From a virus, in IMG/VR virus record IMGVR_UViG_3300025120_000025, positions 1 to 64,000 of that record: a stretch of 64,000 nucleotides of DNA; one strand, written 5' to 3'. The translations under genes and the position numbers were made by a program. The notes under the pieces were generated by a model. It had not been told where the DNA came from. It was given only the letters and a program-made list of their open reading frames with translations, and made no database searches. Below are positions 1 through 64,000 of this stretch, piece by piece. How positions within the stretch are numbered: the stretch's first letter is position 1; every line of letters starts with the position of its first letter.

Positions 1-96
1 AAAAAGGGAACTTCTATTGGTAGACACCCTATAACATCTACAATGAATAAAAGTAAACGTAGAAGTTTTAAAAAATATATAGGACAAGGTAGATAG
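1..96 (+). CDS. 3' end of a small basic protein (partial)
   Basis: Frame 1 reads KKGTSIGRHPITSTMNKSKRRSFKKYIGQGR*, ending directly before the PAAR ATG; truncated by the window edge. Confidence 0.7.
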   Translation, partial: KKGTSIGRHPITSTMNKSKRRSFKKYIGQGR

Positions 97-393
97 ATGC
101 CAGAGGTAACTAGAGTTGGATTAGACAAACACGTTGGTCATGCAAGTCCAACTCCAAATCCATTTCATCAAACTGCATACTCAGATGGTTCGCCTAATGT
201 GTTTACGAATAGTGCGAAGACTACAAGAAAAGGTGATAAGACTAGTTGCGGTGATCCGGCAACCGGTTGTAGTTCTACAGTGTTTGTGAATAATAAAGGT
301 GTGCATAGAAAAGGTGATGCAACTGGTGGTCATGGATCGTGGGTTGCTAATAAGAGTGCTTCAGGTTCATCTAATGTATTCGCTGGCGGATAA
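97..393 (+). CDS. PAAR-type baseplate spike tip protein (gp5.4-like)
   Basis: 98 aa; repeated V(F)xN..xxRKGD units, His/Cys ligands, ends GSSNVFAGG; precedes gp25. Confidence 0.9.
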   Translation: MPEVTRVGLDKHVGHASPTPNPFHQTAYSDGSPNVFTNSAKTTRKGDKTSCGDPATGCSSTVFVNNKGVHRKGDATGGHGSWVANKSASGSSNVFAGG

Positions 394-397
394 GAGG

Positions 398-405
398 TAT
401 AAATA
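398..405 (+). promoter_or_regulatory. T4-type late promoter
   Basis: TATAAATA just upstream of gp25. Confidence 0.75.
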
Positions 406-410
406 CTAGT

Positions 411-815
411 ATGGCAACGACTGTAACAAGAAAAACTGCTGATTTTAGCGACTTAGACTTCAACTTTACTAGATTGAGTAGTACTAGTGATGTGGCGAAG
501 AAGACTGACGTAGAAGCAGTAAAGCAGTCAATGAAAGCACTAATACAAACAAATTATTTCGATAGACCTTTTCATCCAGAATTAGGTTGCTCTGTTGCAG
601 GATTATTATTTGAAAATAACACTCCGATGACACAAAGAAGTATTAGAAAGTCAGTCGAAGAAGTTATACAAAATCACGAACCTAGAGCAGAAATTACGCA
701 AGTCGATGTAACAGATGGTTCAGATAACAATGAATATAGAGTGAGAATTTATTTTTATGTAGTTAATCATACACAGCAAGAGGTATTCGAAACCTACTTG
801 ACAAGGACACGCTAA
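411..815 (+). CDS. gp25: baseplate wedge subunit gp25
   Basis: FSDLDFNF, AVKQS, RPFHPELG, HEPR motifs; synteny. Confidence 0.92.
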   Translation: MATTVTRKTADFSDLDFNFTRLSSTSDVAKKTDVEAVKQSMKALIQTNYFDRPFHPELGCSVAGLLFENNTPMTQRSIRKSVEEVIQNHEPRAEITQVDVTDGSDNNEYRVRIYFYVVNHTQQEVFETYLTRTR

Positions 816-2782
816 TGGCACAGACAACTAAAAGACTACGAGTTACAGAACTCGACTTTGATGAAATTAAAACAAATTTGAAAACTCATATGCAATCGCA
901 AGATGCTTTCAGAGATTATAACTTTGAAGGTTCTGCGATGAATACATTGCTAGACGTATTATCTTACAATACACACTATAATGCAATATATGGTAATATG
1001 GTAGCAAACGAGATGTTTCTTGATAGTGCCGTTAAGAGAGATAGTGTCGTTTCACTTGCCAAACATTTAGGATATACACCTCGCTCTTCAGTTTCATCTA
1101 CTGCTAGATTGAACGTAACAGTCAATTCACCTAGTGGTAGTCCTGCTACTTTGACTATGCCTAAGGGTACAGTCTTTAGAGCAAGAGTATCTGGAACTAA
1201 CTATCAATTTGTAAACTTATCAGCAACTACTATTACACCTACTGAAGGAGTTTATCAATTCACTAACTTAGATGTTAAAGAAGGAACACTTCTAAACTTA
1301 CAATATACTAAAGATAGTAATACTACATCTCAAAGATTTTTACTAGACGAACCAAATATTGATATCACTACATTAAAAGTAACAATTCAAACTAGCGTAA
1401 CTGATATAACACAAAACACATTTACTGAAGCAAGTAATATTTTAGATATTGGCGCACTAAGTAAAGTGTATTTCTTAGACGCAGTAGAGAGTGGTCACTA
1501 TGAAGTAACATTTGGTGATGATGTTCTAGGTCAAGCACTTGCAGATGGTAATATCGTAATCTTAGAGTATGTTGTATGTAATGAAGAGGATCCTAATGGT
1601 GCTTCAGATTTCACATTACAATCTGCAATTGGTGGTTCTACTAATGCTACAATAACTACAGTTATTAATGCACAGAATGGCGGTCCTAGAGAGACTTTAG
1701 AAAGTATTAAATTTAATGCTCCTAAGTATTACTCATCACAAAATCGTGCAGTTACCGCAGAAGACTTCAAAGTTATTCTACCTAAGTTATATAATAACGT
1801 AGATACTATGCAAGTGTGGGGCGGTGAAGATAATGATCCACCTGTTTATGGTAAAGTCTTTATGGCAATCAAACCTAAAACAGGAAAAACATTGACAACA
1901 TCTACAAAGAATGCTATTAAGTCAACTTATCTTGCAGGTAAAACAATGGTATCAATCACACCAGAAATTGTAGACGCTGGATATATCTGCATTCTACCTA
2001 CAATTAATGTATATTGGAATCCAAACATTACATCTGCATCTTCTACAGAGATAGCAACTAAAGTTCGTAATGTAGTTGAAACATATGCTCAGAACGACAT
2101 TAAGAATTTTGATAGTGTCTTCAGATATTCTCAGTTCGTGAATAGAATTGACCTTGCTGATCCTGGTATCGTTTCTAACGTCACAACGATTAGATGTGAG
2201 AGACACTTTGATGCCATTCTAAATCAAGAAAGTAAGTACACGTTAAATTTCTATAATCCATTATTCACTCAAGGTGCTGGTGCGCCTACTAACTTATCAT
2301 CAACTGGTTTCACTATCGCCGGCAGAACACAGACACTTTATCTAGATGATGATGGCGCTGGTAATATTCGTTCATATTATCTTGAAGAAGGTTCATCAAC
2401 AAAAGTTATTGTTAATGCAACGCAAGGTGCTATTGATTACGCCGCAGGAAAGATTATTATTGACCAACTAAATATCTCTAGTACAGTTGTTGATGGTGGT
2501 GAAGTTGAGATATTTGTAACACTTAACTCTAATGATATTGTGAGTGTTCGTGAAATTCTTCTTATGATTAATCCATTGACAGTTGTTGTAAATACAATCG
2601 TTGATAAAGTAGCAACTGGAGAATCCTCTGCAGGTGTTGAATATATTACTACATCAAGTAGTGAACTAAGTAAGACTGGAGGAACAGGTGCCGCAGGACA
2701 AACTTCTACTATATCAGTTGGTAGTGGTTCGTCTAGTTCATCAAGTTCTTCAGGAAGCGGTAGCAGTGGAAGCAGTTATTAA
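815..2782 (+). CDS. gp6: baseplate wedge subunit gp6
   Basis: ELDFDEIK, DYNFEGS, NEMFLDSA, QNRAVT motifs; Ser/Gly-rich C-terminal tail. Confidence 0.95.
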   Translation: MAQTTKRLRVTELDFDEIKTNLKTHMQSQDAFRDYNFEGSAMNTLLDVLSYNTHYNAIYGNMVANEMFLDSAVKRDSVVSLAKHLGYTPRSSVSSTARLNVTVNSPSGSPATLTMPKGTVFRARVSGTNYQFVNLSATTITPTEGVYQFTNLDVKEGTLLNLQYTKDSNTTSQRFLLDEPNIDITTLKVTIQTSVTDITQNTFTEASNILDIGALSKVYFLDAVESGHYEVTFGDDVLGQALADGNIVILEYVVCNEEDPNGASDFTLQSAIGGSTNATITTVINAQNGGPRETLESIKFNAPKYYSSQNRAVTAEDFKVILPKLYNNVDTMQVWGGEDNDPPVYGKVFMAIKPKTGKTLTTSTKNAIKSTYLAGKTMVSITPEIVDAGYICILPTINVYWNPNITSASSTEIATKVRNVVETYAQNDIKNFDSVFRYSQFVNRIDLADPGIVSNVTTIRCERHFDAILNQESKYTLNFYNPLFTQGAGAPTNLSSTGFTIAGRTQTLYLDDDGAGNIRSYYLEEGSSTKVIVNATQGAIDYAAGKIIIDQLNISSTVVDGGEVEIFVTLNSNDIVSVREILLMINPLTVVVNTIVDKVATGESSAGVEYITTSSSELSKTGGTGAAGQTSTISVGSGSSSSSSSSGSGSSGSSY

Positions 2783-5649
2783 TGGCATTCAACCTCGACA
2801 ACGACCTTATCAAAGGTAAGATATCTTCAGTTATATCTGAACAATTACCTGAGTTTGTTCAATCAGACCATCCTACGTTTATCACGTTTTTAGATGCGTA
2901 TTATGAGTGGTTGGAACAACATGGTAATGCAGTTGAGGTTACAAGAAACGCAAAAATATATAATGATATTGATTTAACTGTCGATGCATTTGTTGGTTAC
3001 TTCAAAAAGAATTATCTTGTAGATATTCCTGATACAGTAACAAACGATAAGAGAACACTTCTTAAAAATATTAAGAACTTTTATCAAGCAAAAGGTACTG
3101 ATAAGTCAGTCATTCTACTCTTTAGAATGTTGTTTAATGAAGAAGTCAGTATTTACTATCCAAAGAGAGATATGTTACGGGTTTCTGATGGGCAGTTCTC
3201 TACAGATATCATTCTTAATTTAAAAAACGTAACAGGACCTATTTCAGACATTGTAGGTGCTAGTGTTATTCAAGCAAATAACCCATCTCAAAGTACTATC
3301 AATCTTGCAAGTGGCGGAGTTGAAAACTTCTTAGGTCTTCAAGTTGGTGTAGATACAGTTTATCAGTTATCATTAACTCAGAATAGTGTGAACGGAACTT
3401 TTGTTGCTGGACAAGAAGTCACAATTTCTACAGTAAATGGAACTGTCACTGGAATTATTGATGAAATCATTACTGATGTCAATATAACAACCTCTGGTGC
3501 TTACTTCACTGCTGGAGATGCACTAGTCACAAAGAACGTCACACCATTTATTCTCAAAGAAGATGGTGATAATATTTTAACTGAAGATAGTAAAACTCTT
3601 ATAACCGAAGAGATAGGAACTGCGGCCGCCTTTGATATTACATCTGTTGGTAAAGGTAAAATCGACAAGTATCTCATAGAAACTAAAGGTAAAGGTTATG
3701 TAGTAGGAGACGCACTTACATATACAAACTTTGGTCAAGGTTCTAGTGCTTCATCTAAAGTTGCAAGAGTTGAAGGTAGATTGATACAAGAGAGTAGTGG
3801 AGATGGTGTATTATTAGAAAACGGTCATAGTATTCTTGCTGGAAACTTAGTTGAACTAGTCAAAGAAGATGGTGATAATCTCTTAATGGAAGATGGTGGT
3901 AAAGTTATTCCTGAAACTGCAGACTTCTCTGGTGAAGTACATGAAATACTTATAGTCAATGAAGGTAATAACTACGACCAGTTACCTACAGTTTCTATCA
4001 CATCTACAAATGGTACAGGTGCAACTATATTTGCTACCTCTTCAAATGTAGGAAGAATAACTGGAATAGCAAGAACCAATTTAGGTAGTGGGTATACTCA
4101 AGCACCTCTTGTTACTTCTGATACAAATATGATATTAGAAGATATAACTGGAACATTTGTTGCTGGCGAAGCACTTACTTCACAACCTTACAGACAATTA
4201 AAAGAAGATACTGGTGGTATTAAACTAGAAACAGGAGACTTTTTAATTAGCGAAAATGCAGTTGTAGAGAATGGTATTATTACTACTATTGATACAACAA
4301 GGTCTCTATATAAAGTAAAACCTGACACTGCACTAGATAAATTTGATATATCACCAAGAAGAGGAAGAGTTACAGGAGGCACATCTGGTGCTACTGCAAC
4401 TATATTTCAAAGTTCTCCTGCGACTATTACTCCAGTTGTTGGAACACTATCTACAAGTGAAGGTGTTCTTACAGGTGCAGATGGACGTATTTCAGAAAGT
4501 TCTAAGAGTATTCAAGATAGTAAATACTTTCAAGATTTTTCTTACGTTATTAAAGTTGGTAACTCAATTAATATATGGAGAGATGCAGTCAAGAGAATAT
4601 TGCATCCAGTAGGTCTTGCACTATTCGGTGAAGTTTCTGTTCAAACTTCTGTTCGTGCTTCAGTGTATGGGGGTTCTGATGTAAGACTAAATGCTAATGA
4701 TCCTAGATTTAAACAAATTTTACAACTTATCAATATTTCAAGACAAGTATTATCAGTACCTAAAGAACAAAAGATAGAATTAGAAATTTTTGTTGAAGCA
4801 GTAAAGACTACAATGTTCCCAACTAGAGTTATGAAAGAAAGTGATGGTGCTATACTTCTAGAAGATAGTAATGAAACTATGTCTAATAAAGGCGCACAAT
4901 TCTTACTTGGAGAAGATAGTATTAATGGAACAGAAAAAGGTAGTGGTCTATTACCTACTTTGATATTCCCTCGTAGTCCAACACCTATGACTAATATTGA
5001 TGCTACAATGCAATTACTAAAAGAAATTATTCTGTTAATAAAAAATGTTTCAGTGAAAGCAGATGTAGAACTACCTTCAATAGGTTCTTCTGCAACACCA
5101 GATGTTACGATTATTATTGCCGCTTTTGAAGAGTTCGTTCAAGAGTTGACTGTAAATACTTCAGTTAAGCATCAAATAGAAATATATAAACAACTATCAC
5201 AAGTTGCAGTAGCAATTCAAAGAGCAGTTGTTTTACTGTTGCCAACTATTACTTCTAGCGATAAAGCATTAGTACAGGCAAGTTCAAAACTTCATATAAT
5301 CTCTCAGTTGGGATTAGAAGATGCACATCTACACGAATCCTATGGTTCTGCTCGATTAGGAAGCACAGGATATTCATTAGACAGATTTAAATTTTTGTTC
5401 CCACCTTACTCGGCAGGAACGAGACAAATCGACCGTGGTGGTCGTATACATAGAGCAACGTACAACAGTGCGAAACTCACAGCGAACTATAGTGGAAGTA
5501 ATTCTGCAAATAATACATATTGGGATGGACCTGCAAATACAAACATATCGCACCTATCTGAATATTTAATCGCTGATGACTTGGTAAACTACCCAGGAAG
5601 AAAGACACCTTTAGTATTTGATAGTGAAATCTTTCTACGAAGTAGTTAA
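2782..5649 (+). CDS. gp7: baseplate wedge initiator gp7-like protein
   Basis: QLPEFV..FL.AYYEWLE, FY.AKGT and IQDS.YFQDFSYVIK..HPVG motifs; between gp6 and gp8. Confidence 0.8.
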   Translation: MAFNLDNDLIKGKISSVISEQLPEFVQSDHPTFITFLDAYYEWLEQHGNAVEVTRNAKIYNDIDLTVDAFVGYFKKNYLVDIPDTVTNDKRTLLKNIKNFYQAKGTDKSVILLFRMLFNEEVSIYYPKRDMLRVSDGQFSTDIILNLKNVTGPISDIVGASVIQANNPSQSTINLASGGVENFLGLQVGVDTVYQLSLTQNSVNGTFVAGQEVTISTVNGTVTGIIDEIITDVNITTSGAYFTAGDALVTKNVTPFILKEDGDNILTEDSKTLITEEIGTAAAFDITSVGKGKIDKYLIETKGKGYVVGDALTYTNFGQGSSASSKVARVEGRLIQESSGDGVLLENGHSILAGNLVELVKEDGDNLLMEDGGKVIPETADFSGEVHEILIVNEGNNYDQLPTVSITSTNGTGATIFATSSNVGRITGIARTNLGSGYTQAPLVTSDTNMILEDITGTFVAGEALTSQPYRQLKEDTGGIKLETGDFLISENAVVENGIITTIDTTRSLYKVKPDTALDKFDISPRRGRVTGGTSGATATIFQSSPATITPVVGTLSTSEGVLTGADGRISESSKSIQDSKYFQDFSYVIKVGNSINIWRDAVKRILHPVGLALFGEVSVQTSVRASVYGGSDVRLNANDPRFKQILQLINISRQVLSVPKEQKIELEIFVEAVKTTMFPTRVMKESDGAILLEDSNETMSNKGAQFLLGEDSINGTEKGSGLLPTLIFPRSPTPMTNIDATMQLLKEIILLIKNVSVKADVELPSIGSSATPDVTIIIAAFEEFVQELTVNTSVKHQIEIYKQLSQVAVAIQRAVVLLLPTITSSDKALVQASSKLHIISQLGLEDAHLHESYGSARLGSTGYSLDRFKFLFPPYSAGTRQIDRGGRIHRATYNSAKLTANYSGSNSANNTYWDGPANTNISHLSEYLIADDLVNYPGRKTPLVFDSEIFLRSS

Positions 5650-5656
5650 AAAGTCT

Positions 5657-5664
5657 TATAAATA
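5657..5664 (+). promoter_or_regulatory. T4-type late promoter
   Basis: TATAAATA in gp7-gp8 spacer. Confidence 0.8.
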
Positions 5665-5699
5665 ATGTAATAAGTACTTATTAATTAAGAGAGGATAAA

Positions 5700-7058
5700 A
5701 TGGCCGCAATCATTACCAACAAGTTCCGTATTCACAATGCCGAGCAATACATCGAAGCATTCAGTGAAAGTGCTGGAACAAAAATATATCTTTTCATCGG
5801 TAGACCACAATCGTGGACCGATGATACCTCTCCTCCTACTCCTGCAGACAATAACGACACAGCGTTTAATGCGTATGACGATATGGTAGCAATGAAGCGT
5901 GTGGCATCTACAGATATCACACACGCAGTAGTAAGAAGAGATTGGGTTTCAGGAACTACATATGACGAATACGCACATGACTATTCATCAACAAATACTG
6001 CAAACTCAGGAGCAACTAGTTTATTCGCCGCAACATTTTATGTGTTGACTGACGATTATAACGTATACAAAGTAATCCACAATGATGGAAATACTGCTAG
6101 TACAGTTAAACCGACTGGCACTTCAACTGGTTATATCACGACTGCAGACGGATACATTTGGAAATATATGTATACTGTATCTGCCGCTGATGCACTGAAG
6201 TTCTTGTCAACTGACTTTATGCCTATCAGATACATTGCTTCTGATCCAGGCGCTGGACAACCGTACAAAGCACAGTTCGATACTGCCGCTGCCGCTGTTG
6301 CTGGTCAAATCAAGCAGATTAAAATTACTAACGCTGGTTCTGGATACAGTTCTGCACCAACAATCACTATTACTGGTGATGGTGCTAGTGCAACTGCAAC
6401 AGCAACAGTCTCAGGTGGTAACATTACTGCAATCACTATTACTAATACTGGTTCTAATTATACTCAAGCGAGTATCACTGTATCAGGTGGTGGAGGTTCT
6501 TCTGGAGCAGTGAAAGCAATTATCTCGCCTCCAGGTGGTCACTCAAGTTCTGCAGTAGATGAACTAGGTGGTTTCTATGTTATGAATAATGTAAGACTAG
6601 AATATGCTGATGGTTCTGGAGACTTCCCTGTTTCTAACGACTATCGTAGAATTGGTCTTGTTCGTGATCCACTTAATCATGGAACTACAGTAGTATCAAC
6701 TGCAACAACTTTGTCTGCAACGAAATCACTAACACTTCAATCTGGTGGTCTATCTGGAACATTTGCAACTGACGAAACACTCACAGGTGGTTCTTCTAGT
6801 GCTTCTGCAAAAGTAATTGACTGGAATGCATCAACAAGAGTGCTAAGATATTATCAAGATATCAATACTGGATTTGTGGCATTCACAGGTTCTGAAACCG
6901 TGAGTGGTGGTACATCATCTGCATCTGGAACTATTTCAGCATTGAATAATCCAGAAGTCGCAGTAGACAGTGGTGATATTATGTACATAGAACATCGTAG
7001 ACCTATTAATCGTGCTTCGGATCAGATTGAAGACATTAAATTGGTTATTGAATTCTAG
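5700..7058 (+). CDS. gp8: baseplate wedge subunit gp8
   Basis: MAAIITNKFRI, YLFIGRPQSW, DGYIWKYMY, C-terminal QIEDIKLVIEF. Confidence 0.92.
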   Translation: MAAIITNKFRIHNAEQYIEAFSESAGTKIYLFIGRPQSWTDDTSPPTPADNNDTAFNAYDDMVAMKRVASTDITHAVVRRDWVSGTTYDEYAHDYSSTNTANSGATSLFAATFYVLTDDYNVYKVIHNDGNTASTVKPTGTSTGYITTADGYIWKYMYTVSAADALKFLSTDFMPIRYIASDPGAGQPYKAQFDTAAAAVAGQIKQIKITNAGSGYSSAPTITITGDGASATATATVSGGNITAITITNTGSNYTQASITVSGGGGSSGAVKAIISPPGGHSSSAVDELGGFYVMNNVRLEYADGSGDFPVSNDYRRIGLVRDPLNHGTTVVSTATTLSATKSLTLQSGGLSGTFATDETLTGGSSSASAKVIDWNASTRVLRYYQDINTGFVAFTGSETVSGGTSSASGTISALNNPEVAVDSGDIMYIEHRRPINRASDQIEDIKLVIEF

Positions 7059-7115
7059 ACTAAATACTATTAACAAATATAGTATTTTTTTAGAGAAGAT
7101 ATCGGAGCAATATAA

Positions 7116-10100
7116 ATGGCAGTTATAGACTTTAATGTAGACCCCTACTATGATGATTTTGAGGGAACTACTGGTGCAAAATCAAAGGACTTTCATCGTG
7201 TTCTCTTTCGACCTGGATTTCCAGTTCAGGCGAGAGAGTTAACTCAATTACAATCAATCTTACAAAATCAGATTGAAAAGCATGGGCGACACGTTTTCAA
7301 AGAAGGTTCTATGGTTATTCCAGGAGACCTTGCATATGATATGCAATACGACTTTATTAAAGTTCAGTCAACATTTAATGCACAAAACGTAGAAAGTTAC
7401 AGAGCAGACTTTGTAAATAAGATTGTTACAGGTTCTGAAAGTGGTGTTAAAGCGAGAGTTATTGGAACACTTGCGGCCACCTCGACTACTCCATTAACAC
7501 TATATGTAAAATATGAAGATAGTGGCACATCTAATGAGGCCATTGCTTTTTTAATAGGTGAAAATGTAACATCTCTGAATGCTGACAATACAACTGCTAA
7601 AAACGCTCTATTATCTACAAATCAAACTACAGAATTGACGGCATCTTTATTTACTACTGGTACCGTCAATTCTTCTAACAACCTCAGCGCCGCCGGTGCT
7701 TTACTAAACAAATTCGATAGGTCTGCCGTACTTGCCGCAGGCACAAGCGATACTGTGGGTAGAGGTTCTGCAATTCAAATTCAAGCAGGTGTTTATTTTA
7801 TTAATGGGTTCTTTGTACAAAATGACGCACAAAGTATACTACTTGATAATTATTCACCTTATCCTTCTTATCGTATCGGGTTTCAAGTTACTCAATCAAC
7901 TACAACACCTGAAGAAGATGCGACATTAAAAGATAATGCTCAAGGTTCATCTAACTATGCCGCTCCAGGCGCACACAGATATAAGATTACATTAACACTA
8001 GTTAAGAAAGAATTGACTGCAAGTGATGATGTAAACTTTGTCGAACTAACAAGAGTAGAAGACGGTCAGATTTCTAAGATGACCGACAAAGCAACTTATA
8101 ACTTTTTACAAGAAGAGTTTGCTAGAAGAACTTACGATGAAAGTGGCGACTATGAAGTAAAACCATTTAGATTAGATGTTCGTGAACACTTAGCATCTGG
8201 TTCAAATAGAGGCGTTTGGTCTTCTGCCGAAACAGGCGATGCGGCAAAACTTGCTCTAGGTGTAGAACCTGGTAAAGCATACGTTCAAGGTTATGAAGTT
8301 GAATCCCAAATAACAAAATTTATCAATACCCCTAAACCACGAACATTCAATAGTGTAGTTGATACTCCAATTCAAACAGATGTTGGTAACTTTGTTCTTG
8401 TAAAAAATCTTAAAGGTCTTCCTGATATTAATGATTTTCCAGAAGTTTTTATTTACGACAACTTCATTGCTGGTAATGGAGGTGGAGGTGCCGCCGCACC
8501 AATCGGTACTTGTAACATTCGTGGTATTCAATTACATGATGGTGACTTTACTGGAACTATCTCAGATGTAAAATATAAATTAGGCATCTTTGATATTCAA
8601 ATGAATGATGGTAAAGATTTTGCTAGAGATGCAAGAGCATTCGGAGATAATACTGATCCGGATAATGCGACATTCTCTTGTAATATCAATCCAAAACTTA
8701 TTACGCTTTCTGGTACTGTAACAACTACCGCAGACCCTACTGTAGTTGGCGTAGGTACTCTATTCTTATCTCAACTTAGAGCAGGCGATAGACTGTTCGT
8801 AAATGATGTTGATGTTGGTGAAGTCGCCGCAACAGGTACCTTTAACAATCTTAGTATTGAATTAGGAGGAAATGCTCTTTCTAATATTGCTGGCGGTACG
8901 GTAAAACGTATGTCTGCAGAACTTCTAAGACCTCATCAGAAAATTCTAGTGTTTCCAACTGGATACTTTAGAACAAGAAAAATTCGTGGTAGTGATGCAC
9001 AGAATCCAGATAATGTATTATCTTCAACTTATACAGTAAGAAGACAACTTACAACTCAAAATATTACTGCTGGACAATTAACTTTCACAGTTCCATCTAA
9101 CGAAAGTTTTGCATCTGTATCTAACTTACAAAACTTTGTATTAATAGCGAGTTCTGCAGGTACAGGTACTCTTGCTACTGCTAACGTAGGCGCAGTCATA
9201 CCACTTGTCGCCTCAGACTTAGCATTAACAAACTCTAATAGAACACTTACAATCAGTAATGTCAATAGTAAGACACTACCTAGTGGTGCTAGTCCTGTTA
9301 ATGGTGTTACTTGTACTCTAGTTGCTTCTGTTACAATCACAGGTGCCGCTGGAGCAGAGAAACAAAAAGCACTACAGTCTAACCAAACAGTACAGATAAC
9401 AACTCAAGGCGCCGTACAAAAAACAGAAATAACTCTCGGTAAAGCAGATGGTTACGCATTGAAGTCTGTTAAAATGGCGGCAGACTTTAGTACAAATGCA
9501 ACTGCAACTTCTCAAGATATTACAGATAGATACGAATTTGATAATGGTCAAAGAGATGCATTTTACGACTTAGCAAGAATTAGTCTGAAACCTGGTCGTC
9601 CAGCACCAACTGGTCGTATTCTAGTAACATTCGATTACTTCACTCATGCTGGTGGTGATTATTTCTCAGTAGACAGTTACGATGGTATTGTTTCTTATGA
9701 AAGTATTCCATCATATACTTCACCTGATGGCGATGGTGATACTTACGATTTGAGAGATTGTCTAGACTTTAGACCAAGAATTGATGACGCTGGTGTAAAC
9801 TTTACATCTTCAGGCGCATCTGCAACTGAACTACCTATGGTAGGTACAAACTTCAATGCAGACTTCTCATACTTCTTAGGACGTATTGATAAGATTGCAA
9901 TGAACTTTGATGGAAGTCTTATAAGAATTCCTGGTGTTCCTGATATTAATCCTAAACCACCACTCGACCTTGGTAAAGCAATGACACTTTTTGAAGTGAC
10001 AATGAAACCTTATGTTGTCAATACTTCAGAAGTCTTATCTAAAAAAATTAAAAACAGACGCTATACAATGCGTGACATTGGTCGTCTTGAAACAAGAATT

Positions 10101-13100
10101 TCAAATCTTGAAGAAGTTAGTTCACTTAATTTGCTAGAAAAAGCAACAACAGACTTGTTAATACCTGATGTAGATGGTAATCCACGTTTAAAAAATGGAT
10201 TCATCGTAGATAATTTCAAAGGTCATGGTATTGGTAATGTAGGATCGCCTGATTATCGTGTCGCAGTAGATATGAAACGTAGACTTGCAAGACCTATGGC
10301 GCATACTGAAATTGCAACTATGACAGAAACTTTAGATAACGACACTGCAAGAACATCTGCTTTTTATAGAAAGCATAAAGATGGCGTTATTACACTTGAC
10401 TATAGCGACATAGAATATATAAAAAATCCATATGCTACAGATAGTATGGAAGTTAATGCATATAAAGTCAATCCATTTACTGGTGAGATGATACTTACAC
10501 CTGCTTCTGATGATTGGAAAAGTACAACTCGTAGACCAGACTTGGTTGTTGTAGATGATAATAACTTTGATGCAATTCAATTCTTAGCAGATGAAATTGG
10601 TGTTGAAGGTACAGTTTGGGAAGCATGGCAAGATAACTGGTTTGGAGAACAAATATTTACTGGAGAACAAGTAATCGGTTCTTCTCAGCAAGGTGGTTGG
10701 AATGGTAACATTCTACAACAAACTGGCACACAACAAGTTGGACAAGTACAAACTGGCGTTGAAACTAAACTTTTAAATAGCACAGTTGATAAAGCAATGG
10801 GTGATAGAATTGTAGATATGTCTATGATTCCATATATGCGTGAAATACCTATTCATGTTCATGCAGATTTGATGAAACCTTCTACAAGAGTGCAACCTTT
10901 CTTTGATAATGTGAATGTTTCTGTCTATGTTAAACCAGACGATAAGTTTACAGTCACATCAACAAATAGAACAGATTTTAATTTTTCACCATTAGCAGAC
11001 CCCGGATCACAAGCAGATACAGATGAAGGTCGTTTCTTTGGAACATTTGCTGATCCAGATTCCGCTGTTGCATATCCTGCACAAGCATTTGGAATTGGTG
11101 ATGTAGTACGAAATAATGTTCACACTGCAACTAGTATATCAGGCGCCGCCAAATCTGGCAATACAGTTACTATAACTGCATCAAGTGTATCGGGTATAGC
11201 AGTTGGTCATCTCGTAACTTTCGCAAATGTCGGTGGTGCTACAGAACTTAACACTGGTAAATATAGAGTAGAAAGCGTAAACACTTCAGCAAACACATTT
11301 ACAATCGTAAACAGTGATGCAACTGGTACTGTAATCGCTACACTGACTTCATATACCTCAGGTGGTACTGTTACTAGATTACAAGCATCTGGTGTTGTAA
11401 CTTATCAAGGACCAGATAGCACAGAAAATGCAGATGGTATGCCAGTTACAATTCATATTGCAAACATTAAGAATGGATTTGCAATATCTGACCAATTAAC
11501 TGGTGCAGTAGACAATGCACTTGGCGTCAAGAATTTATGTAGTATATCTTCTATCAACGGAGTAAGTACTGCAACATCAACTGATGTATATAAAAACTTA
11601 AAACAGTTTGGTGATACTCTGCTTACAGATGCAGAAGGCACCTTCACTGGTGTATATGTTGTACCAGACACAGAAGCAGTTAAATTTAGAACTGGAGATA
11701 GAGTATTACGTTTAATTGATAATTTAACAAACTCAGTTGATATTGGTATTCATACTACAAAAGCAGAAAGAATATTCCGTGCAACTGGTATGAACGAGAC
11801 AAAAGAAGAAACAATTTTATCTCTAAGACAAGCAGAGTTTGTTCGTGACCGTGTACAAAACAACCGAGAAATAACAAGAAATATTAGCGGTTCAACAAGA
11901 TTTCAGAGAACTTCAAGAGTTCAACCGCCTCCATCTTCAGATGGTGGAGGAGGTAACTTCGGCGGTGATGGCGGTAATGGTGGACCAGGTTGCGGCGCAC
12001 ACGATCCTCTTGCTCAAACATTCACTATATCTGAAGCAAAAGATGGAGTGATGATTTCAAAAGTAGATTTGTTCTTTGACCTAGCAGGTACAAGACCTAT
12101 TCTCATACAAATTGTAAATACTAAAGATGGATTTCCTTCAGAGAAGATTGTTACGCAGACAACTATTCCAGTAGCAGATGTTAAAACTTCTACAGATGCT
12201 TCAGTTGCAACAACTGTTGTGTTTGATAGTCCTGCATTTTTACAACAAGATACAACTTACGCACTACTAGTTAAAGTTGACGAACCTGGATGTAAAGTAT
12301 TCTTCTCAGAACTTGGGGGTAGCAATCTAGGCGATAATAGAACAGTAAGTAGAAACCCACTGACTGGTACGATGTTCTTATCTCAAAATGGTGACACATG
12401 GACACCTCAACAAACTAGAGATATGAAGTTAACATTTTATCGTGCATCGTTTGTTGGTAACGTAGCGACCGTAAACTTTAACAATGGTAGAAATGGATTT
12501 GTAACATTAAATACTAACCCATTTGAAACCGCACCAAACACAAATAAAGTTCGTGTTACACAAAGAAATCATGGATTTGTAGCAACTGATACAGTTAATA
12601 TTGCCAATGTGGCCGATGGATTCTACGGTGCTAATTCAACTACTGCTGGTATACCAGCATCAGAGTTAAATGGAACACATACAGTTGTAGCACCAGTTAC
12701 AATGGATTCATATGTAATCGAAATTACAGGTGCAAATGTTACAGGTGGTATTTCTGGATTATCTTCAGACACAGTTGGAGGTGCTAATATTCTAGCAACA
12801 AGAAATATACTTGCAGATATTGTGCAACCTTCAATTACTAATATACGTTTTTCTGAAACAACTCTAACATATGATATGAATATTGTATCAAGAACTGGTG
12901 GAACCTTCACTGGATTTAAACCAGTACCAGAAAATGTAAACAAAGAGTTTGACAGTACTAAAGTTATATTCTCAAATGATAATCAAAGTGCGACTGTTGG
13001 ATATTCTGCACAATTAAGAGCAAACTTATCTACAACTAACGACTTTGTATCACCTATGATTGATGGTCAAAGAGTATCACTATGTTGTATCTCAAATAGA

Positions 13101-13796
13101 ATTAACAACTTAGTAGAAACTGACGTAAATCTATCTACACACGATGATAGAGTTGCAGTGAATAATGATAGTAATGTTGCTTTCTCTGCTACAAATAGTA
13201 ATATAACTACAACAAACTCTGCCGCAAGAGCATTATTCGATACACTTGATATTGGTAAATTCATTACTGTAACTGGTAGTGCAAATGCAAACAATAGACT
13301 AAAGTATCAAATTACAAATTACAAAAATGATGGAACTACTGCAACAATATCAGTAACACCAGCACCTGGAACAAATGAGAATGCAGGAACTGGAACAACC
13401 ATAACTCAGCATGAGAAGTTCTTAGGCGATATTGCACCAAAAGGAGCAACGAATGGGGCAAATTATCTTACAAGAAGATTTACCTTAGAGAATCCTTCTA
13501 CTGCAATTAAAATATTGTATGAAGCAAATAGACCTACTTCATGTACTATCGAAGTTTATCGTAAAGTTATCACAGATGGTTCAGAGCAAACATTCGACAC
13601 AATACCATGGACTTTGATTCCTATTGAGCAAACAGACAGTGCAGATGGTAGTCCAACGACTTTCAAAGAGAGAACACATTTAGTATCTGACTTAGCAGAA
13701 TTTTCTGCAGTAGCAATCAAGATAGTTATGAAGTCAACTAACACAGCGTTTGTACCGAAGATAAAGAATTTAAGGGTAATTGCATTGGCACTATAA
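7116..13796 (+). CDS. large virion structural protein (VrlC/DUF4815-like)
   Basis: 2226 aa; PYYDDF, VLFRPG..VQARELTQLQS, RRTYDESGDY, RYTMRDIG, KNGFIVDNF and DPLAQTF motifs. Confidence 0.85.
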   Translation: MAVIDFNVDPYYDDFEGTTGAKSKDFHRVLFRPGFPVQARELTQLQSILQNQIEKHGRHVFKEGSMVIPGDLAYDMQYDFIKVQSTFNAQNVESYRADFVNKIVTGSESGVKARVIGTLAATSTTPLTLYVKYEDSGTSNEAIAFLIGENVTSLNADNTTAKNALLSTNQTTELTASLFTTGTVNSSNNLSAAGALLNKFDRSAVLAAGTSDTVGRGSAIQIQAGVYFINGFFVQNDAQSILLDNYSPYPSYRIGFQVTQSTTTPEEDATLKDNAQGSSNYAAPGAHRYKITLTLVKKELTASDDVNFVELTRVEDGQISKMTDKATYNFLQEEFARRTYDESGDYEVKPFRLDVREHLASGSNRGVWSSAETGDAAKLALGVEPGKAYVQGYEVESQITKFINTPKPRTFNSVVDTPIQTDVGNFVLVKNLKGLPDINDFPEVFIYDNFIAGNGGGGAAAPIGTCNIRGIQLHDGDFTGTISDVKYKLGIFDIQMNDGKDFARDARAFGDNTDPDNATFSCNINPKLITLSGTVTTTADPTVVGVGTLFLSQLRAGDRLFVNDVDVGEVAATGTFNNLSIELGGNALSNIAGGTVKRMSAELLRPHQKILVFPTGYFRTRKIRGSDAQNPDNVLSSTYTVRRQLTTQNITAGQLTFTVPSNESFASVSNLQNFVLIASSAGTGTLATANVGAVIPLVASDLALTNSNRTLTISNVNSKTLPSGASPVNGVTCTLVASVTITGAAGAEKQKALQSNQTVQITTQGAVQKTEITLGKADGYALKSVKMAADFSTNATATSQDITDRYEFDNGQRDAFYDLARISLKPGRPAPTGRILVTFDYFTHAGGDYFSVDSYDGIVSYESIPSYTSPDGDGDTYDLRDCLDFRPRIDDAGVNFTSSGASATELPMVGTNFNADFSYFLGRIDKIAMNFDGSLIRIPGVPDINPKPPLDLGKAMTLFEVTMKPYVVNTSEVLSKKIKNRRYTMRDIGRLETRISNLEEVSSLNLLEKATTDLLIPDVDGNPRLKNGFIVDNFKGHGIGNVGSPDYRVAVDMKRRLARPMAHTEIATMTETLDNDTARTSAFYRKHKDGVITLDYSDIEYIKNPYATDSMEVNAYKVNPFTGEMILTPASDDWKSTTRRPDLVVVDDNNFDAIQFLADEIGVEGTVWEAWQDNWFGEQIFTGEQVIGSSQQGGWNGNILQQTGTQQVGQVQTGVETKLLNSTVDKAMGDRIVDMSMIPYMREIPIHVHADLMKPSTRVQPFFDNVNVSVYVKPDDKFTVTSTNRTDFNFSPLADPGSQADTDEGRFFGTFADPDSAVAYPAQAFGIGDVVRNNVHTATSISGAAKSGNTVTITASSVSGIAVGHLVTFANVGGATELNTGKYRVESVNTSANTFTIVNSDATGTVIATLTSYTSGGTVTRLQASGVVTYQGPDSTENADGMPVTIHIANIKNGFAISDQLTGAVDNALGVKNLCSISSINGVSTATSTDVYKNLKQFGDTLLTDAEGTFTGVYVVPDTEAVKFRTGDRVLRLIDNLTNSVDIGIHTTKAERIFRATGMNETKEETILSLRQAEFVRDRVQNNREITRNISGSTRFQRTSRVQPPPSSDGGGGNFGGDGGNGGPGCGAHDPLAQTFTISEAKDGVMISKVDLFFDLAGTRPILIQIVNTKDGFPSEKIVTQTTIPVADVKTSTDASVATTVVFDSPAFLQQDTTYALLVKVDEPGCKVFFSELGGSNLGDNRTVSRNPLTGTMFLSQNGDTWTPQQTRDMKLTFYRASFVGNVATVNFNNGRNGFVTLNTNPFETAPNTNKVRVTQRNHGFVATDTVNIANVADGFYGANSTTAGIPASELNGTHTVVAPVTMDSYVIEITGANVTGGISGLSSDTVGGANILATRNILADIVQPSITNIRFSETTLTYDMNIVSRTGGTFTGFKPVPENVNKEFDSTKVIFSNDNQSATVGYSAQLRANLSTTNDFVSPMIDGQRVSLCCISNRINNLVETDVNLSTHDDRVAVNNDSNVAFSATNSNITTTNSAARALFDTLDIGKFITVTGSANANNRLKYQITNYKNDGTTATISVTPAPGTNENAGTGTTITQHEKFLGDIAPKGATNGANYLTRRFTLENPSTAIKILYEANRPTSCTIEVYRKVITDGSEQTFDTIPWTLIPIEQTDSADGSPTTFKERTHLVSDLAEFSAVAIKIVMKSTNTAFVPKIKNLRVIALAL

Positions 13797-14023
13797 TGAG
13801 CAATAGACATATACAAATTGAAGGATCACAAACACTAGTAAGAGAAAGATATAGTGGTGGTATTGTTAATACTTCTACTAGTGAGTATCACACATATATG
13901 TCAGTTCAAAGAGGTAAACAATCTCAAAAGATTAAAATGCAGACTATGTGTGATGAACTAAATACTCTTAAAGATGAAATGAGTGAAATAAAAAGTATGT
14001 TAAGACAGATATTGGAGAAATAA
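13796..14023 (+). CDS. conserved small coiled-coil protein
   Basis: 75 aa, coupled to the upstream stop; C-terminal heptads LKDEMSEIKSML. Confidence 0.75.
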   Translation: MSNRHIQIEGSQTLVRERYSGGIVNTSTSEYHTYMSVQRGKQSQKIKMQTMCDELNTLKDEMSEIKSMLRQILEK

Positions 14024-14024
14024 T

Positions 14025-14306
14025 ATGGCAGTTACAGCAGTAAACGCAACAGATAGCATCGATGTTTGGAGAAGTAAAACTAATACAATTTCTACTACTC
14101 TAGGCGATCCTGCGGCACTAACAACGTCTGCAAATAACGTAGTCGCTGGTATTAACGAATTAGATAATGAGCAAGGAACTTTAAGTTCGCTAAACACTAC
14201 TGCAAAAGGTAATCTAGTAGTAGCAATCAATGAGATGAAAACAACTCTAGATAACGCCACTGGCGGTCAAGCGATACCAAGACCTGCTCTGATTGCGATG
14301 GCATAA
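14025..14306 (+). CDS. small virion fibre/whisker-like protein
   Basis: W..KTN start and two G..A.L.T..N.V.AINE units. Confidence 0.6.
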   Translation: MAVTAVNATDSIDVWRSKTNTISTTLGDPAALTTSANNVVAGINELDNEQGTLSSLNTTAKGNLVVAINEMKTTLDNATGGQAIPRPALIAMA

Positions 14307-14638
14307 TGGCGGTTATAGACTTTAGTAGATTAATTAGTTTCAAGCAGTGGTTTGATAGAACAAATCAATTAGGGTCTAATACAGGCGATCCTGCAGTGAT
14401 TAACGCTGACTTAGGTAGTAATCTAGTCAATGCAATCAATGTAGTTCATACCGACTTGGGTAACAAGGCGGCATTAAACACTGAAGTAACAACAAACTTA
14501 GTTGAAGCAATGAATGATTTGAATGCTACAATTAGTAGATTTCGATTAAACGAAGGTGAACCACAAGCATATGATATGCATCCTCAAGCAGTATTTGGTA
14601 CTGATAGTGATTTTGATGCACATGGTATGGTTGAATAA
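14306..14638 (+). CDS. small virion fibre-like protein, paralogue of 14025..14306
   Basis: WFDRTN, GDPA, NLVNAIN and NLVEAMND units. Confidence 0.6.
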   Translation: MAVIDFSRLISFKQWFDRTNQLGSNTGDPAVINADLGSNLVNAINVVHTDLGNKAALNTEVTTNLVEAMNDLNATISRFRLNEGEPQAYDMHPQAVFGTDSDFDAHGMVE

Positions 14639-14664
14639 ATAGAAATATAAAGTAGAGGAAAAAA

Positions 14665-15000
14665 ATGGCAAACGATTTTCAAAATGCTATATCAAACAAT
14701 ATAGGAACAGGTCGAACTGATTTATATACTACACCTTCTGCCGTTGGCAAAAGAAGTATGTTGATTGGTCTAGAACTTGCTAATATTAGTGGTAGTGCGA
14801 TTACAGTAGATGTCGATGTCTATGATGCTTCTGCAACCGCATATGTTACAATGGGCAACGACCTTGCGATACCTGCTAACTCAACATTATCATTCATATC
14901 TGGACAAAAAATTGTTCTATCGAATGGCGATAAAGTAGCAGTCACATCAAGTGCGAGTGCATCATTGAATGCGATTGCAAGTATCTTAGAGGACATCTAA
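14665..15000 (+). CDS. small beta-rich virion protein (fibre adaptor-like)
   Basis: 111 aa; LYT.P, IPANSTL, KIVL..GDK, ASILE; paralogue of 16720..17046. Confidence 0.65.
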   Translation: MANDFQNAISNNIGTGRTDLYTTPSAVGKRSMLIGLELANISGSAITVDVDVYDASATAYVTMGNDLAIPANSTLSFISGQKIVLSNGDKVAVTSSASASLNAIASILEDI

Positions 15001-15002
15001 AC

Positions 15003-16682
15003 ATGAAATATGTAGGCGCACAACCGAGAGTATCAGGCAATAGATTAAATGGTGGTACAATTACCAACTTTGCATCAACTGGTATTGACGATAATGCAAC
15101 AGGAACAAAGATTACAGTTGTTGATGCGTCAACAACCTTTACTGGTAACATACTACCTGAAGCAGATAGTACAAGAAGTCTAGGTGCAACTGGCACTAGA
15201 TTTCTAAATCTATTTGTCGATGATGTTACAGCAACAACTTCTTTAAGTGTTCCTACGATTAATGTTGGTACTGCTTTACTACCTGATGCAAATGATGGTG
15301 CAGATTTAGGATCAACATCAAAAGGTTTCTCAGACTTATATCTTGCAGACAGTGCAGTAATTAAATTTGGTAATGACCAAGACGTAACGCTTACACATAC
15401 TCCTGATGTTGGACTTACACTTAATACTAAATTAATTGTTTCTGGAGACTTTGAAGCAAACTCTGGTTCACAGACACAAAATCTTGTCGTAACTGGTGGT
15501 ACACCAATATTAACAATTAAAGATAATAACACAGCGACAACTGCCGCTGATGCAGAGATTGCATTTGTAGATAGTGCGAATACTACACAAGCACAAGTTG
15601 GTATTGAAAATAATAAACTAATGCTCATCACTGAAGATGATGATGCAGGTGCTTCTGGTATCACACTAGGACTCGGCACAAGAACTACACATTTACCATT
15701 TCAACAAATGGATGAAAGTGGTAGCATAGTAGTAAGAGTTAATGCACAGACAAACATTGCGTTCAATAACAGTGGTACAATCACAGGTGGGGGTTCATCA
15801 TTCTCTGCAGTAAACGCAAATGACGTAATTACAGTATCAGGTGCTGGACAAGCATCAAATAACAAAGAATTTAGAGTTACAGCAAAAGCAGGAGATGTGC
15901 TTACAGTTGTAGCAGATGGAGGCGCATTACCTGCTACAGAGAGTGCTGGAGCAACAGTTACAGTCACGCAGAACCGTGTTAGAAACTTAAAGATAGCAAA
16001 CACCGTCAACGCAACTTCATATACTGCACCTCAATCAGATAATACAGATAGAGTATCAACTACCAAGTATGTAAGAACTGCAATCGCAAATATGCTAGAC
16101 AGTTCACCAGCGGCACTTGATACATTAAACGAACTTGCCGCCGCTATCAACGATGATGCAAACTTTGCAACGACAATCAATACAAGCATAGCAACAAAAG
16201 TAAACAGAGATTTTGATAACTTAACTGCGACAGGAACAGAAGCACTAAATGATGCCATCGGTGGGTTTGCAGGTGGTACAATGACATTCCCTGGAACAGG
16301 AAATACCATTGCTCTTGACCATGACGATGCAAATAATCACTTTGATATTACAGTTGCTTTGAATGATCCCGTAATTACAGTGACAACAACTGGTGCCGTA
16401 ACTGGTACTGCAAACGCAACGATGACAGATTTACAAAACACTACTATTAGTGTAGCAACAACATTAGCATCTGGAGCAGTTGCGGCGGCGTCACTAGACC
16501 AAACAGGTGCCGCTACTAATATGATTAAAGGATTAACACAAGCAACGAGTATTCAAAATGCAGATGAGTTTATTATTTCTGACGCATCAGATAGTGGTGC
16601 GTTGAAGAGAGTAGCAAGGTCTTTGGTTGCCCCTCCAGGGTTATCAGAAGATTTAGGTTTCTTTGCGATAGCGATGTCGTAA
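15003..16682 (+). CDS. tail fibre protein
   Basis: Thr/Gly/Ala-rich; contains SPAALDTLNELAAAINDDANFATT fibre motif. Confidence 0.8.
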   Translation: MKYVGAQPRVSGNRLNGGTITNFASTGIDDNATGTKITVVDASTTFTGNILPEADSTRSLGATGTRFLNLFVDDVTATTSLSVPTINVGTALLPDANDGADLGSTSKGFSDLYLADSAVIKFGNDQDVTLTHTPDVGLTLNTKLIVSGDFEANSGSQTQNLVVTGGTPILTIKDNNTATTAADAEIAFVDSANTTQAQVGIENNKLMLITEDDDAGASGITLGLGTRTTHLPFQQMDESGSIVVRVNAQTNIAFNNSGTITGGGSSFSAVNANDVITVSGAGQASNNKEFRVTAKAGDVLTVVADGGALPATESAGATVTVTQNRVRNLKIANTVNATSYTAPQSDNTDRVSTTKYVRTAIANMLDSSPAALDTLNELAAAINDDANFATTINTSIATKVNRDFDNLTATGTEALNDAIGGFAGGTMTFPGTGNTIALDHDDANNHFDITVALNDPVITVTTTGAVTGTANATMTDLQNTTISVATTLASGAVAAASLDQTGAATNMIKGLTQATSIQNADEFIISDASDSGALKRVARSLVAPPGLSEDLGFFAIAMS

Positions 16683-16686
16683 GTAT

Positions 16687-16694
16687 TATAAATA
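16687..16694 (+). promoter_or_regulatory. T4-type late promoter
   Basis: Intergenic TATAAATA. Confidence 0.8.
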
Positions 16695-16719
16695 TGAGTA
16701 TAGATAAGGATTAACAAAT

Positions 16720-17046
16720 ATGGCAACAGGTATTTTTAAAAATGCAAAGGTAAGTGGAGCGGCAACATCAGTTGCGACATTATACGCAGTACCGTCAGGT
16801 AAGTATAGTACACTTCACTCAATTTTCATCACAAACAGATACAATCTTGAAGATTTGTATGTGAACCTATTAATTAACGATGGATCAACAGATTACTATG
16901 TAGCATATCTGTTACCAGTGCCTGCTAACTTGGGCGCAATAATCGAAAGACCTATTAATTTACAATCAACTGAAACCTTGAAAGTACAAGCATCAAGAGC
17001 AAGTTCTATTGACATTGTTGCCAATTTAATAGAATTCACAGTATAA
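16720..17046 (+). CDS. small beta-rich virion protein, paralogue of 14665..15000
   Basis: LYAVP, VPAN, INL..TETLKV, ANLIE. Confidence 0.65.
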   Translation: MATGIFKNAKVSGAATSVATLYAVPSGKYSTLHSIFITNRYNLEDLYVNLLINDGSTDYYVAYLLPVPANLGAIIERPINLQSTETLKVQASRASSIDIVANLIEFTV

Positions 17047-17061
17047 CGAGAGAGATAACAG

Positions 17062-19449
17062 ATGCCATATATTGGAAGAACTAAATCAAACAACATTCGA
17101 ACTCAGAGGTTCATTGCCGATGGTGTTCGTAAGATATATCAGACAGAGTTTATACCTGTTAGTGATAATCAGTTATCAATATATATTGATGGCGTCTATC
17201 TTAACGACCAAGACTTTGTTTTCAAACACCCAAATAAAGTACTACTATCTGATGCACCTGCAAACGGTGCAGAAGTTGTTATTCAAGCACTTAAAGCATC
17301 TGAATATCAATCAGTTCGTTCTAAAACTTATGTAGCGAGTGGTTCACAAAGAATATTCTCATGTGGATTTACTCCACCTGATGAGTATTCAATTATTGTT
17401 ACAAAGAATGGCGACATTCTTCAAGATAAAGATTATGTAGTTCAAGGTAGTAAAGTTGTACTAACAAGTATGCCTTCTACTGGTCAAGAGATTGAAATTC
17501 GTGGTATCTATGATATCATCGATCCTTCTGGTAACGCACAAGCATCTAACTCACTCTCTATTAAAAGAACAAGAGGTATAACAGACGGATTTCAAAACAT
17601 TATGCCTATGCATCAAAAGAATGATGCAGAAAATAATCTACTAGTCTTTAGAGGTGGAGCGTCTGCTTCAGTCATGTCTAATCACAACGAATATGCTATC
17701 GTAAACGACTACAAGTATGTTCACGAAAGCAGATTATCAGAAAATATTCCTATCGAATTTAGAGGTCTAAAAGGTACAACATATTCTAATCTGTCACGAA
17801 GAGTGCAGATGGCAAAACATATCAGTGGTGTTCCTACTACTATCAACGCAACTCCTACTTCCTCTGGTACTTCTGGATATTCAAACGCAAATAATCTAGA
17901 AGCAAGAGGTGGTTCTGGTCAAGGATTCAGAGTTAACATTACAACTTCTGGTGGACAAGTAACAAACGTAGCAATCAATACTACCCTAGCAGGTGGCGAC
18001 TTTGCATATGGTTATCAAGCAAACGAAGTTCTAACAATTATTCAAGCAGGTTCTACGAACAATGCTACAGTGACAATCACTGCAGTAACAGACAGAAACG
18101 GTCAAAAGTACTTTGATGTAAATAATCATCATTGGGATCCAGCAAATAACACATATCAAAAAGAAACAACTTATACATACTCAGCGGATGAAGCAGATTT
18201 AATCGTTGCCGTAGATGGTATTATTCAACCATTTAATCAATACTCTGTAGTATCTGCAGACTTCAACGAAGGTTCAGGAGCATCTAATCAAGTTGTAAAC
18301 ATTGGTTCATATGTTGGTGTTGATGATACTGCATCTAAAATTGAAATTAGAGATTTAAAAGAATTAGTATCTAATGCAGACGCAGTTCTATTAGCAGACA
18401 CAGTAATATCAAGAGCAGTATGGGTCTCAAACGGGTCTGCCGCCGCATTTAATACTTCATCAGGTACAGAAACCACACATGGTTCATTTACAAACTTAGC
18501 GGCAAACGCCGCAAACGAAGAATGCTTCTTAGTTATTGTCGATGGTATTATTCAGGATAGAGATACATGGTCAATTTCTACAACTACTTTAACAGTTGGT
18601 GGTTCACCAGGTTCATCTGACCAATCAGTCAGAGTTGAATTGATTTACTTTGAAACACTAATACCTTCTGGTTCACATAATACACAAGACTGTTTGCAAG
18701 TTACAATGACTGGTAACGCAACAACTGGTCTTGGTGACCATCAGTTTATTAGACTACTTGACAGAGCAACTGGACTAAAAGAAATACATCCATCTTCAGA
18801 TGATTGTGTCATTGTAGACGTTAATGGCGTTTACCAGAACGATGATGCATACTTCATCGATAAGAACAAATTGTGCTTCTTTGATACAGTAGATAATCCA
18901 GCATTCGGCGCAATCGTCAATGTTAAAGTTCTAAAAGGCACAGAAGTTGTCGCCGCTAATAGAAGAAAAGTACAATTAAGAGGTACTGGTAGTGCGACAC
19001 AATTTACACTACCGTTTACATCAACTACAACTCCAAAAGATTTTGGTATTCTTGTATCAGTCAATGGTAAAATGCTTAGAGATGAAGAATTTGCTCTTGC
19101 ATCAACTACATTAACATTCAATGTCGCACCTGCTAACGATGCATTTATTGAAGTACAAGGCATCTTTGACATTACAACATACACTGGTGCTTCTTCAGCA
19201 ACCGACTTAGAAACTAGAAAACTAGAGTTTACTTGTAACGGGTCGCAACAAATATTTGACTTATCAGATTTAGTTTTTGAGAAACACGCATATGGTACCG
19301 TTCAAGATACATACAATGAACAAAAAATACTAATTTTTTATGAGGGAGAGTTGCAAGACCCAACTAAATATATAATAGTAGGAAATAAATTATACTTAAC
19401 TACACTACCTGTTAATGAAACAAAGGTAGAAGTCGTAAGGTTCATATAA
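17062..19449 (+). CDS. virion structural protein with about 8 tandem beta-domain repeats
   Basis: Recurring unit G....F...(I/L)(V/I).(V/I)(D/N)G..Q....Y.....L.....P......I.I; N-terminus MPYIG. Confidence 0.75.
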   Translation: MPYIGRTKSNNIRTQRFIADGVRKIYQTEFIPVSDNQLSIYIDGVYLNDQDFVFKHPNKVLLSDAPANGAEVVIQALKASEYQSVRSKTYVASGSQRIFSCGFTPPDEYSIIVTKNGDILQDKDYVVQGSKVVLTSMPSTGQEIEIRGIYDIIDPSGNAQASNSLSIKRTRGITDGFQNIMPMHQKNDAENNLLVFRGGASASVMSNHNEYAIVNDYKYVHESRLSENIPIEFRGLKGTTYSNLSRRVQMAKHISGVPTTINATPTSSGTSGYSNANNLEARGGSGQGFRVNITTSGGQVTNVAINTTLAGGDFAYGYQANEVLTIIQAGSTNNATVTITAVTDRNGQKYFDVNNHHWDPANNTYQKETTYTYSADEADLIVAVDGIIQPFNQYSVVSADFNEGSGASNQVVNIGSYVGVDDTASKIEIRDLKELVSNADAVLLADTVISRAVWVSNGSAAAFNTSSGTETTHGSFTNLAANAANEECFLVIVDGIIQDRDTWSISTTTLTVGGSPGSSDQSVRVELIYFETLIPSGSHNTQDCLQVTMTGNATTGLGDHQFIRLLDRATGLKEIHPSSDDCVIVDVNGVYQNDDAYFIDKNKLCFFDTVDNPAFGAIVNVKVLKGTEVVAANRRKVQLRGTGSATQFTLPFTSTTTPKDFGILVSVNGKMLRDEEFALASTTLTFNVAPANDAFIEVQGIFDITTYTGASSATDLETRKLEFTCNGSQQIFDLSDLVFEKHAYGTVQDTYNEQKILIFYEGELQDPTKYIIVGNKLYLTTLPVNETKVEVVRFI

Positions 19450-19462
19450 AAAAGGTAGAAAA

Positions 19463-19990
19463 ATGGCACTGACAAAATTAACAAAACACATCGTTTATGG
19501 AGCGACTATCGTTCAATGTAGATTTAAGGACCTTTCTAATCTAGATACGACCGCTACTGCGGCAACAGCATGGGATAATATGACGATTACTCCTCAATAT
19601 TCAGATAGTATATTAGAAGTTAGATTTAGTGGAACTATGTCAAACCTTACTGATAATTCTGCTCCCAATTCAGGAACTTTCGATATCAATCAGATTAATC
19701 TAATTATGGATATTAATGGTCAAACTGAATATATTATAAACAATGCCGCCTCAACTGCATCTGGTGATATGGCATATTCTACATCTGCTGGTCGTAGAGA
19801 AGGTAAAGCGGTTAATATGTTCCATAGACATTTACCTGGAACTACAAACCAACAAACTATTACTATGCAAACATCTAGAGGTTCTTCTCATGGTGGTGGT
19901 AACTTACAGTGTAGGTCGGGATTCTTAATGGCAAAAGAAGTTGCAGGAGGTATTCTAACAGGTACACCTGGTAATGCTTTCGTTAACTAA
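19463..19990 (+). CDS. putative fibre-tip/adhesin protein, paralogue A
   Basis: MALTK start, ITPQYSDSILE, NGQTEY, FHRHLPGTTNQQT. Confidence 0.6.
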   Translation: MALTKLTKHIVYGATIVQCRFKDLSNLDTTATAATAWDNMTITPQYSDSILEVRFSGTMSNLTDNSAPNSGTFDINQINLIMDINGQTEYIINNAASTASGDMAYSTSAGRREGKAVNMFHRHLPGTTNQQTITMQTSRGSSHGGGNLQCRSGFLMAKEVAGGILTGTPGNAFVN

Positions 19991-20010
19991 ATAGTGATAA
20001 GGTATGTATA

Positions 20011-20535
20011 ATGGCACTGAAAAAAGTAAAGAAGTCTATAGTATTTGGTTCAGTTCTTGTGGCACACTATGGAAGAGATATATCAGACTTGACAACATCA
20101 AGTGCAAGTTTTGTACAGTGGGGAGAGGATATAGTTTTACAAATGCAATTTAGTGATAGTCACTTAGAACTAGTAACAACTGGTAGTGTAACAGTAGACA
20201 CTACCGCACCAGCAGGTGGAAACTATGGTAATCTTAAATATGCAGTAAATGGACAAGATGAATATTTTTTAAGAGGTATTGCAGGCGCCAACCCTTCAAG
20301 GGCAGGTGGTCACAATCATCAGAACCAACAATTTGGTGAAGACAATGGTAGACAAAATTGGAGAAGTTTTGGGTCTAGTACGGCACTTTATATGAACCAT
20401 ATACATAGACCAGGTAGTACAAACGAACAGACAGTGCAAACTTGGGGAAGTATGTCTGGTGGTATCCAGTTGACTTTTCAAGAAGGATTTACTACAGTGA
20501 CAGAAATTGCAGGAGAAGGATACAATCTAACATGA
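20011..20535 (+). CDS. putative fibre-tip/adhesin protein, paralogue B
   Basis: Same scaffold as A; loop GGHNHQNQQFGEDNGRQNWR. Confidence 0.6.
   Translation: MALKKVKKSIVFGSVLVAHYGRDISDLTTSSASFVQWGEDIVLQMQFSDSHLELVTTGSVTVDTTAPAGGNYGNLKYAVNGQDEYFLRGIAGANPSRAGGHNHQNQQFGEDNGRQNWRSFGSSTALYMNHIHRPGSTNEQTVQTWGSMSGGIQLTFQEGFTTVTEIAGEGYNLT
20303..20364 (+). repeat. 62-bp direct repeat, copy 1
   Basis: 61/62 identical to 20850..20911. Confidence 0.95.
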
Positions 20536-20554
20536 GGAATATGAGGAAAAACAA

Positions 20555-21085
20555 ATGGCACTAACTAAAGTAACAAAACACGTTGTGTTCGGTTCAGTTC
20601 TGATTGCACACTACGGAAGAGATTTTGGAGACGTATCTACGGTATCTGCAACATTTGCACAATGGGGTACAGATACTTCAGTGACACCACAATATACAGA
20701 TAGTCATCTTGAACTAGTATGTACTGGATCAGTTCGAAATGATTCCACTGGTAACACAACTGGCGAACACTATGGCGCCGCTCAGTTTGTTGTGAATGGT
20801 TCAGTAGAATATATTCAAAGAGGACTACTTGGAGGTAATCCAAGCAGGTCAGGTGGTCACAATCATCAGAACCAACAATTTGGTGAAAACAATGGTAGAC
20901 AAAATTGGAGACATTTTGGTAGTGGTAGTGCTATATACATGAACCATATTCATGCACCTGCCTCAACGAATGCTCAAGTAGTAAAAACAGAAGTAGCGTG
21001 TGAGAATGCTGGTCCTAATTTTATATTCGAAGAAGGATATCTAACTATTAGTGAAATCGCCGGCAATCACTATAACTTGACATAA
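20555..21085 (+). CDS. putative fibre-tip/adhesin protein, paralogue C
   Basis: Same scaffold; loop GGHNHQNQQFGENNGRQNWR. Confidence 0.6.
   Translation: MALTKVTKHVVFGSVLIAHYGRDFGDVSTVSATFAQWGTDTSVTPQYTDSHLELVCTGSVRNDSTGNTTGEHYGAAQFVVNGSVEYIQRGLLGGNPSRSGGHNHQNQQFGENNGRQNWRHFGSGSAIYMNHIHAPASTNAQVVKTEVACENAGPNFIFEEGYLTISEIAGNHYNLT
20850..20911 (+). repeat. 62-bp direct repeat, copy 2
   Basis: 61/62 identical to 20303..20364. Confidence 0.95.
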
Positions 21086-21097
21086 AAGGATAATAAA

Positions 21098-21643
21098 ATG
21101 GCATTAACAAGAGTAACAAAACATATCATACATGGGTCACTATTAGTCCAGTTCAAGTATACAGAGAATACTGGTGATTTTGATATCAGTTCTTCACAAA
21201 GTACGTTCACTGAAATAAACAGTAAAAATATTGTGATGACGCCACAGTATGCGGATTCTATCTTAGAAGATAGTGCTTCTATGACTGTTAAGATGCAACA
21301 TAGTTCTGATAATGTAACAGATACAATAACAACTGCTTTGTTTGTAAATGGTAATAATGAATTTGAAGCGATTGATTTAATAGGGTTTCAACCATATGGT
21401 AATGGTCACTCTCATTCAGGTGGTCGTAACGATAGAACAGCACCAACAAGAAGACACGGTCATGTAAGAAATATGGCAGCGGCCGCTGGATTTACTCATG
21501 CATTTACTCCTGCATCAACAAATGCTCAGGATCAAGATATTCGATGTAAAAACTCTGCTACCAGAAATATTAGAATTCGTGACTTCTTCTTTATTAGTAA
21601 AGAAATTTCTATTGGTCTCGCAACTTCTGGTTCACAGAACTAG
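21098..21643 (+). CDS. putative fibre-tip/adhesin protein, paralogue D
   Basis: Same scaffold; loop PYGNGHSHSGGRNDRTAPTRRHGHV. Confidence 0.6.
   Translation: MALTRVTKHIIHGSLLVQFKYTENTGDFDISSSQSTFTEINSKNIVMTPQYADSILEDSASMTVKMQHSSDNVTDTITTALFVNGNNEFEAIDLIGFQPYGNGHSHSGGRNDRTAPTRRHGHVRNMAAAAGFTHAFTPASTNAQDQDIRCKNSATRNIRIRDFFFISKEISIGLATSGSQN
21390..21467 (+). repeat. 78-bp direct repeat, copy 1
   Basis: 74/78 identical to 21972..22049. Confidence 0.95.
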
Positions 21644-21679
21644 ATTGACTTTTAGTTTTGTCTATCAAAGGAATTTATA

Positions 21680-22249
21680 ATGCCGTTACACAAAATAACG
21701 AAACAGTCAGTAAAAGGTTGTCTATTAGTACAGTTTAAATATGAAGAAAATGAAGGCGAATGGTCACACGCTTCTGGTTCAAATGTTTTTGCGACAGTTA
21801 ATAATAAAAACATTACTCTTACCCCACAATATCCAACTTCTATTATTGAATTTAGTTGTTCGTTCACCATTCGAGGATCGCAATCATCACAGAACTCATC
21901 TCACACATTTGAATCAAGATTATTAGCAAACGGACAAGAAGAATATCTCTCGATTGATGTTGGTGGTTATGAACCATATGGTAATAATCACTCTCATACA
22001 GGTGGTCGTAACGATAGAACTGCACCAACAAGAAGACACGGTCATGTAACTAATAGTGCATACAGTGCAGGATTTACTCATGCATTTATTCCTAGAGCAA
22101 CAAATGCAATTATATTAGAGGTACAAGCAAGAAGTACTACCGACATGGATTTTATTGTTGCTGATTTGTTTATGATTGCAAAAGAAATTGGAATACCTGA
22201 AGATAGGGTGGCAGGCGGTTCTGGAAGTATTACACATGATGGTGTATAA
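21680..22249 (+). CDS. putative fibre-tip/adhesin protein, paralogue E
   Basis: Same scaffold; loop PYGNNHSHTGGRNDRTAPTRRHGHV. Confidence 0.6.
   Translation: MPLHKITKQSVKGCLLVQFKYEENEGEWSHASGSNVFATVNNKNITLTPQYPTSIIEFSCSFTIRGSQSSQNSSHTFESRLLANGQEEYLSIDVGGYEPYGNNHSHTGGRNDRTAPTRRHGHVTNSAYSAGFTHAFIPRATNAIILEVQARSTTDMDFIVADLFMIAKEIGIPEDRVAGGSGSITHDGV
21972..22049 (+). repeat. 78-bp direct repeat, copy 2
   Basis: 74/78 identical to 21390..21467. Confidence 0.95.
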
Positions 22250-22262
22250 ATAGATATAAATA
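22245..22262 (+). promoter_or_regulatory. tandem T4-type late promoters
   Basis: TATAAATA at 22245 and 22255. Confidence 0.75.
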
Positions 22263-22300
22263 ATGATGTTATCAAATTATGAAATTAGGAGTTTAAAACT

Positions 22301-23176
22301 ATGGTAGACGCAAATACATTAAAGAAAACTGTTGGTCCAAAATCAGTAGAGGAACTAAGAAGAAAAGGTCCTCCTACTAGAGAAGAAATGGAAGCAGTTA
22401 TGGCGAAAGGCGCAATGGGTATTGCCGCCACAGATGAAGAATTAAATATTCTAGTAGAATATCATGCAAAATATAAACGTGCAGATAATTTAGGGAATAT
22501 GTTAGCAATTCTATACCCGAATTGTGATTGGTCATTAAACACAGTAGTAGGAGCAGATTGGAATGTAGCAGATAGTGGATTGCATCCAGGTGCTTTAGAA
22601 GCAGTAGAGTGGGATGAAGATAACCCATTACCTAAACCAACCTTTGCAGAACTAAAAAAGTTAAGACCTTATGTACAAGATATTCTAGACCAACAAGCAT
22701 ATCTAGATATGCGTAGAGCAAACTATCCTGGCGAAAATGAGATGATTAGAGCATTGTGGGAATATATACTTGAAGGTAATGATGTTGGTGTTAATGCATT
22801 ACAAGCAAGAAGAATTGCAACAAAGAAAAGATTTCCTAAACCAGAAAATAAACACTGGATGGTACAGTCAGAAGAATATCTAAAGATTTTTCCTAATTCA
22901 CCTGAAGATATTCTAAGAGATGTTGATGAAGCAACAATGCAAAAGATTGCTTTTAATCCTCACTTAGAAGCAGAAGATGCACTACCATTAAGTACAAAAT
23001 TATCACTTGAAGAAAGAATGGAAAAAGTTCTTGACGCAAGAGGATTCAATCCAGAGGAAGTTATCAATAGAACTATCACTCTGGAAGACGTTGATAAAGA
23101 AGAAGCACGATTGGAATCAAAGGGCGTTGATGTCAACGCACAAGAGACTGCTTCAGATGAAGAAACCAAAGAGTAA
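22301..23176 (+). CDS. putative tail-fibre assembly chaperone (XkdW-like core, extended termini)
   Basis: LYPNCDWSL..EW....PKPTFAEL..Y...RRANYP..KKRFPKP pattern; follows the adhesin array. Confidence 0.5.
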   Translation: MVDANTLKKTVGPKSVEELRRKGPPTREEMEAVMAKGAMGIAATDEELNILVEYHAKYKRADNLGNMLAILYPNCDWSLNTVVGADWNVADSGLHPGALEAVEWDEDNPLPKPTFAELKKLRPYVQDILDQQAYLDMRRANYPGENEMIRALWEYILEGNDVGVNALQARRIATKKRFPKPENKHWMVQSEEYLKIFPNSPEDILRDVDEATMQKIAFNPHLEAEDALPLSTKLSLEERMEKVLDARGFNPEEVINRTITLEDVDKEEARLESKGVDVNAQETASDEETKE

Positions 23177-23187
23177 GGAGAAATATC

Positions 23188-23583
23188 ATGCCAATCAAAA
23201 ACGGTAAACTTATTCTACAAAGAGAAGTATCTGACTTTTCCGAAAGGTTCACAGTTGATCCAGCAAATTTGTTATCAGTAGGAACGGTTGTCTCTATGGC
23301 ATCATCTGGTAACTTTGAGATAGCAGTATCTTCTGGAAATACTGATGGTCGTGTTATCGGAGTTATTTACTCTCTTGATAGAACAGTTAATCCATATGTT
23401 GCCCTAAAGGGTAGATGTATTGTTAATGTACGAGGTGCAGTCGCAAAAGGTGACATTTTAATTCTTTCAGCATATCAAGGTATGTTAGAAACAAATAACG
23501 GCGCCGACTTTAGTGCTATTAAAGCAAGGTCATTAACAGTGAATTCACTTCAACATGGACAAGTTGAGTGCGTTCTAGCATAA
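23188..23583 (+). CDS. stand-alone protein resembling a fibre C-terminal chaperone (peptidase G2/IMC-like) domain
   Basis: DFSERF..GTVV..VIGVI..VALKGRC.V.V.G.V.KGDIL. Confidence 0.55.
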   Translation: MPIKNGKLILQREVSDFSERFTVDPANLLSVGTVVSMASSGNFEIAVSSGNTDGRVIGVIYSLDRTVNPYVALKGRCIVNVRGAVAKGDILILSAYQGMLETNNGADFSAIKARSLTVNSLQHGQVECVLA

Positions 23584-23623
23584 TTAGATAATAATAAAAA
23601 GACTATAGTTTAAAACTCTATTT

Positions 23624-23672
23624 TCTCCAAGGTATAAATACTAGTAAGAATAGACTAGATATACCTTGGAGA
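23624..23672 (+). promoter_or_regulatory. late promoter within a 13-bp inverted repeat that occludes the gp13 RBS
   Basis: TCTCCAAGGTATA (23624-36) / TATACCTTGGAGA (23660-72); TATAAATA at 23633-40; SD GGAG at 23668-71. Confidence 0.75.
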
Positions 23673-23678
23673 TTTTTT

Positions 23679-24623
23679 ATGGCAAACCCTACAAGTAGAA
23701 GTACGTTACAAGAGTACTGTTTACGCCGTCTCGGTAAAGGCGTCATTGATATCAACGTATCAACTGACCAGATAGATGATAGAACTGACGAAGCAATACA
23801 GTATTTTCAGGATTATCACTTTGATGGTGTAGAGAGAACATATCTCAAGCACAAAGTAACGGCAACGACATTAACAGTTTCGGACTCTTCAGTTTTCACT
23901 CTGAAAGAGAAAATTACAGGTGGCACATCTGGTGCTACTGCATTTATACACGATGCACCGACTTCAACAACTATTCGTGTTAAAAATGAACTCGGCGACT
24001 TTCAAGCAAATGAAACTCTAACTGGCGCAGTAAGTTCAGCGACACAAACATTAACATCAATCTCAGCAGGAGATATTAAAAATGGTTATGTTACAACTAA
24101 TGATGCCGTTATGGGTGTTGTTAGAGTGTTTCCATTTGCAGATAGAGCAAACATAGATATGTTTGATACAAGATATCAGTTGAGACTAAATGAGATTTTT
24201 GACCTAGCAAATGCTAGTGTTCTTTATTATAATATGGTACAAAGACACTTATCTCTCATAGAAGAGACTTTAACAAGTAACCCTCCTCTACGATTTAACA
24301 GACATACTGACAGAATTTATGTTGATATGGATTGGGATGCAGATATTAATGTCGATGAGTATCTTATATTCGAAGCATATCGTATATTAGACCCGTCAAC
24401 TTACTCTGATGTATATAACGACTTGTTCTTGAAAAAATATCTAACAGCATTAATCAAGTTACAATGGGGTAACAATTTAAGTAAATTTTCTGGAGTTCAA
24501 ATGCCAGGTGGCGTAACTCTTGATGGTGTGCGTATTATGCAAGAAGCAACCGAAGAGATTAATAAAATAGAAGAAGAAATGTCACTCAGATATGAATTAC
24601 CAGTAAACATGATGGTAGGATGA
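23679..24623 (+). CDS. gp13: neck protein gp13
   Basis: YCLRRLG..VIDINV..QIDDR, YHFDG, QWG.NLSKF.GVQMPGGVTLDG. Confidence 0.93.
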   Translation: MANPTSRSTLQEYCLRRLGKGVIDINVSTDQIDDRTDEAIQYFQDYHFDGVERTYLKHKVTATTLTVSDSSVFTLKEKITGGTSGATAFIHDAPTSTTIRVKNELGDFQANETLTGAVSSATQTLTSISAGDIKNGYVTTNDAVMGVVRVFPFADRANIDMFDTRYQLRLNEIFDLANASVLYYNMVQRHLSLIEETLTSNPPLRFNRHTDRIYVDMDWDADINVDEYLIFEAYRILDPSTYSDVYNDLFLKKYLTALIKLQWGNNLSKFSGVQMPGGVTLDGVRIMQEATEEINKIEEEMSLRYELPVNMMVG

Positions 24624-24627
24624 TTAC

Positions 24628-25473
24628 ATGGCACTTAACGCTCATTTCGACCAAGGTGGTGGATTAGACAGTTCTGGTTTTAGTGCAGAACAATCATTAA
24701 TTCAAAATCTTTATACAGAAGCAATTAAGATTTATGGATTTGATGTATTTTATATTCCACGAACACTTGTAAACGTAGACAAAATATTTGAAGAAGACGA
24801 ACTATCTAAGTTCACTTCCGCTCACTCTATAGAAATGTATCTACAAAGCGTAGATGGATTTGAGGGTGAAGGTGACTTCTTATCTAAGTTTGGTGTTGAG
24901 ATACGAGATAGAGCAAGTTTTGTAGTAGTTAAATCTAGATGGACTGAAGCAGTAGATGATAATGCATCACTTATCATTGAGGGTCGACCTAACGAAGGCG
25001 ACTTGATTTACTTTCCGCTCACAAAAGGTTTATTCGAAATATCTTTTGTCGAACATGAGAATATATTCTATCAAGCAAATAACATATACACATATCGAAT
25101 AGACGTAGAAAGATTTGTATATAGTAGTGAGAAGATTGATACCGGTATTGCCGCTATTGATGCAATCGAAGATGCACGTTCTACTGATGCTCTTACATAC
25201 GAGTTAATTGAAGAGAACTTAATCATACAAGAAAATGGCGATCCTCTATTAACCGAAAGTGGTAATAGAGTAAGAAATGAAGTAAGTGGTGCGATGATAC
25301 TAGAGAATGGATTTAGAATAATCAAAGAAGATTATAACTTATCAACTACAACCACTCCTGCAACGACTGCCGCTTCAATAGAACCTTTAGCGAGAAACGA
25401 TGACTTTGGTCTAAGTGCAGATGATATTATAGACTTTAGCACAAGCAACCCATTTGGTGAGGTACAGAGATAA
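24628..25473 (+). CDS. gp14: neck protein gp14
   Basis: EAIKIYG.DV.YIPR, GFEGEGDFLSKFG, RPNEGDLIYFP, NPFGE. Confidence 0.93.
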   Translation: MALNAHFDQGGGLDSSGFSAEQSLIQNLYTEAIKIYGFDVFYIPRTLVNVDKIFEEDELSKFTSAHSIEMYLQSVDGFEGEGDFLSKFGVEIRDRASFVVVKSRWTEAVDDNASLIIEGRPNEGDLIYFPLTKGLFEISFVEHENIFYQANNIYTYRIDVERFVYSSEKIDTGIAAIDAIEDARSTDALTYELIEENLIIQENGDPLLTESGNRVRNEVSGAMILENGFRIIKEDYNLSTTTTPATTAASIEPLARNDDFGLSADDIIDFSTSNPFGEVQR

Positions 25474-26243
25474 TGTTAGGACAAAATCATTTTTATCACG
25501 AAACAGTTCGTAGATGTGTTATTGCATTTGGTAGTGTATTTAATGATATACAAGTTCACAGAAAAAATGCAGATGGATCAGTCGCACAATCTTTGAAGAT
25601 ACCTCTCGCATATGGACCTAAACAAAAGTTCTTAGCACGTTTGTATGAAAACCCAAGTTTAACAAATACACATCAAATTACTTTACCTAGAATGGGGTTT
25701 GAGATTACTGGTTTTACTTATGACGGACAAAGAAAAGTAAATAAACTTAATGTTAAAAGAAATTTAAGTACAGGTAATAATGTAAAGCGACAGTATACAT
25801 CAGTGCCATATAACTTTAACTTTTCACTATTCATTATGGCAAAGAACCAAGAAGATGCTTTACAAATAGTAGAACAAATACTACCTTTCTTTACTCCAGC
25901 ATACACTTTGACTATTAATGCAGTTCCTGACATGAACATCAAAGATGACTTTCCTCTTATACTTGATGGATTAAGTTATGAAGATGATTATGAAGGAGAT
26001 TTTGCGTCACGAAGAAGTATCATATATACTATGACGTTTACAGCAAAAGTTAATTTTTATGGACCAATAAGTGAGCAAGGTGTGATTAAAACAGTAGTAG
26101 CAGATGCATTTTTAGACAATGCCGCTATAGCAGGTACGTCATCAACTGTAACATCTAGATTGACTACTACGCCGAATCCAACATCTGCCGATAGTGATGA
26201 TGATTATGGATTTACAGAGACTTGGACGGAACCTAACGGTTAA
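25473..26243 (+). CDS. gp15: tail sheath stabiliser/completion protein gp15
   Basis: FYHET, PLAYGPKQKFLAR, LPRMGFE, QIVEQILPFF.P. Confidence 0.93.
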   Translation: MLGQNHFYHETVRRCVIAFGSVFNDIQVHRKNADGSVAQSLKIPLAYGPKQKFLARLYENPSLTNTHQITLPRMGFEITGFTYDGQRKVNKLNVKRNLSTGNNVKRQYTSVPYNFNFSLFIMAKNQEDALQIVEQILPFFTPAYTLTINAVPDMNIKDDFPLILDGLSYEDDYEGDFASRRSIIYTMTFTAKVNFYGPISEQGVIKTVVADAFLDNAAIAGTSSTVTSRLTTTPNPTSADSDDDYGFTETWTEPNG

Positions 26244-26257
26244 GGAAATTATGATAA

Positions 26258-26683
26258 ATGCCAAAGATAAGCGATGAAACAGAGGTATCGTTACCACTCA
26301 GAAATATGATTAGTATGATTGCTGGTGCATCTCTAGCAACGTGGGCGTATTTTGGATTGGTAGAGAGACTAAATAAATTAGAAACTAACTATACTATGCA
26401 AACCGCAGACGTTCAAATGAACACCGAGTTCAGAATAAAATGGCCGAGGGGTGATATGGGAAGTTTACCCGCCGATAGTGAACAGTTTATGTTGATAGAA
26501 CACCTCGCAGGTGAACTAGAAAAGTTGCAAGAAGAAATTGAAACGGGTCAAGCACCATTTGACCAACAACAGAAATTGACGCTAGAGTTCTACGAAAAAA
26601 GAATTAATTCAATGGAAGAACAGATAGAAAAACTCAAAGATGCTCAATTGCAGGAAAAAGCAAGAAATGGAAATGGGCATTAG
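26258..26683 (+). CDS. single-TM membrane protein with coiled-coil C-terminus
   Basis: Hydrophobic MISMIAGASLATWAYFGLV followed by heptad-rich region. Confidence 0.7.
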   Translation: MPKISDETEVSLPLRNMISMIAGASLATWAYFGLVERLNKLETNYTMQTADVQMNTEFRIKWPRGDMGSLPADSEQFMLIEHLAGELEKLQEEIETGQAPFDQQQKLTLEFYEKRINSMEEQIEKLKDAQLQEKARNGNGH

Positions 26684-26685
26684 AA

Positions 26686-26940
26686 ATGATTGAAACAGGA
26701 ATAGTATTATTGATGTTCTTTGGCGCACCAGCAACGCTTAAAGAATATACACTGAGAGACGGACTAAGCGAATGTCTCAAAGCAAAAAGAACGATTGAAC
26801 GAAATGTAAAATCGCCAGGCGCAGAAGAATATAAAGGTTCTATGCGACTAGCGTGTAAGAAACTTAAAGTAGAAGTCGATAGTGATAATAGAATTATTAG
26901 ATTTGTTGATGATGTAGATAGGGTTCTTGGACCCCAATAA
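26686..26940 (+). CDS. small exported/membrane-anchored protein with two Cys
   Basis: N-terminal IETGIVLLMFFG; LSECLKAKR and RLAC. Confidence 0.7.
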   Translation: MIETGIVLLMFFGAPATLKEYTLRDGLSECLKAKRTIERNVKSPGAEEYKGSMRLACKKLKVEVDSDNRIIRFVDDVDRVLGPQ

Positions 26941-26952
26941 AGGAGACCCACA

Positions 26953-27324
26953 GTGGCAACTAAAACAGTATTAAATACAACAGACACCAGAGCAACATTT
27001 TCTGTATCAGGAGATTTTACTGCAGGTTCAGTAGATATCGACTTAGATGTAGATACTCTTGGTAGAGATGAAACTGCAACTGATCCTTCTTGTTCTATAC
27101 TTCAGATAGATTATGATAATAATGTAGGAGACATACAAGTTTATCGTGTAACTGAACCTAACTTAACTACAGTGTTTACTTTTAGTGGAGAAGGTACAGG
27201 TTCGATTATTAATACTGGACAAGTAGGACTTTCTGCAGAACCTGCAAAAGATTTAAGAATTTTTATTGAAGATGGAACTGTGACGATTACTTTGAAAAAA
27301 GAATCCGGTTTCACACAATTATAA
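26953..27324 (+). CDS. putative virion protein, paralogue of 35617..35973
   Basis: GTG start with AGGAG SD; shared G.V.ID.D, TA..P...I..I and GT....LKK..G(F/Y). Confidence 0.65.
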   Translation: MATKTVLNTTDTRATFSVSGDFTAGSVDIDLDVDTLGRDETATDPSCSILQIDYDNNVGDIQVYRVTEPNLTTVFTFSGEGTGSIINTGQVGLSAEPAKDLRIFIEDGTVTITLKKESGFTQL

Positions 27325-27332
27325 GGTGTGAT

Positions 27333-27764
27333 ATGAGTAAAATTGATGATAAACTAAATCGAGTATTCGACATAGCAGAACAATTACCAAGAAATGATAT
27401 AACACCTTCAACGCATTTACCAGTAGTAGATGCGACTAAAGAAGACAAAGATGCTGACTATGAACTAGCAAGAAACAACTTTCACTTACTAATAGAGAAA
27501 GGTAATACTGCAATCGAAGGTATATTACAACTAGCGAGAGAAGCAGAGAATCCACGTTCATATGAAGTAGCAGGACAATTAATTAAAACAGTTAGTGATG
27601 TTACGCAAGATTTGATGAAACTACAAAAGAATATGAAAGACTTAAATAAAGTAGAAGACAATGCACCCAAGAATGTAACAAACGCATTATTTGTTGGATC
27701 AACTGCAGAGTTGCAAAAATTAATTAAGGGCGAGAAAGAAATAAAGGTGGTAGACAATGAGTGA
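27333..27764 (+). CDS. gp16: terminase small subunit gp16
   Basis: DYELAR, PRSYEVAGQLIK, NALFVGSTAELQK. Confidence 0.92.
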   Translation: MSKIDDKLNRVFDIAEQLPRNDITPSTHLPVVDATKEDKDADYELARNNFHLLIEKGNTAIEGILQLAREAENPRSYEVAGQLIKTVSDVTQDLMKLQKNMKDLNKVEDNAPKNVTNALFVGSTAELQKLIKGEKEIKVVDNE

Positions 27765-28014
27765 TTTTGATTTTGGTTTTACAGCGGTAGATGAAGATGA
27801 ACTAGAAGTTGTTCAGAAAGCATCAGCAAATGCAGAAAGTAATGCCTCGCAAGTAAACAAGTTAGAAAATAAAGTAGATAAAATCTACAACGCAGTTCTT
27901 CCTCTGTTATCTAATTTAAAAAAGAATCCAGAGAAAGATTATATATATTGGCCAAATCGTAATTTGAAGATTGACCAATTTGAAGTAGTACTACAGAAGA
28001 TTATAAATGAGTGA
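27757..28014 (+). CDS. conserved hypothetical protein
   Basis: MSDFDFGFTAVDEDEL..PLL.NLKKNPEKDYIYWPNR; overlaps gp16 and gp17. Confidence 0.75.
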   Translation: MSDFDFGFTAVDEDELEVVQKASANAESNASQVNKLENKVDKIYNAVLPLLSNLKKNPEKDYIYWPNRNLKIDQFEVVLQKIINE

Positions 28015-29635
28015 TAATTATTTAGGAAATCCTAATCTTAAAAAAACGAATGTTCAGCAAGAATTTACTGCAGAACAAATCGAAGAGTATGTTAAGTGTT
28101 CTAAAGACCCTGGATACTTTATCGAAAAGTATATTAAGATTGTTAATCTTGATGAAGGTTTTATTCCATTTGAGATGTATTCATTTCAAAAGAAGATGGT
28201 TAAAACTTTTCACAAGAATAGATTTTCTATTTGTAAAATACCTAGACAGTCTGGTAAGTCAACTACAGTTTGTTCTTACATTCTGTGGTATGCACTATTT
28301 AATCCTACTGTCAACTGTGCCATTCTTGCAAACAAAGGCGCACTAGCAAGAGACTTACTTGCAAAAATTCATATGTCATATGAAGCACTACCTGAATGGT
28401 TACAACAAGGTATCAAAGAATGGAACAAAGGTTCTATTGTATTAGAGAACGACAGTAAGATTATTGCATCATCAACTTCATCAAGTGCGGTTCGTGGTGG
28501 ATCATATAACTTAGTATTTCTAGATGAGTTTGCATTTGTTCCTTTTAATCTTGCAGAAGATTTCTTTCGCTCAGTTTATCCTACTATCACTTCTGGTAAA
28601 AACACAAAAGTTATGGTTGTATCTACACCGAATGGTATGAACCACTTCTATAAGATGTGGGTAGATGCTGAAGAGAAGAGAAGTAATTATGCGACTATTG
28701 AAGTTGAATGGGATGATATTCCAGGTAGAGGCGCAAGATTTAAAGAAGAGACAATCAAAAATACTTCACCAGAACAATGGCAACAAGAATTTGAGTGTCA
28801 GTTCCTAGGTTCAAGTAATACACTAATTAATCCTAATGCACTAAGAAATCTAGCATATGTGCAACCTGAGTACAATAAGAACGATGTAACTGTCTATGAG
28901 AAGGCGCAAGAAGGACATTCATATGTTTGTACAGTTGACGTTGCAAGGGGCGTAGGAATCGACTACAGTGCGTTTACGGTTATAGATATCACAGAGATGC
29001 CTTTCAAAGTTGTATGTAAGTACAAGAGTAATGAAATATCTCCTTTGATGTACCCTACAGTCATCAATCAGATGGCAACTCATTATAATCAAGCATATGT
29101 GCTTGTTGAGGTCAATGACATAGGTCAGCAAGTCGCCGATATTCTAAATAATGAGATAGAATACGAAAATCTATTATCTACCCAATGGAAAGGTAGAGCA
29201 GGACAAGTTTTAGGAGGCGGATTCGGAGGTGGTAATAACACACTAGGTGTTCGTACAACAGGTCAAATGAAACGACTAGGTTGTAGTAATCTGAAAAACC
29301 TCATAGAAGAAAATAAGTTAATCATTCAAGATTTTGATACGATTAACGAACTATCAACTTTTGTAAGTAGAAAAGGTTCTTACGAAGCACAAGAAGGTAG
29401 TCACGATGATTTGGTTATGTGTTTAGTGATGTTTGCATGGTTAAGTGGACAACCGTATTTCAAAGAGTTTGCAGAAACAGACATACGACAAAAACTATAT
29501 AAAGAGAAGATGCAGGCGATAGAAGATGAACTAACTCCATTTGGGTTTGTAACCGGAGGCGACAGCAATGATGCTGAAACCTTTGTAGAAGATGGAGATA
29601 GATGGTCAGTAGTTAATCAAAGTAGCAATTGGTAA
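28007..29635 (+). CDS. gp17: terminase large subunit gp17
   Basis: YLGNPNLK, Walker A RQSGKST, Walker B FLDEFAF, STPNG, nuclease DVARG and HDDLVM. Confidence 0.97.
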   Translation: MSDNYLGNPNLKKTNVQQEFTAEQIEEYVKCSKDPGYFIEKYIKIVNLDEGFIPFEMYSFQKKMVKTFHKNRFSICKIPRQSGKSTTVCSYILWYALFNPTVNCAILANKGALARDLLAKIHMSYEALPEWLQQGIKEWNKGSIVLENDSKIIASSTSSSAVRGGSYNLVFLDEFAFVPFNLAEDFFRSVYPTITSGKNTKVMVVSTPNGMNHFYKMWVDAEEKRSNYATIEVEWDDIPGRGARFKEETIKNTSPEQWQQEFECQFLGSSNTLINPNALRNLAYVQPEYNKNDVTVYEKAQEGHSYVCTVDVARGVGIDYSAFTVIDITEMPFKVVCKYKSNEISPLMYPTVINQMATHYNQAYVLVEVNDIGQQVADILNNEIEYENLLSTQWKGRAGQVLGGGFGGGNNTLGVRTTGQMKRLGCSNLKNLIEENKLIIQDFDTINELSTFVSRKGSYEAQEGSHDDLVMCLVMFAWLSGQPYFKEFAETDIRQKLYKEKMQAIEDELTPFGFVTGGDSNDAETFVEDGDRWSVVNQSSNW

Positions 29636-29638
29636 ACG

Positions 29639-29646
29639 TATAAATA
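29639..29646 (+). promoter_or_regulatory. T4-type late promoter
   Basis: TATAAATA upstream of gp18. Confidence 0.8.
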
Positions 29647-29701
29647 ATAATGTAAATGAACTACGACTTTATTTTAAAGATATAAAACGGGAGTAAATAA
29701 A

Positions 29702-31615
29702 ATGGCATTTCAACTTTCACCAGGCGTTCTAGTACGAGAAATCGACTTGACACAGGTTGTGCCAGCAGTAGCAACCTCACCAGGCGCCTATGCAGGTGTT
29801 TTTCAGTGGGGACCTGTAGACGAGGTAATTAATGTAGGTTCAGAGAACGAATTAGTAGAAAAATTCGGTCAACCTGATGCAAGTACATTTTCTTACTTCT
29901 TTACTGCGGCAAACTTTCTGTCATATGGGTCTAATCTTCAAGTGGTTAGAGCGGCGACAGGCAATACCAATGCGGCACAAGACGGCAGTGGTTTCCTAAT
30001 TAAGAATGAATCCCACTACGATACACTAGGCGCTTCAGCAGTTGCTAGTGGACTCGGAGATTGGGGAGCGAAGTATCCAGGAACTTTGGGTAATTCAATC
30101 AAAGTATCAGTTTGTATGAATGCAAACTCATATTCACAGACAAACGTAACAACAACGACTGCAAACACAGCATCGGGTTCGACTACAATAGCAGTAGTTG
30201 CCGCCGCTAATTTGATTGCAGGAGATATCGTTACTTTCGCTGGTCATACGACAGAATATGAAATTACTGGTATTTCAACAAACACACTCACTATCAGAGA
30301 AAAAGGTAAGACAACAGGTCTTACTCAAGCAGTAGATGGATCAAGTTCTGCAATCAACGTATCAGTAAAATGGTTTTTTGCTGACGATTTTGACGGCGCA
30401 CCAGGAACATCTGCACAAGCAACAGCAAGAGGTGGAGCGAATGACGAAATTCATGTAGTCGTAATTGACGAAGATGGATTGTGGTCTGAAACTGCAGGAA
30501 CAGTTCTTGAGAAGTTTTCAAATCTCTCAGTTGCAAGTGACGCTAAAAAATCTGATGGTACTGTAAATTTCTATAAAGACCACATCAATACATATTCAAG
30601 ATATATTTGGTGGGGTGACCATCACACTGATTTCGACAGTGATGTAGGTGCCGCCGCTGGATTACTGAATAACACTTTCTCACACACTGGCAGAAAACCT
30701 CAATATGTTTCACTTGCTGGTGGTACTGATGATAACGCACCAACTGATGGTGAACTTCAAACTGCATTTATTCACTTTGCAAATGATGAAAAGTATGATG
30801 TTTCACTAATTCCAGTAGGTCCTGTATCAGGTACAGTAGCAAAGTACGTTGTCGATAACGTAGCAGAAATCAGAAAAGACTGTATGGTATTCTTATCACC
30901 AGAACTTGCTGATGCTCAAGCAACAGACGCCGCTACACAGATTGTAGACTTCAGAAATGTGGGTGCTAATATTAACTCATCTTTCGCAGTCATGGACAGT
31001 GGTTGGAAATATCAATATGACAGATACAACGATGTGTATCGTTACATTCCTTTGAATGGTGACGTTGCTGGTTGTTGTGTTAGAACAGACTTAGTTGCTG
31101 ATCCTTTCTTTAGTCCTGCTGGATTTAATAGAGGTCAGATTAAAAATGCAGTTAAAGTTGCATTCTCACCGACTAAAGCAGAGAGAGATACGCTTTATAA
31201 AAAGCAAATCAATCCAGTTGTCGCATTCCCTGGACAAGGCGTAACATTGTTTGGAGACAAAACTATGTTGACTTCACCAAGTGCATTCGATAGAATTAAT
31301 GTAAGAAGACTTTTCATTGTTCTAGAAAAAGCGATTGCCACAGCGGCGAAGTTCCAGTTGTTTGAATTCAATGATACATTCACTAGAGCGAACTTTAGAA
31401 ATCTTGTAGAACCTTTCTTACGAGACATTCAAGGTCGTAGAGGTATCATCGACTTTAAAGTTGTGTGTGATACAACTAATAATACACCTGCCGTTATTGA
31501 TGGTAATGAATTCAGAGCAGATATCTTTGTTAAACCTGCAAGGTCTATCAACTTTATTACACTGACTTTTGTTGCAACAAGAACAGGAATCAGTTTCGAA
31601 GAGACTGGTGTATAA
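29702..31615 (+). CDS. gp18: tail sheath protein gp18
   Basis: SPGVLVREIDLT, SPAGFNRG, FDRINVRRLF, KPARSINFI. Confidence 0.97.
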   Translation: MAFQLSPGVLVREIDLTQVVPAVATSPGAYAGVFQWGPVDEVINVGSENELVEKFGQPDASTFSYFFTAANFLSYGSNLQVVRAATGNTNAAQDGSGFLIKNESHYDTLGASAVASGLGDWGAKYPGTLGNSIKVSVCMNANSYSQTNVTTTTANTASGSTTIAVVAAANLIAGDIVTFAGHTTEYEITGISTNTLTIREKGKTTGLTQAVDGSSSAINVSVKWFFADDFDGAPGTSAQATARGGANDEIHVVVIDEDGLWSETAGTVLEKFSNLSVASDAKKSDGTVNFYKDHINTYSRYIWWGDHHTDFDSDVGAAAGLLNNTFSHTGRKPQYVSLAGGTDDNAPTDGELQTAFIHFANDEKYDVSLIPVGPVSGTVAKYVVDNVAEIRKDCMVFLSPELADAQATDAATQIVDFRNVGANINSSFAVMDSGWKYQYDRYNDVYRYIPLNGDVAGCCVRTDLVADPFFSPAGFNRGQIKNAVKVAFSPTKAERDTLYKKQINPVVAFPGQGVTLFGDKTMLTSPSAFDRINVRRLFIVLEKAIATAAKFQLFEFNDTFTRANFRNLVEPFLRDIQGRRGIIDFKVVCDTTNNTPAVIDGNEFRADIFVKPARSINFITLTFVATRTGISFEETGV

Positions 31616-31647
31616 GGGATAAATAAAGGTAAATAGGAGCAAATACA

Positions 31648-32217
31648 ATGGCAACAATTTCAGACTTTAAATCCCGTATGATTGGTGGGGGTGCTAGAGC
31701 AAACCAGTTTAGAGCAACGCTAACTTTTCCGGCATATGTGTCGGGAGCAGTAGCAGGTGTAGCAGGCAGAGACAGTGAGTTCTTGTGCCGAGGTGCCGCA
31801 CTACCTGGTTCAACAATAGGTAACACACCTGTCAACTATAGGGGACGTGTAGTAAACTTTGGTGGAGAGAGAACTTTCACACCTTGGACTGTCACAATCT
31901 ATAATGATACATCTTTTGCAATTCGTGACGCATTAGAAATCTGGCAGAATGGTATCAACAACGTAGTAACAAATAGAGGTAGACAATTTCCTGCCGAATA
32001 TCTTGTTGATTTACGCATTGACCATCTTGACAGAAATGACGATGTTCTAAAATCGTACTTAATTAAAGATGCATATCCAACTAACATTGGTGAGATTGCA
32101 CTTGACTTTGGTACAAACGATGCGATTGCAGAGTTTACTTGTGAATTTACATATCAATTCTTTGAAAGTGTTGGTGGTCGTTTCGGTGGTAATGTAACCG
32201 CTGATACTACTGCTTAA
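31648..32217 (+). CDS. gp19: tail tube protein gp19
   Basis: GGGARANQF, GERTF..WTVTIYND, YPTNIGEI.LD. Confidence 0.95.
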   Translation: MATISDFKSRMIGGGARANQFRATLTFPAYVSGAVAGVAGRDSEFLCRGAALPGSTIGNTPVNYRGRVVNFGGERTFTPWTVTIYNDTSFAIRDALEIWQNGINNVVTNRGRQFPAEYLVDLRIDHLDRNDDVLKSYLIKDAYPTNIGEIALDFGTNDAIAEFTCEFTYQFFESVGGRFGGNVTADTTA

Positions 32218-32266
32218 TACCTAACAAAGTTTTCAGATATAATATGATTTAGTGGAGAAAATATAA

Positions 32267-33778
32267 ATGGCAGTAAAACTATTTGGATTCGAAATTTCAA
32301 GACCTGGAGGGGAGGGTAGTGTCAAACAAGACATTATTCTTCCATCTCCTGACGATGGTGTACAAACCGTTTCTGGTGGTGCTTTTGGTACATATGTAGA
32401 CCAAGGATACGCATCTAGAAACGAAGCAGACCTAATCAAAAAGTATCGGGAAATTTCTATGCATCCTGAGTGCGAAGCGGCGATTGATGATATTATCAAC
32501 GAAGCAATCGTATCAGATGAAGATAGACAAGTCGATATAATGTTAGATGATGTTAATCTTTCGAATTCAATCAAGAAAAAAATTAAAGAAGAATTTGATT
32601 TAATTCTACGAATGCTTGATTTTAATAAGCGTTCACATGAATTATTCAAGCGTTGGTATGTTGATGGTAGAGTATACTTTCACAAAGTAGTGGACTCTGC
32701 TAATAAGACTTCCGGCATTCAAAAATTAAGAATTATTGATCCACGTTCAATTAAGTTTGTTCGTGAGGTTCAAAAAGATGATAAGAGAGAACTTGAAAAA
32801 GGTGTCTCTACAATTAAGAGTATCAAAGAATACTTCTTATATTCAGAAGGTAGCGTCATGGGTCCAACTATGACTGCATCAAAAAATGCTATTGCTCTTA
32901 CAAAAGATAGCGTTGCTTATATACCTTCTGGTTTAACAGACATGAACAATAATATTGTTCTTGGTTACTTGCATAAAGCAATCAAACCTGTTAATCAATT
33001 AAGAATGATGGAAGATGCACTTGTTATCTATCGTATCGCAAGGGCACCTGAAAGAAGAGTGTTCTATGTAGATGTTGGTAACTTACCTAAGTTAAAAGCA
33101 GAACAGTATCTAAAAGATATTATGAACAACTTTAAGAACAAGTTAGTTTATGATGGTGATACTGGCGAAGTCAAAGACGATAAAAAGTTTATGAATATGC
33201 TTGAAGACTTTTGGATGCCACGAAGAGAAGGCGGAAGAGGTACAGAGATTAGCACATTAGGTGGTGGTCAGAACCTCGGTGAGATTGAAGATGTTGAGTA
33301 TTTTAAGAAGAAGATGTTCTTAGCACTTAATGTACCGCAGTCTCGTATGCAACCTGAAAGTGGTTTTCAGTTAGGTAGAGCAACAGAGATTAATCGTGAT
33401 GAATTAAAGTTTACTAAATTTGTCGGTCGTTTGCGTAAAAAGTTTAATGAAGTATTTCAAGACTTGTTGCGTACACAGTTAATACTTAAAAATATTATTA
33501 CTCAAGACGAATGGGAAACAATTAAAGAAGACATTCATTATGATTATGTAAAAGATAATCAATTCTCTGAACTTAAAGACCAAGAGATATTGAGAGAAAG
33601 ATTAGCACTGGTTCGTGATGCAGATGAATATATCGGCAAGTATTACAGTGTGACTTGGATTAGAAAAAATATTCTGAAACAAAATGACGCTGAAATTGAT
33701 GCGATAAATAATCAAATACAAGCAGAAGTTCCAGACGAAGAAGAAACGCCTAATGATGACGATGATGGAGGATTTTAA
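32267..33778 (+). CDS. gp20: portal protein gp20
   Basis: WYVDGR, YLHKAIK..NQLRMMEDALVIYRIARAPERR, EDFWMPRREGGRGTEI. Confidence 0.97.
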   Translation: MAVKLFGFEISRPGGEGSVKQDIILPSPDDGVQTVSGGAFGTYVDQGYASRNEADLIKKYREISMHPECEAAIDDIINEAIVSDEDRQVDIMLDDVNLSNSIKKKIKEEFDLILRMLDFNKRSHELFKRWYVDGRVYFHKVVDSANKTSGIQKLRIIDPRSIKFVREVQKDDKRELEKGVSTIKSIKEYFLYSEGSVMGPTMTASKNAIALTKDSVAYIPSGLTDMNNNIVLGYLHKAIKPVNQLRMMEDALVIYRIARAPERRVFYVDVGNLPKLKAEQYLKDIMNNFKNKLVYDGDTGEVKDDKKFMNMLEDFWMPRREGGRGTEISTLGGGQNLGEIEDVEYFKKKMFLALNVPQSRMQPESGFQLGRATEINRDELKFTKFVGRLRKKFNEVFQDLLRTQLILKNIITQDEWETIKEDIHYDYVKDNQFSELKDQEILRERLALVRDADEYIGKYYSVTWIRKNILKQNDAEIDAINNQIQAEVPDEEETPNDDDDGGF

Positions 33779-33972
33779 TGGCAAAAGAAAAAGTAAACGC
33801 AATGGTTAAAGATATTACAGATAAAAATCTAGTAGATGCAGAAACAAAGTTTCAATCTGTGATGAACGATAAGATTGCAAGTCAACTTGCAACAGCAAAA
33901 GAAACACTATCTAAAACAATTTTTAATGACAAAGGCGAGTTAGATTTAGAGAAAACAGTACCTCAGGAGTAA
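33778..33972 (+). CDS. prohead core protein gp67-like
   Basis: Small helical protein directly after the portal gene (T4 synteny). Confidence 0.6.
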   Translation: MAKEKVNAMVKDITDKNLVDAETKFQSVMNDKIASQLATAKETLSKTIFNDKGELDLEKTVPQE

Positions 33973-33978
33973 TAACAA

Positions 33979-35568
33979 ATGTCTGTCACATTCACCCAAG
34001 TAAGAAACACGATAGACTTATCTGAAAAAATTAAGATTGGTTCAGGTGAGAAAGTTGTGAAGACTGATAAAATTGGTCGTAGTAAAAAGATTGAATTCAC
34101 TATCACATCAAAAGCAGGTAAGTTTTTTGCTTACTTTGATGGAGAGAAGTACGCCGGATCATATAAGAAACAAGCAGACGTTGAAAAAATTGCAAAAGAT
34201 TACTTAAAACTTGTGGGTGAAGAGTTGCAAGAAAATCGTGCAAAACGTGATGCAATGAAAGCAATGGGCATGAGAAGAGGTAAAGATTCCGCTGATGTTG
34301 ATAATGATGCAACAGACGATGACCAAAAAGCGGCAGACAAAAACATTATGGTTCAGTTGCGTAAAGTAATTACATTAAGAGGTATGAAACCTGTCACATT
34401 CGATAATGGCAAAAAAGCAAAAATTAATCCAAACGATGCACAGAAAATGCTATCAATATATCAAGGATTGAAACCAGCATCAAAATTACAATTACAAAAA
34501 GTATTATCGAAGTCACCACAAGATTTTGCGAAAGCAGTGAAACAACTTAAAGAAAACGAATTCTTTGACGAAGACATTACTGAAGCAAAGTCTGCTACAG
34601 GTTACGAAATTTTTCACAAAGATTACTCATCTGCAATGCAACACGCTACTGATTTTGCAAAGAAGAAAGGTCAAGAGATTGATCCGAACGAGATTGATAG
34701 CAAAGTTGCAACAGGACCTAAGAAACCTTCTAAGGGTAAAGAAAACTCATTCAACCTCAAAACTAAAAAAGGTAAGTCGTGGTCTGTGCAAGTATACAAC
34801 ATGGGTAATAAGTACGAACTTAATATGTACTTAACTTCAGAAAATGATCCACTTAAAGAAGCAGTTAAATACAAATTTGTTGCCGTAGATACCAAAGGTA
34901 AAATCATTGGGTTCTCATCTAAGCAATCTGATGCAAAAGATATGGCGAAAAGAAACAATGGTGTTTTTCATAAGTTGAAAGAACCTATGTCACCAAAGGT
35001 TGGAGATAAAGAAGTCAACAGACCTTTCAATCCTGTACTCAAGGCACAAGTCGAAATTGATGAAGGTATGAAGATGGACGATCCTAAGTTAATCAAGATA
35101 TTTGATAAACTAAAGAAAGGTTCTAAGATTAAGATTAAGCATGATTCCACACTAGAAAGAGGTAAAGACTTTATCTCTTATACTGTGACTGCAAAGAATA
35201 TCGTAGGTAAAGGTAAGCGTTTTGAACAAGAGAAGATTACATTAAAGAACGATGACAATCCTACTGGTATGAAGAAGTATCTCTATAATAGAGATGGAAA
35301 AGTTACTATGGCCGCAGGCGACATGGCAGTATCTATTGCTGATATTAGAGAAGCAGTTGAGATTGACGAAAGTATGATGTCTAGAATTCATCAGATGGTT
35401 TCAGATGGTGCGAGTGCTAAAGAAATTGCAGATGAGATTGCAAAGATGAGACCAGCAAGTAAAGTAAATATTAAAACAATACAAAAATTAATAAAAGGAT
35501 TCAAAGACGATATGTCAGAGAGAGTTCAAAAAAACATTACATTTAAAAGTTTCGTAAAACAACTTTAA
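33979..35568 (+). CDS. prohead core/internal head protein with multiple gp21-type cleavage sites
   Basis: At the gp68 locus; Lys-rich modules separated by (I/L/M)-X-E sites. Confidence 0.55.
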   Translation: MSVTFTQVRNTIDLSEKIKIGSGEKVVKTDKIGRSKKIEFTITSKAGKFFAYFDGEKYAGSYKKQADVEKIAKDYLKLVGEELQENRAKRDAMKAMGMRRGKDSADVDNDATDDDQKAADKNIMVQLRKVITLRGMKPVTFDNGKKAKINPNDAQKMLSIYQGLKPASKLQLQKVLSKSPQDFAKAVKQLKENEFFDEDITEAKSATGYEIFHKDYSSAMQHATDFAKKKGQEIDPNEIDSKVATGPKKPSKGKENSFNLKTKKGKSWSVQVYNMGNKYELNMYLTSENDPLKEAVKYKFVAVDTKGKIIGFSSKQSDAKDMAKRNNGVFHKLKEPMSPKVGDKEVNRPFNPVLKAQVEIDEGMKMDDPKLIKIFDKLKKGSKIKIKHDSTLERGKDFISYTVTAKNIVGKGKRFEQEKITLKNDDNPTGMKKYLYNRDGKVTMAAGDMAVSIADIREAVEIDESMMSRIHQMVSDGASAKEIADEIAKMRPASKVNIKTIQKLIKGFKDDMSERVQKNITFKSFVKQL

Positions 35569-35584
35569 TGAACGAATGTAATCT

Positions 35585-35592
35585 TATAAATA
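35585..35592 (+). promoter_or_regulatory. T4-type late promoter
   Basis: Intergenic TATAAATA. Confidence 0.8.
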
Positions 35593-35616
35593 ATAGTAAG
35601 ATAAAAGGGTAAACAA

Positions 35617-35973
35617 ATGGCAATAGGAGCAACCAATCTAAAAGTCACCAAAACCACTAATGTAGTGCGTGTGACTGGAGGTGCCGGAAACGTGGCAATC
35701 GATATCGACCACGCAAGTTTTCTGGTGACTAATCAAACTGCAAGTAACCCGACAGTAGGTATTAAAGAAATTTACTGGTCAGGAGATGTTACAATAGAAT
35801 CCGCTACTACTGGAACCATCAGATTTGATTCCGGTGGTGTTACAGCAGGTCACTTTATACTACCAGTAACAGACACAACTGATAGCGATGAGAATGTTAA
35901 AGTTACTCTTGCTACTGGTTCTGGAACGTGCATCTTAGTACTGAAAAAATTAACAGGATATGCAGGTATCTAA
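35617..35973 (+). CDS. putative virion protein
   Basis: Own late promoter; beta-rich; paralogue of 26953..27324. Confidence 0.65.
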   Translation: MAIGATNLKVTKTTNVVRVTGGAGNVAIDIDHASFLVTNQTASNPTVGIKEIYWSGDVTIESATTGTIRFDSGGVTAGHFILPVTDTTDSDENVKVTLATGSGTCILVLKKLTGYAGI

Positions 35974-35975
35974 AC

Positions 35976-36623
35976 ATGAAACTTATTAGAGAAGAACTTA
36001 GTAACACAAACTTTTTAGTTGAGGAAAAAGACGGCAAGAAGAAATACTTTATTGAAGGTGTCTTCATGCAGGCAGACCTCAAAAACAGAAATGGACGGAG
36101 ATATCCGAAGTCAGTAATGGAGACAGAAGTCAAGCGTTACACGACTGAAAATATCGATAAGAACAGAGCGTTCGGTGAGTTGGGACATCCTGATGGACCA
36201 ACAATCAATCTTGAAAGAGTATCGCACATGATTACAGACCTATCTATGGATGGTTCTAATGTTATGGGTAGAGCAAAAATTATGGAAACTCCATATGGTA
36301 AGATTGTTAAGAATTTGATGGACGAGGGCGCAACCTTGGGCGTATCTTCAAGAGGAATGGGTTCCCTTAAACAAGGAAAAGACGGTTCTTCAGAAGTGCA
36401 AGGAGATTTCTATCTTGCAACCGCCGCCGATATCGTAGCAGACCCATCTGCACCTGATGCATTTGTTAATGGCATCATGGAGAATAAAGAATGGGTATGG
36501 GATAGCGGTCTCATCAAAGAAGTGAATATCGAAGGATACAAAAGAGATATTAAAAATGCTAGTATGAATTCTCTGGAAGAAGCAAAACTAAAAGCATTTA
36601 ATGATTTCTTGGGTAAACTTTAA
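35976..36623 (+). CDS. gp21: prohead protease gp21
   Basis: Start moved to MKLIRE; NRNGRRY, GELGHP, GVSSRGMGS, DIVADPSAPDA. Confidence 0.95.
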   Translation: MKLIREELSNTNFLVEEKDGKKKYFIEGVFMQADLKNRNGRRYPKSVMETEVKRYTTENIDKNRAFGELGHPDGPTINLERVSHMITDLSMDGSNVMGRAKIMETPYGKIVKNLMDEGATLGVSSRGMGSLKQGKDGSSEVQGDFYLATAADIVADPSAPDAFVNGIMENKEWVWDSGLIKEVNIEGYKRDIKNASMNSLEEAKLKAFNDFLGKL

Positions 36624-36626
36624 CCT

Positions 36627-36634
36627 TATAAATA
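36627..36634 (+). promoter_or_regulatory. T4-type late promoter
   Basis: TATAAATA upstream of gp22. Confidence 0.8.
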
Positions 36635-36660
36635 ATAGACAAAACATATAGGAGTGTCAA

Positions 36661-37896
36661 ATGTCAGTAGAAGATAAAATCAAAGAGTTGCTAGAAGCAT
36701 CTCAGAATGCCAACGCTCCTGCAGATAATCTAGAAGAAAAAGCACCTGCTGGTGTTGAAGATTTAGGTCCTGCAGTGGATAAACCAGAGGCAAAATCTGG
36801 TCCAGACGCTGGTAAGAAAAGTAAAAAAGCGGCAGTGCCGGGTGGTGAAGCGAACAAAGGTGAGCAGAAAATCAAACCAGGTGCTACTAAAGTAAAAGAA
36901 GATGATGAAGCAGACGAAGATTTAGAAGCGATTGCTGATGAAGTACTTGCTGATGAAGATTTAGAAGTAGTTGCTGAAAAGAAAACTGTTGCTAAAGAAG
37001 AAGAAGATGACGAAGACGAAGACGAAGCATCTGATGACGATGAAGAAGACGGCGACAAAGAAATGGGTGAAATGAAAGACAAAATTCTTAATGCTATGAA
37101 GCATATGGATAAAAAAGGTCTTAAAGCATCTTATAACTTAGTCTCTTCTATGGCAAAGAAAATGAATCCAACTAAAGAAGACCTTGATATGTCATCTGAC
37201 ATTGATGCGTTAACTGAAGGTTCTGATTTGTCAGACGAATTCAAAGCAAAAGCAAAAACCGTATTTGAAGCGGCAGTAACAGCAAAACTTGGCGAGAAGA
37301 TTGTTGAGTTGGAAGAGCATTATCAAACACAAATTAACGAAGAAACTGTGAAAGTACAAGAAGACTTGACAGACAAAGTAGATACATATCTTTCTTATGT
37401 TGTTGAGCAGTGGACAAAAGATAACGAACTCGCTATTGAGCGTGGTCTAAAATCTGAAATCACAGAAGATTTCATTGTTTCATTGAAGAAAGTATTCGAA
37501 GAGCATTACATTGATGTTCCAGAAGAAAAGTATGACGTAATGGCAGAACAGCAAGATAAGATTGCTTCACTAGAAGAAAAACTTAATGAAGAAATCGCTA
37601 AAAATGCTGAAAGCATGAAGTCAGTAAATGAAGCAAAGAAAGCATCTAAGTTAGAAGAAATGTCTAAAGATTTAACTGATACTCAAAAAGAGAAGTTAGT
37701 TGGTCTTGCAGAAGGCGTTACATTCTCTGATGTAGATACTTTCGAAAAAGAATTGGAAACACTCAAAGAGAGTTATTTTCCAAAGGTTGCCAAACCTATC
37801 GAAGAGGACGAAATTGCTGTTGAAGAAGTTGAAGCAGTCAATGTAACCGGTGAGATGAAAGACTATGTTTCTGCAATCTCCAGAACAATTAAGTGA
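36661..37896 (+). CDS. gp22: prohead scaffold protein gp22
   Basis: Acidic; LSDEFK.KA.TVFEAAV, YL.YVVE.W, F.EHYIDVPEEK. Confidence 0.93.
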   Translation: MSVEDKIKELLEASQNANAPADNLEEKAPAGVEDLGPAVDKPEAKSGPDAGKKSKKAAVPGGEANKGEQKIKPGATKVKEDDEADEDLEAIADEVLADEDLEVVAEKKTVAKEEEDDEDEDEASDDDEEDGDKEMGEMKDKILNAMKHMDKKGLKASYNLVSSMAKKMNPTKEDLDMSSDIDALTEGSDLSDEFKAKAKTVFEAAVTAKLGEKIVELEEHYQTQINEETVKVQEDLTDKVDTYLSYVVEQWTKDNELAIERGLKSEITEDFIVSLKKVFEEHYIDVPEEKYDVMAEQQDKIASLEEKLNEEIAKNAESMKSVNEAKKASKLEEMSKDLTDTQKEKLVGLAEGVTFSDVDTFEKELETLKESYFPKVAKPIEEDEIAVEEVEAVNVTGEMKDYVSAISRTIK

Positions 37897-37904
37897 TAAG
37901 GCAC

Positions 37905-37922
37905 TTGTGGCGAAAGTCGCAA
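37905..37922 (+). other. GAAA-tetraloop hairpin between gp22 and gp23
   Basis: TTGTGGC-GAAA-GTCGCAA followed by TTT. Confidence 0.5.
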
Positions 37923-37926
37923 TTTA

Positions 37927-37934
37927 TATAAATA
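37927..37934 (+). promoter_or_regulatory. T4-type late promoter
   Basis: TATAAATA upstream of gp23. Confidence 0.85.
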
Positions 37935-37972
37935 ATAAGACGTATATAGTTAAATAACGAGGAGATAAACAA

Positions 37973-39250
37973 ATGTTTTTAACAGAAAACCTTCAACAGA
38001 AGTGGGGTCCTGTTCTTGAGCATCCTGATTTACCAAAAATCGGCGATAGTTATAAGAAGGCAGTCACAACTGTTATCTTGGAAAACCAAGAAAAAGCAAT
38101 GAAAGAAGAGCGTGGAATGCTCCACGAAGCGGCACCGGTTAACGATGCGGCGACAATGCCAGACACTGGTGGCGTAGCAAAATTCGACCCAATCTTGATT
38201 TCGCTTGTTCGTAGAGCAATGCCTAATCTGATTGCGTATGATATCTGTGGTGTTCAACCAATGACAGGTCCAACTGGACTTATCTTTGCAATGAAATCAC
38301 GCTACTCTACACAAGGTGGTACAGAAGCACTACAAGCAGAAGCAGACACAGATTTCTCTGGTCTTGGTACTCATGCTAACAGCAATCCAGTGGAAGCACC
38401 ATTCACAACTGGTACTGGTGCAACAACCGCTAACGGTGAAGCACTTGGAGATGGTTCTGTCTCTATGGGTAACTCTGGTCATTTCAATGAAATGGCATTC
38501 TCAATCGAGAAAACTTCAGTAACAGCAAAGACAAGAGCGTTGAAAGCAGAATACACTCTTGAACTTGCACAAGACTTGAAAGCAGTTCATGGTCTTGACG
38601 CTGAAACTGAACTCGCTAATATCCTTTCAGCAGAAATTCTTGCTGAAATCAACAGAGAAGTTGTTCGTACTGTGTACTCATCTGCTAAAGCAGGCGCACA
38701 AGCAGGTGCAGTTGCATCCGCTGGTACTTTCGACTTAGACACCGACTCAAATGGTCGTTGGTCAGTTGAGCGTTTCAAGGGTCTATTGTTCCAAATCGAA
38801 AGAGATGCGAACACTATTGCACAAGATACTCGTAGAGGAAAAGGTAATTTCATTATCACTTCTTCAGACGTAGCATCTGCACTTGCAATGGCAGGCGTTC
38901 TTGATTACACTCCAGCACTTCAGAGCAACCTGACTGTAGATGACACTGGCAATACTCTTGCTGGTACTATCAACGGTGGATTGAAAGTTTACATCGATCC
39001 TTATTCAGCAAACGATTCTGATAGCAACCAGTTCTACTGTGTTGGTTATAAAGGTGCTAACGCATATGACGCTGGTATGTTCTACTGCCCATATGTACCT
39101 CTACAGATGGTAAGAGCAGTTGGAGAAAATACTTTCCAACCTAAGATTGGATTTAAGACAAGATACGGTCTTGTTTCTAACCCATTCACTTCTATCTCTG
39201 CAGACAGCAACGCATACTACAGATTGACTAAAGTTACTAACTTAATGTAA
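37973..39250 (+). CDS. gp23: major capsid protein gp23
   Basis: LISLVRR.MP, GVQPMTGPTGLIFAM, ELAQDLKAVHGLDAE, FQPKIGFKTRYG. Confidence 0.98.
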   Translation: MFLTENLQQKWGPVLEHPDLPKIGDSYKKAVTTVILENQEKAMKEERGMLHEAAPVNDAATMPDTGGVAKFDPILISLVRRAMPNLIAYDICGVQPMTGPTGLIFAMKSRYSTQGGTEALQAEADTDFSGLGTHANSNPVEAPFTTGTGATTANGEALGDGSVSMGNSGHFNEMAFSIEKTSVTAKTRALKAEYTLELAQDLKAVHGLDAETELANILSAEILAEINREVVRTVYSSAKAGAQAGAVASAGTFDLDTDSNGRWSVERFKGLLFQIERDANTIAQDTRRGKGNFIITSSDVASALAMAGVLDYTPALQSNLTVDDTGNTLAGTINGGLKVYIDPYSANDSDSNQFYCVGYKGANAYDAGMFYCPYVPLQMVRAVGENTFQPKIGFKTRYGLVSNPFTSISADSNAYYRLTKVTNLM

Positions 39251-39280
39251 TCTAAGTTGCTCCAATAAAGGGAGAGATTA

Positions 39281-39311
39281 AAGGGGTGGTCTTCGGATCG
39301 CCCCTTTTTTT
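39281..39311 (+). terminator. rho-independent terminator with cUUCGg tetraloop
   Basis: GGGGTGGTC-TTCG-GATCGCCCC followed by T7. Confidence 0.92.
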
Positions 39312-39315
39312 ATGA

Positions 39316-39323
39316 TATAAATA
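39316..39323 (+). promoter_or_regulatory. T4-type late promoter
   Basis: TATAAATA after the terminator, upstream of gp3. Confidence 0.8.
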
Positions 39324-39350
39324 GTAGTATCAATAAAGATAGGAACTACT

Positions 39351-39932
39351 ATGGCATATGATAAGAATATAACTATAACGAATTGGACCGATAACCCAGC
39401 GGCATCTAATCTCAATTTCTTAGCACCATCTCAGTTTGTATTCACAATGCAAAGATTAGGTGGAGTGGCATTCACTTGTCAAACTGCTAACATTCCTAAT
39501 ATATCGTTACAACCTAGCATACAATATGCAAGAGTAAAAGACACTCCGATTCCTGGAGATACTATTAGTTATGGTGATTTAATAATTACATTTTTGATTG
39601 ATGAGAATATGACAAACTTCAAAGCACTAGCAGATTGGATGATACAAATCACTGCAGACTTAGACACAGAAGATTATAATGCTTATATTAATAGACAACC
39701 AGGATATCCAGAAGCAGGCAATCAACAACTTAAACCTATTGCGCCTACGATGTCAGATGCTACGTTGACTATTACCGATAGCAACAACAACGCAAACGTA
39801 GAAATTCGCTATAACGACCTATTCCCAACATCTTTAGAAGCACTACAATTCGACATTACTGATACAAGTATGCCATATCTTACCGCAACTGCATCATTCA
39901 CCTTCTCTAAATATGAGATGGTTAAAATTTAG
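39351..39932 (+). CDS. gp3: tail completion/tube terminator gp3
   Basis: NFLAP..F.F, Q.ANIP.I, F.IDE.M.NF, SDATL.I, FPTSL. Confidence 0.85.
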   Translation: MAYDKNITITNWTDNPAASNLNFLAPSQFVFTMQRLGGVAFTCQTANIPNISLQPSIQYARVKDTPIPGDTISYGDLIITFLIDENMTNFKALADWMIQITADLDTEDYNAYINRQPGYPEAGNQQLKPIAPTMSDATLTITDSNNNANVEIRYNDLFPTSLEALQFDITDTSMPYLTATASFTFSKYEMVKI

Positions 39933-39935
39933 TTC

Positions 39936-39964
39936 TTGACATTTAATTAAACTTCTGTTATAAT
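39936..39964 (+). promoter_or_regulatory. sigma70-type early promoter
   Basis: TTGACA-17 bp-TATAAT with extended TG. Confidence 0.9.
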
Positions 39965-39986
39965 GATAGTTTGAAATGAGGTACAT

Positions 39987-40430
39987 ATGGTAGATTTAGA
40001 TAAATTACAGACAATGTGGCGTGAAGATGCTAAGTTAGATGATATCGAATTGGGTAAAGAAGCACTGAATGTAGCAAGTCTACACGCTAAATACATTACC
40101 ATTCTAAGCACTGCTAAACTCAATTTAAGAAAAGAACAAAGCGACTACGCTAAGTTAAGAAGATATAAGTGGCGATACTATAGGGGCGAACTAAATCAGT
40201 ATGAATTAAAAGACCTAGGTTGGGAACAATGGCAAGGTGCTAAACCACTAAAGAATGAAATGGATGAACAGTTAGAAGGCGACTTTGATTTAATTAAAAA
40301 GAAAGACAAAGTTGCATATTGGGAAACTATTGTGAGTTTTCTAGAATATGTCATGCGAAGTATCAACTCAAGAGGTTGGGATATTAAGAATGCAATCGAA
40401 TGGCATAAATTTACGAATGGAGTAATGTAA
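39987..40430 (+). CDS. uvsY: recombination mediator UvsY
   Basis: LH.KY, KW.YY.G, R.W.IKNAIEW.KF..G. Confidence 0.9.
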   Translation: MVDLDKLQTMWREDAKLDDIELGKEALNVASLHAKYITILSTAKLNLRKEQSDYAKLRRYKWRYYRGELNQYELKDLGWEQWQGAKPLKNEMDEQLEGDFDLIKKKDKVAYWETIVSFLEYVMRSINSRGWDIKNAIEWHKFTNGVM

Positions 40431-40615
40431 TGGGAATGACAACATCTGCCCTTTCGGGTACACCTAAAATCTGGCAATGCAGTGTTTGTGGAGAATATTA
40501 TTTTGAAAGTGAAAAGGGAGAACTACAAGAAGATTACATCTGCGAAAATTGCGGTGCGTCTTATACTAGTTTTATCGATATAACAGATGATTACAATAAT
40601 CGTATCAAAGATTAA
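40430..40615 (+). CDS. rubredoxin-like small metal-binding protein
   Basis: WQCSVCGEYY..LQEDYICENCGASYTSF (two CxxCG knuckles). Confidence 0.7.
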   Translation: MGMTTSALSGTPKIWQCSVCGEYYFESEKGELQEDYICENCGASYTSFIDITDDYNNRIKD

Positions 40616-42038
40616 TGATGTCTTTATGACAGTTGATTGTGAAGATGCTGGTGTAAAATACGAGTTATCTGACTTCTTCACGTTCAAAGTTCCAGGCGCA
40701 GAATTCATGCCTACTTTTCGTAATAAGATGTGGGATGGAAAAATACGTCTATTTAATATGTGGACTAGTCAACTGTATATAGGTCTCACAGAGCATCTAG
40801 AAGAGTTTTGCAAAACTAGAGGTTACACTCTGGTGGGTCAAGATACAGTTATACCTAAACAAAACATATCTACAGAAGATGTAGTAAAAGCACTAGTTGA
40901 TTTGAAATTACCTTTCAACCCTAGAAATTATCAAGTAGATGCAATTCGTGATGGAATCAATGATAAAAGATTAGTCATGCTATCACCTACTGGTTCAGGT
41001 AAATCTCTTATAATCTATAGTCTAACTCAACTAGGAACTACAGGTCGAGTGCTTATAGTTGTACCTACTACATCTCTCGTAGAGCAAATGTATAAAGACT
41101 TTGCTGACTATGGATATGATGTAGAGACTAACTGTCATAAGATATACTCTGGACATGATAAAAACACAGATAAAAGAATAGTAATCACTACATGGCAATC
41201 TGTATACAAATTACCTAAGAAGTGGTTTGCTGATTACAAGATGGTCATAGGTGATGAAGCACACTTATTCAAAGCAACATCACTCAAAACACTAATGGAA
41301 AAGACAGAGAATGCAGTAATGCGTTTCGGCACTACTGGTACTCTAGATGATACTAAAACACATAAGTTAATGCTAGAAGGATTATTCGGTCCTGTTCGTA
41401 GATTTACAACATCAAAACAGTTAATGAAAGATGGTCAACTCGCTAAGTTGAAGATTACTTGCTTAATGTTAAATTATAGTGATGATGTGCGCCAGGCAAA
41501 TAAGAAACTTTCTTACCAAGAAGAGATGGACTTTTTAGTATCATACACACATAGAAATACCTTTATACGCAATCTTGCGTTAGAGCAAACAGGAAATTCA
41601 CTTCTACTCTTTCAATATGTAGAAAAGCATGGTAGAATTTTATATGATATGATTAAAGAAAAAGCAGGAAACAGAAAAGTATTCTTTGTGCATGGTGGAG
41701 TAGGAGCAAATGAGAGGGAGGATATTCGTGCGATTACCGAGCAAGAACATGATGCAATCATTGTTGCGAGTTATGGTACTTTTAGTACTGGCATTAATAT
41801 TAGAAATCTTCATAATATCATTTTTGCAAGTCCTAGTAAGTCCAAAATCAGAAATCTTCAGTCTATTGGGCGTGGTCTTCGGTTAGGAGATGATAAAGAT
41901 GAAGCACAATTATTTGATATATCAGATGATATGTCTTGGAAACAAAGAACAAATTATACGCTTGAACACGCCGTTGAACGTATAAAGATATATAATGAAG
42001 AGAAGTTTAAGTACAAAACAGTAAAGGTTAAAATATGA
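40587..42038 (+). CDS. uvsW: SF2 helicase UvsW
   Basis: WDGKIRLF, SPTGSGKS, DEAH, GTTGT, QSIGRGLR. Confidence 0.96.
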   Translation: MITIIVSKINDVFMTVDCEDAGVKYELSDFFTFKVPGAEFMPTFRNKMWDGKIRLFNMWTSQLYIGLTEHLEEFCKTRGYTLVGQDTVIPKQNISTEDVVKALVDLKLPFNPRNYQVDAIRDGINDKRLVMLSPTGSGKSLIIYSLTQLGTTGRVLIVVPTTSLVEQMYKDFADYGYDVETNCHKIYSGHDKNTDKRIVITTWQSVYKLPKKWFADYKMVIGDEAHLFKATSLKTLMEKTENAVMRFGTTGTLDDTKTHKLMLEGLFGPVRRFTTSKQLMKDGQLAKLKITCLMLNYSDDVRQANKKLSYQEEMDFLVSYTHRNTFIRNLALEQTGNSLLLFQYVEKHGRILYDMIKEKAGNRKVFFVHGGVGANEREDIRAITEQEHDAIIVASYGTFSTGINIRNLHNIIFASPSKSKIRNLQSIGRGLRLGDDKDEAQLFDISDDMSWKQRTNYTLEHAVERIKIYNEEKFKYKTVKVKI

Positions 42039-42514
42039 CATTACCTATCAAACTACTAAAACTATCAAATGGAGATAGTCTAGTTGCACAGATTGACGTT
42101 AAAGAGAACGAAGATTATGTAACACTCAAAGCACCAGTTAAGATTGTACGATGGATGTCTCCTGGTAAAGAAGGCGCATATGAAAATGCTACTTTTGGTC
42201 CATGGGAATCGTTCTCAGATGAGCAAACTTTTCATATTAGCAAAAATAAAATTATTACCTTGACAGAACCTCGAAAAGATGTTAAAGTATACTATACTCA
42301 ACTTCTAGATAAATTAGCAGAAGAACCTGCAGAGAAATTATCTGCACCTACATTAGAAGATGAAATAGAGAATGAAGAAGAAAGAAAGATGAAACACCTG
42401 AAGAGATTACATAACATGGTAGAAGACCTGAATGAGACCTTAGGGTTAAACGATACTGATAAGGAAGATGTTCTAGAGTATCTTTATAACAAGGACAAGA
42501 TAACAGTTCACTAA
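42035..42514 (+). CDS. conserved hypothetical protein (Sm-like N-terminus)
   Basis: IKLLKLSNGDSLVA motif; between uvsW and gp55. Confidence 0.7.
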   Translation: MTLPIKLLKLSNGDSLVAQIDVKENEDYVTLKAPVKIVRWMSPGKEGAYENATFGPWESFSDEQTFHISKNKIITLTEPRKDVKVYYTQLLDKLAEEPAEKLSAPTLEDEIENEEERKMKHLKRLHNMVEDLNETLGLNDTDKEDVLEYLYNKDKITVH

Positions 42515-42544
42515 GAAAGGTTATTCTGAAAAGGGAACACCCCT

Positions 42545-42573
42545 ATTATACACACGATAACATACGTTGTCAA
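42545..42573 (-). promoter_or_regulatory. sigma70 consensus promoter on the minus strand (antisense)
   Basis: Reverse complement reads TTGACA-ACGTATGTTATCGTGTG (17 bp)-TATAAT. Confidence 0.8.
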
Positions 42574-42592
42574 TAGAAAACAAGGAAAGATT

Positions 42593-43150
42593 ATGGCAAA
42601 AGCGAAAAGTAAAAAAGAACATTACGTTAACAACAAAGAGTTCTTAGAAGCACTAATAGACTACAAGAAAGTATGCGATGAGCATAAGGCGAGAGAAGAA
42701 CTTAAACCACCTGTAACACGATACCTTGGTGAATGTTTCTTGAAGATTGCACAACACCTATCATACCGACCTAACTTTATTAATTATACATATAAGCATG
42801 ATATGATATCAGATGGTATTGAGAACTGCTTAATGTATCTACACAATTTCAATCCAGAGAAATCTAAAAACCCATTTGCATATTTTACGCAAATTATTTA
42901 CTATGCATTCTTGCGTAGAATTCAGAAAGAAAAAAAGCAGACTGAACTAAAAAAGAAGTTAATTCAAAACATGGTTGTAGATGATAGTATGGTTACTGCA
43001 GACCATGACGATACGCAGTATAGTAATCAATACCTTGAGTTCTTACAAGATAATATGTACAATGATGACCCTATGGCAGTGCAGGATATGAAAGATGCAG
43101 TTAAAGATAAGAAAGAACGCAAAGGTGCTTTAGACGAATTTATGGAGTAA
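42593..43150 (+). CDS. gp55: late transcription sigma factor gp55
   Basis: HYVNNKEF, YLGECFLKIA, MISDGIENC, NPFAYFTQI. Confidence 0.96.
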   Translation: MAKAKSKKEHYVNNKEFLEALIDYKKVCDEHKAREELKPPVTRYLGECFLKIAQHLSYRPNFINYTYKHDMISDGIENCLMYLHNFNPEKSKNPFAYFTQIIYYAFLRRIQKEKKQTELKKKLIQNMVVDDSMVTADHDDTQYSNQYLEFLQDNMYNDDPMAVQDMKDAVKDKKERKGALDEFME

Positions 43151-43153
43151 TAG

Positions 43154-44626
43154 ATGAAAAGCAAAAGAGTATGTGTACTAGGTGCTGGTAACGCAGGATT
43201 AATGGCGGCACTTATATTGAAAATAGAACGACCAGGACTTGATGTTTATGTTGTAGGTTCATCAGAAATAGGTATCGTAGGTGTTGGCGAAAGTAGCACA
43301 GAACACGTTAATTATTTTAGAGACTTACTTGGCGTATCAGTTCAAGATTTTGTCACAGAAAGTGGTTGTACCTTTAAGTATGGTGTAGACTTTCAAGGTT
43401 GGACCGATAAGAGATATATTCACTCTCTTACTGCGAATGACGATGGTATTCGTACAGACCCTTATCACACCGAACCAGAAGAATTATTCATGTATACAAA
43501 CATGAGTGCGAATTGCGATCCATTAGATTTAGTTCAACCTACACAATTAAACTATGAAGTTTCTGAAACAGATAATTTTCCTAATCAGTTTCACTTTGAC
43601 ACACAGAAGTTTAATAAATTTCTTCATACACAGATAAAAAAACGTGGTATTAGATATTATGATGATATTATTAGTTCAGTAAAGGTAAGTGAATGGGGCG
43701 ATTGTGAAGCGATTGAAAGTGAAAGTACAAGATATGAGGCAGACATCTTTGTTGATGCTAGTGGATTTAAAAGAATTATAGCATCAGAAGTGCCTGGTTT
43801 TGAATTTCATTCTAGACAAGATGAGATGTTTGTAGATAGTGCATTTGCATTTCAGTGTCCGCATGATGAACCAGATAACTATCCAGTATTTACTCAAGCA
43901 CACAAAATGAACTGTGGTTGGATGTGGAGAATACCTACGTCTGAACGTATGGGTAATGGTTATGCATATAGTTCAAAGCATATCTCATATGAAGATGCAG
44001 TCGAAGAAGTAACAGAGAAACTAGGGTTTAGACCAAATGTTGGTAAGACTTTCAAATTTGAAGCAGGTAATTATAAAAGAACATGGGTAGGCAATACAGT
44101 ACTGATTGGTCTATCATCACACTTTTACGAACCTTTAGAAGCAACTGCAATCGGTGTTGGCATATCACAAGCAAGAGTATTAGCGAACTATATTAATTCG
44201 TCTACCATATCTAAAAATACATACAATACAATAATTCAAGATTTATTTGAACAAGTATTTGCTTTTGTGAGACTACACTATGTAAACTGTCATGCAGATA
44301 CACCTTTTTGGCAAGATGTATCTAAGTCAATTATACCGCCAGAAGTGAAAAAATATCTTGACATTACTAGTGAACGTGTGCTATTATTAGAAGATGTTGG
44401 AAATATAAGTGGTGCAGTCACCACAGAAAATAGAATATTTGGGGCACATAACTGGAATCAAGTACTGTATGCATTAGGGTTTTTATCAGAAGAAGTTCTT
44501 AAAGACCATGTACAAGCATATGGACATATTCCTAGACGTAGAAAATTTAAAGATTTTGACGATGTGATCCCACATAAACAATTAATTGATAAATGGAACA
44601 ATAATGAAAATAGCATTAGTAACTGA
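43154..44626 (+). CDS. flavin-dependent halogenase (PrnA/tryptophan halogenase family)
   Basis: GAGNAG FAD motif, VGVGES, TFKYG (catalytic Lys position), WMWRIP, FYEPLEAT. Confidence 0.9.
   Translation: MKSKRVCVLGAGNAGLMAALILKIERPGLDVYVVGSSEIGIVGVGESSTEHVNYFRDLLGVSVQDFVTESGCTFKYGVDFQGWTDKRYIHSLTANDDGIRTDPYHTEPEELFMYTNMSANCDPLDLVQPTQLNYEVSETDNFPNQFHFDTQKFNKFLHTQIKKRGIRYYDDIISSVKVSEWGDCEAIESESTRYEADIFVDASGFKRIIASEVPGFEFHSRQDEMFVDSAFAFQCPHDEPDNYPVFTQAHKMNCGWMWRIPTSERMGNGYAYSSKHISYEDAVEEVTEKLGFRPNVGKTFKFEAGNYKRTWVGNTVLIGLSSHFYEPLEATAIGVGISQARVLANYINSSTISKNTYNTIIQDLFEQVFAFVRLHYVNCHADTPFWQDVSKSIIPPEVKKYLDITSERVLLLEDVGNISGAVTTENRIFGAHNWNQVLYALGFLSEEVLKDHVQAYGHIPRRRKFKDFDDVIPHKQLIDKWNNNENSISN
44358..44387 (+). 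promoter_or_regulatory. probable sigma70-type promoter inside the halogenase gene, serving gp47/gp46
   Basis: AAAATATC-TTGACA-18 bp-TATTAT with TGn. Confidence 0.5.
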
Positions 44627-45671
44627 TACACACTTTGGAGCAAGAAACGATAGCGAAGTCTTTAATAATTATTTCTTTAAGTTTTATGACAATGTTTTCT
44701 TTCCATATCTAGAGAAACATAATATCAAAACGTGCATACATCTAGGCGATATAACAGATAGACGTAAGTTTATAAACTTCAAGACATTACATAAGTTTAG
44801 AAAAGATTTTGTATGGCGTCTAGGTAGTATGGGTATAGACACTCATGTTATTATAGGCAACCACGATACATACTTTAAGAACACAAACGAAGTAAACAGT
44901 ATGGAAACATTGTTCACATCATTCGATGGTAAGTTAGAACCTTGGATTTATACAGAAGCATCTGAAGTAGAATTTGATGGATGTAAGATATTGTTTGTGC
45001 CTTGGATATGTGATGATAATCGTGAAAGAACTATGAACACTATTGATGAGACTGATGCACAAGTTCTTATGGGTCATTTAGAAGTCAAAGGTTTTACAAT
45101 GTATCGTGGGTTCACAAACTTTGACCATGGATTAGACAGAAGTATATTCAAGAAGTTTGATTGTGCATTTAGTGGTCACTTTCATCATAAATCAACTCAA
45201 GACAATATTACATATCTAGGTAATCCATATCAAATGACATGGTCTGACTATGGTGATAAACGTGGGTTTCACATATTCGATACAGAAACTAGAGAGATTG
45301 AATTTATTGAGAATCCGTATTCTATATTCAAGAAGTTAGAATATAATGATAGAGATAAGTCATATGAAGACTTTGATGCAAGTGATTTCAAAGACCATTT
45401 TGTAAAGGTGGTAGTAATAAACAAAATCAATGCGAAAATGTTTGACAAAGTAATAGATAAACTGTATAATGCAGATGTACATGAAATTAATATTATTGAA
45501 GATTTTACAGATTTCAATGCTACTTTTGTTGATGATAAGAATTTACAGTTAGACGATACTTTATCCTTGCTACATAGTTACGTTGATGAAGTTGACACTA
45601 CTGCGAACAAAGAACGAATAAAAAATGACATGAAACGATTATATGTTGAAGCGAGTAATCAAACAGTATGA
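44604..45671 (+). CDS. gp47: recombination nuclease gp47 (Mre11/SbcD-like)
   Basis: Start moved to MKIALV; DTHFG, LGD..DRR, GNHD, SGHFH. Confidence 0.95.
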   Translation: MKIALVTDTHFGARNDSEVFNNYFFKFYDNVFFPYLEKHNIKTCIHLGDITDRRKFINFKTLHKFRKDFVWRLGSMGIDTHVIIGNHDTYFKNTNEVNSMETLFTSFDGKLEPWIYTEASEVEFDGCKILFVPWICDDNRERTMNTIDETDAQVLMGHLEVKGFTMYRGFTNFDHGLDRSIFKKFDCAFSGHFHHKSTQDNITYLGNPYQMTWSDYGDKRGFHIFDTETREIEFIENPYSIFKKLEYNDRDKSYEDFDASDFKDHFVKVVVINKINAKMFDKVIDKLYNADVHEINIIEDFTDFNATFVDDKNLQLDDTLSLLHSYVDEVDTTANKERIKNDMKRLYVEASNQTV

Positions 45672-47386
45672 TAAAATTTGAATATGTAAGGTGGCGCAAT
45701 TTTCTATCTACAGGAAATCAATTCACCGAAATTGAAGTATGTAAATCACCAACGACACTTGTAGTTGGTTCAAATGGTTCTGGTAAGTCTACATTCATAG
45801 ATGCTCTATGTTTTGCATTGTTTAATAAACCTTTTCGTAAGATTAAGATTGGTCAGTTAATCAATTCAATTAACATGAAAGATGCACTAGTAGAAGTTGA
45901 ATTCAGTATTGGTTCTTCTCAGTATAAAGTAAGAAGAGGATTAAAACCTAATCTGTTTGAAATTTATCAGAACAATATCTTAATTAATCAAGATGCGGCA
46001 ACGAAAGACTATCAAGAGTTTTTAGAGAAACAGATACTAAAACTAAACTATAAGTCTTTCACTCAAATTGTTGTTCTTGGTTCATCGACTTTTATACCCT
46101 TTATGCAACTACCAGCACCTCATCGTAGAGAGATTATTGAAGATTTACTTGACATTCAAATATTCACACGAATGAATGATATTCTCAAAGGTGAGTTGTT
46201 ACAAGTTGGTTCAGAGTATAAAGATGCAGAGAGTAAACTGTCGGTTGTTCGACAGTCAATCGATTTGCAAGAAGACTACTTGGAGCGAATAGATGAGCAA
46301 CGTAAGAAATCGACAGAGGAAATTAACGAGCGAATTGTCAAGGCGAAGAACACAATACATGAATACACAGAAGAAGTCTCCGAAAAACAACGAACTATCG
46401 CTGAATTACAACGAAGCATTGAAGACGAGGAATCAATTACACGCAGAAAAAATAAAATAAACTCATTACAAGACCAGATGAAGCGAACACAAAAGAAAGT
46501 TGCGAATGATATTACATTCTATAGAGATAATGATGAGTGTAGTACTTGTAAGCAAGATATTCCTGTATCATTTAAAGAAGATGTAATCAAAGCAAGAACT
46601 GCTAAACTACAAGAGATTGAAGTGGCATCTGTTGATTTAGATAGAAAATGGGATGATACAAATACTAGATTGAATGAGATACATGAAGTTCAAAAGAAAG
46701 TAACTTGGCAACAACAATCTATTAATGATAGACAAGTTCGTATTCAAGCAGAGAACAGAAGCATTGCAGAATGGAATACAGACATTGAACGTGCGAATGC
46801 TATAGCATTAAATGATGAAGAACATCAAAACAAACTTGTTACTATGAGAGAAGAAGAACGTCAAGTATCTGACACAAAGAATACATTGAACGACAAAAGA
46901 TATTACTCAGAGATATCAGCAAACTTACTCAAAGATACTGGTATCAAAACTAAGATTATAAATCAATATCTACCAGTCATCAATCATTATGTAAATCATT
47001 TTCTACAAGCACTTGACTTCTTTGTTCAGTTTAATCTTGATGGTTCATTCAAAGAAACAATCAAGTCTAGACATAGAGATGATTTTAGTTACGCATCATT
47101 CTCTGAAGGCGAGAAGTTGAGAATTGATTTATCACTATTGTTTACTTGGCGTACTATTGCAAAGATGAAAAATTCAACTAACACAAATCTATTGATACTA
47201 GACGAAGTGTTTGATAGTTCATTAGACGCAAATGGTACAGAAGAGTTTTTAAAAATCCTAAATACTATGGACAAAGGAATCAATGCATTTGTCATATCGC
47301 ATAAAGGTGACACATTGTTTGACAAGTTTACAAACACAGTTCGTTTTGCGAAACCAAATAATTATTCTAGAATTGAGGCACAATGA
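45668..47386 (+). CDS. gp46: recombination ATPase gp46 (Rad50/SbcC-like)
   Basis: GSNGSGKST, CSTC hook, FSEGEK signature, LDEVFD. Confidence 0.96.
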   Translation: MIKFEYVRWRNFLSTGNQFTEIEVCKSPTTLVVGSNGSGKSTFIDALCFALFNKPFRKIKIGQLINSINMKDALVEVEFSIGSSQYKVRRGLKPNLFEIYQNNILINQDAATKDYQEFLEKQILKLNYKSFTQIVVLGSSTFIPFMQLPAPHRREIIEDLLDIQIFTRMNDILKGELLQVGSEYKDAESKLSVVRQSIDLQEDYLERIDEQRKKSTEEINERIVKAKNTIHEYTEEVSEKQRTIAELQRSIEDEESITRRKNKINSLQDQMKRTQKKVANDITFYRDNDECSTCKQDIPVSFKEDVIKARTAKLQEIEVASVDLDRKWDDTNTRLNEIHEVQKKVTWQQQSINDRQVRIQAENRSIAEWNTDIERANAIALNDEEHQNKLVTMREEERQVSDTKNTLNDKRYYSEISANLLKDTGIKTKIINQYLPVINHYVNHFLQALDFFVQFNLDGSFKETIKSRHRDDFSYASFSEGEKLRIDLSLLFTWRTIAKMKNSTNTNLLILDEVFDSSLDANGTEEFLKILNTMDKGINAFVISHKGDTLFDKFTNTVRFAKPNNYSRIEAQ

Positions 47387-47940
47387 TACTACCACTAACA
47401 AATCCACATGACGTTAAGAACTTAGGCGCACCGCCTGAATTTGATTTTCTAAACCCTATTGTTGAACCTGTAGAACTTGCAGATAGACTGTGGGAGAACA
47501 TGAAACACTATAATGGTGTAGGACTATCTGCTACGCAAGTAGGTATTCATACTAAAGTGTTTGTGATGGGTAGAGATGATTTTCGTATGAATGTTTTTAA
47601 TCCTAAAGTTATTCAGATATCACCTGAACTACAAGCATTCAAAGAAGGTTGTTTAACATGGCCATTCTTAATGTTATCAATTAGAAGACCTGTAGATTGC
47701 ACTATAACATACTACAATGAACACAACGAAGCAAAGAACATCAAACTACAAGATATGTCTGCTAGAGTATTCTTACATGAGTATGACCATATGTTAGGCA
47801 TTGATTTCACACAGAGAGCATCTAAACTAGCACTAGATATTGGTATGAAGAAAAGAGATAAGATGTTAAAAAAATTGGAGCGATCCGGAAAGTTAGAGAA
47901 AGCAGATGGAGACACTTACTCAATACCACAGACTTCCTAA
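47383..47940 (+). CDS. def: peptide deformylase
   Basis: GVGLSATQ, EGCL and HEYDH motifs. Confidence 0.93.
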   Translation: MILPLTNPHDVKNLGAPPEFDFLNPIVEPVELADRLWENMKHYNGVGLSATQVGIHTKVFVMGRDDFRMNVFNPKVIQISPELQAFKEGCLTWPFLMLSIRRPVDCTITYYNEHNEAKNIKLQDMSARVFLHEYDHMLGIDFTQRASKLALDIGMKKRDKMLKKLERSGKLEKADGDTYSIPQTS

Positions 47941-48442
47941 AGAAGACGAAATCGTATCACAAGGTTTAGAACTGTTTAGTTGGGATACTGCTATTGAAAA
48001 TTTTGAAGCATCTGTAGCAGAACGAAAAAAGTATTCTGACTTTGTTCAACGTGGTGTGAGAGTTGTGGGTATTGAGGATGAAGATGATGAAACAAAGTTT
48101 AATATGTTACCTACACTTGTTTCTCATCATGCAGAACTAATACCAGTCGTTCAAGAAATGAGAAAAGTGTTAGAATTTAAACACAATGTCAAAGACCCAC
48201 ATAGAGTTAATTGTCATATGTTTATATCACTGGTATCACACTCACAATGCTTTGACTGGCACAGTGATTATGATAACACATACATCTGGCAGATAAAGGG
48301 TAGAACAAAATGGTACACTGGTGAAGATGATGCCATACTTGAACCAAATGATATGATATATATTCCACACGGAAAGATGCACAGATTAGAAATTATAGAA
48401 CCAAGAATATCAGTAAGTTTCAGCATTGAGAGAAAGGTATAA
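47906..48442 (+). CDS. JmjC/cupin-like Fe(II) oxygenase
   Basis: WHSD..WQIKG..W..LEPNDMIYIP.G.MH..RISVS. Confidence 0.75.
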   Translation: METLTQYHRLPKEDEIVSQGLELFSWDTAIENFEASVAERKKYSDFVQRGVRVVGIEDEDDETKFNMLPTLVSHHAELIPVVQEMRKVLEFKHNVKDPHRVNCHMFISLVSHSQCFDWHSDYDNTYIWQIKGRTKWYTGEDDAILEPNDMIYIPHGKMHRLEIIEPRISVSFSIERKV

Positions 48443-48443
48443 T

Positions 48444-49577
48444 ATGGAAGAAGCAATGAAAGATTGGCAGAAAGGATATCAGTTAGATTATCTAAAAGAG
48501 ATTACTGCCGAGTACGATAATTATAATAAATACACCGATAGTCCTTTTGCACAGTTCAAGAAGAATAACGTAGCAGACTTTTTAGATAAAGGTACTCTAC
48601 GCAAAGCAGGCGATGCTTGGATTAATATTAAAGAAGCAAAAGTTCGTTCTAAGATTACGATGCATGGAACTGGACCTATCATCGGTTATAAAGAACCTGG
48701 TGATGTTATAATTGAAAATATTTCTCAGTACACAGAGAATGTAAAAAACTATATCGGAGCATATTCTAATAGAAGTTGCTGGTTGTTTGGTTGGGCAGAA
48801 GATGAAAAGTTTATTCATTTTGCTGAAGATTGTGGGTTTGAGTATGTTGGTAGTAAAATAACGACATTTGCAGAGATTTATAGCGTATACTATCGTAATT
48901 CTAGTATATCCTTCGAGGATCGTTCACACACGCTCATAGACGGCGCTGAGGCGGTTAACATCAAGAAGTGTACATTTGATAACATCGAAACATCGTTTAT
49001 CGTCACTGAACTAGAAAATATCCAACAAGAATACACAAATCACTACTCAAATTACAATAAGAAAGGATCATGGTCAGCAATATCTCTCAGAGGTTACAGA
49101 CCAGATGCATCTTTTATTGCAAAACCAGTAGAGATGAATAAGAAATGGAAAGCAGATAACGATACATGGGAAGAATGGCAATGTGAAGATACCCCATTGC
49201 GTGAAAAGTTTCCTTATGTAAATGAACTTATTTCGAAGATACCTACTGATAGGGTCGAACGGATTAGATTTATGTCTCTCGTACCAGGAGGTGGAGAATT
49301 GAGTAGACATACTGACCAAGTCGATCCTGACTTAGGTGTTGCAGACGGAAGAATTATGAGACTACATATTCCAGTAATTACAAATCCTAAGATGGAGTTT
49401 ACTTCATGGAATATGCATGGTCAGAAACATAATGTAAATATGAAAGAAGGTGAACTGTGGTACCTCGATATTCGAAAACCACACATGGCAGTGAATAATG
49501 GTGATGATATCAGAATTCATTTAGTAGTGGATGTAGAAGCAAATGATAAATGCAGACGATTATTTAGCGTTAGTTGA
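48444..49577 (+). CDS. fusion of GNAT-like N-domain and Asp/Asn/Pro-hydroxylase-type 2OG-Fe(II) domain
   Basis: C-domain RHTD..RLHIPVITNP..GELWYLD..PH..RIHLVVD; N-domain WL..WAED..F...CGF..VG resembles GNAT motif B (weak); ATG at 48444. Confidence 0.7.
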   Translation: MEEAMKDWQKGYQLDYLKEITAEYDNYNKYTDSPFAQFKKNNVADFLDKGTLRKAGDAWINIKEAKVRSKITMHGTGPIIGYKEPGDVIIENISQYTENVKNYIGAYSNRSCWLFGWAEDEKFIHFAEDCGFEYVGSKITTFAEIYSVYYRNSSISFEDRSHTLIDGAEAVNIKKCTFDNIETSFIVTELENIQQEYTNHYSNYNKKGSWSAISLRGYRPDASFIAKPVEMNKKWKADNDTWEEWQCEDTPLREKFPYVNELISKIPTDRVERIRFMSLVPGGGELSRHTDQVDPDLGVADGRIMRLHIPVITNPKMEFTSWNMHGQKHNVNMKEGELWYLDIRKPHMAVNNGDDIRIHLVVDVEANDKCRRLFSVS

Positions 49578-50310
49578 AGATTGGGTCGACCCTTATGATG
49601 CACCCGTTATTGAGATGCATGATGACATTCATGTTGTTCGTGACGATTTGCTTCCTGCTGGTAGTAAGATTAGGTTCATCGACAAACTCATTAGAGATAC
49701 CGAATGCGAAGAATGGGTATTTGGAGGAAGCAACAAAGTTGGTTGGGGTCCTATTTCTTTAGCGTATGTTTGTAAAAAATATAATAAGAATTCAACTTGC
49801 TTTTGGGCGGCACGAAAAGAACCAACATGGCATCAAGAAAAATATCTTGAATACGGAGGTAATATTGAATGGGTGAAGATGGGAATGTTAAATGTTACTC
49901 TGTCAAAAGCAGAGCATTATCGCAGAGAGAGTCCGAAGACCCGAAAGACGTTGCCTTTAGGACTAGAACACGATTGGGTGCTAGGAAGTATAGTGAAAGT
50001 ATCGCAGTCGCTACCTCTAGTGCCAGACGTAATATGGACAGTAGGATCAAGCGGAACTCTGAACCGAGGGTTGCAACTTGCATTCCCAGAGTCCGAAGTT
50101 CATGTGATACAGACGGGTCATAAACTTAGTGAGAGACAGATTGGTAGAGCAATCTTACATGAAGTACCTTATAAGTTTGATAAACCAGTAAAAGAGGAAG
50201 AAGCACCACCTTTTCCTTCTGCGCCTGAATATGATGCGAAAGCATGGAAAGTGATAAAAGAAAATATGAACAATAGTAAAACTAATTTATTTTGGAATGT
50301 AGCGGCATGA
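49543..50310 (+). CDS. PLP-dependent enzyme (fold type II; ACC deaminase/cysteine synthase-like)
   Basis: VVRDDLL..GSKIR (PLP Lys), VGSSGT loop, YDAKAW, LFWNV. Confidence 0.8.
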   Translation: MINADDYLALVEDWVDPYDAPVIEMHDDIHVVRDDLLPAGSKIRFIDKLIRDTECEEWVFGGSNKVGWGPISLAYVCKKYNKNSTCFWAARKEPTWHQEKYLEYGGNIEWVKMGMLNVTLSKAEHYRRESPKTRKTLPLGLEHDWVLGSIVKVSQSLPLVPDVIWTVGSSGTLNRGLQLAFPESEVHVIQTGHKLSERQIGRAILHEVPYKFDKPVKEEEAPPFPSAPEYDAKAWKVIKENMNNSKTNLFWNVAA

Positions 50311-50855
50311 GAAAGCAAATCGATTATGTAGATGATTTGTTTACTGATGAGTTTATTCAAGAAGTATCAACTAAGTATCATACAAATTTATTTGAATATG
50401 GCAACGTATCTAATAATCCTAATGATGCAATCTTTTGGTCATCTAGACGTTTGAATGATAATTCACCGATTACAGATTGTTGGCATCAAAAGAAAATACT
50501 TGATGTTATATCTGACTATTATAAATTTAAAACTTTCAAAGTAGACAATCAAAATATCTATATCAATGGTCAGACATATAAGTTAGATGGTTCAATGCAT
50601 ATCGATAGTGGTCATAGAACTGATCCTGATGCACACATGACAATCTTGTATATGGTAAACTGGCAAGATGCAGGCATACAAGGTTTTGAAACAAATATGG
50701 GTATTGTTCCATTCAAGGCAGGTAGAGTTGTGATTTTCAACTCAATAATGTCACATAGAGGACTATCTACTGAAAGCGTGAATAATCTAAGAATGACATT
50801 AACTTGGAAAAGTTGCGAAATAGTACTTGACAAAACTAGTCCTTTAGTGTTATAA
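50307..50855 (+). CDS. 2OG-Fe(II) oxygenase
   Basis: ATGA overlap with the upstream stop; NGQT..MHID..GRVVIF....HRG..RMT. Confidence 0.8.
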   Translation: MRKQIDYVDDLFTDEFIQEVSTKYHTNLFEYGNVSNNPNDAIFWSSRRLNDNSPITDCWHQKKILDVISDYYKFKTFKVDNQNIYINGQTYKLDGSMHIDSGHRTDPDAHMTILYMVNWQDAGIQGFETNMGIVPFKAGRVVIFNSIMSHRGLSTESVNNLRMTLTWKSCEIVLDKTSPLVL

Positions 50856-50856
50856 T
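50827..50856 (+). promoter_or_regulatory. sigma70-type early promoter
   Basis: AAATAGTAC-TTGACA-18 bp-TATAAT with TGn. Confidence 0.7.
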
Positions 50857-51082
50857 GAAAACTTATATACACGTTAATCAACATAAGATTAGAGCAAACA
50901 AAAAACATGGTACCAATGAACCTGTCATCACTATCAAAAAAGGTAGAACGAACACATATTGTCATGCAGTTAAAATACATGGCGACAGTGTAGTGAGATA
51001 TGGTGGTAGCGAAAAACCTATTCTCTCTTGCGGTGCAAGAGTAGTAATAGAAACTGACAATGAAGTAGAGGTTATTGAATGA
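50855..51082 (+). CDS. conserved small hypothetical protein
   Basis: IHVNQH.IR.N.K..PVIT.K..LSCGARV.IET; coupled on both sides. Confidence 0.7.
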   Translation: MKTYIHVNQHKIRANKKHGTNEPVITIKKGRTNTYCHAVKIHGDSVVRYGGSEKPILSCGARVVIETDNEVEVIE

Positions 51083-52635
51083 AGCATTTTTACGAGAGAA
51101 ATAGTTATCTATTAGAACACGAAGTCAATAAGACATTCGAAGAAGTTCTATGGATGTCCGATGAAGATTTTAGAACATGGTTGCGTGATATGCGTAGAGA
51201 AGTCGTTTATTCATGGGATACTCTCGGTCTACCCCCTAGAGTTGGTTGGTCAGAAGATAAGATTATTGACCAGTTTAATAAGATGTCTAGTTTCAACGTA
51301 AAAGACTTTGAATGCTTTAATGAAGAAACTAATGACACAGATGTTATTAGAAATACTAGTGTTATAGGTAATGCCGCCAATCAGTTCTTTCCTACAATGA
51401 TGAAGACTAAGATTGTGTATAATGATATAAGTAAAGCAAAGAGCATCTACGACCATTTTGTAGACGAAGACTTATTTCAAAAGGTATACACATATGGACA
51501 TAGACATTTCAAGAGAGATAGTTTTTATCACTATTCTAATCCTGTCAAGTTGGATGATGTACTAGATTTCGAAAATCAAAAGTACAAAGTAAAATCTGGC
51601 GTAGACTTTATTAACTGGTTTGAGAAAGTAGGAAGACAATACGATACACACGACTATTGGTTGAAACCTGATAAAGAAGAAGAGTATACAGGTTATGATG
51701 ATAAACTTAGAGGTGTTAATTGGGCATCTTTAACTAGAGAAGAAATTGAGAAATTAGATATTCCTGAGAACTGTAAAGTAAACATGAAAGATGATATGAA
51801 TGTATATCAAATTATGTTTTTTAAAAAAGGTCAAAAGATTTTTCCTCTAGGTTTCAAACCATTTCGTATTTCATGGTGTCAATATGCCGTGAACTTTCCA
51901 CCATTAACTGCAAAGTATCTCTATGAAAAATATACCGAACACTTTAAAGAACAGTCTACTATTCGTATTTGGGATCCTAGTGCTGGTTGGGGTGGTCGTA
52001 TTCTCGGTGCTATGTCTGTTCGTGATGACCGCTCTATACATTATATTGGTACTGATCCCAACACTGACCACACTGTTGTATTGGAAGATGGTACCAAATC
52101 AACAAAGTATGAAGAACTAGCGAGATTTTTCAATGAAAAAACATACAGAGGCAACGGACTCTTCCCACACACAAACACATACGAGATACATCAAGTCGGT
52201 TCAGAGACCTTTGAGTGTGAGGAAAACTCTCTCGACATGGTATTCACTTCCCCACCATATTTCGCCAAAGAGGCGTACAGTGATGACGAAGAACAATCAT
52301 ACAAGAAGTTCGACCAATACGAAACGTGGGTAGAAGGTTTTCTGAGACCTACATTAGAGAATGCTTACAAGTATCTTAAAAGCGACAGATACTTGCTCTG
52401 GAACATTGCTGATGCTAAATTTGGTAACACTATGCTTCCACTAGAATCCGATAGCATAAATATATGTAAGAACCTAGGGTTTGAATATGTGACTATGTTG
52501 AAAATGGCACTTGCTCAAATGCCTGGCGGTAATAGAGTAGATGAGGAGACAGGTAAACCACGAGCAAAGAATTTTTGTAAAGTGAATGGTATCTGGTTAA
52601 AATATGAACCAATCTTTGTTTTTAGAAAGTCGTAA
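51079..52635 (+). CDS. SAM-dependent DNA amino-methyltransferase-like protein (N4C/N6A class)
   Basis: DPSAGWGGR (SAM motif I) and FTSPPYF (motif IV); long N-terminal extension. Confidence 0.8.
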   Translation: MKHFYERNSYLLEHEVNKTFEEVLWMSDEDFRTWLRDMRREVVYSWDTLGLPPRVGWSEDKIIDQFNKMSSFNVKDFECFNEETNDTDVIRNTSVIGNAANQFFPTMMKTKIVYNDISKAKSIYDHFVDEDLFQKVYTYGHRHFKRDSFYHYSNPVKLDDVLDFENQKYKVKSGVDFINWFEKVGRQYDTHDYWLKPDKEEEYTGYDDKLRGVNWASLTREEIEKLDIPENCKVNMKDDMNVYQIMFFKKGQKIFPLGFKPFRISWCQYAVNFPPLTAKYLYEKYTEHFKEQSTIRIWDPSAGWGGRILGAMSVRDDRSIHYIGTDPNTDHTVVLEDGTKSTKYEELARFFNEKTYRGNGLFPHTNTYEIHQVGSETFECEENSLDMVFTSPPYFAKEAYSDDEEQSYKKFDQYETWVEGFLRPTLENAYKYLKSDRYLLWNIADAKFGNTMLPLESDSINICKNLGFEYVTMLKMALAQMPGGNRVDEETGKPRAKNFCKVNGIWLKYEPIFVFRKS

Positions 52636-53284
52636 TCTTTTTGTAAACCCTCCAGTTGATTTTGAAGATTGGGGTAATTTCGATTATGATAAAGCGTTTG
52701 GCATTGACAAGTATTGTTACAATGCATACAGGCACTTTATCTTACCTTATCTAACAGACCCAACTAATCAAACTATTGTTGATATTAACACCGGTAAAGG
52801 TTGTGGTATCGCTGGACTCAAGAGAGAGTTTGGTTTTAAAAAGTGTATCGGATTTACAGGTTCAACTCAATTACTACATCACTGCAAAGATATATGGAAT
52901 GAAAAAGGTCTATCATTCTATAAAGACTTCATCTTGTCTAAGCAAGGTAAAGCAGACTTTCTATTTTCATATGAAGCATTCGAAGATTATGATAATAAGA
53001 GTGCATTACTACTTAGACTATCACAAGCACTAAATGAAGACGGAATTTTAGTTATCATACAATCAACTTTCAATGATTATGAATATCACAGTTATGAGAA
53101 TATTCTAGAGAATGTACATGGACTTAAAAAATTATCATCTCAAGATATATCTGCCCATGTACTACAAGGAATCAAACAATTTGAACACCACAACGATGGT
53201 TCGATGTCTATTATGCATTCAAGATTTAGTAAAAACTTAACGAGACATGAGTATAAAATTATGGCAAGTGTATTTCAGAGATGA
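52604..53284 (+). CDS. class I SAM-dependent methyltransferase-like protein
   Basis: IVDINTGKG.G, ADFLFSYEAF and L...LNEDGILVI (degenerate motifs). Confidence 0.6.
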   Translation: MNQSLFLESRNLFVNPPVDFEDWGNFDYDKAFGIDKYCYNAYRHFILPYLTDPTNQTIVDINTGKGCGIAGLKREFGFKKCIGFTGSTQLLHHCKDIWNEKGLSFYKDFILSKQGKADFLFSYEAFEDYDNKSALLLRLSQALNEDGILVIIQSTFNDYEYHSYENILENVHGLKKLSSQDISAHVLQGIKQFEHHNDGSMSIMHSRFSKNLTRHEYKIMASVFQR

Positions 53285-53787
53285 CAACAGTTTCAGTATT
53301 TGAAAATTTTCTATCATACGATGATTTATTTAATGTGAAAGAACTATCGAATGAAATCTATTATAGTCCAGACGCTTGTAAAAGTACTAATGCTGGTTGG
53401 ACTAAAGCAGTAATAGGTAATAGTTTTCCTGTTGTTTGTTGTAAGATAGAAGATGAAAAGTTATTAGAAGTTCTACAGAAAAAGATAGATGAAACTGCAA
53501 ATGAGTATGAGATAAAATCTGCAAGTTTTTTCTATTGGACAGAATTCAGTTATATACCTTGGCACGATGATGCAGGTCACGATGCGGCAATGACAATATA
53601 CTTATCCGACCACGATGAAAATGATGGTGGATATTTCATGTATAAAAGACAAGAAGAGATTGTAGCAATACCACCAGTAATGAATAGAGCAATACTTCAA
53701 GTAGAAGGCGTACCACATTCGACCACTGCATTGAATTCTAGGTCACCTATACGAAAAACAATTCAAATATTTCTTCAAAAAAAGTAA
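53281..53787 (+). CDS. prolyl-4-hydroxylase-like 2OG-Fe(II) oxygenase
   Basis: IPWHDD..TIYL..GGYF..P..NRA..PH.TT..RKTIQ. Confidence 0.85.
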   Translation: MTTVSVFENFLSYDDLFNVKELSNEIYYSPDACKSTNAGWTKAVIGNSFPVVCCKIEDEKLLEVLQKKIDETANEYEIKSASFFYWTEFSYIPWHDDAGHDAAMTIYLSDHDENDGGYFMYKRQEEIVAIPPVMNRAILQVEGVPHSTTALNSRSPIRKTIQIFLQKK

Positions 53788-53796
53788 AAATAGTAC

Positions 53797-53825
53797 TTGA
53801 CATACTAAATAGTTTATGGTATAGT
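53797..53825 (+). promoter_or_regulatory. sigma70-type early promoter
   Basis: AAATAGTAC-TTGACA-17 bp-TATAGT with TGn. Confidence 0.8.
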
Positions 53826-53831
53826 TTACCT

Positions 53832-53975
53832 ATGATGATATTTAAAAGTATTTGGTTCGGACTAACTCTTCCCTTTAGACTGATTTATTGGTTGATTTGT
53901 TGTATTTTTGCAACATATTTTATGATTTTCAGTTTATTTTGCATTATTGCCATAATTAGTGTGGTTTTCGCTTGA
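53832..53975 (+). CDS. 47-aa hydrophobic membrane peptide, probably leaderless (below ORF-track cutoff)
   Basis: MMIFKSIWFGLTLPFRLIYWLICCIFATYFMIFSLFCIIAIISVVFA*; ATG 7 nt after the -10 box. Confidence 0.55.
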   Translation: MMIFKSIWFGLTLPFRLIYWLICCIFATYFMIFSLFCIIAIISVVFA

Positions 53976-54000
53976 CATATACATTAAAATATGCGATAAT
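53972..54000 (+). promoter_or_regulatory. sigma70-type early promoter
   Basis: TTGACA-17 bp-GATAAT with TGn. Confidence 0.75.
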
Positions 54001-54030
54001 GTTTACATGATGATGAGAAAAGAGGTTGAT

Positions 54031-56343
54031 GTGAAAAACAATGTTAAAGAAATAAAGTCAGTACTAGCAAAATTACTTGCCACTGAAAATCTATCTGTAG
54101 AATTCGCTAATGTCGAGACTGCAAGTTTCGATGTTGAAAAACGTATTTTGCGTATTCCTACAATGAAAGATATCAGTGATGAAGTATTAGACTTGTTTGT
54201 TGGTCACGAAGTTTCTCACGCACTATACACTCCAATAGAGGGTCTAGAAAAACTCGCTGACAAACCTAAGAATTTTCACTCTTTTGTAAACGTAGTCGAA
54301 GATGTTCGTATTGAGCGACTAATTCAAAAGAAGTATCCTGGTCTGAGAAAACCTTTCTTTAATGCCTATGCTAAGTTGAAAGCAGATAACTTTTTCAAAC
54401 TTGATGGTATGAATGTTGCTGACCTTCTTCTTATCGACAGAATGAATGTTAAAGCAAAACTCGGTACACAAATCGATATTCCTTTCGATAGTGTAGAAGA
54501 AGAGTTTATGACCAGAGCAAAAACTACTGAGACTTTCGATGAAGTCTTTGCTCTTGCTGAAGAACTTTATGAGTATTGTCAAGATGAGTTAGAGAAAAAA
54601 AAGCAAGATGATCCTGAGCAAGTCGACCAGTATTTGACTTCAATGCCAATGTCTGGTGAGAATGAGAACGAAGAAGATTTTCAAGAACAAGACACTGCAC
54701 AGTCTGATGACAATCAAGAAGAGACTGGTAGTGAGAGTGAGCAATCAAAACCTGATACTGAAGAAGATGAAAATTCAAAAGAAGGTACAGATGTTCGTTC
54801 AAATGCTACTGAAAAGAGTGATGATGAAGGTGATGAAGGTGCAGAGACAAAACCTGTTCCAAAATCAAACATGACCGAAGACATTGCGAAAACAGAAGGT
54901 CTTACTCCTGGTGCGAAATCACTAACTGACCTTGCTACTCAACAATCTACTAAAGATATGGTTGAGACTGACACTAACAAGCAAGTTCGTTATTTTGATG
55001 TTCCTAAAGTTCTTAAAATCAATGACTACATTGTTCCTTTTCAAGAGATTAAAAAGAAACTTTATGACCATTGGAATGTTACTCCTGGTTCAAAAAATGA
55101 GACAACTCTTTCTAAGAATGTAAAAGAATTCAAGAAAGAAAATGAAAAAGTTATCAACTATTTGCATAAAGAATTCGAAATGAAAAAGCAGGCAGATAGA
55201 TATGCGAGAGCGACTACTGCCAGAACTGGTGTTCTGAATGTAAATAAGTTACACTCATACAAGTATAATGATGATATCTTCCTAAAGAAAAATATTATTC
55301 CTAATGGTAAAGACCACGGTATGGTTTTCTTTCTTGACTGGTCTGGTTCAATGGCAGATAATATGCATGGTACTATGCAACAGTTGATTAACCTTGCACT
55401 CTTTTGTAAGAAGGCGCAAATTCCTTTCGCCGCTTATGGGTTCTCTTCTGAGTATGCTAAGAACAACCTTTCACAAGAAGCAAAAATGATGCGTCAATCA
55501 AGAAATATGCACGAAGCAAACATTGAAAATATTTCTCTTCTTGAATTGTTCAGTGAGAAAATGACTTCAAAAGAATTCAATGATGCTCTCGGTGTTGCTA
55601 ATGCAATCGGTTCTATGTACGATAGAAAAAGCAGAGGCGACTATGCATGGTGGGGTCTTCCTCGTGATATGTATCTTGGTGGTACACCTCTTAATCATTG
55701 TATCGTACTTGCTACTAGATTAATAAAAGAATTCAAGCAAAGAAATAATGTGCAGATTGTTAGTACATCATTTTTAACTGATGGTTCAAGTCACTCTATC
55801 GATGGCGTTGTTGGTTATCAAAAAGACCGTGACGATGTTTCCCGAATGAGACATAATGATGATACTTATCGTCAAGCAGGTACTTTGATCCTGCGAGATG
55901 GTCAAAATCAAGTTGCTATCAAAAACAATAGTAAATGGTCAAGTGTCGATAGTAATGATATTACAAAAGGTTTGTACAAGTTGCTGAAAATATCAACTGG
56001 TGCTAATACAACTGGTTTCTTTGTCGCTGGTCGTAATGAAATTCGTTATGCTTGGTCACTGTACTTTGCAGATTGGACTAATAGAGATGATGATATGGCA
56101 GTCAGTTTTGACCACTGGAAAAAAGTCTTAACAAGAGATAATGCTACCACTTCTACAAAGTCTGGTCTTGATGAACTGTACATAATCAAAGGTGGTAAAG
56201 CACTTGAGGTTGTAGATGAAGGTCTTGGTGATGATATGAATGGTGCTTCAAAGCAAAAACTAACTACCGCATTCAAGAGAATGGGTCGTGGTAAACTAAA
56301 GAATAGGGTAATCCTACAAAAGTTTATCGAAAATATAGCATAA
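54031..56343 (+). CDS. HExxH metallopeptidase-like plus vWA domain protein (CobT-like partner of MoxR ATPase)
   Basis: HEVSH..NVVED.RIE, acidic linker, MIDAS DWSGS, GTPL, TDG; GTG start after GAGGT (alternative ATG at 54007). Confidence 0.85.
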   Translation: MKNNVKEIKSVLAKLLATENLSVEFANVETASFDVEKRILRIPTMKDISDEVLDLFVGHEVSHALYTPIEGLEKLADKPKNFHSFVNVVEDVRIERLIQKKYPGLRKPFFNAYAKLKADNFFKLDGMNVADLLLIDRMNVKAKLGTQIDIPFDSVEEEFMTRAKTTETFDEVFALAEELYEYCQDELEKKKQDDPEQVDQYLTSMPMSGENENEEDFQEQDTAQSDDNQEETGSESEQSKPDTEEDENSKEGTDVRSNATEKSDDEGDEGAETKPVPKSNMTEDIAKTEGLTPGAKSLTDLATQQSTKDMVETDTNKQVRYFDVPKVLKINDYIVPFQEIKKKLYDHWNVTPGSKNETTLSKNVKEFKKENEKVINYLHKEFEMKKQADRYARATTARTGVLNVNKLHSYKYNDDIFLKKNIIPNGKDHGMVFFLDWSGSMADNMHGTMQQLINLALFCKKAQIPFAAYGFSSEYAKNNLSQEAKMMRQSRNMHEANIENISLLELFSEKMTSKEFNDALGVANAIGSMYDRKSRGDYAWWGLPRDMYLGGTPLNHCIVLATRLIKEFKQRNNVQIVSTSFLTDGSSHSIDGVVGYQKDRDDVSRMRHNDDTYRQAGTLILRDGQNQVAIKNNSKWSSVDSNDITKGLYKLLKISTGANTTGFFVAGRNEIRYAWSLYFADWTNRDDDMAVSFDHWKKVLTRDNATTSTKSGLDELYIIKGGKALEVVDEGLGDDMNGASKQKLTTAFKRMGRGKLKNRVILQKFIENIA

Positions 56344-56389
56344 AAATGAAAAAAAATGCATTATTTGCCATAAAAAGTGAAAATAGTGC

Positions 56390-56419
56390 TTGACAAACTA
56401 CTAAGAATAATGCTATAAT
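56390..56419 (+). promoter_or_regulatory. sigma70-type early promoter
   Basis: AAATAGTGC-TTGACA-18 bp-TATAAT with TGn. Confidence 0.8.
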
Positions 56420-56448
56420 AAATTATAATGATGAGAAAAGGTGATAAT

Positions 56449-57621
56449 ATGATGAATAAACGTGATGACTATATTGCGAAAGCAAAAGAACTGTTCAATG
56501 GTAAGAATGATTTTACCAGAGCAGAATTGGTTACTGTAGCAAATGAGATGGGTATGAAATATGCTCCGTCTTGGATTGTTAAAAATGACGAGTACAAAAT
56601 AGGTAACGGTTTGTATTCACTAATTGGTGGCAGTGTAATGCCTGAAACAAAGGTTGATGCAGTAATGCAAAACATTCAAGTTCCAGAACAACCACAAGCG
56701 AAAAAAACTATCGCAGTGAGTGATACTACTATTCACAACTTGATTCCTCAAGTCTATGCGAACTATGTTCCTTTTGGTCAGTTCCAAGATGTTCGAAGCA
56801 TCATTCGTTCTAAAATGTTCTACCCTATTTTCTGCACTGGTCTATCAGGTAATGGTAAGACCATGATGTTCGAACAAGTGTGTGCAATGCTCAAAAGAGA
56901 ATTCTTTAGAGTTAACATTACTATCGAAACCGATGAAGATGATTTACTCGGTGGGTATAGACTTGTCGATGGTGAGACTGTCTGGTATGATGGTCCAGTT
57001 ATCCAAGCAATGAAAGCAGGCGGTGTTCTGCTTCTAGATGAGATTGACCTTGCATCAAACAAGATTATGTGTTTGCAACCAATCCTAGAAGGCGGTGGTG
57101 TTCTTCTCAAGAAGATTAACCAGTTCGTAGAACCAACACCTGGTTTTCAGATTGTAGCAACTGCCAATACTAAAGGTAAGGGTTCAGAAGATGGTCGTTT
57201 CATCGGCACTAACATTCTGAACGAGGCGTTCCTTGAAAGGTTCCCTATTACAATCGAACAAGATTATCCTGCAGTCGCTATTGAGAAAAAGATTGTCTCA
57301 AAAGAACTGATTGCAGTCGATAAAGAAGATGAGGACTTTGCTGATAAACTTGTCAAGTGGGCAGATATTATCAGAAAGACTTTCCTCGATGGAGGAATCG
57401 ATGAGTTGATTGCAACTCGTAGACTAGTCCACATCGTTAAAGCATATTCCGTCTTTGGTGACAGAATGAAAGCGATACAAATGTGTATCAATCGTTTTGA
57501 CGATGAAACAAAATCAGCGTTCATCGACCTTTACACAAAGGTAGATGCTGATGCAGTCAATACTGATTTCGGTGAAAGTGAAGTTGCACCAAAAGAAGAT
57601 GTTGACAAAACACCGTTTTAA
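56449..57621 (+). CDS. MoxR/CobS-like AAA+ ATPase
   Basis: GLSGNGKT, LLLDEID, ATANTKGKG, NEAFLERF; start after AAGGTG. Confidence 0.92.
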   Translation: MMNKRDDYIAKAKELFNGKNDFTRAELVTVANEMGMKYAPSWIVKNDEYKIGNGLYSLIGGSVMPETKVDAVMQNIQVPEQPQAKKTIAVSDTTIHNLIPQVYANYVPFGQFQDVRSIIRSKMFYPIFCTGLSGNGKTMMFEQVCAMLKREFFRVNITIETDEDDLLGGYRLVDGETVWYDGPVIQAMKAGGVLLLDEIDLASNKIMCLQPILEGGGVLLKKINQFVEPTPGFQIVATANTKGKGSEDGRFIGTNILNEAFLERFPITIEQDYPAVAIEKKIVSKELIAVDKEDEDFADKLVKWADIIRKTFLDGGIDELIATRRLVHIVKAYSVFGDRMKAIQMCINRFDDETKSAFIDLYTKVDADAVNTDFGESEVAPKEDVDKTPF

Positions 57622-57636
57622 GAGTATACTTAAAAC
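57602..57636 (+). promoter_or_regulatory. sigma70 promoter with a palindrome over the -10 box
   Basis: TTGACA-17 bp-TATACT; GTTTTAAG-N6-CTTAAAAC at 57615-57636. Confidence 0.7.
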
Positions 57637-57644
57637 ACTTGATA

Positions 57645-57665
57645 GAGACTACATTGTGTAGTCTC
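57645..57665 (+). other. perfect 9-bp hairpin in 5' leader
   Basis: GAGACTACA-TTG-TGTAGTCTC. Confidence 0.6.
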
Positions 57666-57696
57666 GCAAATACATTATATAAGGAGCGAACTTATA

Positions 57697-57951
57697 ATGA
57701 CAAAAGCAAAAACGTCTGTAAAGACAAAAATTATGAATGCACTTTCAACAGGTGCTTCATTCACCACTAAACAACTTGCAAGAAAAGCAAACACTAATAC
57801 AGTGAATGTTGCAAGGCGTGTACATGACCTTCGTTTCGAAGGCAACATGATTTATGCTAACCCTACCGGTAAAGGTAGCACTGTAGCGTATCGTGTAGGT
57901 ACACCATCTAAGGCAGTTATCGCCGCTGGTCTTCAAGCACTAGCATCGTAA
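57697..57951 (+). CDS. small basic winged-HTH-like DNA-binding protein
   Basis: KIMNAL..G..FT.KQLA..NVARRVHDLR.EG.MIY.N..YR.GTP. Confidence 0.7.
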   Translation: MTKAKTSVKTKIMNALSTGASFTTKQLARKANTNTVNVARRVHDLRFEGNMIYANPTGKGSTVAYRVGTPSKAVIAAGLQALAS

Positions 57952-57964
57952 CAGTCTAACGTAT

Positions 57965-58009
57965 GGGCATCGAGGACATCATCTTACATCACCTTTCTCC
58001 TCGGTGCCC
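57965..58009 (+). other. 12-bp GC-rich stem with 21-nt pyrimidine-rich loop (structured RNA candidate)
   Basis: GGGCATCGAGGA / TCCTCGGTGCCC; loop CATCATCTTACATCACCTTTC. Confidence 0.6.
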
Positions 58010-58050
58010 TTACTATTATTTAATTTATTATGAAACTAAAAGTGAGAAAT

Positions 58051-58338
58051 ATGAAAAATACTAAGATAGAATACAAGTTCAACGAAAAGAACTTAATAGA
58101 AGAATTCCAAACATACATTGATGCGACCTATAACAAGGGTCACTATTCAAAAGACAAGTTTCAAGCAACCGAGTTCATCATCGATGGTGGACACGGCACA
58201 GGTTTTTGTATCGGCAATGTGCTAAAGTATGCACAACGATATGGCAAAAAGGGTTCTGCTAGTGATGCCCGAAAAGATTTATTAAAAGTCTTACACTATG
58301 CAATTATACAACTGCACATACATGATGAGGATTTATAA
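58051..58338 (+). CDS. conserved hypothetical protein (DUF3310-like)
   Basis: YKFNE..YID.TY..HY..GFCIGN.LKYAQRYGKK..DLLK.LHY. Confidence 0.75.
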   Translation: MKNTKIEYKFNEKNLIEEFQTYIDATYNKGHYSKDKFQATEFIIDGGHGTGFCIGNVLKYAQRYGKKGSASDARKDLLKVLHYAIIQLHIHDEDL

Positions 58339-59003
58339 TGAAAATCAGTAAAAACACTTTTGAGGTTTTGAAAAACTTCAGCGAGATTAATGAGAACCTG
58401 CTCATCAAACCAGGTAACACTTTAGAGACTATTTCAGTGATGAAAAATGTTCTAGCAACTGCGAAAGTCGAAGAGACTTTTGATAAAGAGTTTGCTATCT
58501 ATGATTTGAATTCCTTTCTAAGTGTTCTATCACTTTACGAAGCACCAGACGTTAATTTGTTTGATGACTACTTAACTGTGTCACAAGGCAAAGCAGTTTC
58601 TAAGTTCTGGTATGCTGATCCTAGTTTAGTAGTATCACCGACTAAAGGCATCACTATGCCAAGTAGTGAAGTAAAAGTCCGTATCACTCAATCAACATAT
58701 TCAGATTTATTGAAAGCATCTAATATCATGCAACTATCTGATATCGGTTTGATTAGTGATGGTGATACTATTAATCTTATTGCAACTGATAAGAAGAACC
58801 AAACTTCAAATCAGTTCAATGTTGAAGTAGCAGAAGGCACTGGTAGTAAGTTCTCTATGTACTTCAAGCGTGATAATCTGAGAATGATTCCAGGTGAGTA
58901 TGACTTGATTGTATCAAGTAAGAATATTTCACATTGGGTCAATGCTAACAAGAACTTGCAGTATTGGATTGCTCTAGAGGTCGATAGCACATTTGAAGGT
59001 TAA
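58338..59003 (+). CDS. gp45: sliding clamp gp45
   Basis: MKIS..T..VLKNF..IN, FAIYDL..FL, YWIALE. Confidence 0.95.
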   Translation: MKISKNTFEVLKNFSEINENLLIKPGNTLETISVMKNVLATAKVEETFDKEFAIYDLNSFLSVLSLYEAPDVNLFDDYLTVSQGKAVSKFWYADPSLVVSPTKGITMPSSEVKVRITQSTYSDLLKASNIMQLSDIGLISDGDTINLIATDKKNQTSNQFNVEVAEGTGSKFSMYFKRDNLRMIPGEYDLIVSSKNISHWVNANKNLQYWIALEVDSTFEG

Positions 59004-59017
59004 CACAAAGGATTATT

Positions 59018-59965
59018 ATGGATATTAAAAGTGATGAATTTCTGTGGGTGGAGAAGTATAGACCACAGACTATACAAGATGCTATCTTACCGAAGCATCT
59101 AGAAAATACGTTTCTCCAGTTTGTTGAGAATGGCGAGATTCCTAATCTATTGCTATGTGGGTCTGCAGGTGTCGGTAAGACAACTGTAGCAAAGGCATTA
59201 TGTGAGCAAATGGGTTATGATTGGATCATTCTTAACGGTTCAAGTGAGGGTGATATCGATACCTTACGAACTAAGATTGTCAACTTTGCTAGTACTGTAT
59301 CCTTCAGTGGCAAGGGAAAGGTAGTCATATATGATGAAGCAGATTATTTGACTGCGGTGACGCAACCAGCATTGCGTAACTTCATTGAAGAGTTCAGTAA
59401 GAATTGTCGTTTCATCTTCACTTGTAACTATAAAAACAAAATCATTCCTGCATTGCATAGTAGATGTTCAGTAATTGAGTTTAGTACTCCGAAAGAAGAA
59501 AAACAAAAAATTGCTGGTTCATTTTTCAAGCGTGTTCAAGATATTCTTACTCAAGAGAATGTTCAATTCGAGAATGAGATTGTTGCTAGTATAGTTTCAA
59601 AATTCTTTCCTGACTTCCGCCGTACACTCAACGAACTTCAGAAGATTTCGATTGGTGGTCGCATTGATGCAGAAGCGGCGGGTAATTCAGGCGATGTAGA
59701 AGTAAAAACTGTAATTGGTTATTGTAAGACTAAAGACTTCTCTAGTATGCGTAAATGGGTCGCTGATACTATTCACACCTCTGGTGCTGATGATATCTAT
59801 CGCAAAGTATATGACACTATGAGTGAGCATTTACAACCTGCAAGTATTCCTGCTTGTGTTCTTAAAATAGCAGATTATCAGTATAAGAATGTTCATGTAG
59901 CAGACCAAGAAGTAAATATGGTCGCATTCTTTACGGAAGTGATGGTTGATTGTGAGTTTGCGTAA
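59018..59965 (+). CDS. gp44: clamp loader ATPase subunit gp44
   Basis: LWVEKYRP, GSAGVGKTT, DEAD, LHSRC, FPDFRR. Confidence 0.96.
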   Translation: MDIKSDEFLWVEKYRPQTIQDAILPKHLENTFLQFVENGEIPNLLLCGSAGVGKTTVAKALCEQMGYDWIILNGSSEGDIDTLRTKIVNFASTVSFSGKGKVVIYDEADYLTAVTQPALRNFIEEFSKNCRFIFTCNYKNKIIPALHSRCSVIEFSTPKEEKQKIAGSFFKRVQDILTQENVQFENEIVASIVSKFFPDFRRTLNELQKISIGGRIDAEAAGNSGDVEVKTVIGYCKTKDFSSMRKWVADTIHTSGADDIYRKVYDTMSEHLQPASIPACVLKIADYQYKNVHVADQEVNMVAFFTEVMVDCEFA

Positions 59966-60657
59966 TGATTATACCTTACTTACATCACGAACTTTTTGCA
60001 CTTAGCAATCAGATATCAACTAGTGTAGAGAACATTGACGGCATTGGTCCAGTAGTTATCATTGATAACTTCTATGCATATCCTGATGATATTCAGTCTA
60101 TGTTACATAGTGCATGGGTACCTAGTTATCACTTGAATGCTAAGTCACGCAACTTCAAAGATTACTATGATTGTAGACATAACATTCAAGTGACGCCTAC
60201 AGAGCATTCTACAGAGCATGAAAGTCAAATGCTCATCAGAGATGTAGCGAAACACAAGTTAAATGTCGAATGTGTAGATAAAGAATATGATTATGCATTC
60301 AACTACTTCAAGTGGATGTCTGAAGATGTTCCTGGTCAAAATATTCAATCTTATCCTCATCAAGATAGTCTTAATCATATTGCCTCTGTTATCTATATGA
60401 ATGACAGTGAGAAGCATGGTACTGCATTTTATTATAATGTACATACAGACCAAGATGAAGTTATTGATATACGAGTAGATGTTGACCAGAATGCAGACTT
60501 AGCAACAGTTATTCCTGCTAGAAAGAATAGATGCATTGTCTATCCTAGTTGGTATGTGCATGGAGCATATATACAAGACCACAGTGAGTGGGTAGATAAC
60601 TGGAGAATATCTCAAGTTTATTTTATGAAGTGTCTGAATAGAGGACCAAAGCGATGA
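59965..60657 (+). CDS. DUF6445-like 2OG-Fe(II) oxygenase-type protein
   Basis: VVIIDNFY.YPD, PHQD..ASVIYMN..GTAFY, NRC.VY....HG..R..QV.F. Confidence 0.65.
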   Translation: MIIPYLHHELFALSNQISTSVENIDGIGPVVIIDNFYAYPDDIQSMLHSAWVPSYHLNAKSRNFKDYYDCRHNIQVTPTEHSTEHESQMLIRDVAKHKLNVECVDKEYDYAFNYFKWMSEDVPGQNIQSYPHQDSLNHIASVIYMNDSEKHGTAFYYNVHTDQDEVIDIRVDVDQNADLATVIPARKNRCIVYPSWYVHGAYIQDHSEWVDNWRISQVYFMKCLNRGPKR

Positions 60658-61034
60658 CACCATTTGATTATATTAAAGCAATCAACTACACAAAAGAACA
60701 AATGATAGTTGATGACATAACAGAAAAAGACTACAATCCCTTTATCGTCAATCGTGGTTTAAGTATGGGTATTGATACTGTACTTCAAGCAAACGAGATG
60801 AATATGCGACATGGTCTGCCGAAGCGTTTACAATTTGACTTTTTACTAAATAGTATTAGTAAGCGAAAGCGATTTGATAAATGGCAAAAAGCAGATAAGA
60901 GTGAAGACTTAGAATATGTCAAAGCATACTACAACTACTCATATCCCAAAGCGATTGCCGCTCTTCAAGTTCTTTCACCTACTCAACTAAATCAGATTAA
61001 GAAAAAGATTAGTAATAAAGGTGGAGTAAAATGA
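60654..61034 (+). CDS. gp62: clamp loader small subunit gp62
   Basis: PFDY.K.IN, Y.PFIVNRGLS, QFDFLLN, YY.YS..KA. Confidence 0.93.
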   Translation: MTPFDYIKAINYTKEQMIVDDITEKDYNPFIVNRGLSMGIDTVLQANEMNMRHGLPKRLQFDFLLNSISKRKRFDKWQKADKSEDLEYVKAYYNYSYPKAIAALQVLSPTQLNQIKKKISNKGGVK

Positions 61035-61438
61035 ATGAATGGACAGTTGAAAATATGGTCGAGGTACAACTATCTCAACCTGATGATTTTCTAAAAATTA
61101 GAGAAACGCTATCTCGCATAGGGATTGCATCAAAGAAAGATAAGAAATTATATCAGTCTTGTCATATTCTACATAAGCAAGGGCGATACTTCATCGTTCA
61201 CTTTAAAGAATTATTCGGACTAGATGGTAAGCAGACTAACTTTTCAGAAGAAGACCAAAGTCGTAGAAATACGATTGTGAAGTTGCTCAACGATTGGGGA
61301 CTTGTAAAAGTTTTATCTGAAGAAAAGATTGTCACACAGGCACCATTGTCACAAATTAAAGTTATTGCGTTCAAAGAAAAGAGCGAATGGATTTTAGAAA
61401 CTAAATATAACATCGGTAAGAAAAAGCAAGAAGCATAG
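61031..61438 (+). CDS. regA: translational repressor RegA
   Basis: DDFLKIRETL.RIG, LYQSCHILHKQGRYFIVHFKELF.LDG. Confidence 0.96.
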   Translation: MNEWTVENMVEVQLSQPDDFLKIRETLSRIGIASKKDKKLYQSCHILHKQGRYFIVHFKELFGLDGKQTNFSEEDQSRRNTIVKLLNDWGLVKVLSEEKIVTQAPLSQIKVIAFKEKSEWILETKYNIGKKKQEA

Positions 61439-61455
61439 TATTACCGACATTGAGA

Positions 61456-61486
61456 CTTGTATTATGATAAAAATTGACTATATAAT
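61456..61486 (+). promoter_or_regulatory. hsp20 promoter (RpoH-like and/or sigma70-like)
   Basis: CTTGTA-N15-ACTATAT, overlapping TTGTAT-18 bp-TATAAT. Confidence 0.5.
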
Positions 61487-61491
61487 ATGTA

Positions 61492-61548
61492 GCACGATGC
61501 CTATGGTAGGGTCGTGTTTTATAAATCAGTCTTGCTTAACAAGGAGGC
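61492..61548 (+). promoter_or_regulatory. ROSE-like RNA thermometer in the hsp20 5' UTR
   Basis: 5' hairpin 61492-61517 plus GUCUUGCUU-AAC-AAGGAGGC hairpin pairing UUGCU with the SD, with a bulged G. Confidence 0.7.
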
Positions 61549-61552
61549 AATT

Positions 61553-62008
61553 ATGACTAACCTTACACAATTAAGGTCGGCGCTTAGTGCGTTTGACCAT
61601 AATCTTCTAACACCATATGCAGTAGGATTCGACCGCACCTTTGATAGGTTGTGGGACTACGCACAACATCAAGCACAATCTACAGGTTTTCCGCCTTACA
61701 ATATTGTAAAGGATAAAGAGAACTCTTACAAGTATCATATCAGTATGGCACTTGCAGGTTTTTCGAAGAAGGACGTTGATGTTCAATTCGAAGATGGATG
61801 TCTGACTATCAAATCTGTAAAGCATGATAAAGAAGAAGAGAACGACCATCTATGGAAAGGAATTTCTAATAGACAGTTTACTCGTAAATTTACACTTGCT
61901 GATGAAGTAGTGGTGAATGGTGCAGAACTTAAAGACGGTATGTTAAATATCGAACTTGAACGTATTGTACCAGAAGAGAAGAAACCTAGAACTATTGAAG
62001 TTAAATAG
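61553..62008 (+). CDS. hsp20: small heat shock protein (Hsp20/IbpA-like)
   Basis: GFD, FPPYNI, ALAGF, GIS.R.F.R.F.L, DGML.I.L...PEE; ATG after AAGGAGG. Confidence 0.95.
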   Translation: MTNLTQLRSALSAFDHNLLTPYAVGFDRTFDRLWDYAQHQAQSTGFPPYNIVKDKENSYKYHISMALAGFSKKDVDVQFEDGCLTIKSVKHDKEEENDHLWKGISNRQFTRKFTLADEVVVNGAELKDGMLNIELERIVPEEKKPRTIEVK

Positions 62009-62014
62009 TATCTA

Positions 62015-62042
62015 CTTCCTGAGCATGAAGATAAACTGCTCA
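62015..62042 (+). other. compact H-type pseudoknot candidate
   Basis: S1 CTTC/GAAG, S2 TGAGCA/TGCTCA; loops of 1, 1 and 6 nt. Confidence 0.5.
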
Positions 62043-62063
62043 CTTTATAATTAGGAGTATATA

Positions 62064-62288
62064 ATGGCGACAAAAAAAGCGACACCAGTGACAGATAAGT
62101 TACAAGCAATGAATGTTCCAATCATTCGTATTAACGACAAAATCACACAACTTGAAAATGAATTGCGTGAAAGACAAACAATGTTACAACAGTATCGAAA
62201 AGCAATCACACAACTAGAAGCAGAAGCAAATGCTATTCTAGGATCGATACAAACTTGTAAAGAATTGACAGAGGTACCAAATGAGTAA
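62064..62288 (+). CDS. small coiled-coil hypothetical protein
   Basis: AGGAG SD; heptad pattern. Confidence 0.7.
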   Translation: MATKKATPVTDKLQAMNVPIIRINDKITQLENELRERQTMLQQYRKAITQLEAEANAILGSIQTCKELTEVPNE

Positions 62289-62580
62289 TGTAGTAGTGAT
62301 TAAGATGATGAACGGTGAAGAGATTATCACTAAAGTTCACAAAGAAGATGATGAAACAATCCAGTGTGAAAAACCTGCTATCATTATGTTATCCCCAAAT
62401 CAAAATGGCAAAGGTGTTCAAGTCCAAATGGGTCCGTATTCAGCATTCACAGATAAACCGATTGCAGTAAACAAAACAAGTATCATGTATGTTGCTGAAC
62501 CAAACACAGAAATCTTAAATAGTTATAACAAGAACTTTGGAAGTGGACTTATAGTTCCAAATCAAACTATTCTTGGTTAA
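62281..62580 (+). CDS. conserved hypothetical protein (Sm-like)
   Basis: VVIKMMNGEEII..P..PY..Y...FGSGLIVP; precedes gp43. Confidence 0.75.
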   Translation: MSNVVVIKMMNGEEIITKVHKEDDETIQCEKPAIIMLSPNQNGKGVQVQMGPYSAFTDKPIAVNKTSIMYVAEPNTEILNSYNKNFGSGLIVPNQTILG

Positions 62581-62601
62581 CACTATTACCGCACATAGGG
62601 G

Positions 62602-62630
62602 TTGACTTTATGTGTGTTTTGTTATATAAT
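62602..62630 (+). promoter_or_regulatory. sigma70-type promoter for gp43
   Basis: TTGACT-17 bp-TATAAT. Confidence 0.8.
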
Positions 62631-62656
62631 GAGTTTTTATTATTGAGGTACATCTA

Positions 62657-64000
62657 TTGAAATTTTATACTAATGTTCAACAATGGGGCAACAACTTACT
62701 TGTAAGAGGTGTCAACGATGATGGTCAACGTGTCATGCAAAGATACAAAGACTTCTCGCCTACATTGTTTCTAAAGTCACAGAAACCTACGCAGTTCAAA
62801 ACTATTGAGGGTGACTATGTAGAAGATTTCAAACCTGGTTCTATTAAAGAAGCACGACAGTTTCTTGAAGATTACAAAGATGTATCAAACTTCAAAGTAT
62901 ATGGTCAAACTCAATTTCTCTATCAATGGATTTCAGACAACTTCTATGAGCAAGAAGAGATTGCTTTCGATACAAAACAAATATCTGTAATCTCTCTAGA
63001 TATTGAGACTGAAACAGAGTATGGTTTCCCAAACATTCAGACTGCCAATGAAGGCATTCTGCTTATCACAATTCAAGACAATCTAACAAAGAAGTTGATT
63101 ACATGGGGTACGAGAGAGTATCACGGTAAGAACACTGAAGTCGAGTATCGATATTTCGATAGCGAAGCAAAGATGCTGAAAGACTTTATTGCCTGGTTGA
63201 ATGAATTCAAACCTGATGTTATCACTGGTTGGAATACTCGCTTCTTTGATATTCCGTATGTTGTCAATCGTGTCGAGAGAGTACTAGGCGAAGAACAAGT
63301 TCGTTATATCTCGCCTTGGAAGATTGTCAAAAGCGGTAAGATGACTGTCAGAGGTCAAGAGCAACAGTACTATGATATCTTTGGTATCGCTGGTATTGAC
63401 TATCTTGAATTGTTTCGTAAGTATCGTGGTATTGGTTATGAAAGTTTTGCACTTGCACATATTGCAAATGTAGAACTCGGTTCTGAGAAATTAGACCACT
63501 CTGAGTATCAGAACTTCAAAGACTTCTATACTCAAGATTGGACTAAGTTTGTAGACTATAACATTCGTGACGTTGAATTAGTATCTCAACTTGAAGATAA
63601 ACTTGGTCTGATTGAATTACAAATGACGATGGCGTATGACTTTCGTGTGAACTATGAAGATGTATTCTCTCAAGTTCGATGTTGGGATATGCTGATTTAC
63701 AATTATCTAAGACGAAGAGGCGTTGTAATTCCTCCTAAGTCTTTTCATAATAAAGACACTGCTTACGCTGGTGCTTATGTAAAAGACCCTATTGTGGGTC
63801 AACATGATTGGGTTATGTCATTCGATTTGAATTCACTATATCCACACTTGATTATGCAATACAACATATCTCCTGACACTATTACTAATGAAAGACTAGA
63901 TGTTAATGTTGATGACTTGTTAGATAAGCAGTTTGACAACTCAGTATTGAAGCAAAAGAATTTATCAATGGCGGCGAATGGTCAATGTTTTCGTGCAGAT
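62657..64000 (+). CDS. gp43: family B DNA polymerase gp43 (partial; absent from ORF track)
   Basis: TTG start after GAGGT, reading MKFYTNVQQWGNNLLVRG; ExoI LDIET, ExoII GWN..FFDIPY, ExoIII YNIRDV, motif A SFDLNSLYPH. Confidence 0.96.
   Translation, partial: MKFYTNVQQWGNNLLVRGVNDDGQRVMQRYKDFSPTLFLKSQKPTQFKTIEGDYVEDFKPGSIKEARQFLEDYKDVSNFKVYGQTQFLYQWISDNFYEQEEIAFDTKQISVISLDIETETEYGFPNIQTANEGILLITIQDNLTKKLITWGTREYHGKNTEVEYRYFDSEAKMLKDFIAWLNEFKPDVITGWNTRFFDIPYVVNRVERVLGEEQVRYISPWKIVKSGKMTVRGQEQQYYDIFGIAGIDYLELFRKYRGIGYESFALAHIANVELGSEKLDHSEYQNFKDFYTQDWTKFVDYNIRDVELVSQLEDKLGLIELQMTMAYDFRVNYEDVFSQVRCWDMLIYNYLRRRGVVIPPKSFHNKDTAYAGAYVKDPIVGQHDWVMSFDLNSLYPHLIMQYNISPDTITNERLDVNVDDLLDKQFDNSVLKQKNLSMAANGQCFRAD

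Follow-up and report, generated by a model that had tools for sequence, protein, structure and literature searches.

Loss of restriction-type words across the contig

An uncultured marine virus contig has been stripped of about 20 restriction-type words of 4 to 6 bp, and copies of GATC, GANTC and GCGC survive where they touch a GG/CC step. The pattern is probably best explained by a long-term purge by many host restriction-modification systems, together with a putative phage-made mark at GG/CC. The window that we analysed is a 64,000-nucleotide stretch, positions 1 to 64,000 of IMG/VR record IMGVR_UViG_3300025120_000025, and the whole record (the contig) measures 102,947 bp. We compared observed counts with the mean of 200 synonymous-codon shuffles of the entire contig, and expectations below refer to this null unless stated otherwise. 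AGCT occurs 0 times (252 expected), AGCC and GGCT together 0 times (244), GCWGC twice (115) and AGATCC never (42), and each of CGWCG, RCATGY, YACGTR, AACGTT, TCATGA, CTTAAG and GWGCWC is found in 0 or 1 copy. None of the 200 shuffles approached the observed values. Control words remained at the null level (CTAG 331 versus 317, TGCA 687 versus 682, GAATTC 44 versus 42, ATGCAT 52 versus 50). The purge covers positions 1..64000 and runs on to the end of the contig at 102,947 (no strand is assigned to it, nor to the single sites below unless one is given), and its words also include unflanked GATC, GANTC and GCGC, as well as GACGTC, TGCGCA and GCAAGC/GCTTGC.

An earlier note on this DNA had claimed that AGCT, AGCC and GGCT are absent from the window, and direct counts gave 0, 0 and 0. 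AGATC, GATCT and TGATCA also stand at 0 there, so neither AGATC nor TGATCA is near its expected frequency. Measured against the codon-aware null, the avoidance was borne out, being larger than the note had claimed and contig-wide. The note had overlooked CGCG (0 versus 57), the extension of the GG/CC rule to GANTC and GCGC, and some 12 absent 5- and 6-mers.

Asymmetric words are missing from the contig in both orientations, with AGCC and GGCT, AGATC and GATCT, and GCAAGC and GCTTGC all at 0. Because both orientations are gone despite a layout in which 122 of the 126 ORFs lie on one strand, the purge acts on double-stranded DNA. Synonymous codon choice is the means of removal, and the codon preferences described in the earlier note reappeared on counting. 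No Met-Ala start uses GCT (0/24). Asp-Pro is written GAT-CCN in 19/20 cases after T, 9/11 after C and 3/3 after G, and GAC-CCN in 10/10 cases after A; at positions 7136..7144 (plus strand), for example, it reads GAC-CCC after A and AGATCC is avoided, with the same switch at about 28105, 36441 and 63785. Ala-Ala pairs are mostly GCC-GCN (45) or GCG-GCN (30), with GCT-GCN and GCA-GCN used once each. Selection by restriction systems, as the note had proposed, is well supported, given that the purge operates at the DNA level, is synonymous, matches known specificities and varies in its set among close relatives. The matching of purged words to named enzymes follows REBASE specificities, and known type II specificities fit.

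Survival of sites at GG/CC steps

A GG/CC flank is present on 84/84 GATC, 96/100 GANTC and 65/65 GCGC sites in the contig. Every one of the 55 GATC copies in the window is preceded by a G on one or both strands (TGATCC 21, GGATCA 15, CGATCC 10, GGATCG 6, GGATCC 3), in agreement with the earlier reading that GATC is confined to G/C-flanked contexts; the GGATCC copies lie at 1588..1593, 18135 and 51972. Against the shuffles, HGATCD is found 0 times versus 208 and GGATC 88 versus 124, HGANTCD 4 versus 203 and GGANTC 100 versus 75, and HGCGCD 0 versus 40 and GGCGC 76 versus 37. Four of the 100 GANTC sites break the rule, namely the one in TGAATCA at 21911..21915 and those at 38744, 39014 and contig position 70003. 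When flanks that rescue a site were scanned for without bias, three of the four hits were G before G; CC or GG flanks 6 of the 8 surviving CAATTG sites, and no extra context requirement upstream of GG was found in the contig. The GCGC rule is in part a consequence of the CGCG, TGCGCA and AGCGCT purges, and the AGCGCA class alone (0 versus 14.6, with GGCGCA at 46 versus 17) calls for a GCGC-level enzyme. We found no paper describing a flank-dependent waiver of the purge for GATC, GANTC or GCGC.

Other words are purged even when flanked by GG/CC, namely GCWGC (2 versus 27), GWGCWC (0 versus 25) and CCGCG (0 versus 20), and AGATCC is absent in spite of its CC flank. The GCWGC depletion with two exceptions suggested by the note holds, the only two copies in the contig being GCTGC at 6288..6292, CC-flanked within GCTGCC, and GCAGC at 21476..21480, GG-flanked within GGCAGC. 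GGCC, which the note regarded as tolerated, does occur, with 10 copies in the window (including 5702..5705, 7538 and 27950), but not freely, as the contig holds 12 versus 62 expected. The survivors read YGGCCR in 11/12 cases, AGGCC being found once versus 36 and GGGCC 0 times versus 15. Protection of GGCC is doubtful, since the word is 5-fold depleted in the contig and absent from several relatives. GGCC would carry the putative mark on both strands, and its depletion is in tension with such a mark.

Comparison with cultured phages and uncultured relatives

As its gene order indicates, the source of the window is an uncultured marine T4-like myophage with the pelagimyophage-type (Kyanoviridae) layout of HTVC008M. 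The contig ORFs from 0.4 to 65 kb lie in the same order on HTVC008M from 31 to 99 kb, and the T4-like core shares about 45-70% amino-acid identity with that phage (66-68% for the major capsid protein); Mosig has matches for only 46 of the 126 contig ORFs. GC content is 36% in the contig versus 33% in HTVC008M and Mosig. HTVC008M, a SAR11 myophage, follows the same G-flank rule at 83/83 GATC and 43/43 GANTC sites, and Mosig retains GATC solely as GGATCC. GATC, CGCG, CTTAAG, TCATGA, GTGCAC, TGCGCA and AGGCC are purged in the contig and in both cultured phages, and GANTC is purged in HTVC008M but not in Mosig. Unlike these two phages, the contig clade has also purged AGCT, RGCY, GCWGC and CGWCG completely and has a 518-aa SPPY methyltransferase. 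GANTC depletion has been reported in half of pelagiphages (PMC9516812).

The SAR11 podophages HTVC011P and HTVC019P, whose host strain is that of HTVC008M, have lost the flanked copies too. Counted on both strands against a trinucleotide Markov expectation, they contain GATC 0 times versus 172 and 0 versus 201, GGATC 0 versus 24 and 0 versus 28, and GGANTC 0 versus 26 and 0 versus 27, respectively. Host-side enzymes thus act on flanked sites, and since HTVC008M spares those sites on the same host, the exemption comes from the myophage and not from the host enzymes, on the assumption that podophages and myophages meet the same enzymes. This difference indirectly supports one half of the earlier suggestion about the tolerated contexts, that they are shielded by a phage product. 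The rule cannot be Kyanoviridae-wide, as avoidance of GATC and GANTC is missing in the cyanomyophages Syn9, P-SSM2 and S-CAM22; CCGG is gone entirely from all three, and in Syn9 a G flank does not rescue GTAC.

Indirect hints point to SAR11 as the host of the contig phage. Its purged set overlaps that of SAR11 phages, and the best cellular matches to the S21 gene of one relative, G001, are all Alphaproteobacteria. Scanning genomes with a phage porin gave no match, a scan with the S21 alignment retrieved Alphaproteobacteria only, with no named SAR11 genome among the matches, and the contig has no tRNA genes that could serve as a host hint.

Relatives at about 75% nucleotide identity have the core purge and the flank rule in common with the contig and differ in CGCG, GCGC, RCATGY, TCATGA and GCAAGC. 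CGCG, HGCGCD, RCATGY, TCATGA and GCAAGC are at zero in the contig and L081 and at normal levels in L004, L005, L006 and L012. Such differences bear the signature of a changing set of host restriction systems. The GATC flank rule is also found in L030, L036 and L039, and a GTAC flank rule in L040 and L015, where 12/12 and 3/3 survivors are G-flanked. L015, L016 and L037 have zero GATC, flanked copies included, and L043 retains six GATC sites, all without the G flank. Avoidance of the at least four unrelated flank-rule words comes and goes independently among the relatives.

A putative phage mark and its maker

In the mechanism that we favour, long-term selection by many host restriction-modification systems has removed the roughly 20 words, and GATC, GANTC and GCGC (in relatives, GTAC likewise) are spared where a further G stands before the outer G on one strand or both, as in GGATC, GGANTC and GGCGC. 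The phage itself would mark the GG/CC step, possibly at the C of 5'-CC or the G of 5'-GG; the A of GGA is a further option limited to GATC and GANTC. Marking of one strand would be enough to prevent a double-strand cut by GATC, GANTC and GCGC enzymes. The enzymes presumed for RGCY, RGATCY, GCWGC, GWGCWC and CGCG would be stopped neither by the mark nor by half-marked sites, which would explain why those words are purged in every context. It is quite possible, and we propose it tentatively, that abundant SAR11-type ocean myophages carry an undescribed GG/CC mark, made by an enzyme not recognised as DNA-modifying, that shields every site touching it; with all such sites shielded, a phage would need to purge the unshielded copies only.

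We searched for mark-making genes with the modification-family profiles PF01555, PF00145 and TGT (PF01702). A search that detected PF01702 in 14/14 control genomes gave no TGT/DpdA match in the contig (57% complete), in five relatives (at most 70% complete) or in HTVC008M and Mosig, whose genomes are complete. No C5-methyltransferase (PF00145; Dcm, TET or CmoX type) appeared at E<=1 in the contig, G001, HTVC008M or Mosig. Among genes common to the contig clade, HTVC008M and Mosig, none looks like a DNA-modifying enzyme. The ORFs shared with HTVC008M and Mosig and missing from four cyanomyophages encode S21, lysozyme, HTH, coiled-coil and Sm-like proteins and small unknowns.

The sole DNA-methyltransferase-like gene found in the contig and five relatives lies at 51079..52635 (plus strand) and encodes a 518-aa amino-methyltransferase with motif I DPSAGWGGR near residue 299 and motif IV TSPPYF near residue 390. 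Its product scores 31.8 bits against N6_N4_Mtase (PF01555; Pfam cut-off 26.7) over profile positions 2-106 of 221, and aquatic metagenomes contain more than 2,500 full-length homologues. Motif I and the SPPY motif IV are in common with PF01555 enzymes such as TTHA0409 (PDB 2zie). Unlike those enzymes, the product matches only the first half of the profile, its family has a conserved 270-residue N-terminal extension, and its nearest solved folds are the tRNA m2G methyltransferases Trm11, TrmN and Trm14 (Z ~15), just above generic methyltransferases. A second methyltransferase-fold ORF, a weak match to Methyltransf_23, at 52604..53284 (plus strand), shares 32 nt with the end of the first, and homologues of it are absent from HTVC008M, Mosig and four cyanomyophages. 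A frameshift fusing the two ORFs was rejected, as more than 100 homologues stop at the same length (513-550 aa), and the reading of the second as a CmoA-like Cx-SAM synthase found no support, its best PDB match being a sterol methyltransferase (E ~1e-3).

If the GG/CC mark exists, this SPPY enzyme, a candidate only, could be its maker in the contig clade, acting on a 2-bp target. The more specific proposal that it makes the mark by methylating N4 of cytosine at a very short CC-type target is unlikely in our view. SPPY motif IV is typical of N4-cytosine enzymes, and the proposal gains from the gene being the sole one of its kind, from its score above the cut-off and from its many homologues. 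Marine myovirus genomes also commonly carry m4C, at several motifs of which most contain CC (PMC8919816). However, HTVC008M and Mosig are exempt and have neither a PF01555 gene nor a match to the 51079 family profile at E<=1, and L015, L016 and L037 have the gene and yet lack even flanked GATC, so the earlier idea that the 51079 methyltransferase is the source of the tolerance is not supported. The six survivors in L043 without a G flank and the tRNA m2G-type folds also speak against it, the best match to a solved DNA methylase reaching only E=0.11. A mark on the adenine of GGA, as m6A or a Mom-like adduct, in place of the G:C pair is quite unlikely, although it would suit the two strongest exemptions, GATC and GANTC, which both read GGA...TCC and place an adenine at the usual protective position within the site. 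It leaves unexplained GGCGC with the AGCGCA contrast given above, GGTAC in L040 and L015, and the CC/GG flanks on most CAATTG survivors, and no adenine-methylase was seen in the contig, where the searches covered PF01555, PF00145 and TGT.

Two further explanations do away with a phage mark or with host restriction. It is very improbable that the host nucleases themselves cannot cut sites preceded by G, even though a homodimer that fails on the strand with G at -1 would leave no more than a nick at half-flanked sites and so reproduce the observation that one flank suffices. The two podophages that share the SAR11 host strain of HTVC008M have lost flanked GATC and GANTC altogether, the rule extends to at least four unrelated words avoided independently among relatives, and low-GC marine alphaproteobacterial loci show neither GATC depletion nor flank bias. 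We give hardly any credence to a purge that guards against sequence-specific nucleases with which the phage itself or its competitors break down host DNA, host restriction not being the cause. All SAR11 phages examined are heavily purged, and among more than 100 SAR11 genomes just one is reported to encode a restriction-modification system (PMC7029224), as such an explanation would have it. It would require about 20 specificities, however, and no such nuclease set was seen among the ORFs scanned; the words fit classical type II specificities, and their set changes from one close relative to the next in the manner of host repertoires.

Relation to known systems

Avoidance of restriction sites, typically short palindromes, is textbook knowledge in phages, a classical example being the GATC-free Staphylococcus Twort-like phages. 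The contig shares with it the synonymous removal, the action on both strands, the type II words and the lineage-dependent set. It differs in the loss of about 20 words together, many to exactly zero, and in the waiver for GATC, GANTC and GCGC at the GG/CC step; such a waiver, all-or-none and set by a single adjoining base, is not part of the textbook picture. Synechococcus phage S-B43 has a CmoX that makes GC-specific 5-carboxymethylcytosine (PMC12783734), and phage CAjan is reported to carry preQ0 at two motifs (PMC7544227). In these systems, as in the m4C of marine myoviruses and as predicted for the contig, phage modification in a 2- to 3-bp context shields many sites. Unlike CmoX- and CAjan-type systems, the contig yielded neither a CmoX-type C5 transferase nor a DpdA/TGT homologue in the profile searches, and the GG/CC context proposed here is not among the described short-motif mark contexts.

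If the proposed mark is real, plain sequence suffices to reveal a hidden phage DNA modification, and a new short-context mark is predicted in some of the ocean's most abundant viruses. The data also pose a paradox, as SAR11 is reported to be nearly without restriction systems while the genomes of its phages rank with those most heavily purged; either a large restriction repertoire is hidden in wild SAR11 populations, or the phages encounter other nucleases. Since HTVC008M and Mosig are in culture, the questions of the mark and of the nucleases are both directly testable. The list of purged words serves as a fingerprint that could help link uncultured phages to host populations.

Restriction-type words are purged from the phage DNA

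Words were counted across the whole contig against 200 shuffles of synonymous codons among positions of the same amino acid, a null that leaves the encoded proteins and overall codon usage unchanged. An earlier note, made from the sequence by eye, had described AGCT, AGCC/GGCT and most GATC contexts as avoided. Direct counting reproduced its window counts and the same behavior extends over the whole contig, where the codon-aware null gives AGCT 0 observed versus a mean of 252, AGCC+GGCT 0 versus 244, and unflanked GATC (HGATCD) 0 versus 208. The purge also takes in CGCG (0 versus 57), GCWGC (2 versus 115), CGWCG (0 versus 63), RCATGY (0 versus 49), YACGTR (1 versus 64), AACGTT (0 versus 33), TCATGA (0 versus 25), CTTAAG (0 versus 19), GWGCWC (0 versus 37), GCAAGC/GCTTGC (0 versus 19), CAATTG (8 versus 52) and GGCC (12 versus 62). 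Control words stay near the null, namely CTAG, TGCA, GAATTC, ATGCAT, CTGCAG, GGWCC (49 versus 53) and CCWGG (73 versus 89). 

The codon habits that the note had singled out are equally real: GCT follows the start codon in 0 of 24 cases, Asp-Pro is always GAC-CCN when A precedes it (10 of 10) and GAT-CCN after T, C or G, and Ala-Ala is nearly always GCC-GCN or GCG-GCN. Asymmetric words are missing in both orientations, though 122 of the 126 called ORFs of the contig are on the plus strand, which places the constraint on duplex DNA and not on mRNA. These counts show that restriction-type words are purged at the level of DNA through codon choice; the purge differs between lineages.

As a separate observation, CCCWG/CWGGG is depleted about 10-fold in the whole contig (10 versus ~102 expected from the codon shuffle) while CCWGG is normal, and CAGGG/CCCTG is depleted in the cultured Pelagibacter myophage Mosig too (L096-L098; 3 versus 52). 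We know of no enzyme with CCCWG/CWGGG specificity.

A GG/CC flank exempts GATC, GANTC and GCGC

All 84 GATC sites of the contig read GGATC on at least one strand, as 65 of 65 GCGC sites read GGCGC and 96 of 100 GANTC sites GGANTC. Against the codon shuffle, flanked GGATC occurs 88 times versus 124; unflanked HGANTCD falls to 4 versus 203 with flanked GGANTC at 100 versus 75, and HGCGCD to 0 versus 40 with GGCGC at 76 versus 37. The GGATC deficit has the size of the separately purged AGATCC class (0 versus 42), which accounts for it, and therefore there is no selection at all against flanked sites. By the same comparison a single flank suffices for tolerance, and the base 5' of GG is unconstrained. 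An unbiased scan for 5' neighbors that rescue purged cores returned four hits, three of them G before G and one A before ACGTG.

The exemption has limits. GCWGC (2 versus 27), GWGCWC (0 versus 25) and CCGCG (0 versus 20) are purged despite a GG flank, the half-flanked AGATCC and AGCC are both missing, and surviving GGCC is almost exclusively YGGCCR. The GCGC rule is mostly a consequence of the CGCG, TGCGCA and AGCGCT purges, a GCGC-level enzyme being needed for the AGCGCA class only (0 versus 14.6). Six of the eight surviving CAATTG sites are CC/GG-flanked, a distribution that is at most suggestive. Restriction-site avoidance itself is classical; we found no description in the literature of a flank-conditional exemption from it. 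GANTC depletion in pelagiphages has already been published (PMC9516812).

A stable core and a changing periphery among relatives

We retrieved 80 viral contigs via the protein encoded at 51079 and compared their counts with di- or trinucleotide Markov expectations in place of codon shuffles. The close clade (L004-L012, L049, L075, L081 and the 126-kb G001; ~75-86% nucleotide identity) has zero counts in common for AGCT, AGCC/GGCT, unflanked GATC and GANTC, GCWGC, AACGTT, YACGTR, CTTAAG, GWGCWC and TGCGCA, with CGWCG at zero or nearly so; flanked GATC and GANTC are normal throughout. CGCG, GCGC, RCATGY, TCATGA, GCAAGC, CAATTG and GTTAAC vary within the clade. This combination of shared and variable words is the pattern that shifting host restriction repertoires would give. 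The non-palindromic GCAAGC/GCTTGC, missing in L081 as in the studied contig and normal in other clade members, may reflect the action of a type IIS or type III enzyme.

In distant lineages, surviving GATC sites are all G-flanked in L030 (9), L036 (7) and L039 (11). GTAC is G-flanked at 12 of 12 sites in L040, where ~44% would be expected from GTAC flanks in the studied contig, and at 3 of 3 in L015. GATC is absent from L015, L016 and L037, and the six that survive in L043 are not G-flanked.

A T4-like myophage, probably of SAR11 type

The window makes up the first 64 kb of a 102,947-bp contig that has an estimated completeness of 57% and a GC content of 36%. This contig encodes T4-like baseplate, sheath, portal and major capsid proteins, UvsX, gp41 and gp61 homologues, RNase H, ribonucleotide reductase, many 2OG-Fe(II) oxygenases, peptide deformylase, a CobS-like ATPase and a carbamoyltransferase. 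Among cultured phages, the Mosig capsid gene is its closest match at the nucleotide level (77%). ORFs at 0.4-65 kb are collinear with 31-99 kb of the Pelagibacter myophage HTVC008M at ~45-70% amino-acid identity, and only 46 of the 126 ORFs match Mosig. Marine and seawater metagenomes from 13 studies contain the sequence. G001, ~75% identical in nucleotides, encodes a ribosomal protein S21 homologue (110223-110477, minus strand; L094:10226-10420), as do HTVC008M and Mosig, and the top 80 cellular matches of these three S21 proteins are all alphaproteobacterial. Judged from sequence, the host is likely an alphaproteobacterium of SAR11 type.

The gene content includes two further items. A 490-aa flavin-dependent tryptophan-halogenase-family protein (43154-44626, plus strand; Pfam E=1e-89) lies between a late sigma-factor-like gene and gp47/gp46-like genes, outside the set of ORFs matching both HTVC008M and Mosig. 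Beyond the window, a 959-aa protein (contig 71357-74236; L001:7357-10236) has a weak N-terminal nicotinamide-nucleotide adenylyltransferase-like domain and no Pfam match past it.

The exemption probably comes from the myophages

Cultured SAR11 phages were counted on both strands against a trinucleotide Markov expectation. The complete genome of HTVC008M, from a SAR11 host, has HGATCD at 0 versus 622 and HGANTCD at 0 versus 515, and its GATC (83 of 83) and GANTC (43 of 43) sites are all G-flanked; the 19 GATC sites of Mosig occur solely as GGATCC. The podophages HTVC011P and HTVC019P, isolated on the same SAR11 strain as HTVC008M, lack GATC altogether (0 versus 172 and 0 versus 201), GGATC included (0 versus 24 and 0 versus 28), and GGANTC as well (0 versus 26 and 0 versus 27). 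Because these podophages purge flanked sites, the enzymes met by SAR11 phages do act on them, and the exemption is therefore brought by the myophages, provided that both phage types face the same enzymes. More generally, HTVC008M (L099-L104) is purged of words such as TCGA, CGCG, CASTG, AGTACT and TCTAGA, Mosig of ACGT, and the podophages HTVC010P, HTVC011P and HTVC019P (L232-L238) of GATC, GANTC, GCGC and GGCC.

The cyanomyophages Syn9, P-SSM2, S-CRM01 and S-CAM22 avoid neither GATC nor GANTC, and no G-flank rescue of GTAC was found in Syn9, so the flank rule is lineage-specific and not family-wide. It characterizes a group of phages and is not peculiar to the window. Syn9, P-SSM2 and S-CAM22, not S-CRM01, have essentially no CCGG (0-2 versus 72-155 expected), a 3- to 5-fold depletion of RGCY (AGCT, AGCC) and low AGGCC (L189-L228). 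RGCY-type pressure seems general among marine myophages, which agrees with m4C data for marine viral genomes, where RGCY is the most frequent motif (PMC8919816).

A restriction-modification system is reported in only one of >100 SAR11 genomes (PMC7029224). Our counts sharpen a paradox: such systems are reportedly almost absent from SAR11, yet every SAR11 phage examined is heavily purged.

A possible mark on the GG/CC step

Restriction enzymes typically nick hemimodified sites or leave them uncut. We infer a phage-made mark on the GG/CC step, which on a single strand would be enough to prevent double-strand cutting by enzymes of the GATC, GANTC, GCGC and GTAC types. The words that are purged whatever their context would be targets of enzymes that ignore the mark or cut half-marked sites; RGCY and RGATCY enzymes would account for the loss of AGCC and AGATCC. 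Candidate chemistries are substitution at N4 or C5 of a C in 5'-CC, modification of a G in 5'-GG, and modification of the A in GGA, the last of which would serve for GATC and GANTC only. The m4C motifs found by SMRT sequencing in marine myovirus genomes (RGCY, CCNGG, CCWGG, GGWCC, GGHCC), most of which contain CC, are compatible with a GG/CC mark and not specific to it (PMC8919816).

The methyltransferase at 51079

The earlier note had proposed protection by the phage itself, with the methyltransferase at 51079 as its candidate source. The cultured phages lend indirect support to the first part and do not support the second. METHYLTRANSFERASE at 51079 encodes a 518-aa protein with motif I DPSAGWGGR and motif IV TSPPYF, above the Pfam N6_N4_Mtase cut-off but matching profile positions 2-106 only. 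It has >2,500 homologues; those listed are ~513-550 aa long, which rules out truncation, and none of them comes from a cultured phage. Its AlphaFold model is confident (pLDDT 85), and the solved folds nearest to it are not DNA methylases but the tRNA m2G methyltransferases Trm11, TrmN and Trm14 (Z 14.7-15.4), with generic methyltransferases only slightly lower at Z ~13; an N2-guanine target is conceivable.

Neither HTVC008M nor Mosig has a PF01555 gene or a match to the 51079-family profile, though both show the exemption, and L015, L016 and L037 carry the gene with no exemption. The gene is thus neither necessary nor sufficient across the group; within the close clade it may still play a part. 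As for other makers, no further DNA-methyltransferase-like gene was found in the contig and five relatives, no TGT/DpdA or C5-methyltransferase in the contig, the relatives searched, HTVC008M or Mosig, and no DNA-modifying look-alike among genes common to the exempt phages and absent from the cyanomyophages.

The 51079 gene sits in a run of overlapping genes (47906-53787) with a cupin/JmjC-like gene, an Asp/Arg-hydroxylase-domain gene, two 2OG-Fe(II) oxygenases and a second methyltransferase-fold ORF. In tblastn searches none of the genes of this run matches Mosig, and the peptide deformylase gene just upstream (47383-47940) does. Mosig genes with similar annotations (Asp/Arg hydroxylase, N-acetyltransferase, methylase) adjoin its tail-fibre genes.

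Follow-up and report, generated by a model that had tools for sequence, protein, structure and literature searches.

A putative methyltransferase-led DNA hypermodification module in an uncultured marine T4-like phage

To better understand a cluster of predicted modification enzymes in an uncultured marine T4-like phage, we analyzed a window of 64,000 nucleotides (positions 1 to 64,000) of the 103-kb IMG/VR record IMGVR_UViG_3300025120_000025, which is only about 57% complete. Eight plus-strand open reading frames, designated g1 to g8, overlap (by 1 to 35 nucleotides) or abut one another and follow genes for gp46, which is SbcC-like (phrog_77, E = 2e-165), and peptide deformylase (PF01327, 2.7e-30). 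The coordinates of these genes and of features within them are reported in Table 1. A preliminary description made from the sequence alone had proposed that the eight genes form a DNA hypermodification operon. The genes lie where it placed them and most of its domain assignments hold, so that its observation is confirmed.

Table 1. Genes and sequence features of the locus (positions in the 64,000-nucleotide window)
Feature	Position	Strand	Description
gp46 and peptide deformylase	45668-47940	+	Conserved upstream anchor; gp46 at 45668-47386, deformylase at 47383-47940
g1	47906-48442	+	Accessory; JmjC/cupin oxygenase-like protein
g2	48426-49577	+	Core; unassigned N-terminal domain (about aa 1-195) fused to an AspH-type Fe(II)/2OG hydroxylase; start uncertain (TTG 48426, ATG 48444 or ATG 48456)
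g2 metal-binding triad codons	49308-49520	+	H295 (49308-49310), D297 (49314-49316), H365 (49518-49520), numbered from the TTG start
g3	49543-50310	+	Core; compact (255 aa) fold-type II PLP enzyme of the phrog_7093/M6 gp52 family
g3 K42 codon	49666-49668	+	Predicted PLP Schiff-base lysine, in the motif VVRDDLLxAGSKxRF
g3 GSSGT loop	50044-50058	+	G168-T172; glycine-rich loop expected to hold the PLP phosphate
g4	50292-50855	+	Accessory; 2OG-Fe(II) oxygenase
Sigma-70-type promoter match	50827-50856	+	TTGACA, 18 nt, TATAAT, with TG; ends at the g5 start and points into g5/g6
g5	50855-51082	+	Accessory; 75-aa protein of phrog_8676
g6	51079-52635	+	Core; 518 aa; family-specific N-terminal domain (aa 1 to about 265) and class I amino-methyltransferase domain (about 270-518)
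g6 motif I	51973-51999	+	SAM-binding motif DPSxGWGGR (D299-R307)
g6 motif IV	52243-52263	+	Catalytic motif FTSPPYF (F389-F395)
g7	52604-53284	+	Accessory; small class I SAM methyltransferase
g8	53281-53787	+	Accessory; 2OG-Fe(II) oxygenase

The preliminary description singled out g2, g3 and g6 as the core of the cluster, and their co-occurrence across phages had been set as a test. We identified full-length relatives of g6 on 160 viral contigs. In 45 of 55 related contigs with enough flanking sequence, the genes sit in the order gp46, g2, g3, g6, far beyond chance. Some contigs show g6 without g2 or g3 in the sequence available; among five records checked from the lineages that lack the two genes at this position, g3 is encoded elsewhere on the same contig in two, while the other three, which are 13 to 64% complete, show none. 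In other viruses the core domains are fused. These fusions include MTase+AspH+PLP proteins of 994 to 1191 amino acids (two of which, designated P0010 and P0012, cover g6 residues 1 to 517), MTase+PLP proteins in both orders, and AspH+PLP proteins. In the type represented by Erythrobacter phage R6L, the PLP domain is inserted between motif I and motif IV of a ParB-fused DNA methylase. Cultured carriers of the MTase-PLP pair are represented by Erythrobacter phages R6L and ZS04 and Microcystis phage Mae-JY30.

The remaining five genes are lineage specific and occur only in the closest relatives. Among 80 related loci, g1 was found in 11 (close relatives only), g4 in 14, g5 in 6, g7 in 11, and g8 in 4; in other lineages the same gaps hold unrelated genes (dCMP deaminase, epimerase, cupin, kinase, and PAPS reductase). 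g1 matches JmjC_2 (6e-7), Cupin_2, and phrog_4992 (5e-17) and carries an HxD...H motif. g4 and g8 match phrog_274 (9e-18 and 1e-9) but match 2OG-FeII_Oxy_3 (PF13640) only below the Pfam cut-off (7e-4 and 1.6e-4), and further paralogues of g4 lie elsewhere in the record. g5 belongs to phrog_8676 (8e-21), and its only DNA-level relative among cultured phages is a gene of Methylophilales phage Melnitz that lies next to a 2OG oxygenase. g7 matches Methyltransf_23 at the cut-off (27.3 bits; cut-off 27). The promoter-like sequence upstream of g5 matches the consensus at 12 of 12 positions but is a consensus match only.

The C-terminal part of g2 matches Asp_Arg_Hydrox (PF05118) at 4.3e-15, and a profile search against PDB finds L-proline cis-4-hydroxylase (4p7w, 1.1e-10), a beta-hydroxylase, and proline 3-hydroxylase, indicating that its nearest solved relatives are free amino acid hydroxylases. 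The three metal-binding residues are invariant in 22 homologues, which begin at the MKDWQ corresponding to position 48456. The preliminary description called the N terminus GNAT-like; this label has only two weak leads (E = 0.21 to an N-acetyltransferase and an atlas score of 0.78), neither a significant match. The only cultured-phage homologue of g2, gp4 of mycobacteriophage LilMcDreamy, sits next to an amino-acid:DNA transferase (PF18724, 47 bits), a weak Tet_JBP hit, and a ParB-like gene. None of the oxygenases of the cluster itself matches TET/JBP, contrary to the parallel drawn previously.

g3 has no Pfam hit and does not reach PALP at E = 0.1, but it matches phrog_7093 (1.3e-34), the family that scores 3.6e-159 for gp52 of phage M6, and a direct profile alignment (hhalign) to M6 gp52 gives 97.5% probability (E = 6e-12). 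Its predicted structure (pLDDT 91.7) matches fold-type II PLP enzymes; Foldseek finds threonine deaminase, D-Cys desulfhydrase and ACC-deaminase homologue 1j0a at TMq 0.76. The g3 profile finds no PLP enzyme among all PDB sequences, so g3 is closer to gp52 than to any structurally solved enzyme. K42 is invariant among homologues and aligns with the lysine of M6 gp52 (ORF K75, gp52 K36) named as the aldimine lysine by Lee et al. 2021 (PMC8989533). In the glycine-rich loop, S169, S170, and G171 are invariant, and the loop aligns with SSGT of M6 gp52. M6 gp52 and ViI gp226 are purified decarboxylases of amino-acid:nucleobase conjugates in DNA (PMC8989533).

g6 matches N6_N4_Mtase (PF01555) at 31.8 to 35.8 bits (cut-off 26.7), and the 31.8-bit match covers only residues 386 to 517. 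The N-terminal 260 residues match no described family; the family that they define has 286 cluster representatives, and all 150 of those listed match g6 and no other protein of the window. Motif I and TSPPYF are invariant in the alignment of homologues, and SPPY occurs in 53 of 58 motif matches among the longer family representatives and in every g6-like fusion. The sequence F-T-S-P-P-Y fits the PROSITE N4-MTase signature. The best viral structural matches of the predicted structure (pLDDT 84.8) are annotated N4-cytosine DNA methyltransferases (E = 2e-13). The best PDB matches, however, are the tRNA m2G methyltransferases Trm11, TrmN, and Trm14 (Z = 14.5 to 15.6, against about 13 for generic methyltransferases), and these searches do not separate DNA from RNA enzymes.

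Together, these results suggest that the functional unit is three genes rather than eight, and that g6, g3, and g2 constitute a post-replicative pathway that places a larger-than-methyl, amino-acid-derived side chain on a DNA base (probability about 0.55). While gene order, fusions, fold and family membership, and conserved catalytic residues are shown by our analysis, the substrate, donor, product, and biological effect are all inferred. We found no 5-hmdU kinase (HMUDK) or amino-acid:DNA transferase (AADT) in the record, although one could lie in the missing part. Because MTase+PLP-only architectures exist, the amino acid moiety that a PLP decarboxylase needs must, in this view, come from what an MTase fold binds, which is SAM. 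In the specific route that we tentatively propose, and which is less likely than not, g6 would bind DNA through its N-terminal domain and flip a base, and an exocyclic amine (probably cytosine N4, less likely adenine N6) would attack SAM at the TSPPYF site, receiving the 3-amino-3-carboxypropyl (acp) group instead of the methyl group with release of methylthioadenosine. g3 would then form a Schiff base with the alpha-amine of the appended chain and remove CO2, leaving a cationic 3-aminopropyl group, and g2 would hydroxylate a carbon of the chain, while its N-terminal domain may add or recognize something further. The result would shield phage DNA from host nucleases. An acp transfer by this MTase family is unprecedented, and nothing in the sequence distinguishes it from methyl transfer. 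The interpretation in the preliminary description, in which a SAM enzyme places a methyl or aminocarboxypropyl group on an exocyclic amine that is then decarboxylated, hydroxylated, or acylated, is partly supported: the core genes co-occur, keep their order and are fused, the PLP enzyme belongs to the family of a proven DNA-acting decarboxylase, and a SAM-initiated route is the most economical reading, but the eight genes are not one conserved operon. We found no paper describing the module.

Several other explanations are possible but unlikely. The module could act on RNA (tRNA or rRNA) or on a protein, for example by making an acp-type or m2G-type RNA modification that retunes host translation, in keeping with the neighboring peptide deformylase. 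The PDB matches of g6, source annotations of some fusions as TrmN6, a protein (P0045) that couples the PLP domain to a PCIF1-like RNA MTase domain, and the existence of acp transfer on RNA are consistent with this reading. However, the characterized members of the g3 family act on DNA, the R6L-type fusion carries a ParB-like DNA-binding domain and a PF01555 DNA methylase, the best viral structural matches of g6 are DNA methylases, the g2 homologue neighbors an amino-acid:DNA transferase, there are no tRNA genes in the window, and the Z margin over generic methyltransferases is small. About as unlikely is a hydroxymethyl route, a nitrogen-linked analogue of the 5-hmdU pathway, in which g6 only methylates (m4C or m6A), g2 hydroxylates the N-methyl group to a reactive N-hydroxymethyl handle, an amino acid is attached (for instance by the g2 N-terminal domain acting as a Mom-like aminoacyl-tRNA-dependent GNAT), and g3 decarboxylates it. 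This would parallel the known order of hydroxymethyl, amino acid, and PLP decarboxylation (PMC8989533), and both the weak GNAT leads and the g2-g3 fusions could be accommodated. Yet MTase+PLP architectures without any g2-like domain are common (the R6L type and proteins P0014 to P0019, P0102, and P0182), so that the PLP enzyme must have a substrate without the hydroxylase, and the nearest relatives of g2 hydroxylate carbon atoms of amino acids rather than N-methyl groups.

Still less likely is PLP beta-replacement, in which g3 makes an aminoacrylate from serine, O-acetylserine, or O-phosphoserine that is attacked by the exocyclic amine of the flipped base, giving an alanyl-base, with SAM serving only as a structural ligand or adding a methyl group. 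Fold-type II enzymes such as O-acetylserine sulfhydrylase and SbnA, which are among the structural matches of g3, catalyze beta-replacement, and the domain insertion in the R6L type would bring both sites to one flipped base; however, g3 groups with the decarboxylase gp52 and not with OASS-type enzymes, and the invariance of all SAM-binding motifs of g6 argues for real SAM chemistry. Least likely is that there is no joint pathway, with g6 an ordinary anti-restriction DNA methylase and g2, g3, and the other oxygenases unrelated auxiliary metabolic genes. The region between gp46 and cobS in T4-like marine phages is variable and holds many unrelated inserts, 2OG oxygenases are scattered through this record, and the five accessory genes are not conserved. 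Repeated independent fusions of the three core domains in several orders, including a domain insertion, are nevertheless very hard to explain without a shared function and, provided that they are not assembly or gene-calling artefacts, already largely refute this reading; the retention of g3 elsewhere on the contig in the two records described above also speaks against it.

The proposed module can be compared with several known systems. Mom of phage Mu is a GNAT that puts glycine from Gly-tRNA on adenine N6 in DNA (PMC13219725); as proposed here, it places an amino-acid-derived group on an exocyclic amine of double-stranded DNA after replication, for restriction evasion, but it is a single enzyme, while the core described here has an MTase fold, a PLP enzyme, and a 2OG hydroxylase. 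The SAM acp transferases Tyw2, Tsr3, and TapT perform the chemistry proposed for the first step, transfer of the acp group of SAM to a nucleobase nitrogen, and Tyw2 does so with an MTase-like fold; these enzymes act on tRNA or rRNA and are not known to be PF01555-like or to be coupled to a PLP decarboxylase. N4-cytosine and N6-adenine DNA methyltransferases (PF01555), including ParB-fused phage methylases, share with g6 the class I fold, motif I, and a (D/N/S)PP(Y/F) motif IV, which takes the TSPPY form in g6. g6 differs in its 260-aa N-terminal domain, found only in this family, and in its association or fusion with a PLP enzyme and a hydroxylase, which an ordinary methylase does not need; its motif order is I before IV, and in the R6L type, where the PLP domain sits inside the methylase, motif IV reads SCPPY. 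Finally, in the thymidine hypermodification pathways of phages M6, ViI, and PaMx11 (Lee et al. 2018 and 2021; PMC5889632, PMC8989533), as in the pathway inferred here, an amino acid moiety on a DNA base is tailored post-replicatively by a fold-type II PLP decarboxylase of the same family with an aligned catalytic lysine, tailoring enzymes vary combinatorially between phages, and fusions of pathway enzymes occur in metagenomes. In this record, there is no dUMP hydroxymethylase signal to rely on, and the partner is instead an amino-methyltransferase-like protein with TSPPYF, which implies attachment to an exocyclic nitrogen rather than to C5 of thymine, with an AspH-type hydroxylase as part of the core.

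The analyzed stretch belongs to a 102,947-base IMG/VR virus record that is judged to be about 57% complete and represents a T4-like marine phage. Upstream of the gene cluster lie gp47 (Metallophos_2), gp46 (phrog_77, 2e-165), and a peptide deformylase gene, and downstream lies a gene for a CobS-like AAA protein. The eight plus-strand open reading frames (g1 to g8) reported in the preliminary description are present exactly where it placed them, overlapping or abutting by 1 to 35 bases, and its observation therefore holds. Most of its domain calls were verified as well: g1 is JmjC/cupin, g2 carries Asp_Arg_Hydrox in its C-terminal half, g3 has no Pfam hit but matches phrog_7093, g4 and g8 are 2OG-Fe(II) oxygenases of phrog_274, g5 belongs to phrog_8676, g6 matches N6_N4_Mtase over residues 386-517 only, and g7 matches Methyltransf_23. 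A megablast search of cultured phages with the cluster returned nothing, and a sensitive blastn search returned only a 194-base match of g5 to Methylophilales phage Melnitz (Kyanoviridae).

To determine which of these genes form a conserved unit, we scanned viral contigs for full-length g6 relatives, which identified 160 encoding stretches; the best 80 were retrieved and searched by tblastn with all window proteins. Of the 55 loci with at least 4 kb upstream and gp46 visible, 45 have g2 and g3 between gp46 and g6, in that order, 2 have g2 only, and 8 have neither. For five records of this last group, we searched the whole contig; two carry a g3 homolog about 39 kb away (E 1e-124 to 1e-126), while the other three, which are 13-64% complete, show none. 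By contrast, g1, g4, g5, g7, and g8 appear in only 11, 14, 6, 11, and 4 of the 80 loci, respectively. Of these, g1, g5, g7, and g8 are confined almost wholly to the closest relatives, although low-identity g1, g4, and g7 matches also occur in two further loci of this set (L013 and L014). In more distant loci, the spaces between the core genes hold other genes, encoding a dCMP deaminase (directly upstream of g6 in six diverged relatives, a position taken by g4 and g5 in the window), an NAD-dependent epimerase, a cupin, a cytidylyltransferase, a PfkB kinase, a PAPS reductase, and a denV-like glycosylase. The PAPS-reductase-domain gene is a recurring neighbor, as it lies between g3 and g6 in one T4-like contig (L089) and also near the MTase-PLP fusion of Erythrobacter phage vB_EliS-R6L (L083). 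Two more 2OG-FeII_Oxy_3 genes lie elsewhere in the record, beyond the window, so oxygenase paralogs are scattered and not confined to this cluster. The proposed eight-gene operon is therefore a conserved three-gene module (g2, g3, and g6) sitting in a variable region. Perfect sigma-70-type promoter matches (12 of 12 positions) lie before gp46, just before g5/g6, and before the cobS-like gene; these fit early expression, as for T4 DNA-metabolism genes, but are consensus matches only.

Coordinates of genes and sequence features in the window, in the rest of the record, and in related loci
Sequence	Position	Strand	Feature
Window	43154-44626		490-aa tryptophan halogenase homolog (PF04820, 1.4e-89), just upstream of gp47/gp46
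Window	45442-45470	+	Sigma-70-type promoter match upstream of gp46
Window	50827-50856	+	Sigma-70-type promoter match upstream of g5/g6
Window	53959-56343		794-aa open reading frame between the cluster and the cobS-like gene; no Pfam family; conserved downstream of g6 in most related loci at about 30-53% identity
Window	56390-56419	+	Sigma-70-type promoter match upstream of the cobS-like gene
Same record, beyond the window (G000:C1)	82926-83105 and 98516-98716		Two 2OG-FeII_Oxy_3 genes
L025 (diverged relative)	7468-7995		dCMP deaminase gene
L057 (diverged relative)	7486-8001		dCMP deaminase gene
L013 (diverged relative)	7555-7980		dCMP deaminase gene
L050 (diverged relative)	6994-7461		dCMP deaminase gene
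L039 (diverged relative)	7174-7617		dCMP deaminase gene
L030 (diverged relative)	6927-7373		dCMP deaminase gene
L089 (T4-like contig)	3716-4393		PAPS-reductase-domain gene
L083 (Erythrobacter phage R6L)	1377-2417		PAPS-reductase-domain gene
L083 (Erythrobacter phage R6L)	3807-6227		gp1, ParB-methylase protein with inserted PLP domain
L091 (Mycobacterium phage LilMcDreamy)	855-3756		gp2 to gp4

We next searched longer proteins with the g3 family profile and mapped the hits (designated by P numbers) with blastp and Pfam. This search identified single proteins of 994 to 1191 residues in the order g6-like MTase, g2-like hydroxylase (including most of its N-domain), and g3-like PLP enzyme, two of which (P0010 and P0012, the latter labeled Nitrosomonas nitrosa) cover g6 residues 1-517, together with MTase+PLP proteins of about 680 residues and hydroxylase+PLP proteins. 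A search with the g6 N-domain added MTase+PLP fusions in both orders (P0102 and P0182). A different architecture occurs in cultured Erythrobacter phage vB_EliS-R6L (gp1, 807 aa) and its many metagenomic relatives, in which a ParB-like domain is followed by a PF01555 methylase with the PLP domain inserted between motif I and motif IV, which in R6L gp1 reads SCPPY. Among R6L gp1 and the proteins P0026 to P0042, which share this architecture, motif IV reads (S/T/A)CPPY, with cysteine where amino-methyltransferases have D, N, or S; P0029 also carries an intein (Hint plus LAGLIDADG). In Microcystis phage Mae-JY30, a stand-alone g3 homolog follows a ParB/methylase gene; the cultured carriers of the MTase-PLP pair are thus Erythrobacter phages vB_EliS-R6L and ZS04 and Mae-JY30. 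In P0045 and P0046, the g3-type PLP domain is fused to a PCIF1_WW-type (cap m6Am methyltransferase-like) domain, a fourth kind of amino-methyltransferase partner. Repeated, independent joining of these domains is strong evidence that they work on one substrate.

The g3 model is confident (pLDDT 91.7) and has the tryptophan-synthase-beta-like two-domain fold of fold-type II PLP enzymes, matching threonine deaminase, D-Cys desulfhydrase, the ACC-deaminase homolog 1j0a, OASS, and SbnA at TMq 0.6-0.76 and E down to 1e-9, with the highest TM-score (0.76) for 1j0a. The predicted Schiff-base lysine K42, in the motif VVRDDLLxAGSKxRF, and the predicted glycine-rich phosphate loop GSSGT are invariant in 22 homologs. 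The window protein itself has no Pfam hit at E 0.1, but relatives do reach the PALP model (PF00291; cut-off of 35 bits), with scores of 46.3 bits for the Mae-JY30 homolog, 40.6 for R6L gp1, and 57.4 for P0102. The decisive link is to work on thymidine hypermodification, in which M6 gp52 and ViI gp226 were purified as PLP-dependent decarboxylases that act on amino acids attached to bases in polymeric DNA; gp226 was modeled on 1j0a, and gp52 uses K36 (PMC8989533). We located gp52 in the M6 genome and confirmed its neighbors as AADT, radical SAM, and HMUDK. The g3 profile scores 37.8 bits on gp52, aligning K42 with the gp52 lysine and sharing a C-terminal PFP..YD.KAW...WN signature, and hhalign gives 97.5% probability (E 6e-12, 218 columns). 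Both proteins belong to phrog_7093, which g3 matches at 1.3e-34 over positions 14-278 of 279 and gp52 at 3.6e-159, whereas the same g3 profile finds no PLP enzyme among all PDB sequences at E 10.

The catalytic domain of g2 scores 56.3 bits against the Asp/Arg hydroxylase model (PF05118; cut-off of 22.6) and has an invariant H295/D297/H365 metal triad. By profile it is closest to L-proline cis-4-hydroxylase (4p7w, 1.1e-10), a beta-hydroxylase, and proline 3-hydroxylase, which are enzymes of free amino acids. Its only homolog in cultured phages, Mycobacterium phage LilMcDreamy gp4, lies immediately after an amino-acid:DNA transferase (gp3; PF18724, 47 bits), beside gp2, which is annotated as queuine tRNA-ribosyltransferase but gives only a weak Tet_JBP hit, and the ParB-like gp1, next to the terminase. 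This is an independent DNA-hypermodification context and looks like an undescribed hypermodification cluster in a cultured mycobacteriophage. For the first 195 residues of g2, which the preliminary description called GNAT-like, no Pfam GNAT hit was obtained in any of 22 members at E 5, we saw no acetyl-CoA-binding glycine motif on reading the alignment, and the only leads are two nonsignificant ones, an N-acetyltransferase as the best PDB sequence hit (E 0.21) and a protein atlas match scoring 0.78. TET/JBP-type oxygenases had also been invoked; however, none of g1, g2, g4, and g8 hits PF12851 at E 0.1, and they match JmjC_2, Asp_Arg_Hydrox, and 2OG-FeII_Oxy_3 instead.

The g6 protein scores 31.8 and 35.8 bits against PF01555 (cut-off of 26.7), and its model (pLDDT 84.8) has a class I methyltransferase domain from about residue 270. 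The SAM-binding motif I (DPSxGWGGR) and predicted catalytic motif IV (FTSPPYF) are invariant in 30 homologs, and SPPY dominates across the family; F-T-S-P-P-Y fits the PROSITE N4-cytosine methylase signature. Structure searches of the PDB rank the tRNA m2G enzymes Trm11, TrmN, and Trm14 first (Z 14.5-15.6) over generic methyltransferases at about 13, which confirms an amino-methyltransferase-like fold but does not settle DNA against RNA. In the viral structure library, the best matches are proteins annotated, automatically, as N4-cytosine DNA methyltransferases (E 2e-13). A profile search of all PDB sequences with g6 gave nothing below E 0.25, and among cultured phages there is no full-length g6, with only the C-terminal half matching other phage methylases. 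The 260-residue N-domain has many invariant residues and no detectable family or fold match, although the wide structural search was dominated by the MTase domain; protein atlas searches with the g2 and g6 N-domains gave scores of 0.76-0.81 with no family. Relatives of the g6 N-domain number 286 cluster representatives in 1.84 billion proteins, and all 150 listed ones match g6 and no other window protein. We considered whether this domain might be a hidden amino-acid:DNA transferase and rejected this possibility, as hhalign against M6 gp51 gave 0.2% probability. A complex prediction of g6 with g3 scored 0.00 against a mark of 0.32, which is neither support for nor evidence against binding.

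The module is essentially viral. Among genomes representing 185,579 prokaryote species, one per species, only four loci encode a g3 relative; the two long ones are T4-like phage contigs with gp46 upstream inside metagenome bins, and the two short ones hold only g2 and g3. Literature searches, which did not cover subscription-only papers, found the thymidine, Mom, carboxymethylcytosine, and diaminopropane-thymine pathways but no description of an MTase-PLP-hydroxylase module. The paper on phage R6L annotated gp1 as a CcrM-like methylase and did not notice the PLP insertion.

Together, these results suggest an amino-acid-derived DNA base hypermodification led by the MTase-like protein, a reading to which we assign a probability of about 0.55. 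A gp52-type decarboxylase needs an alpha-amino acid hanging from the base, which in the known pathways is supplied on 5-hmdU by a kinase and an amino-acid:DNA transferase. Neither the kinase (PF18723) nor the transferase (PF18724) was found in the record; the record is incomplete and the control for PF18724 gave no signal anywhere, although the same Pfam models do detect M6 gp51 and gp54. More tellingly, neither is present in the self-contained fusion proteins, the smallest of which have only an MTase and the PLP domain, and the only amino-acid-bearing molecule that an MTase fold binds is SAM. We therefore favor, tentatively and at less than even odds, transfer of the 3-amino-3-carboxypropyl (acp) group of SAM to an exocyclic amine (cytosine N4 preferred on the motif, adenine N6 possible), after which g3 would decarboxylate it to an aminopropyl group and g2, where present, would hydroxylate the chain. 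While our analysis establishes linkage, fusion, family membership, and conserved catalytic residues, every chemical step is inferred, including decarboxylation by g3, an activity shown for gp52 and gp226 only, and both the substrate of g6 (DNA or RNA) and the group it transfers (methyl or acp). This route matches the guess made in the preliminary description, whose interpretation is partly supported.

Other readings remain, each less likely than the one we favor. Methylation could be followed by a g2-dependent hydroxymethyl step and attachment of an amino acid, the PLP enzyme could act by beta-replacement, or the target could be RNA or protein rather than DNA; the absence of any joint function is hard to hold against the fusions.

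In its furthest form, which we regard as doubtful, g6 would be the first methyltransferase-fold enzyme that transfers the aminocarboxypropyl group of SAM to DNA and, with g3 and g2, would make an N4-(3-aminopropyl)cytosine-type base, hydroxylated in phages that carry g2. This would be a previously unknown class of nitrogen-linked cationic DNA hypermodification, widespread in marine T4-like phages and present in cultured Erythrobacter and Microcystis phages. If the module acts as proposed, it would add a new base chemistry to a very abundant group of ocean viruses, would affect how such phages escape restriction and other nucleic-acid-targeting defenses and how well their DNA is recovered and read in metagenomes, and would offer a new enzyme set for site-directed DNA derivatization.

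The proposed route also fits the recurring theme that phage hypermodifications place a primary amine in the groove. Known phage DNA hypermodifications that use amino acids all start from 5-hydroxymethyl pyrimidines and need a kinase and a dedicated transferase; in this view, the module described here would show a second, independent entry point, with a DNA-methylase-like enzyme as the installer.
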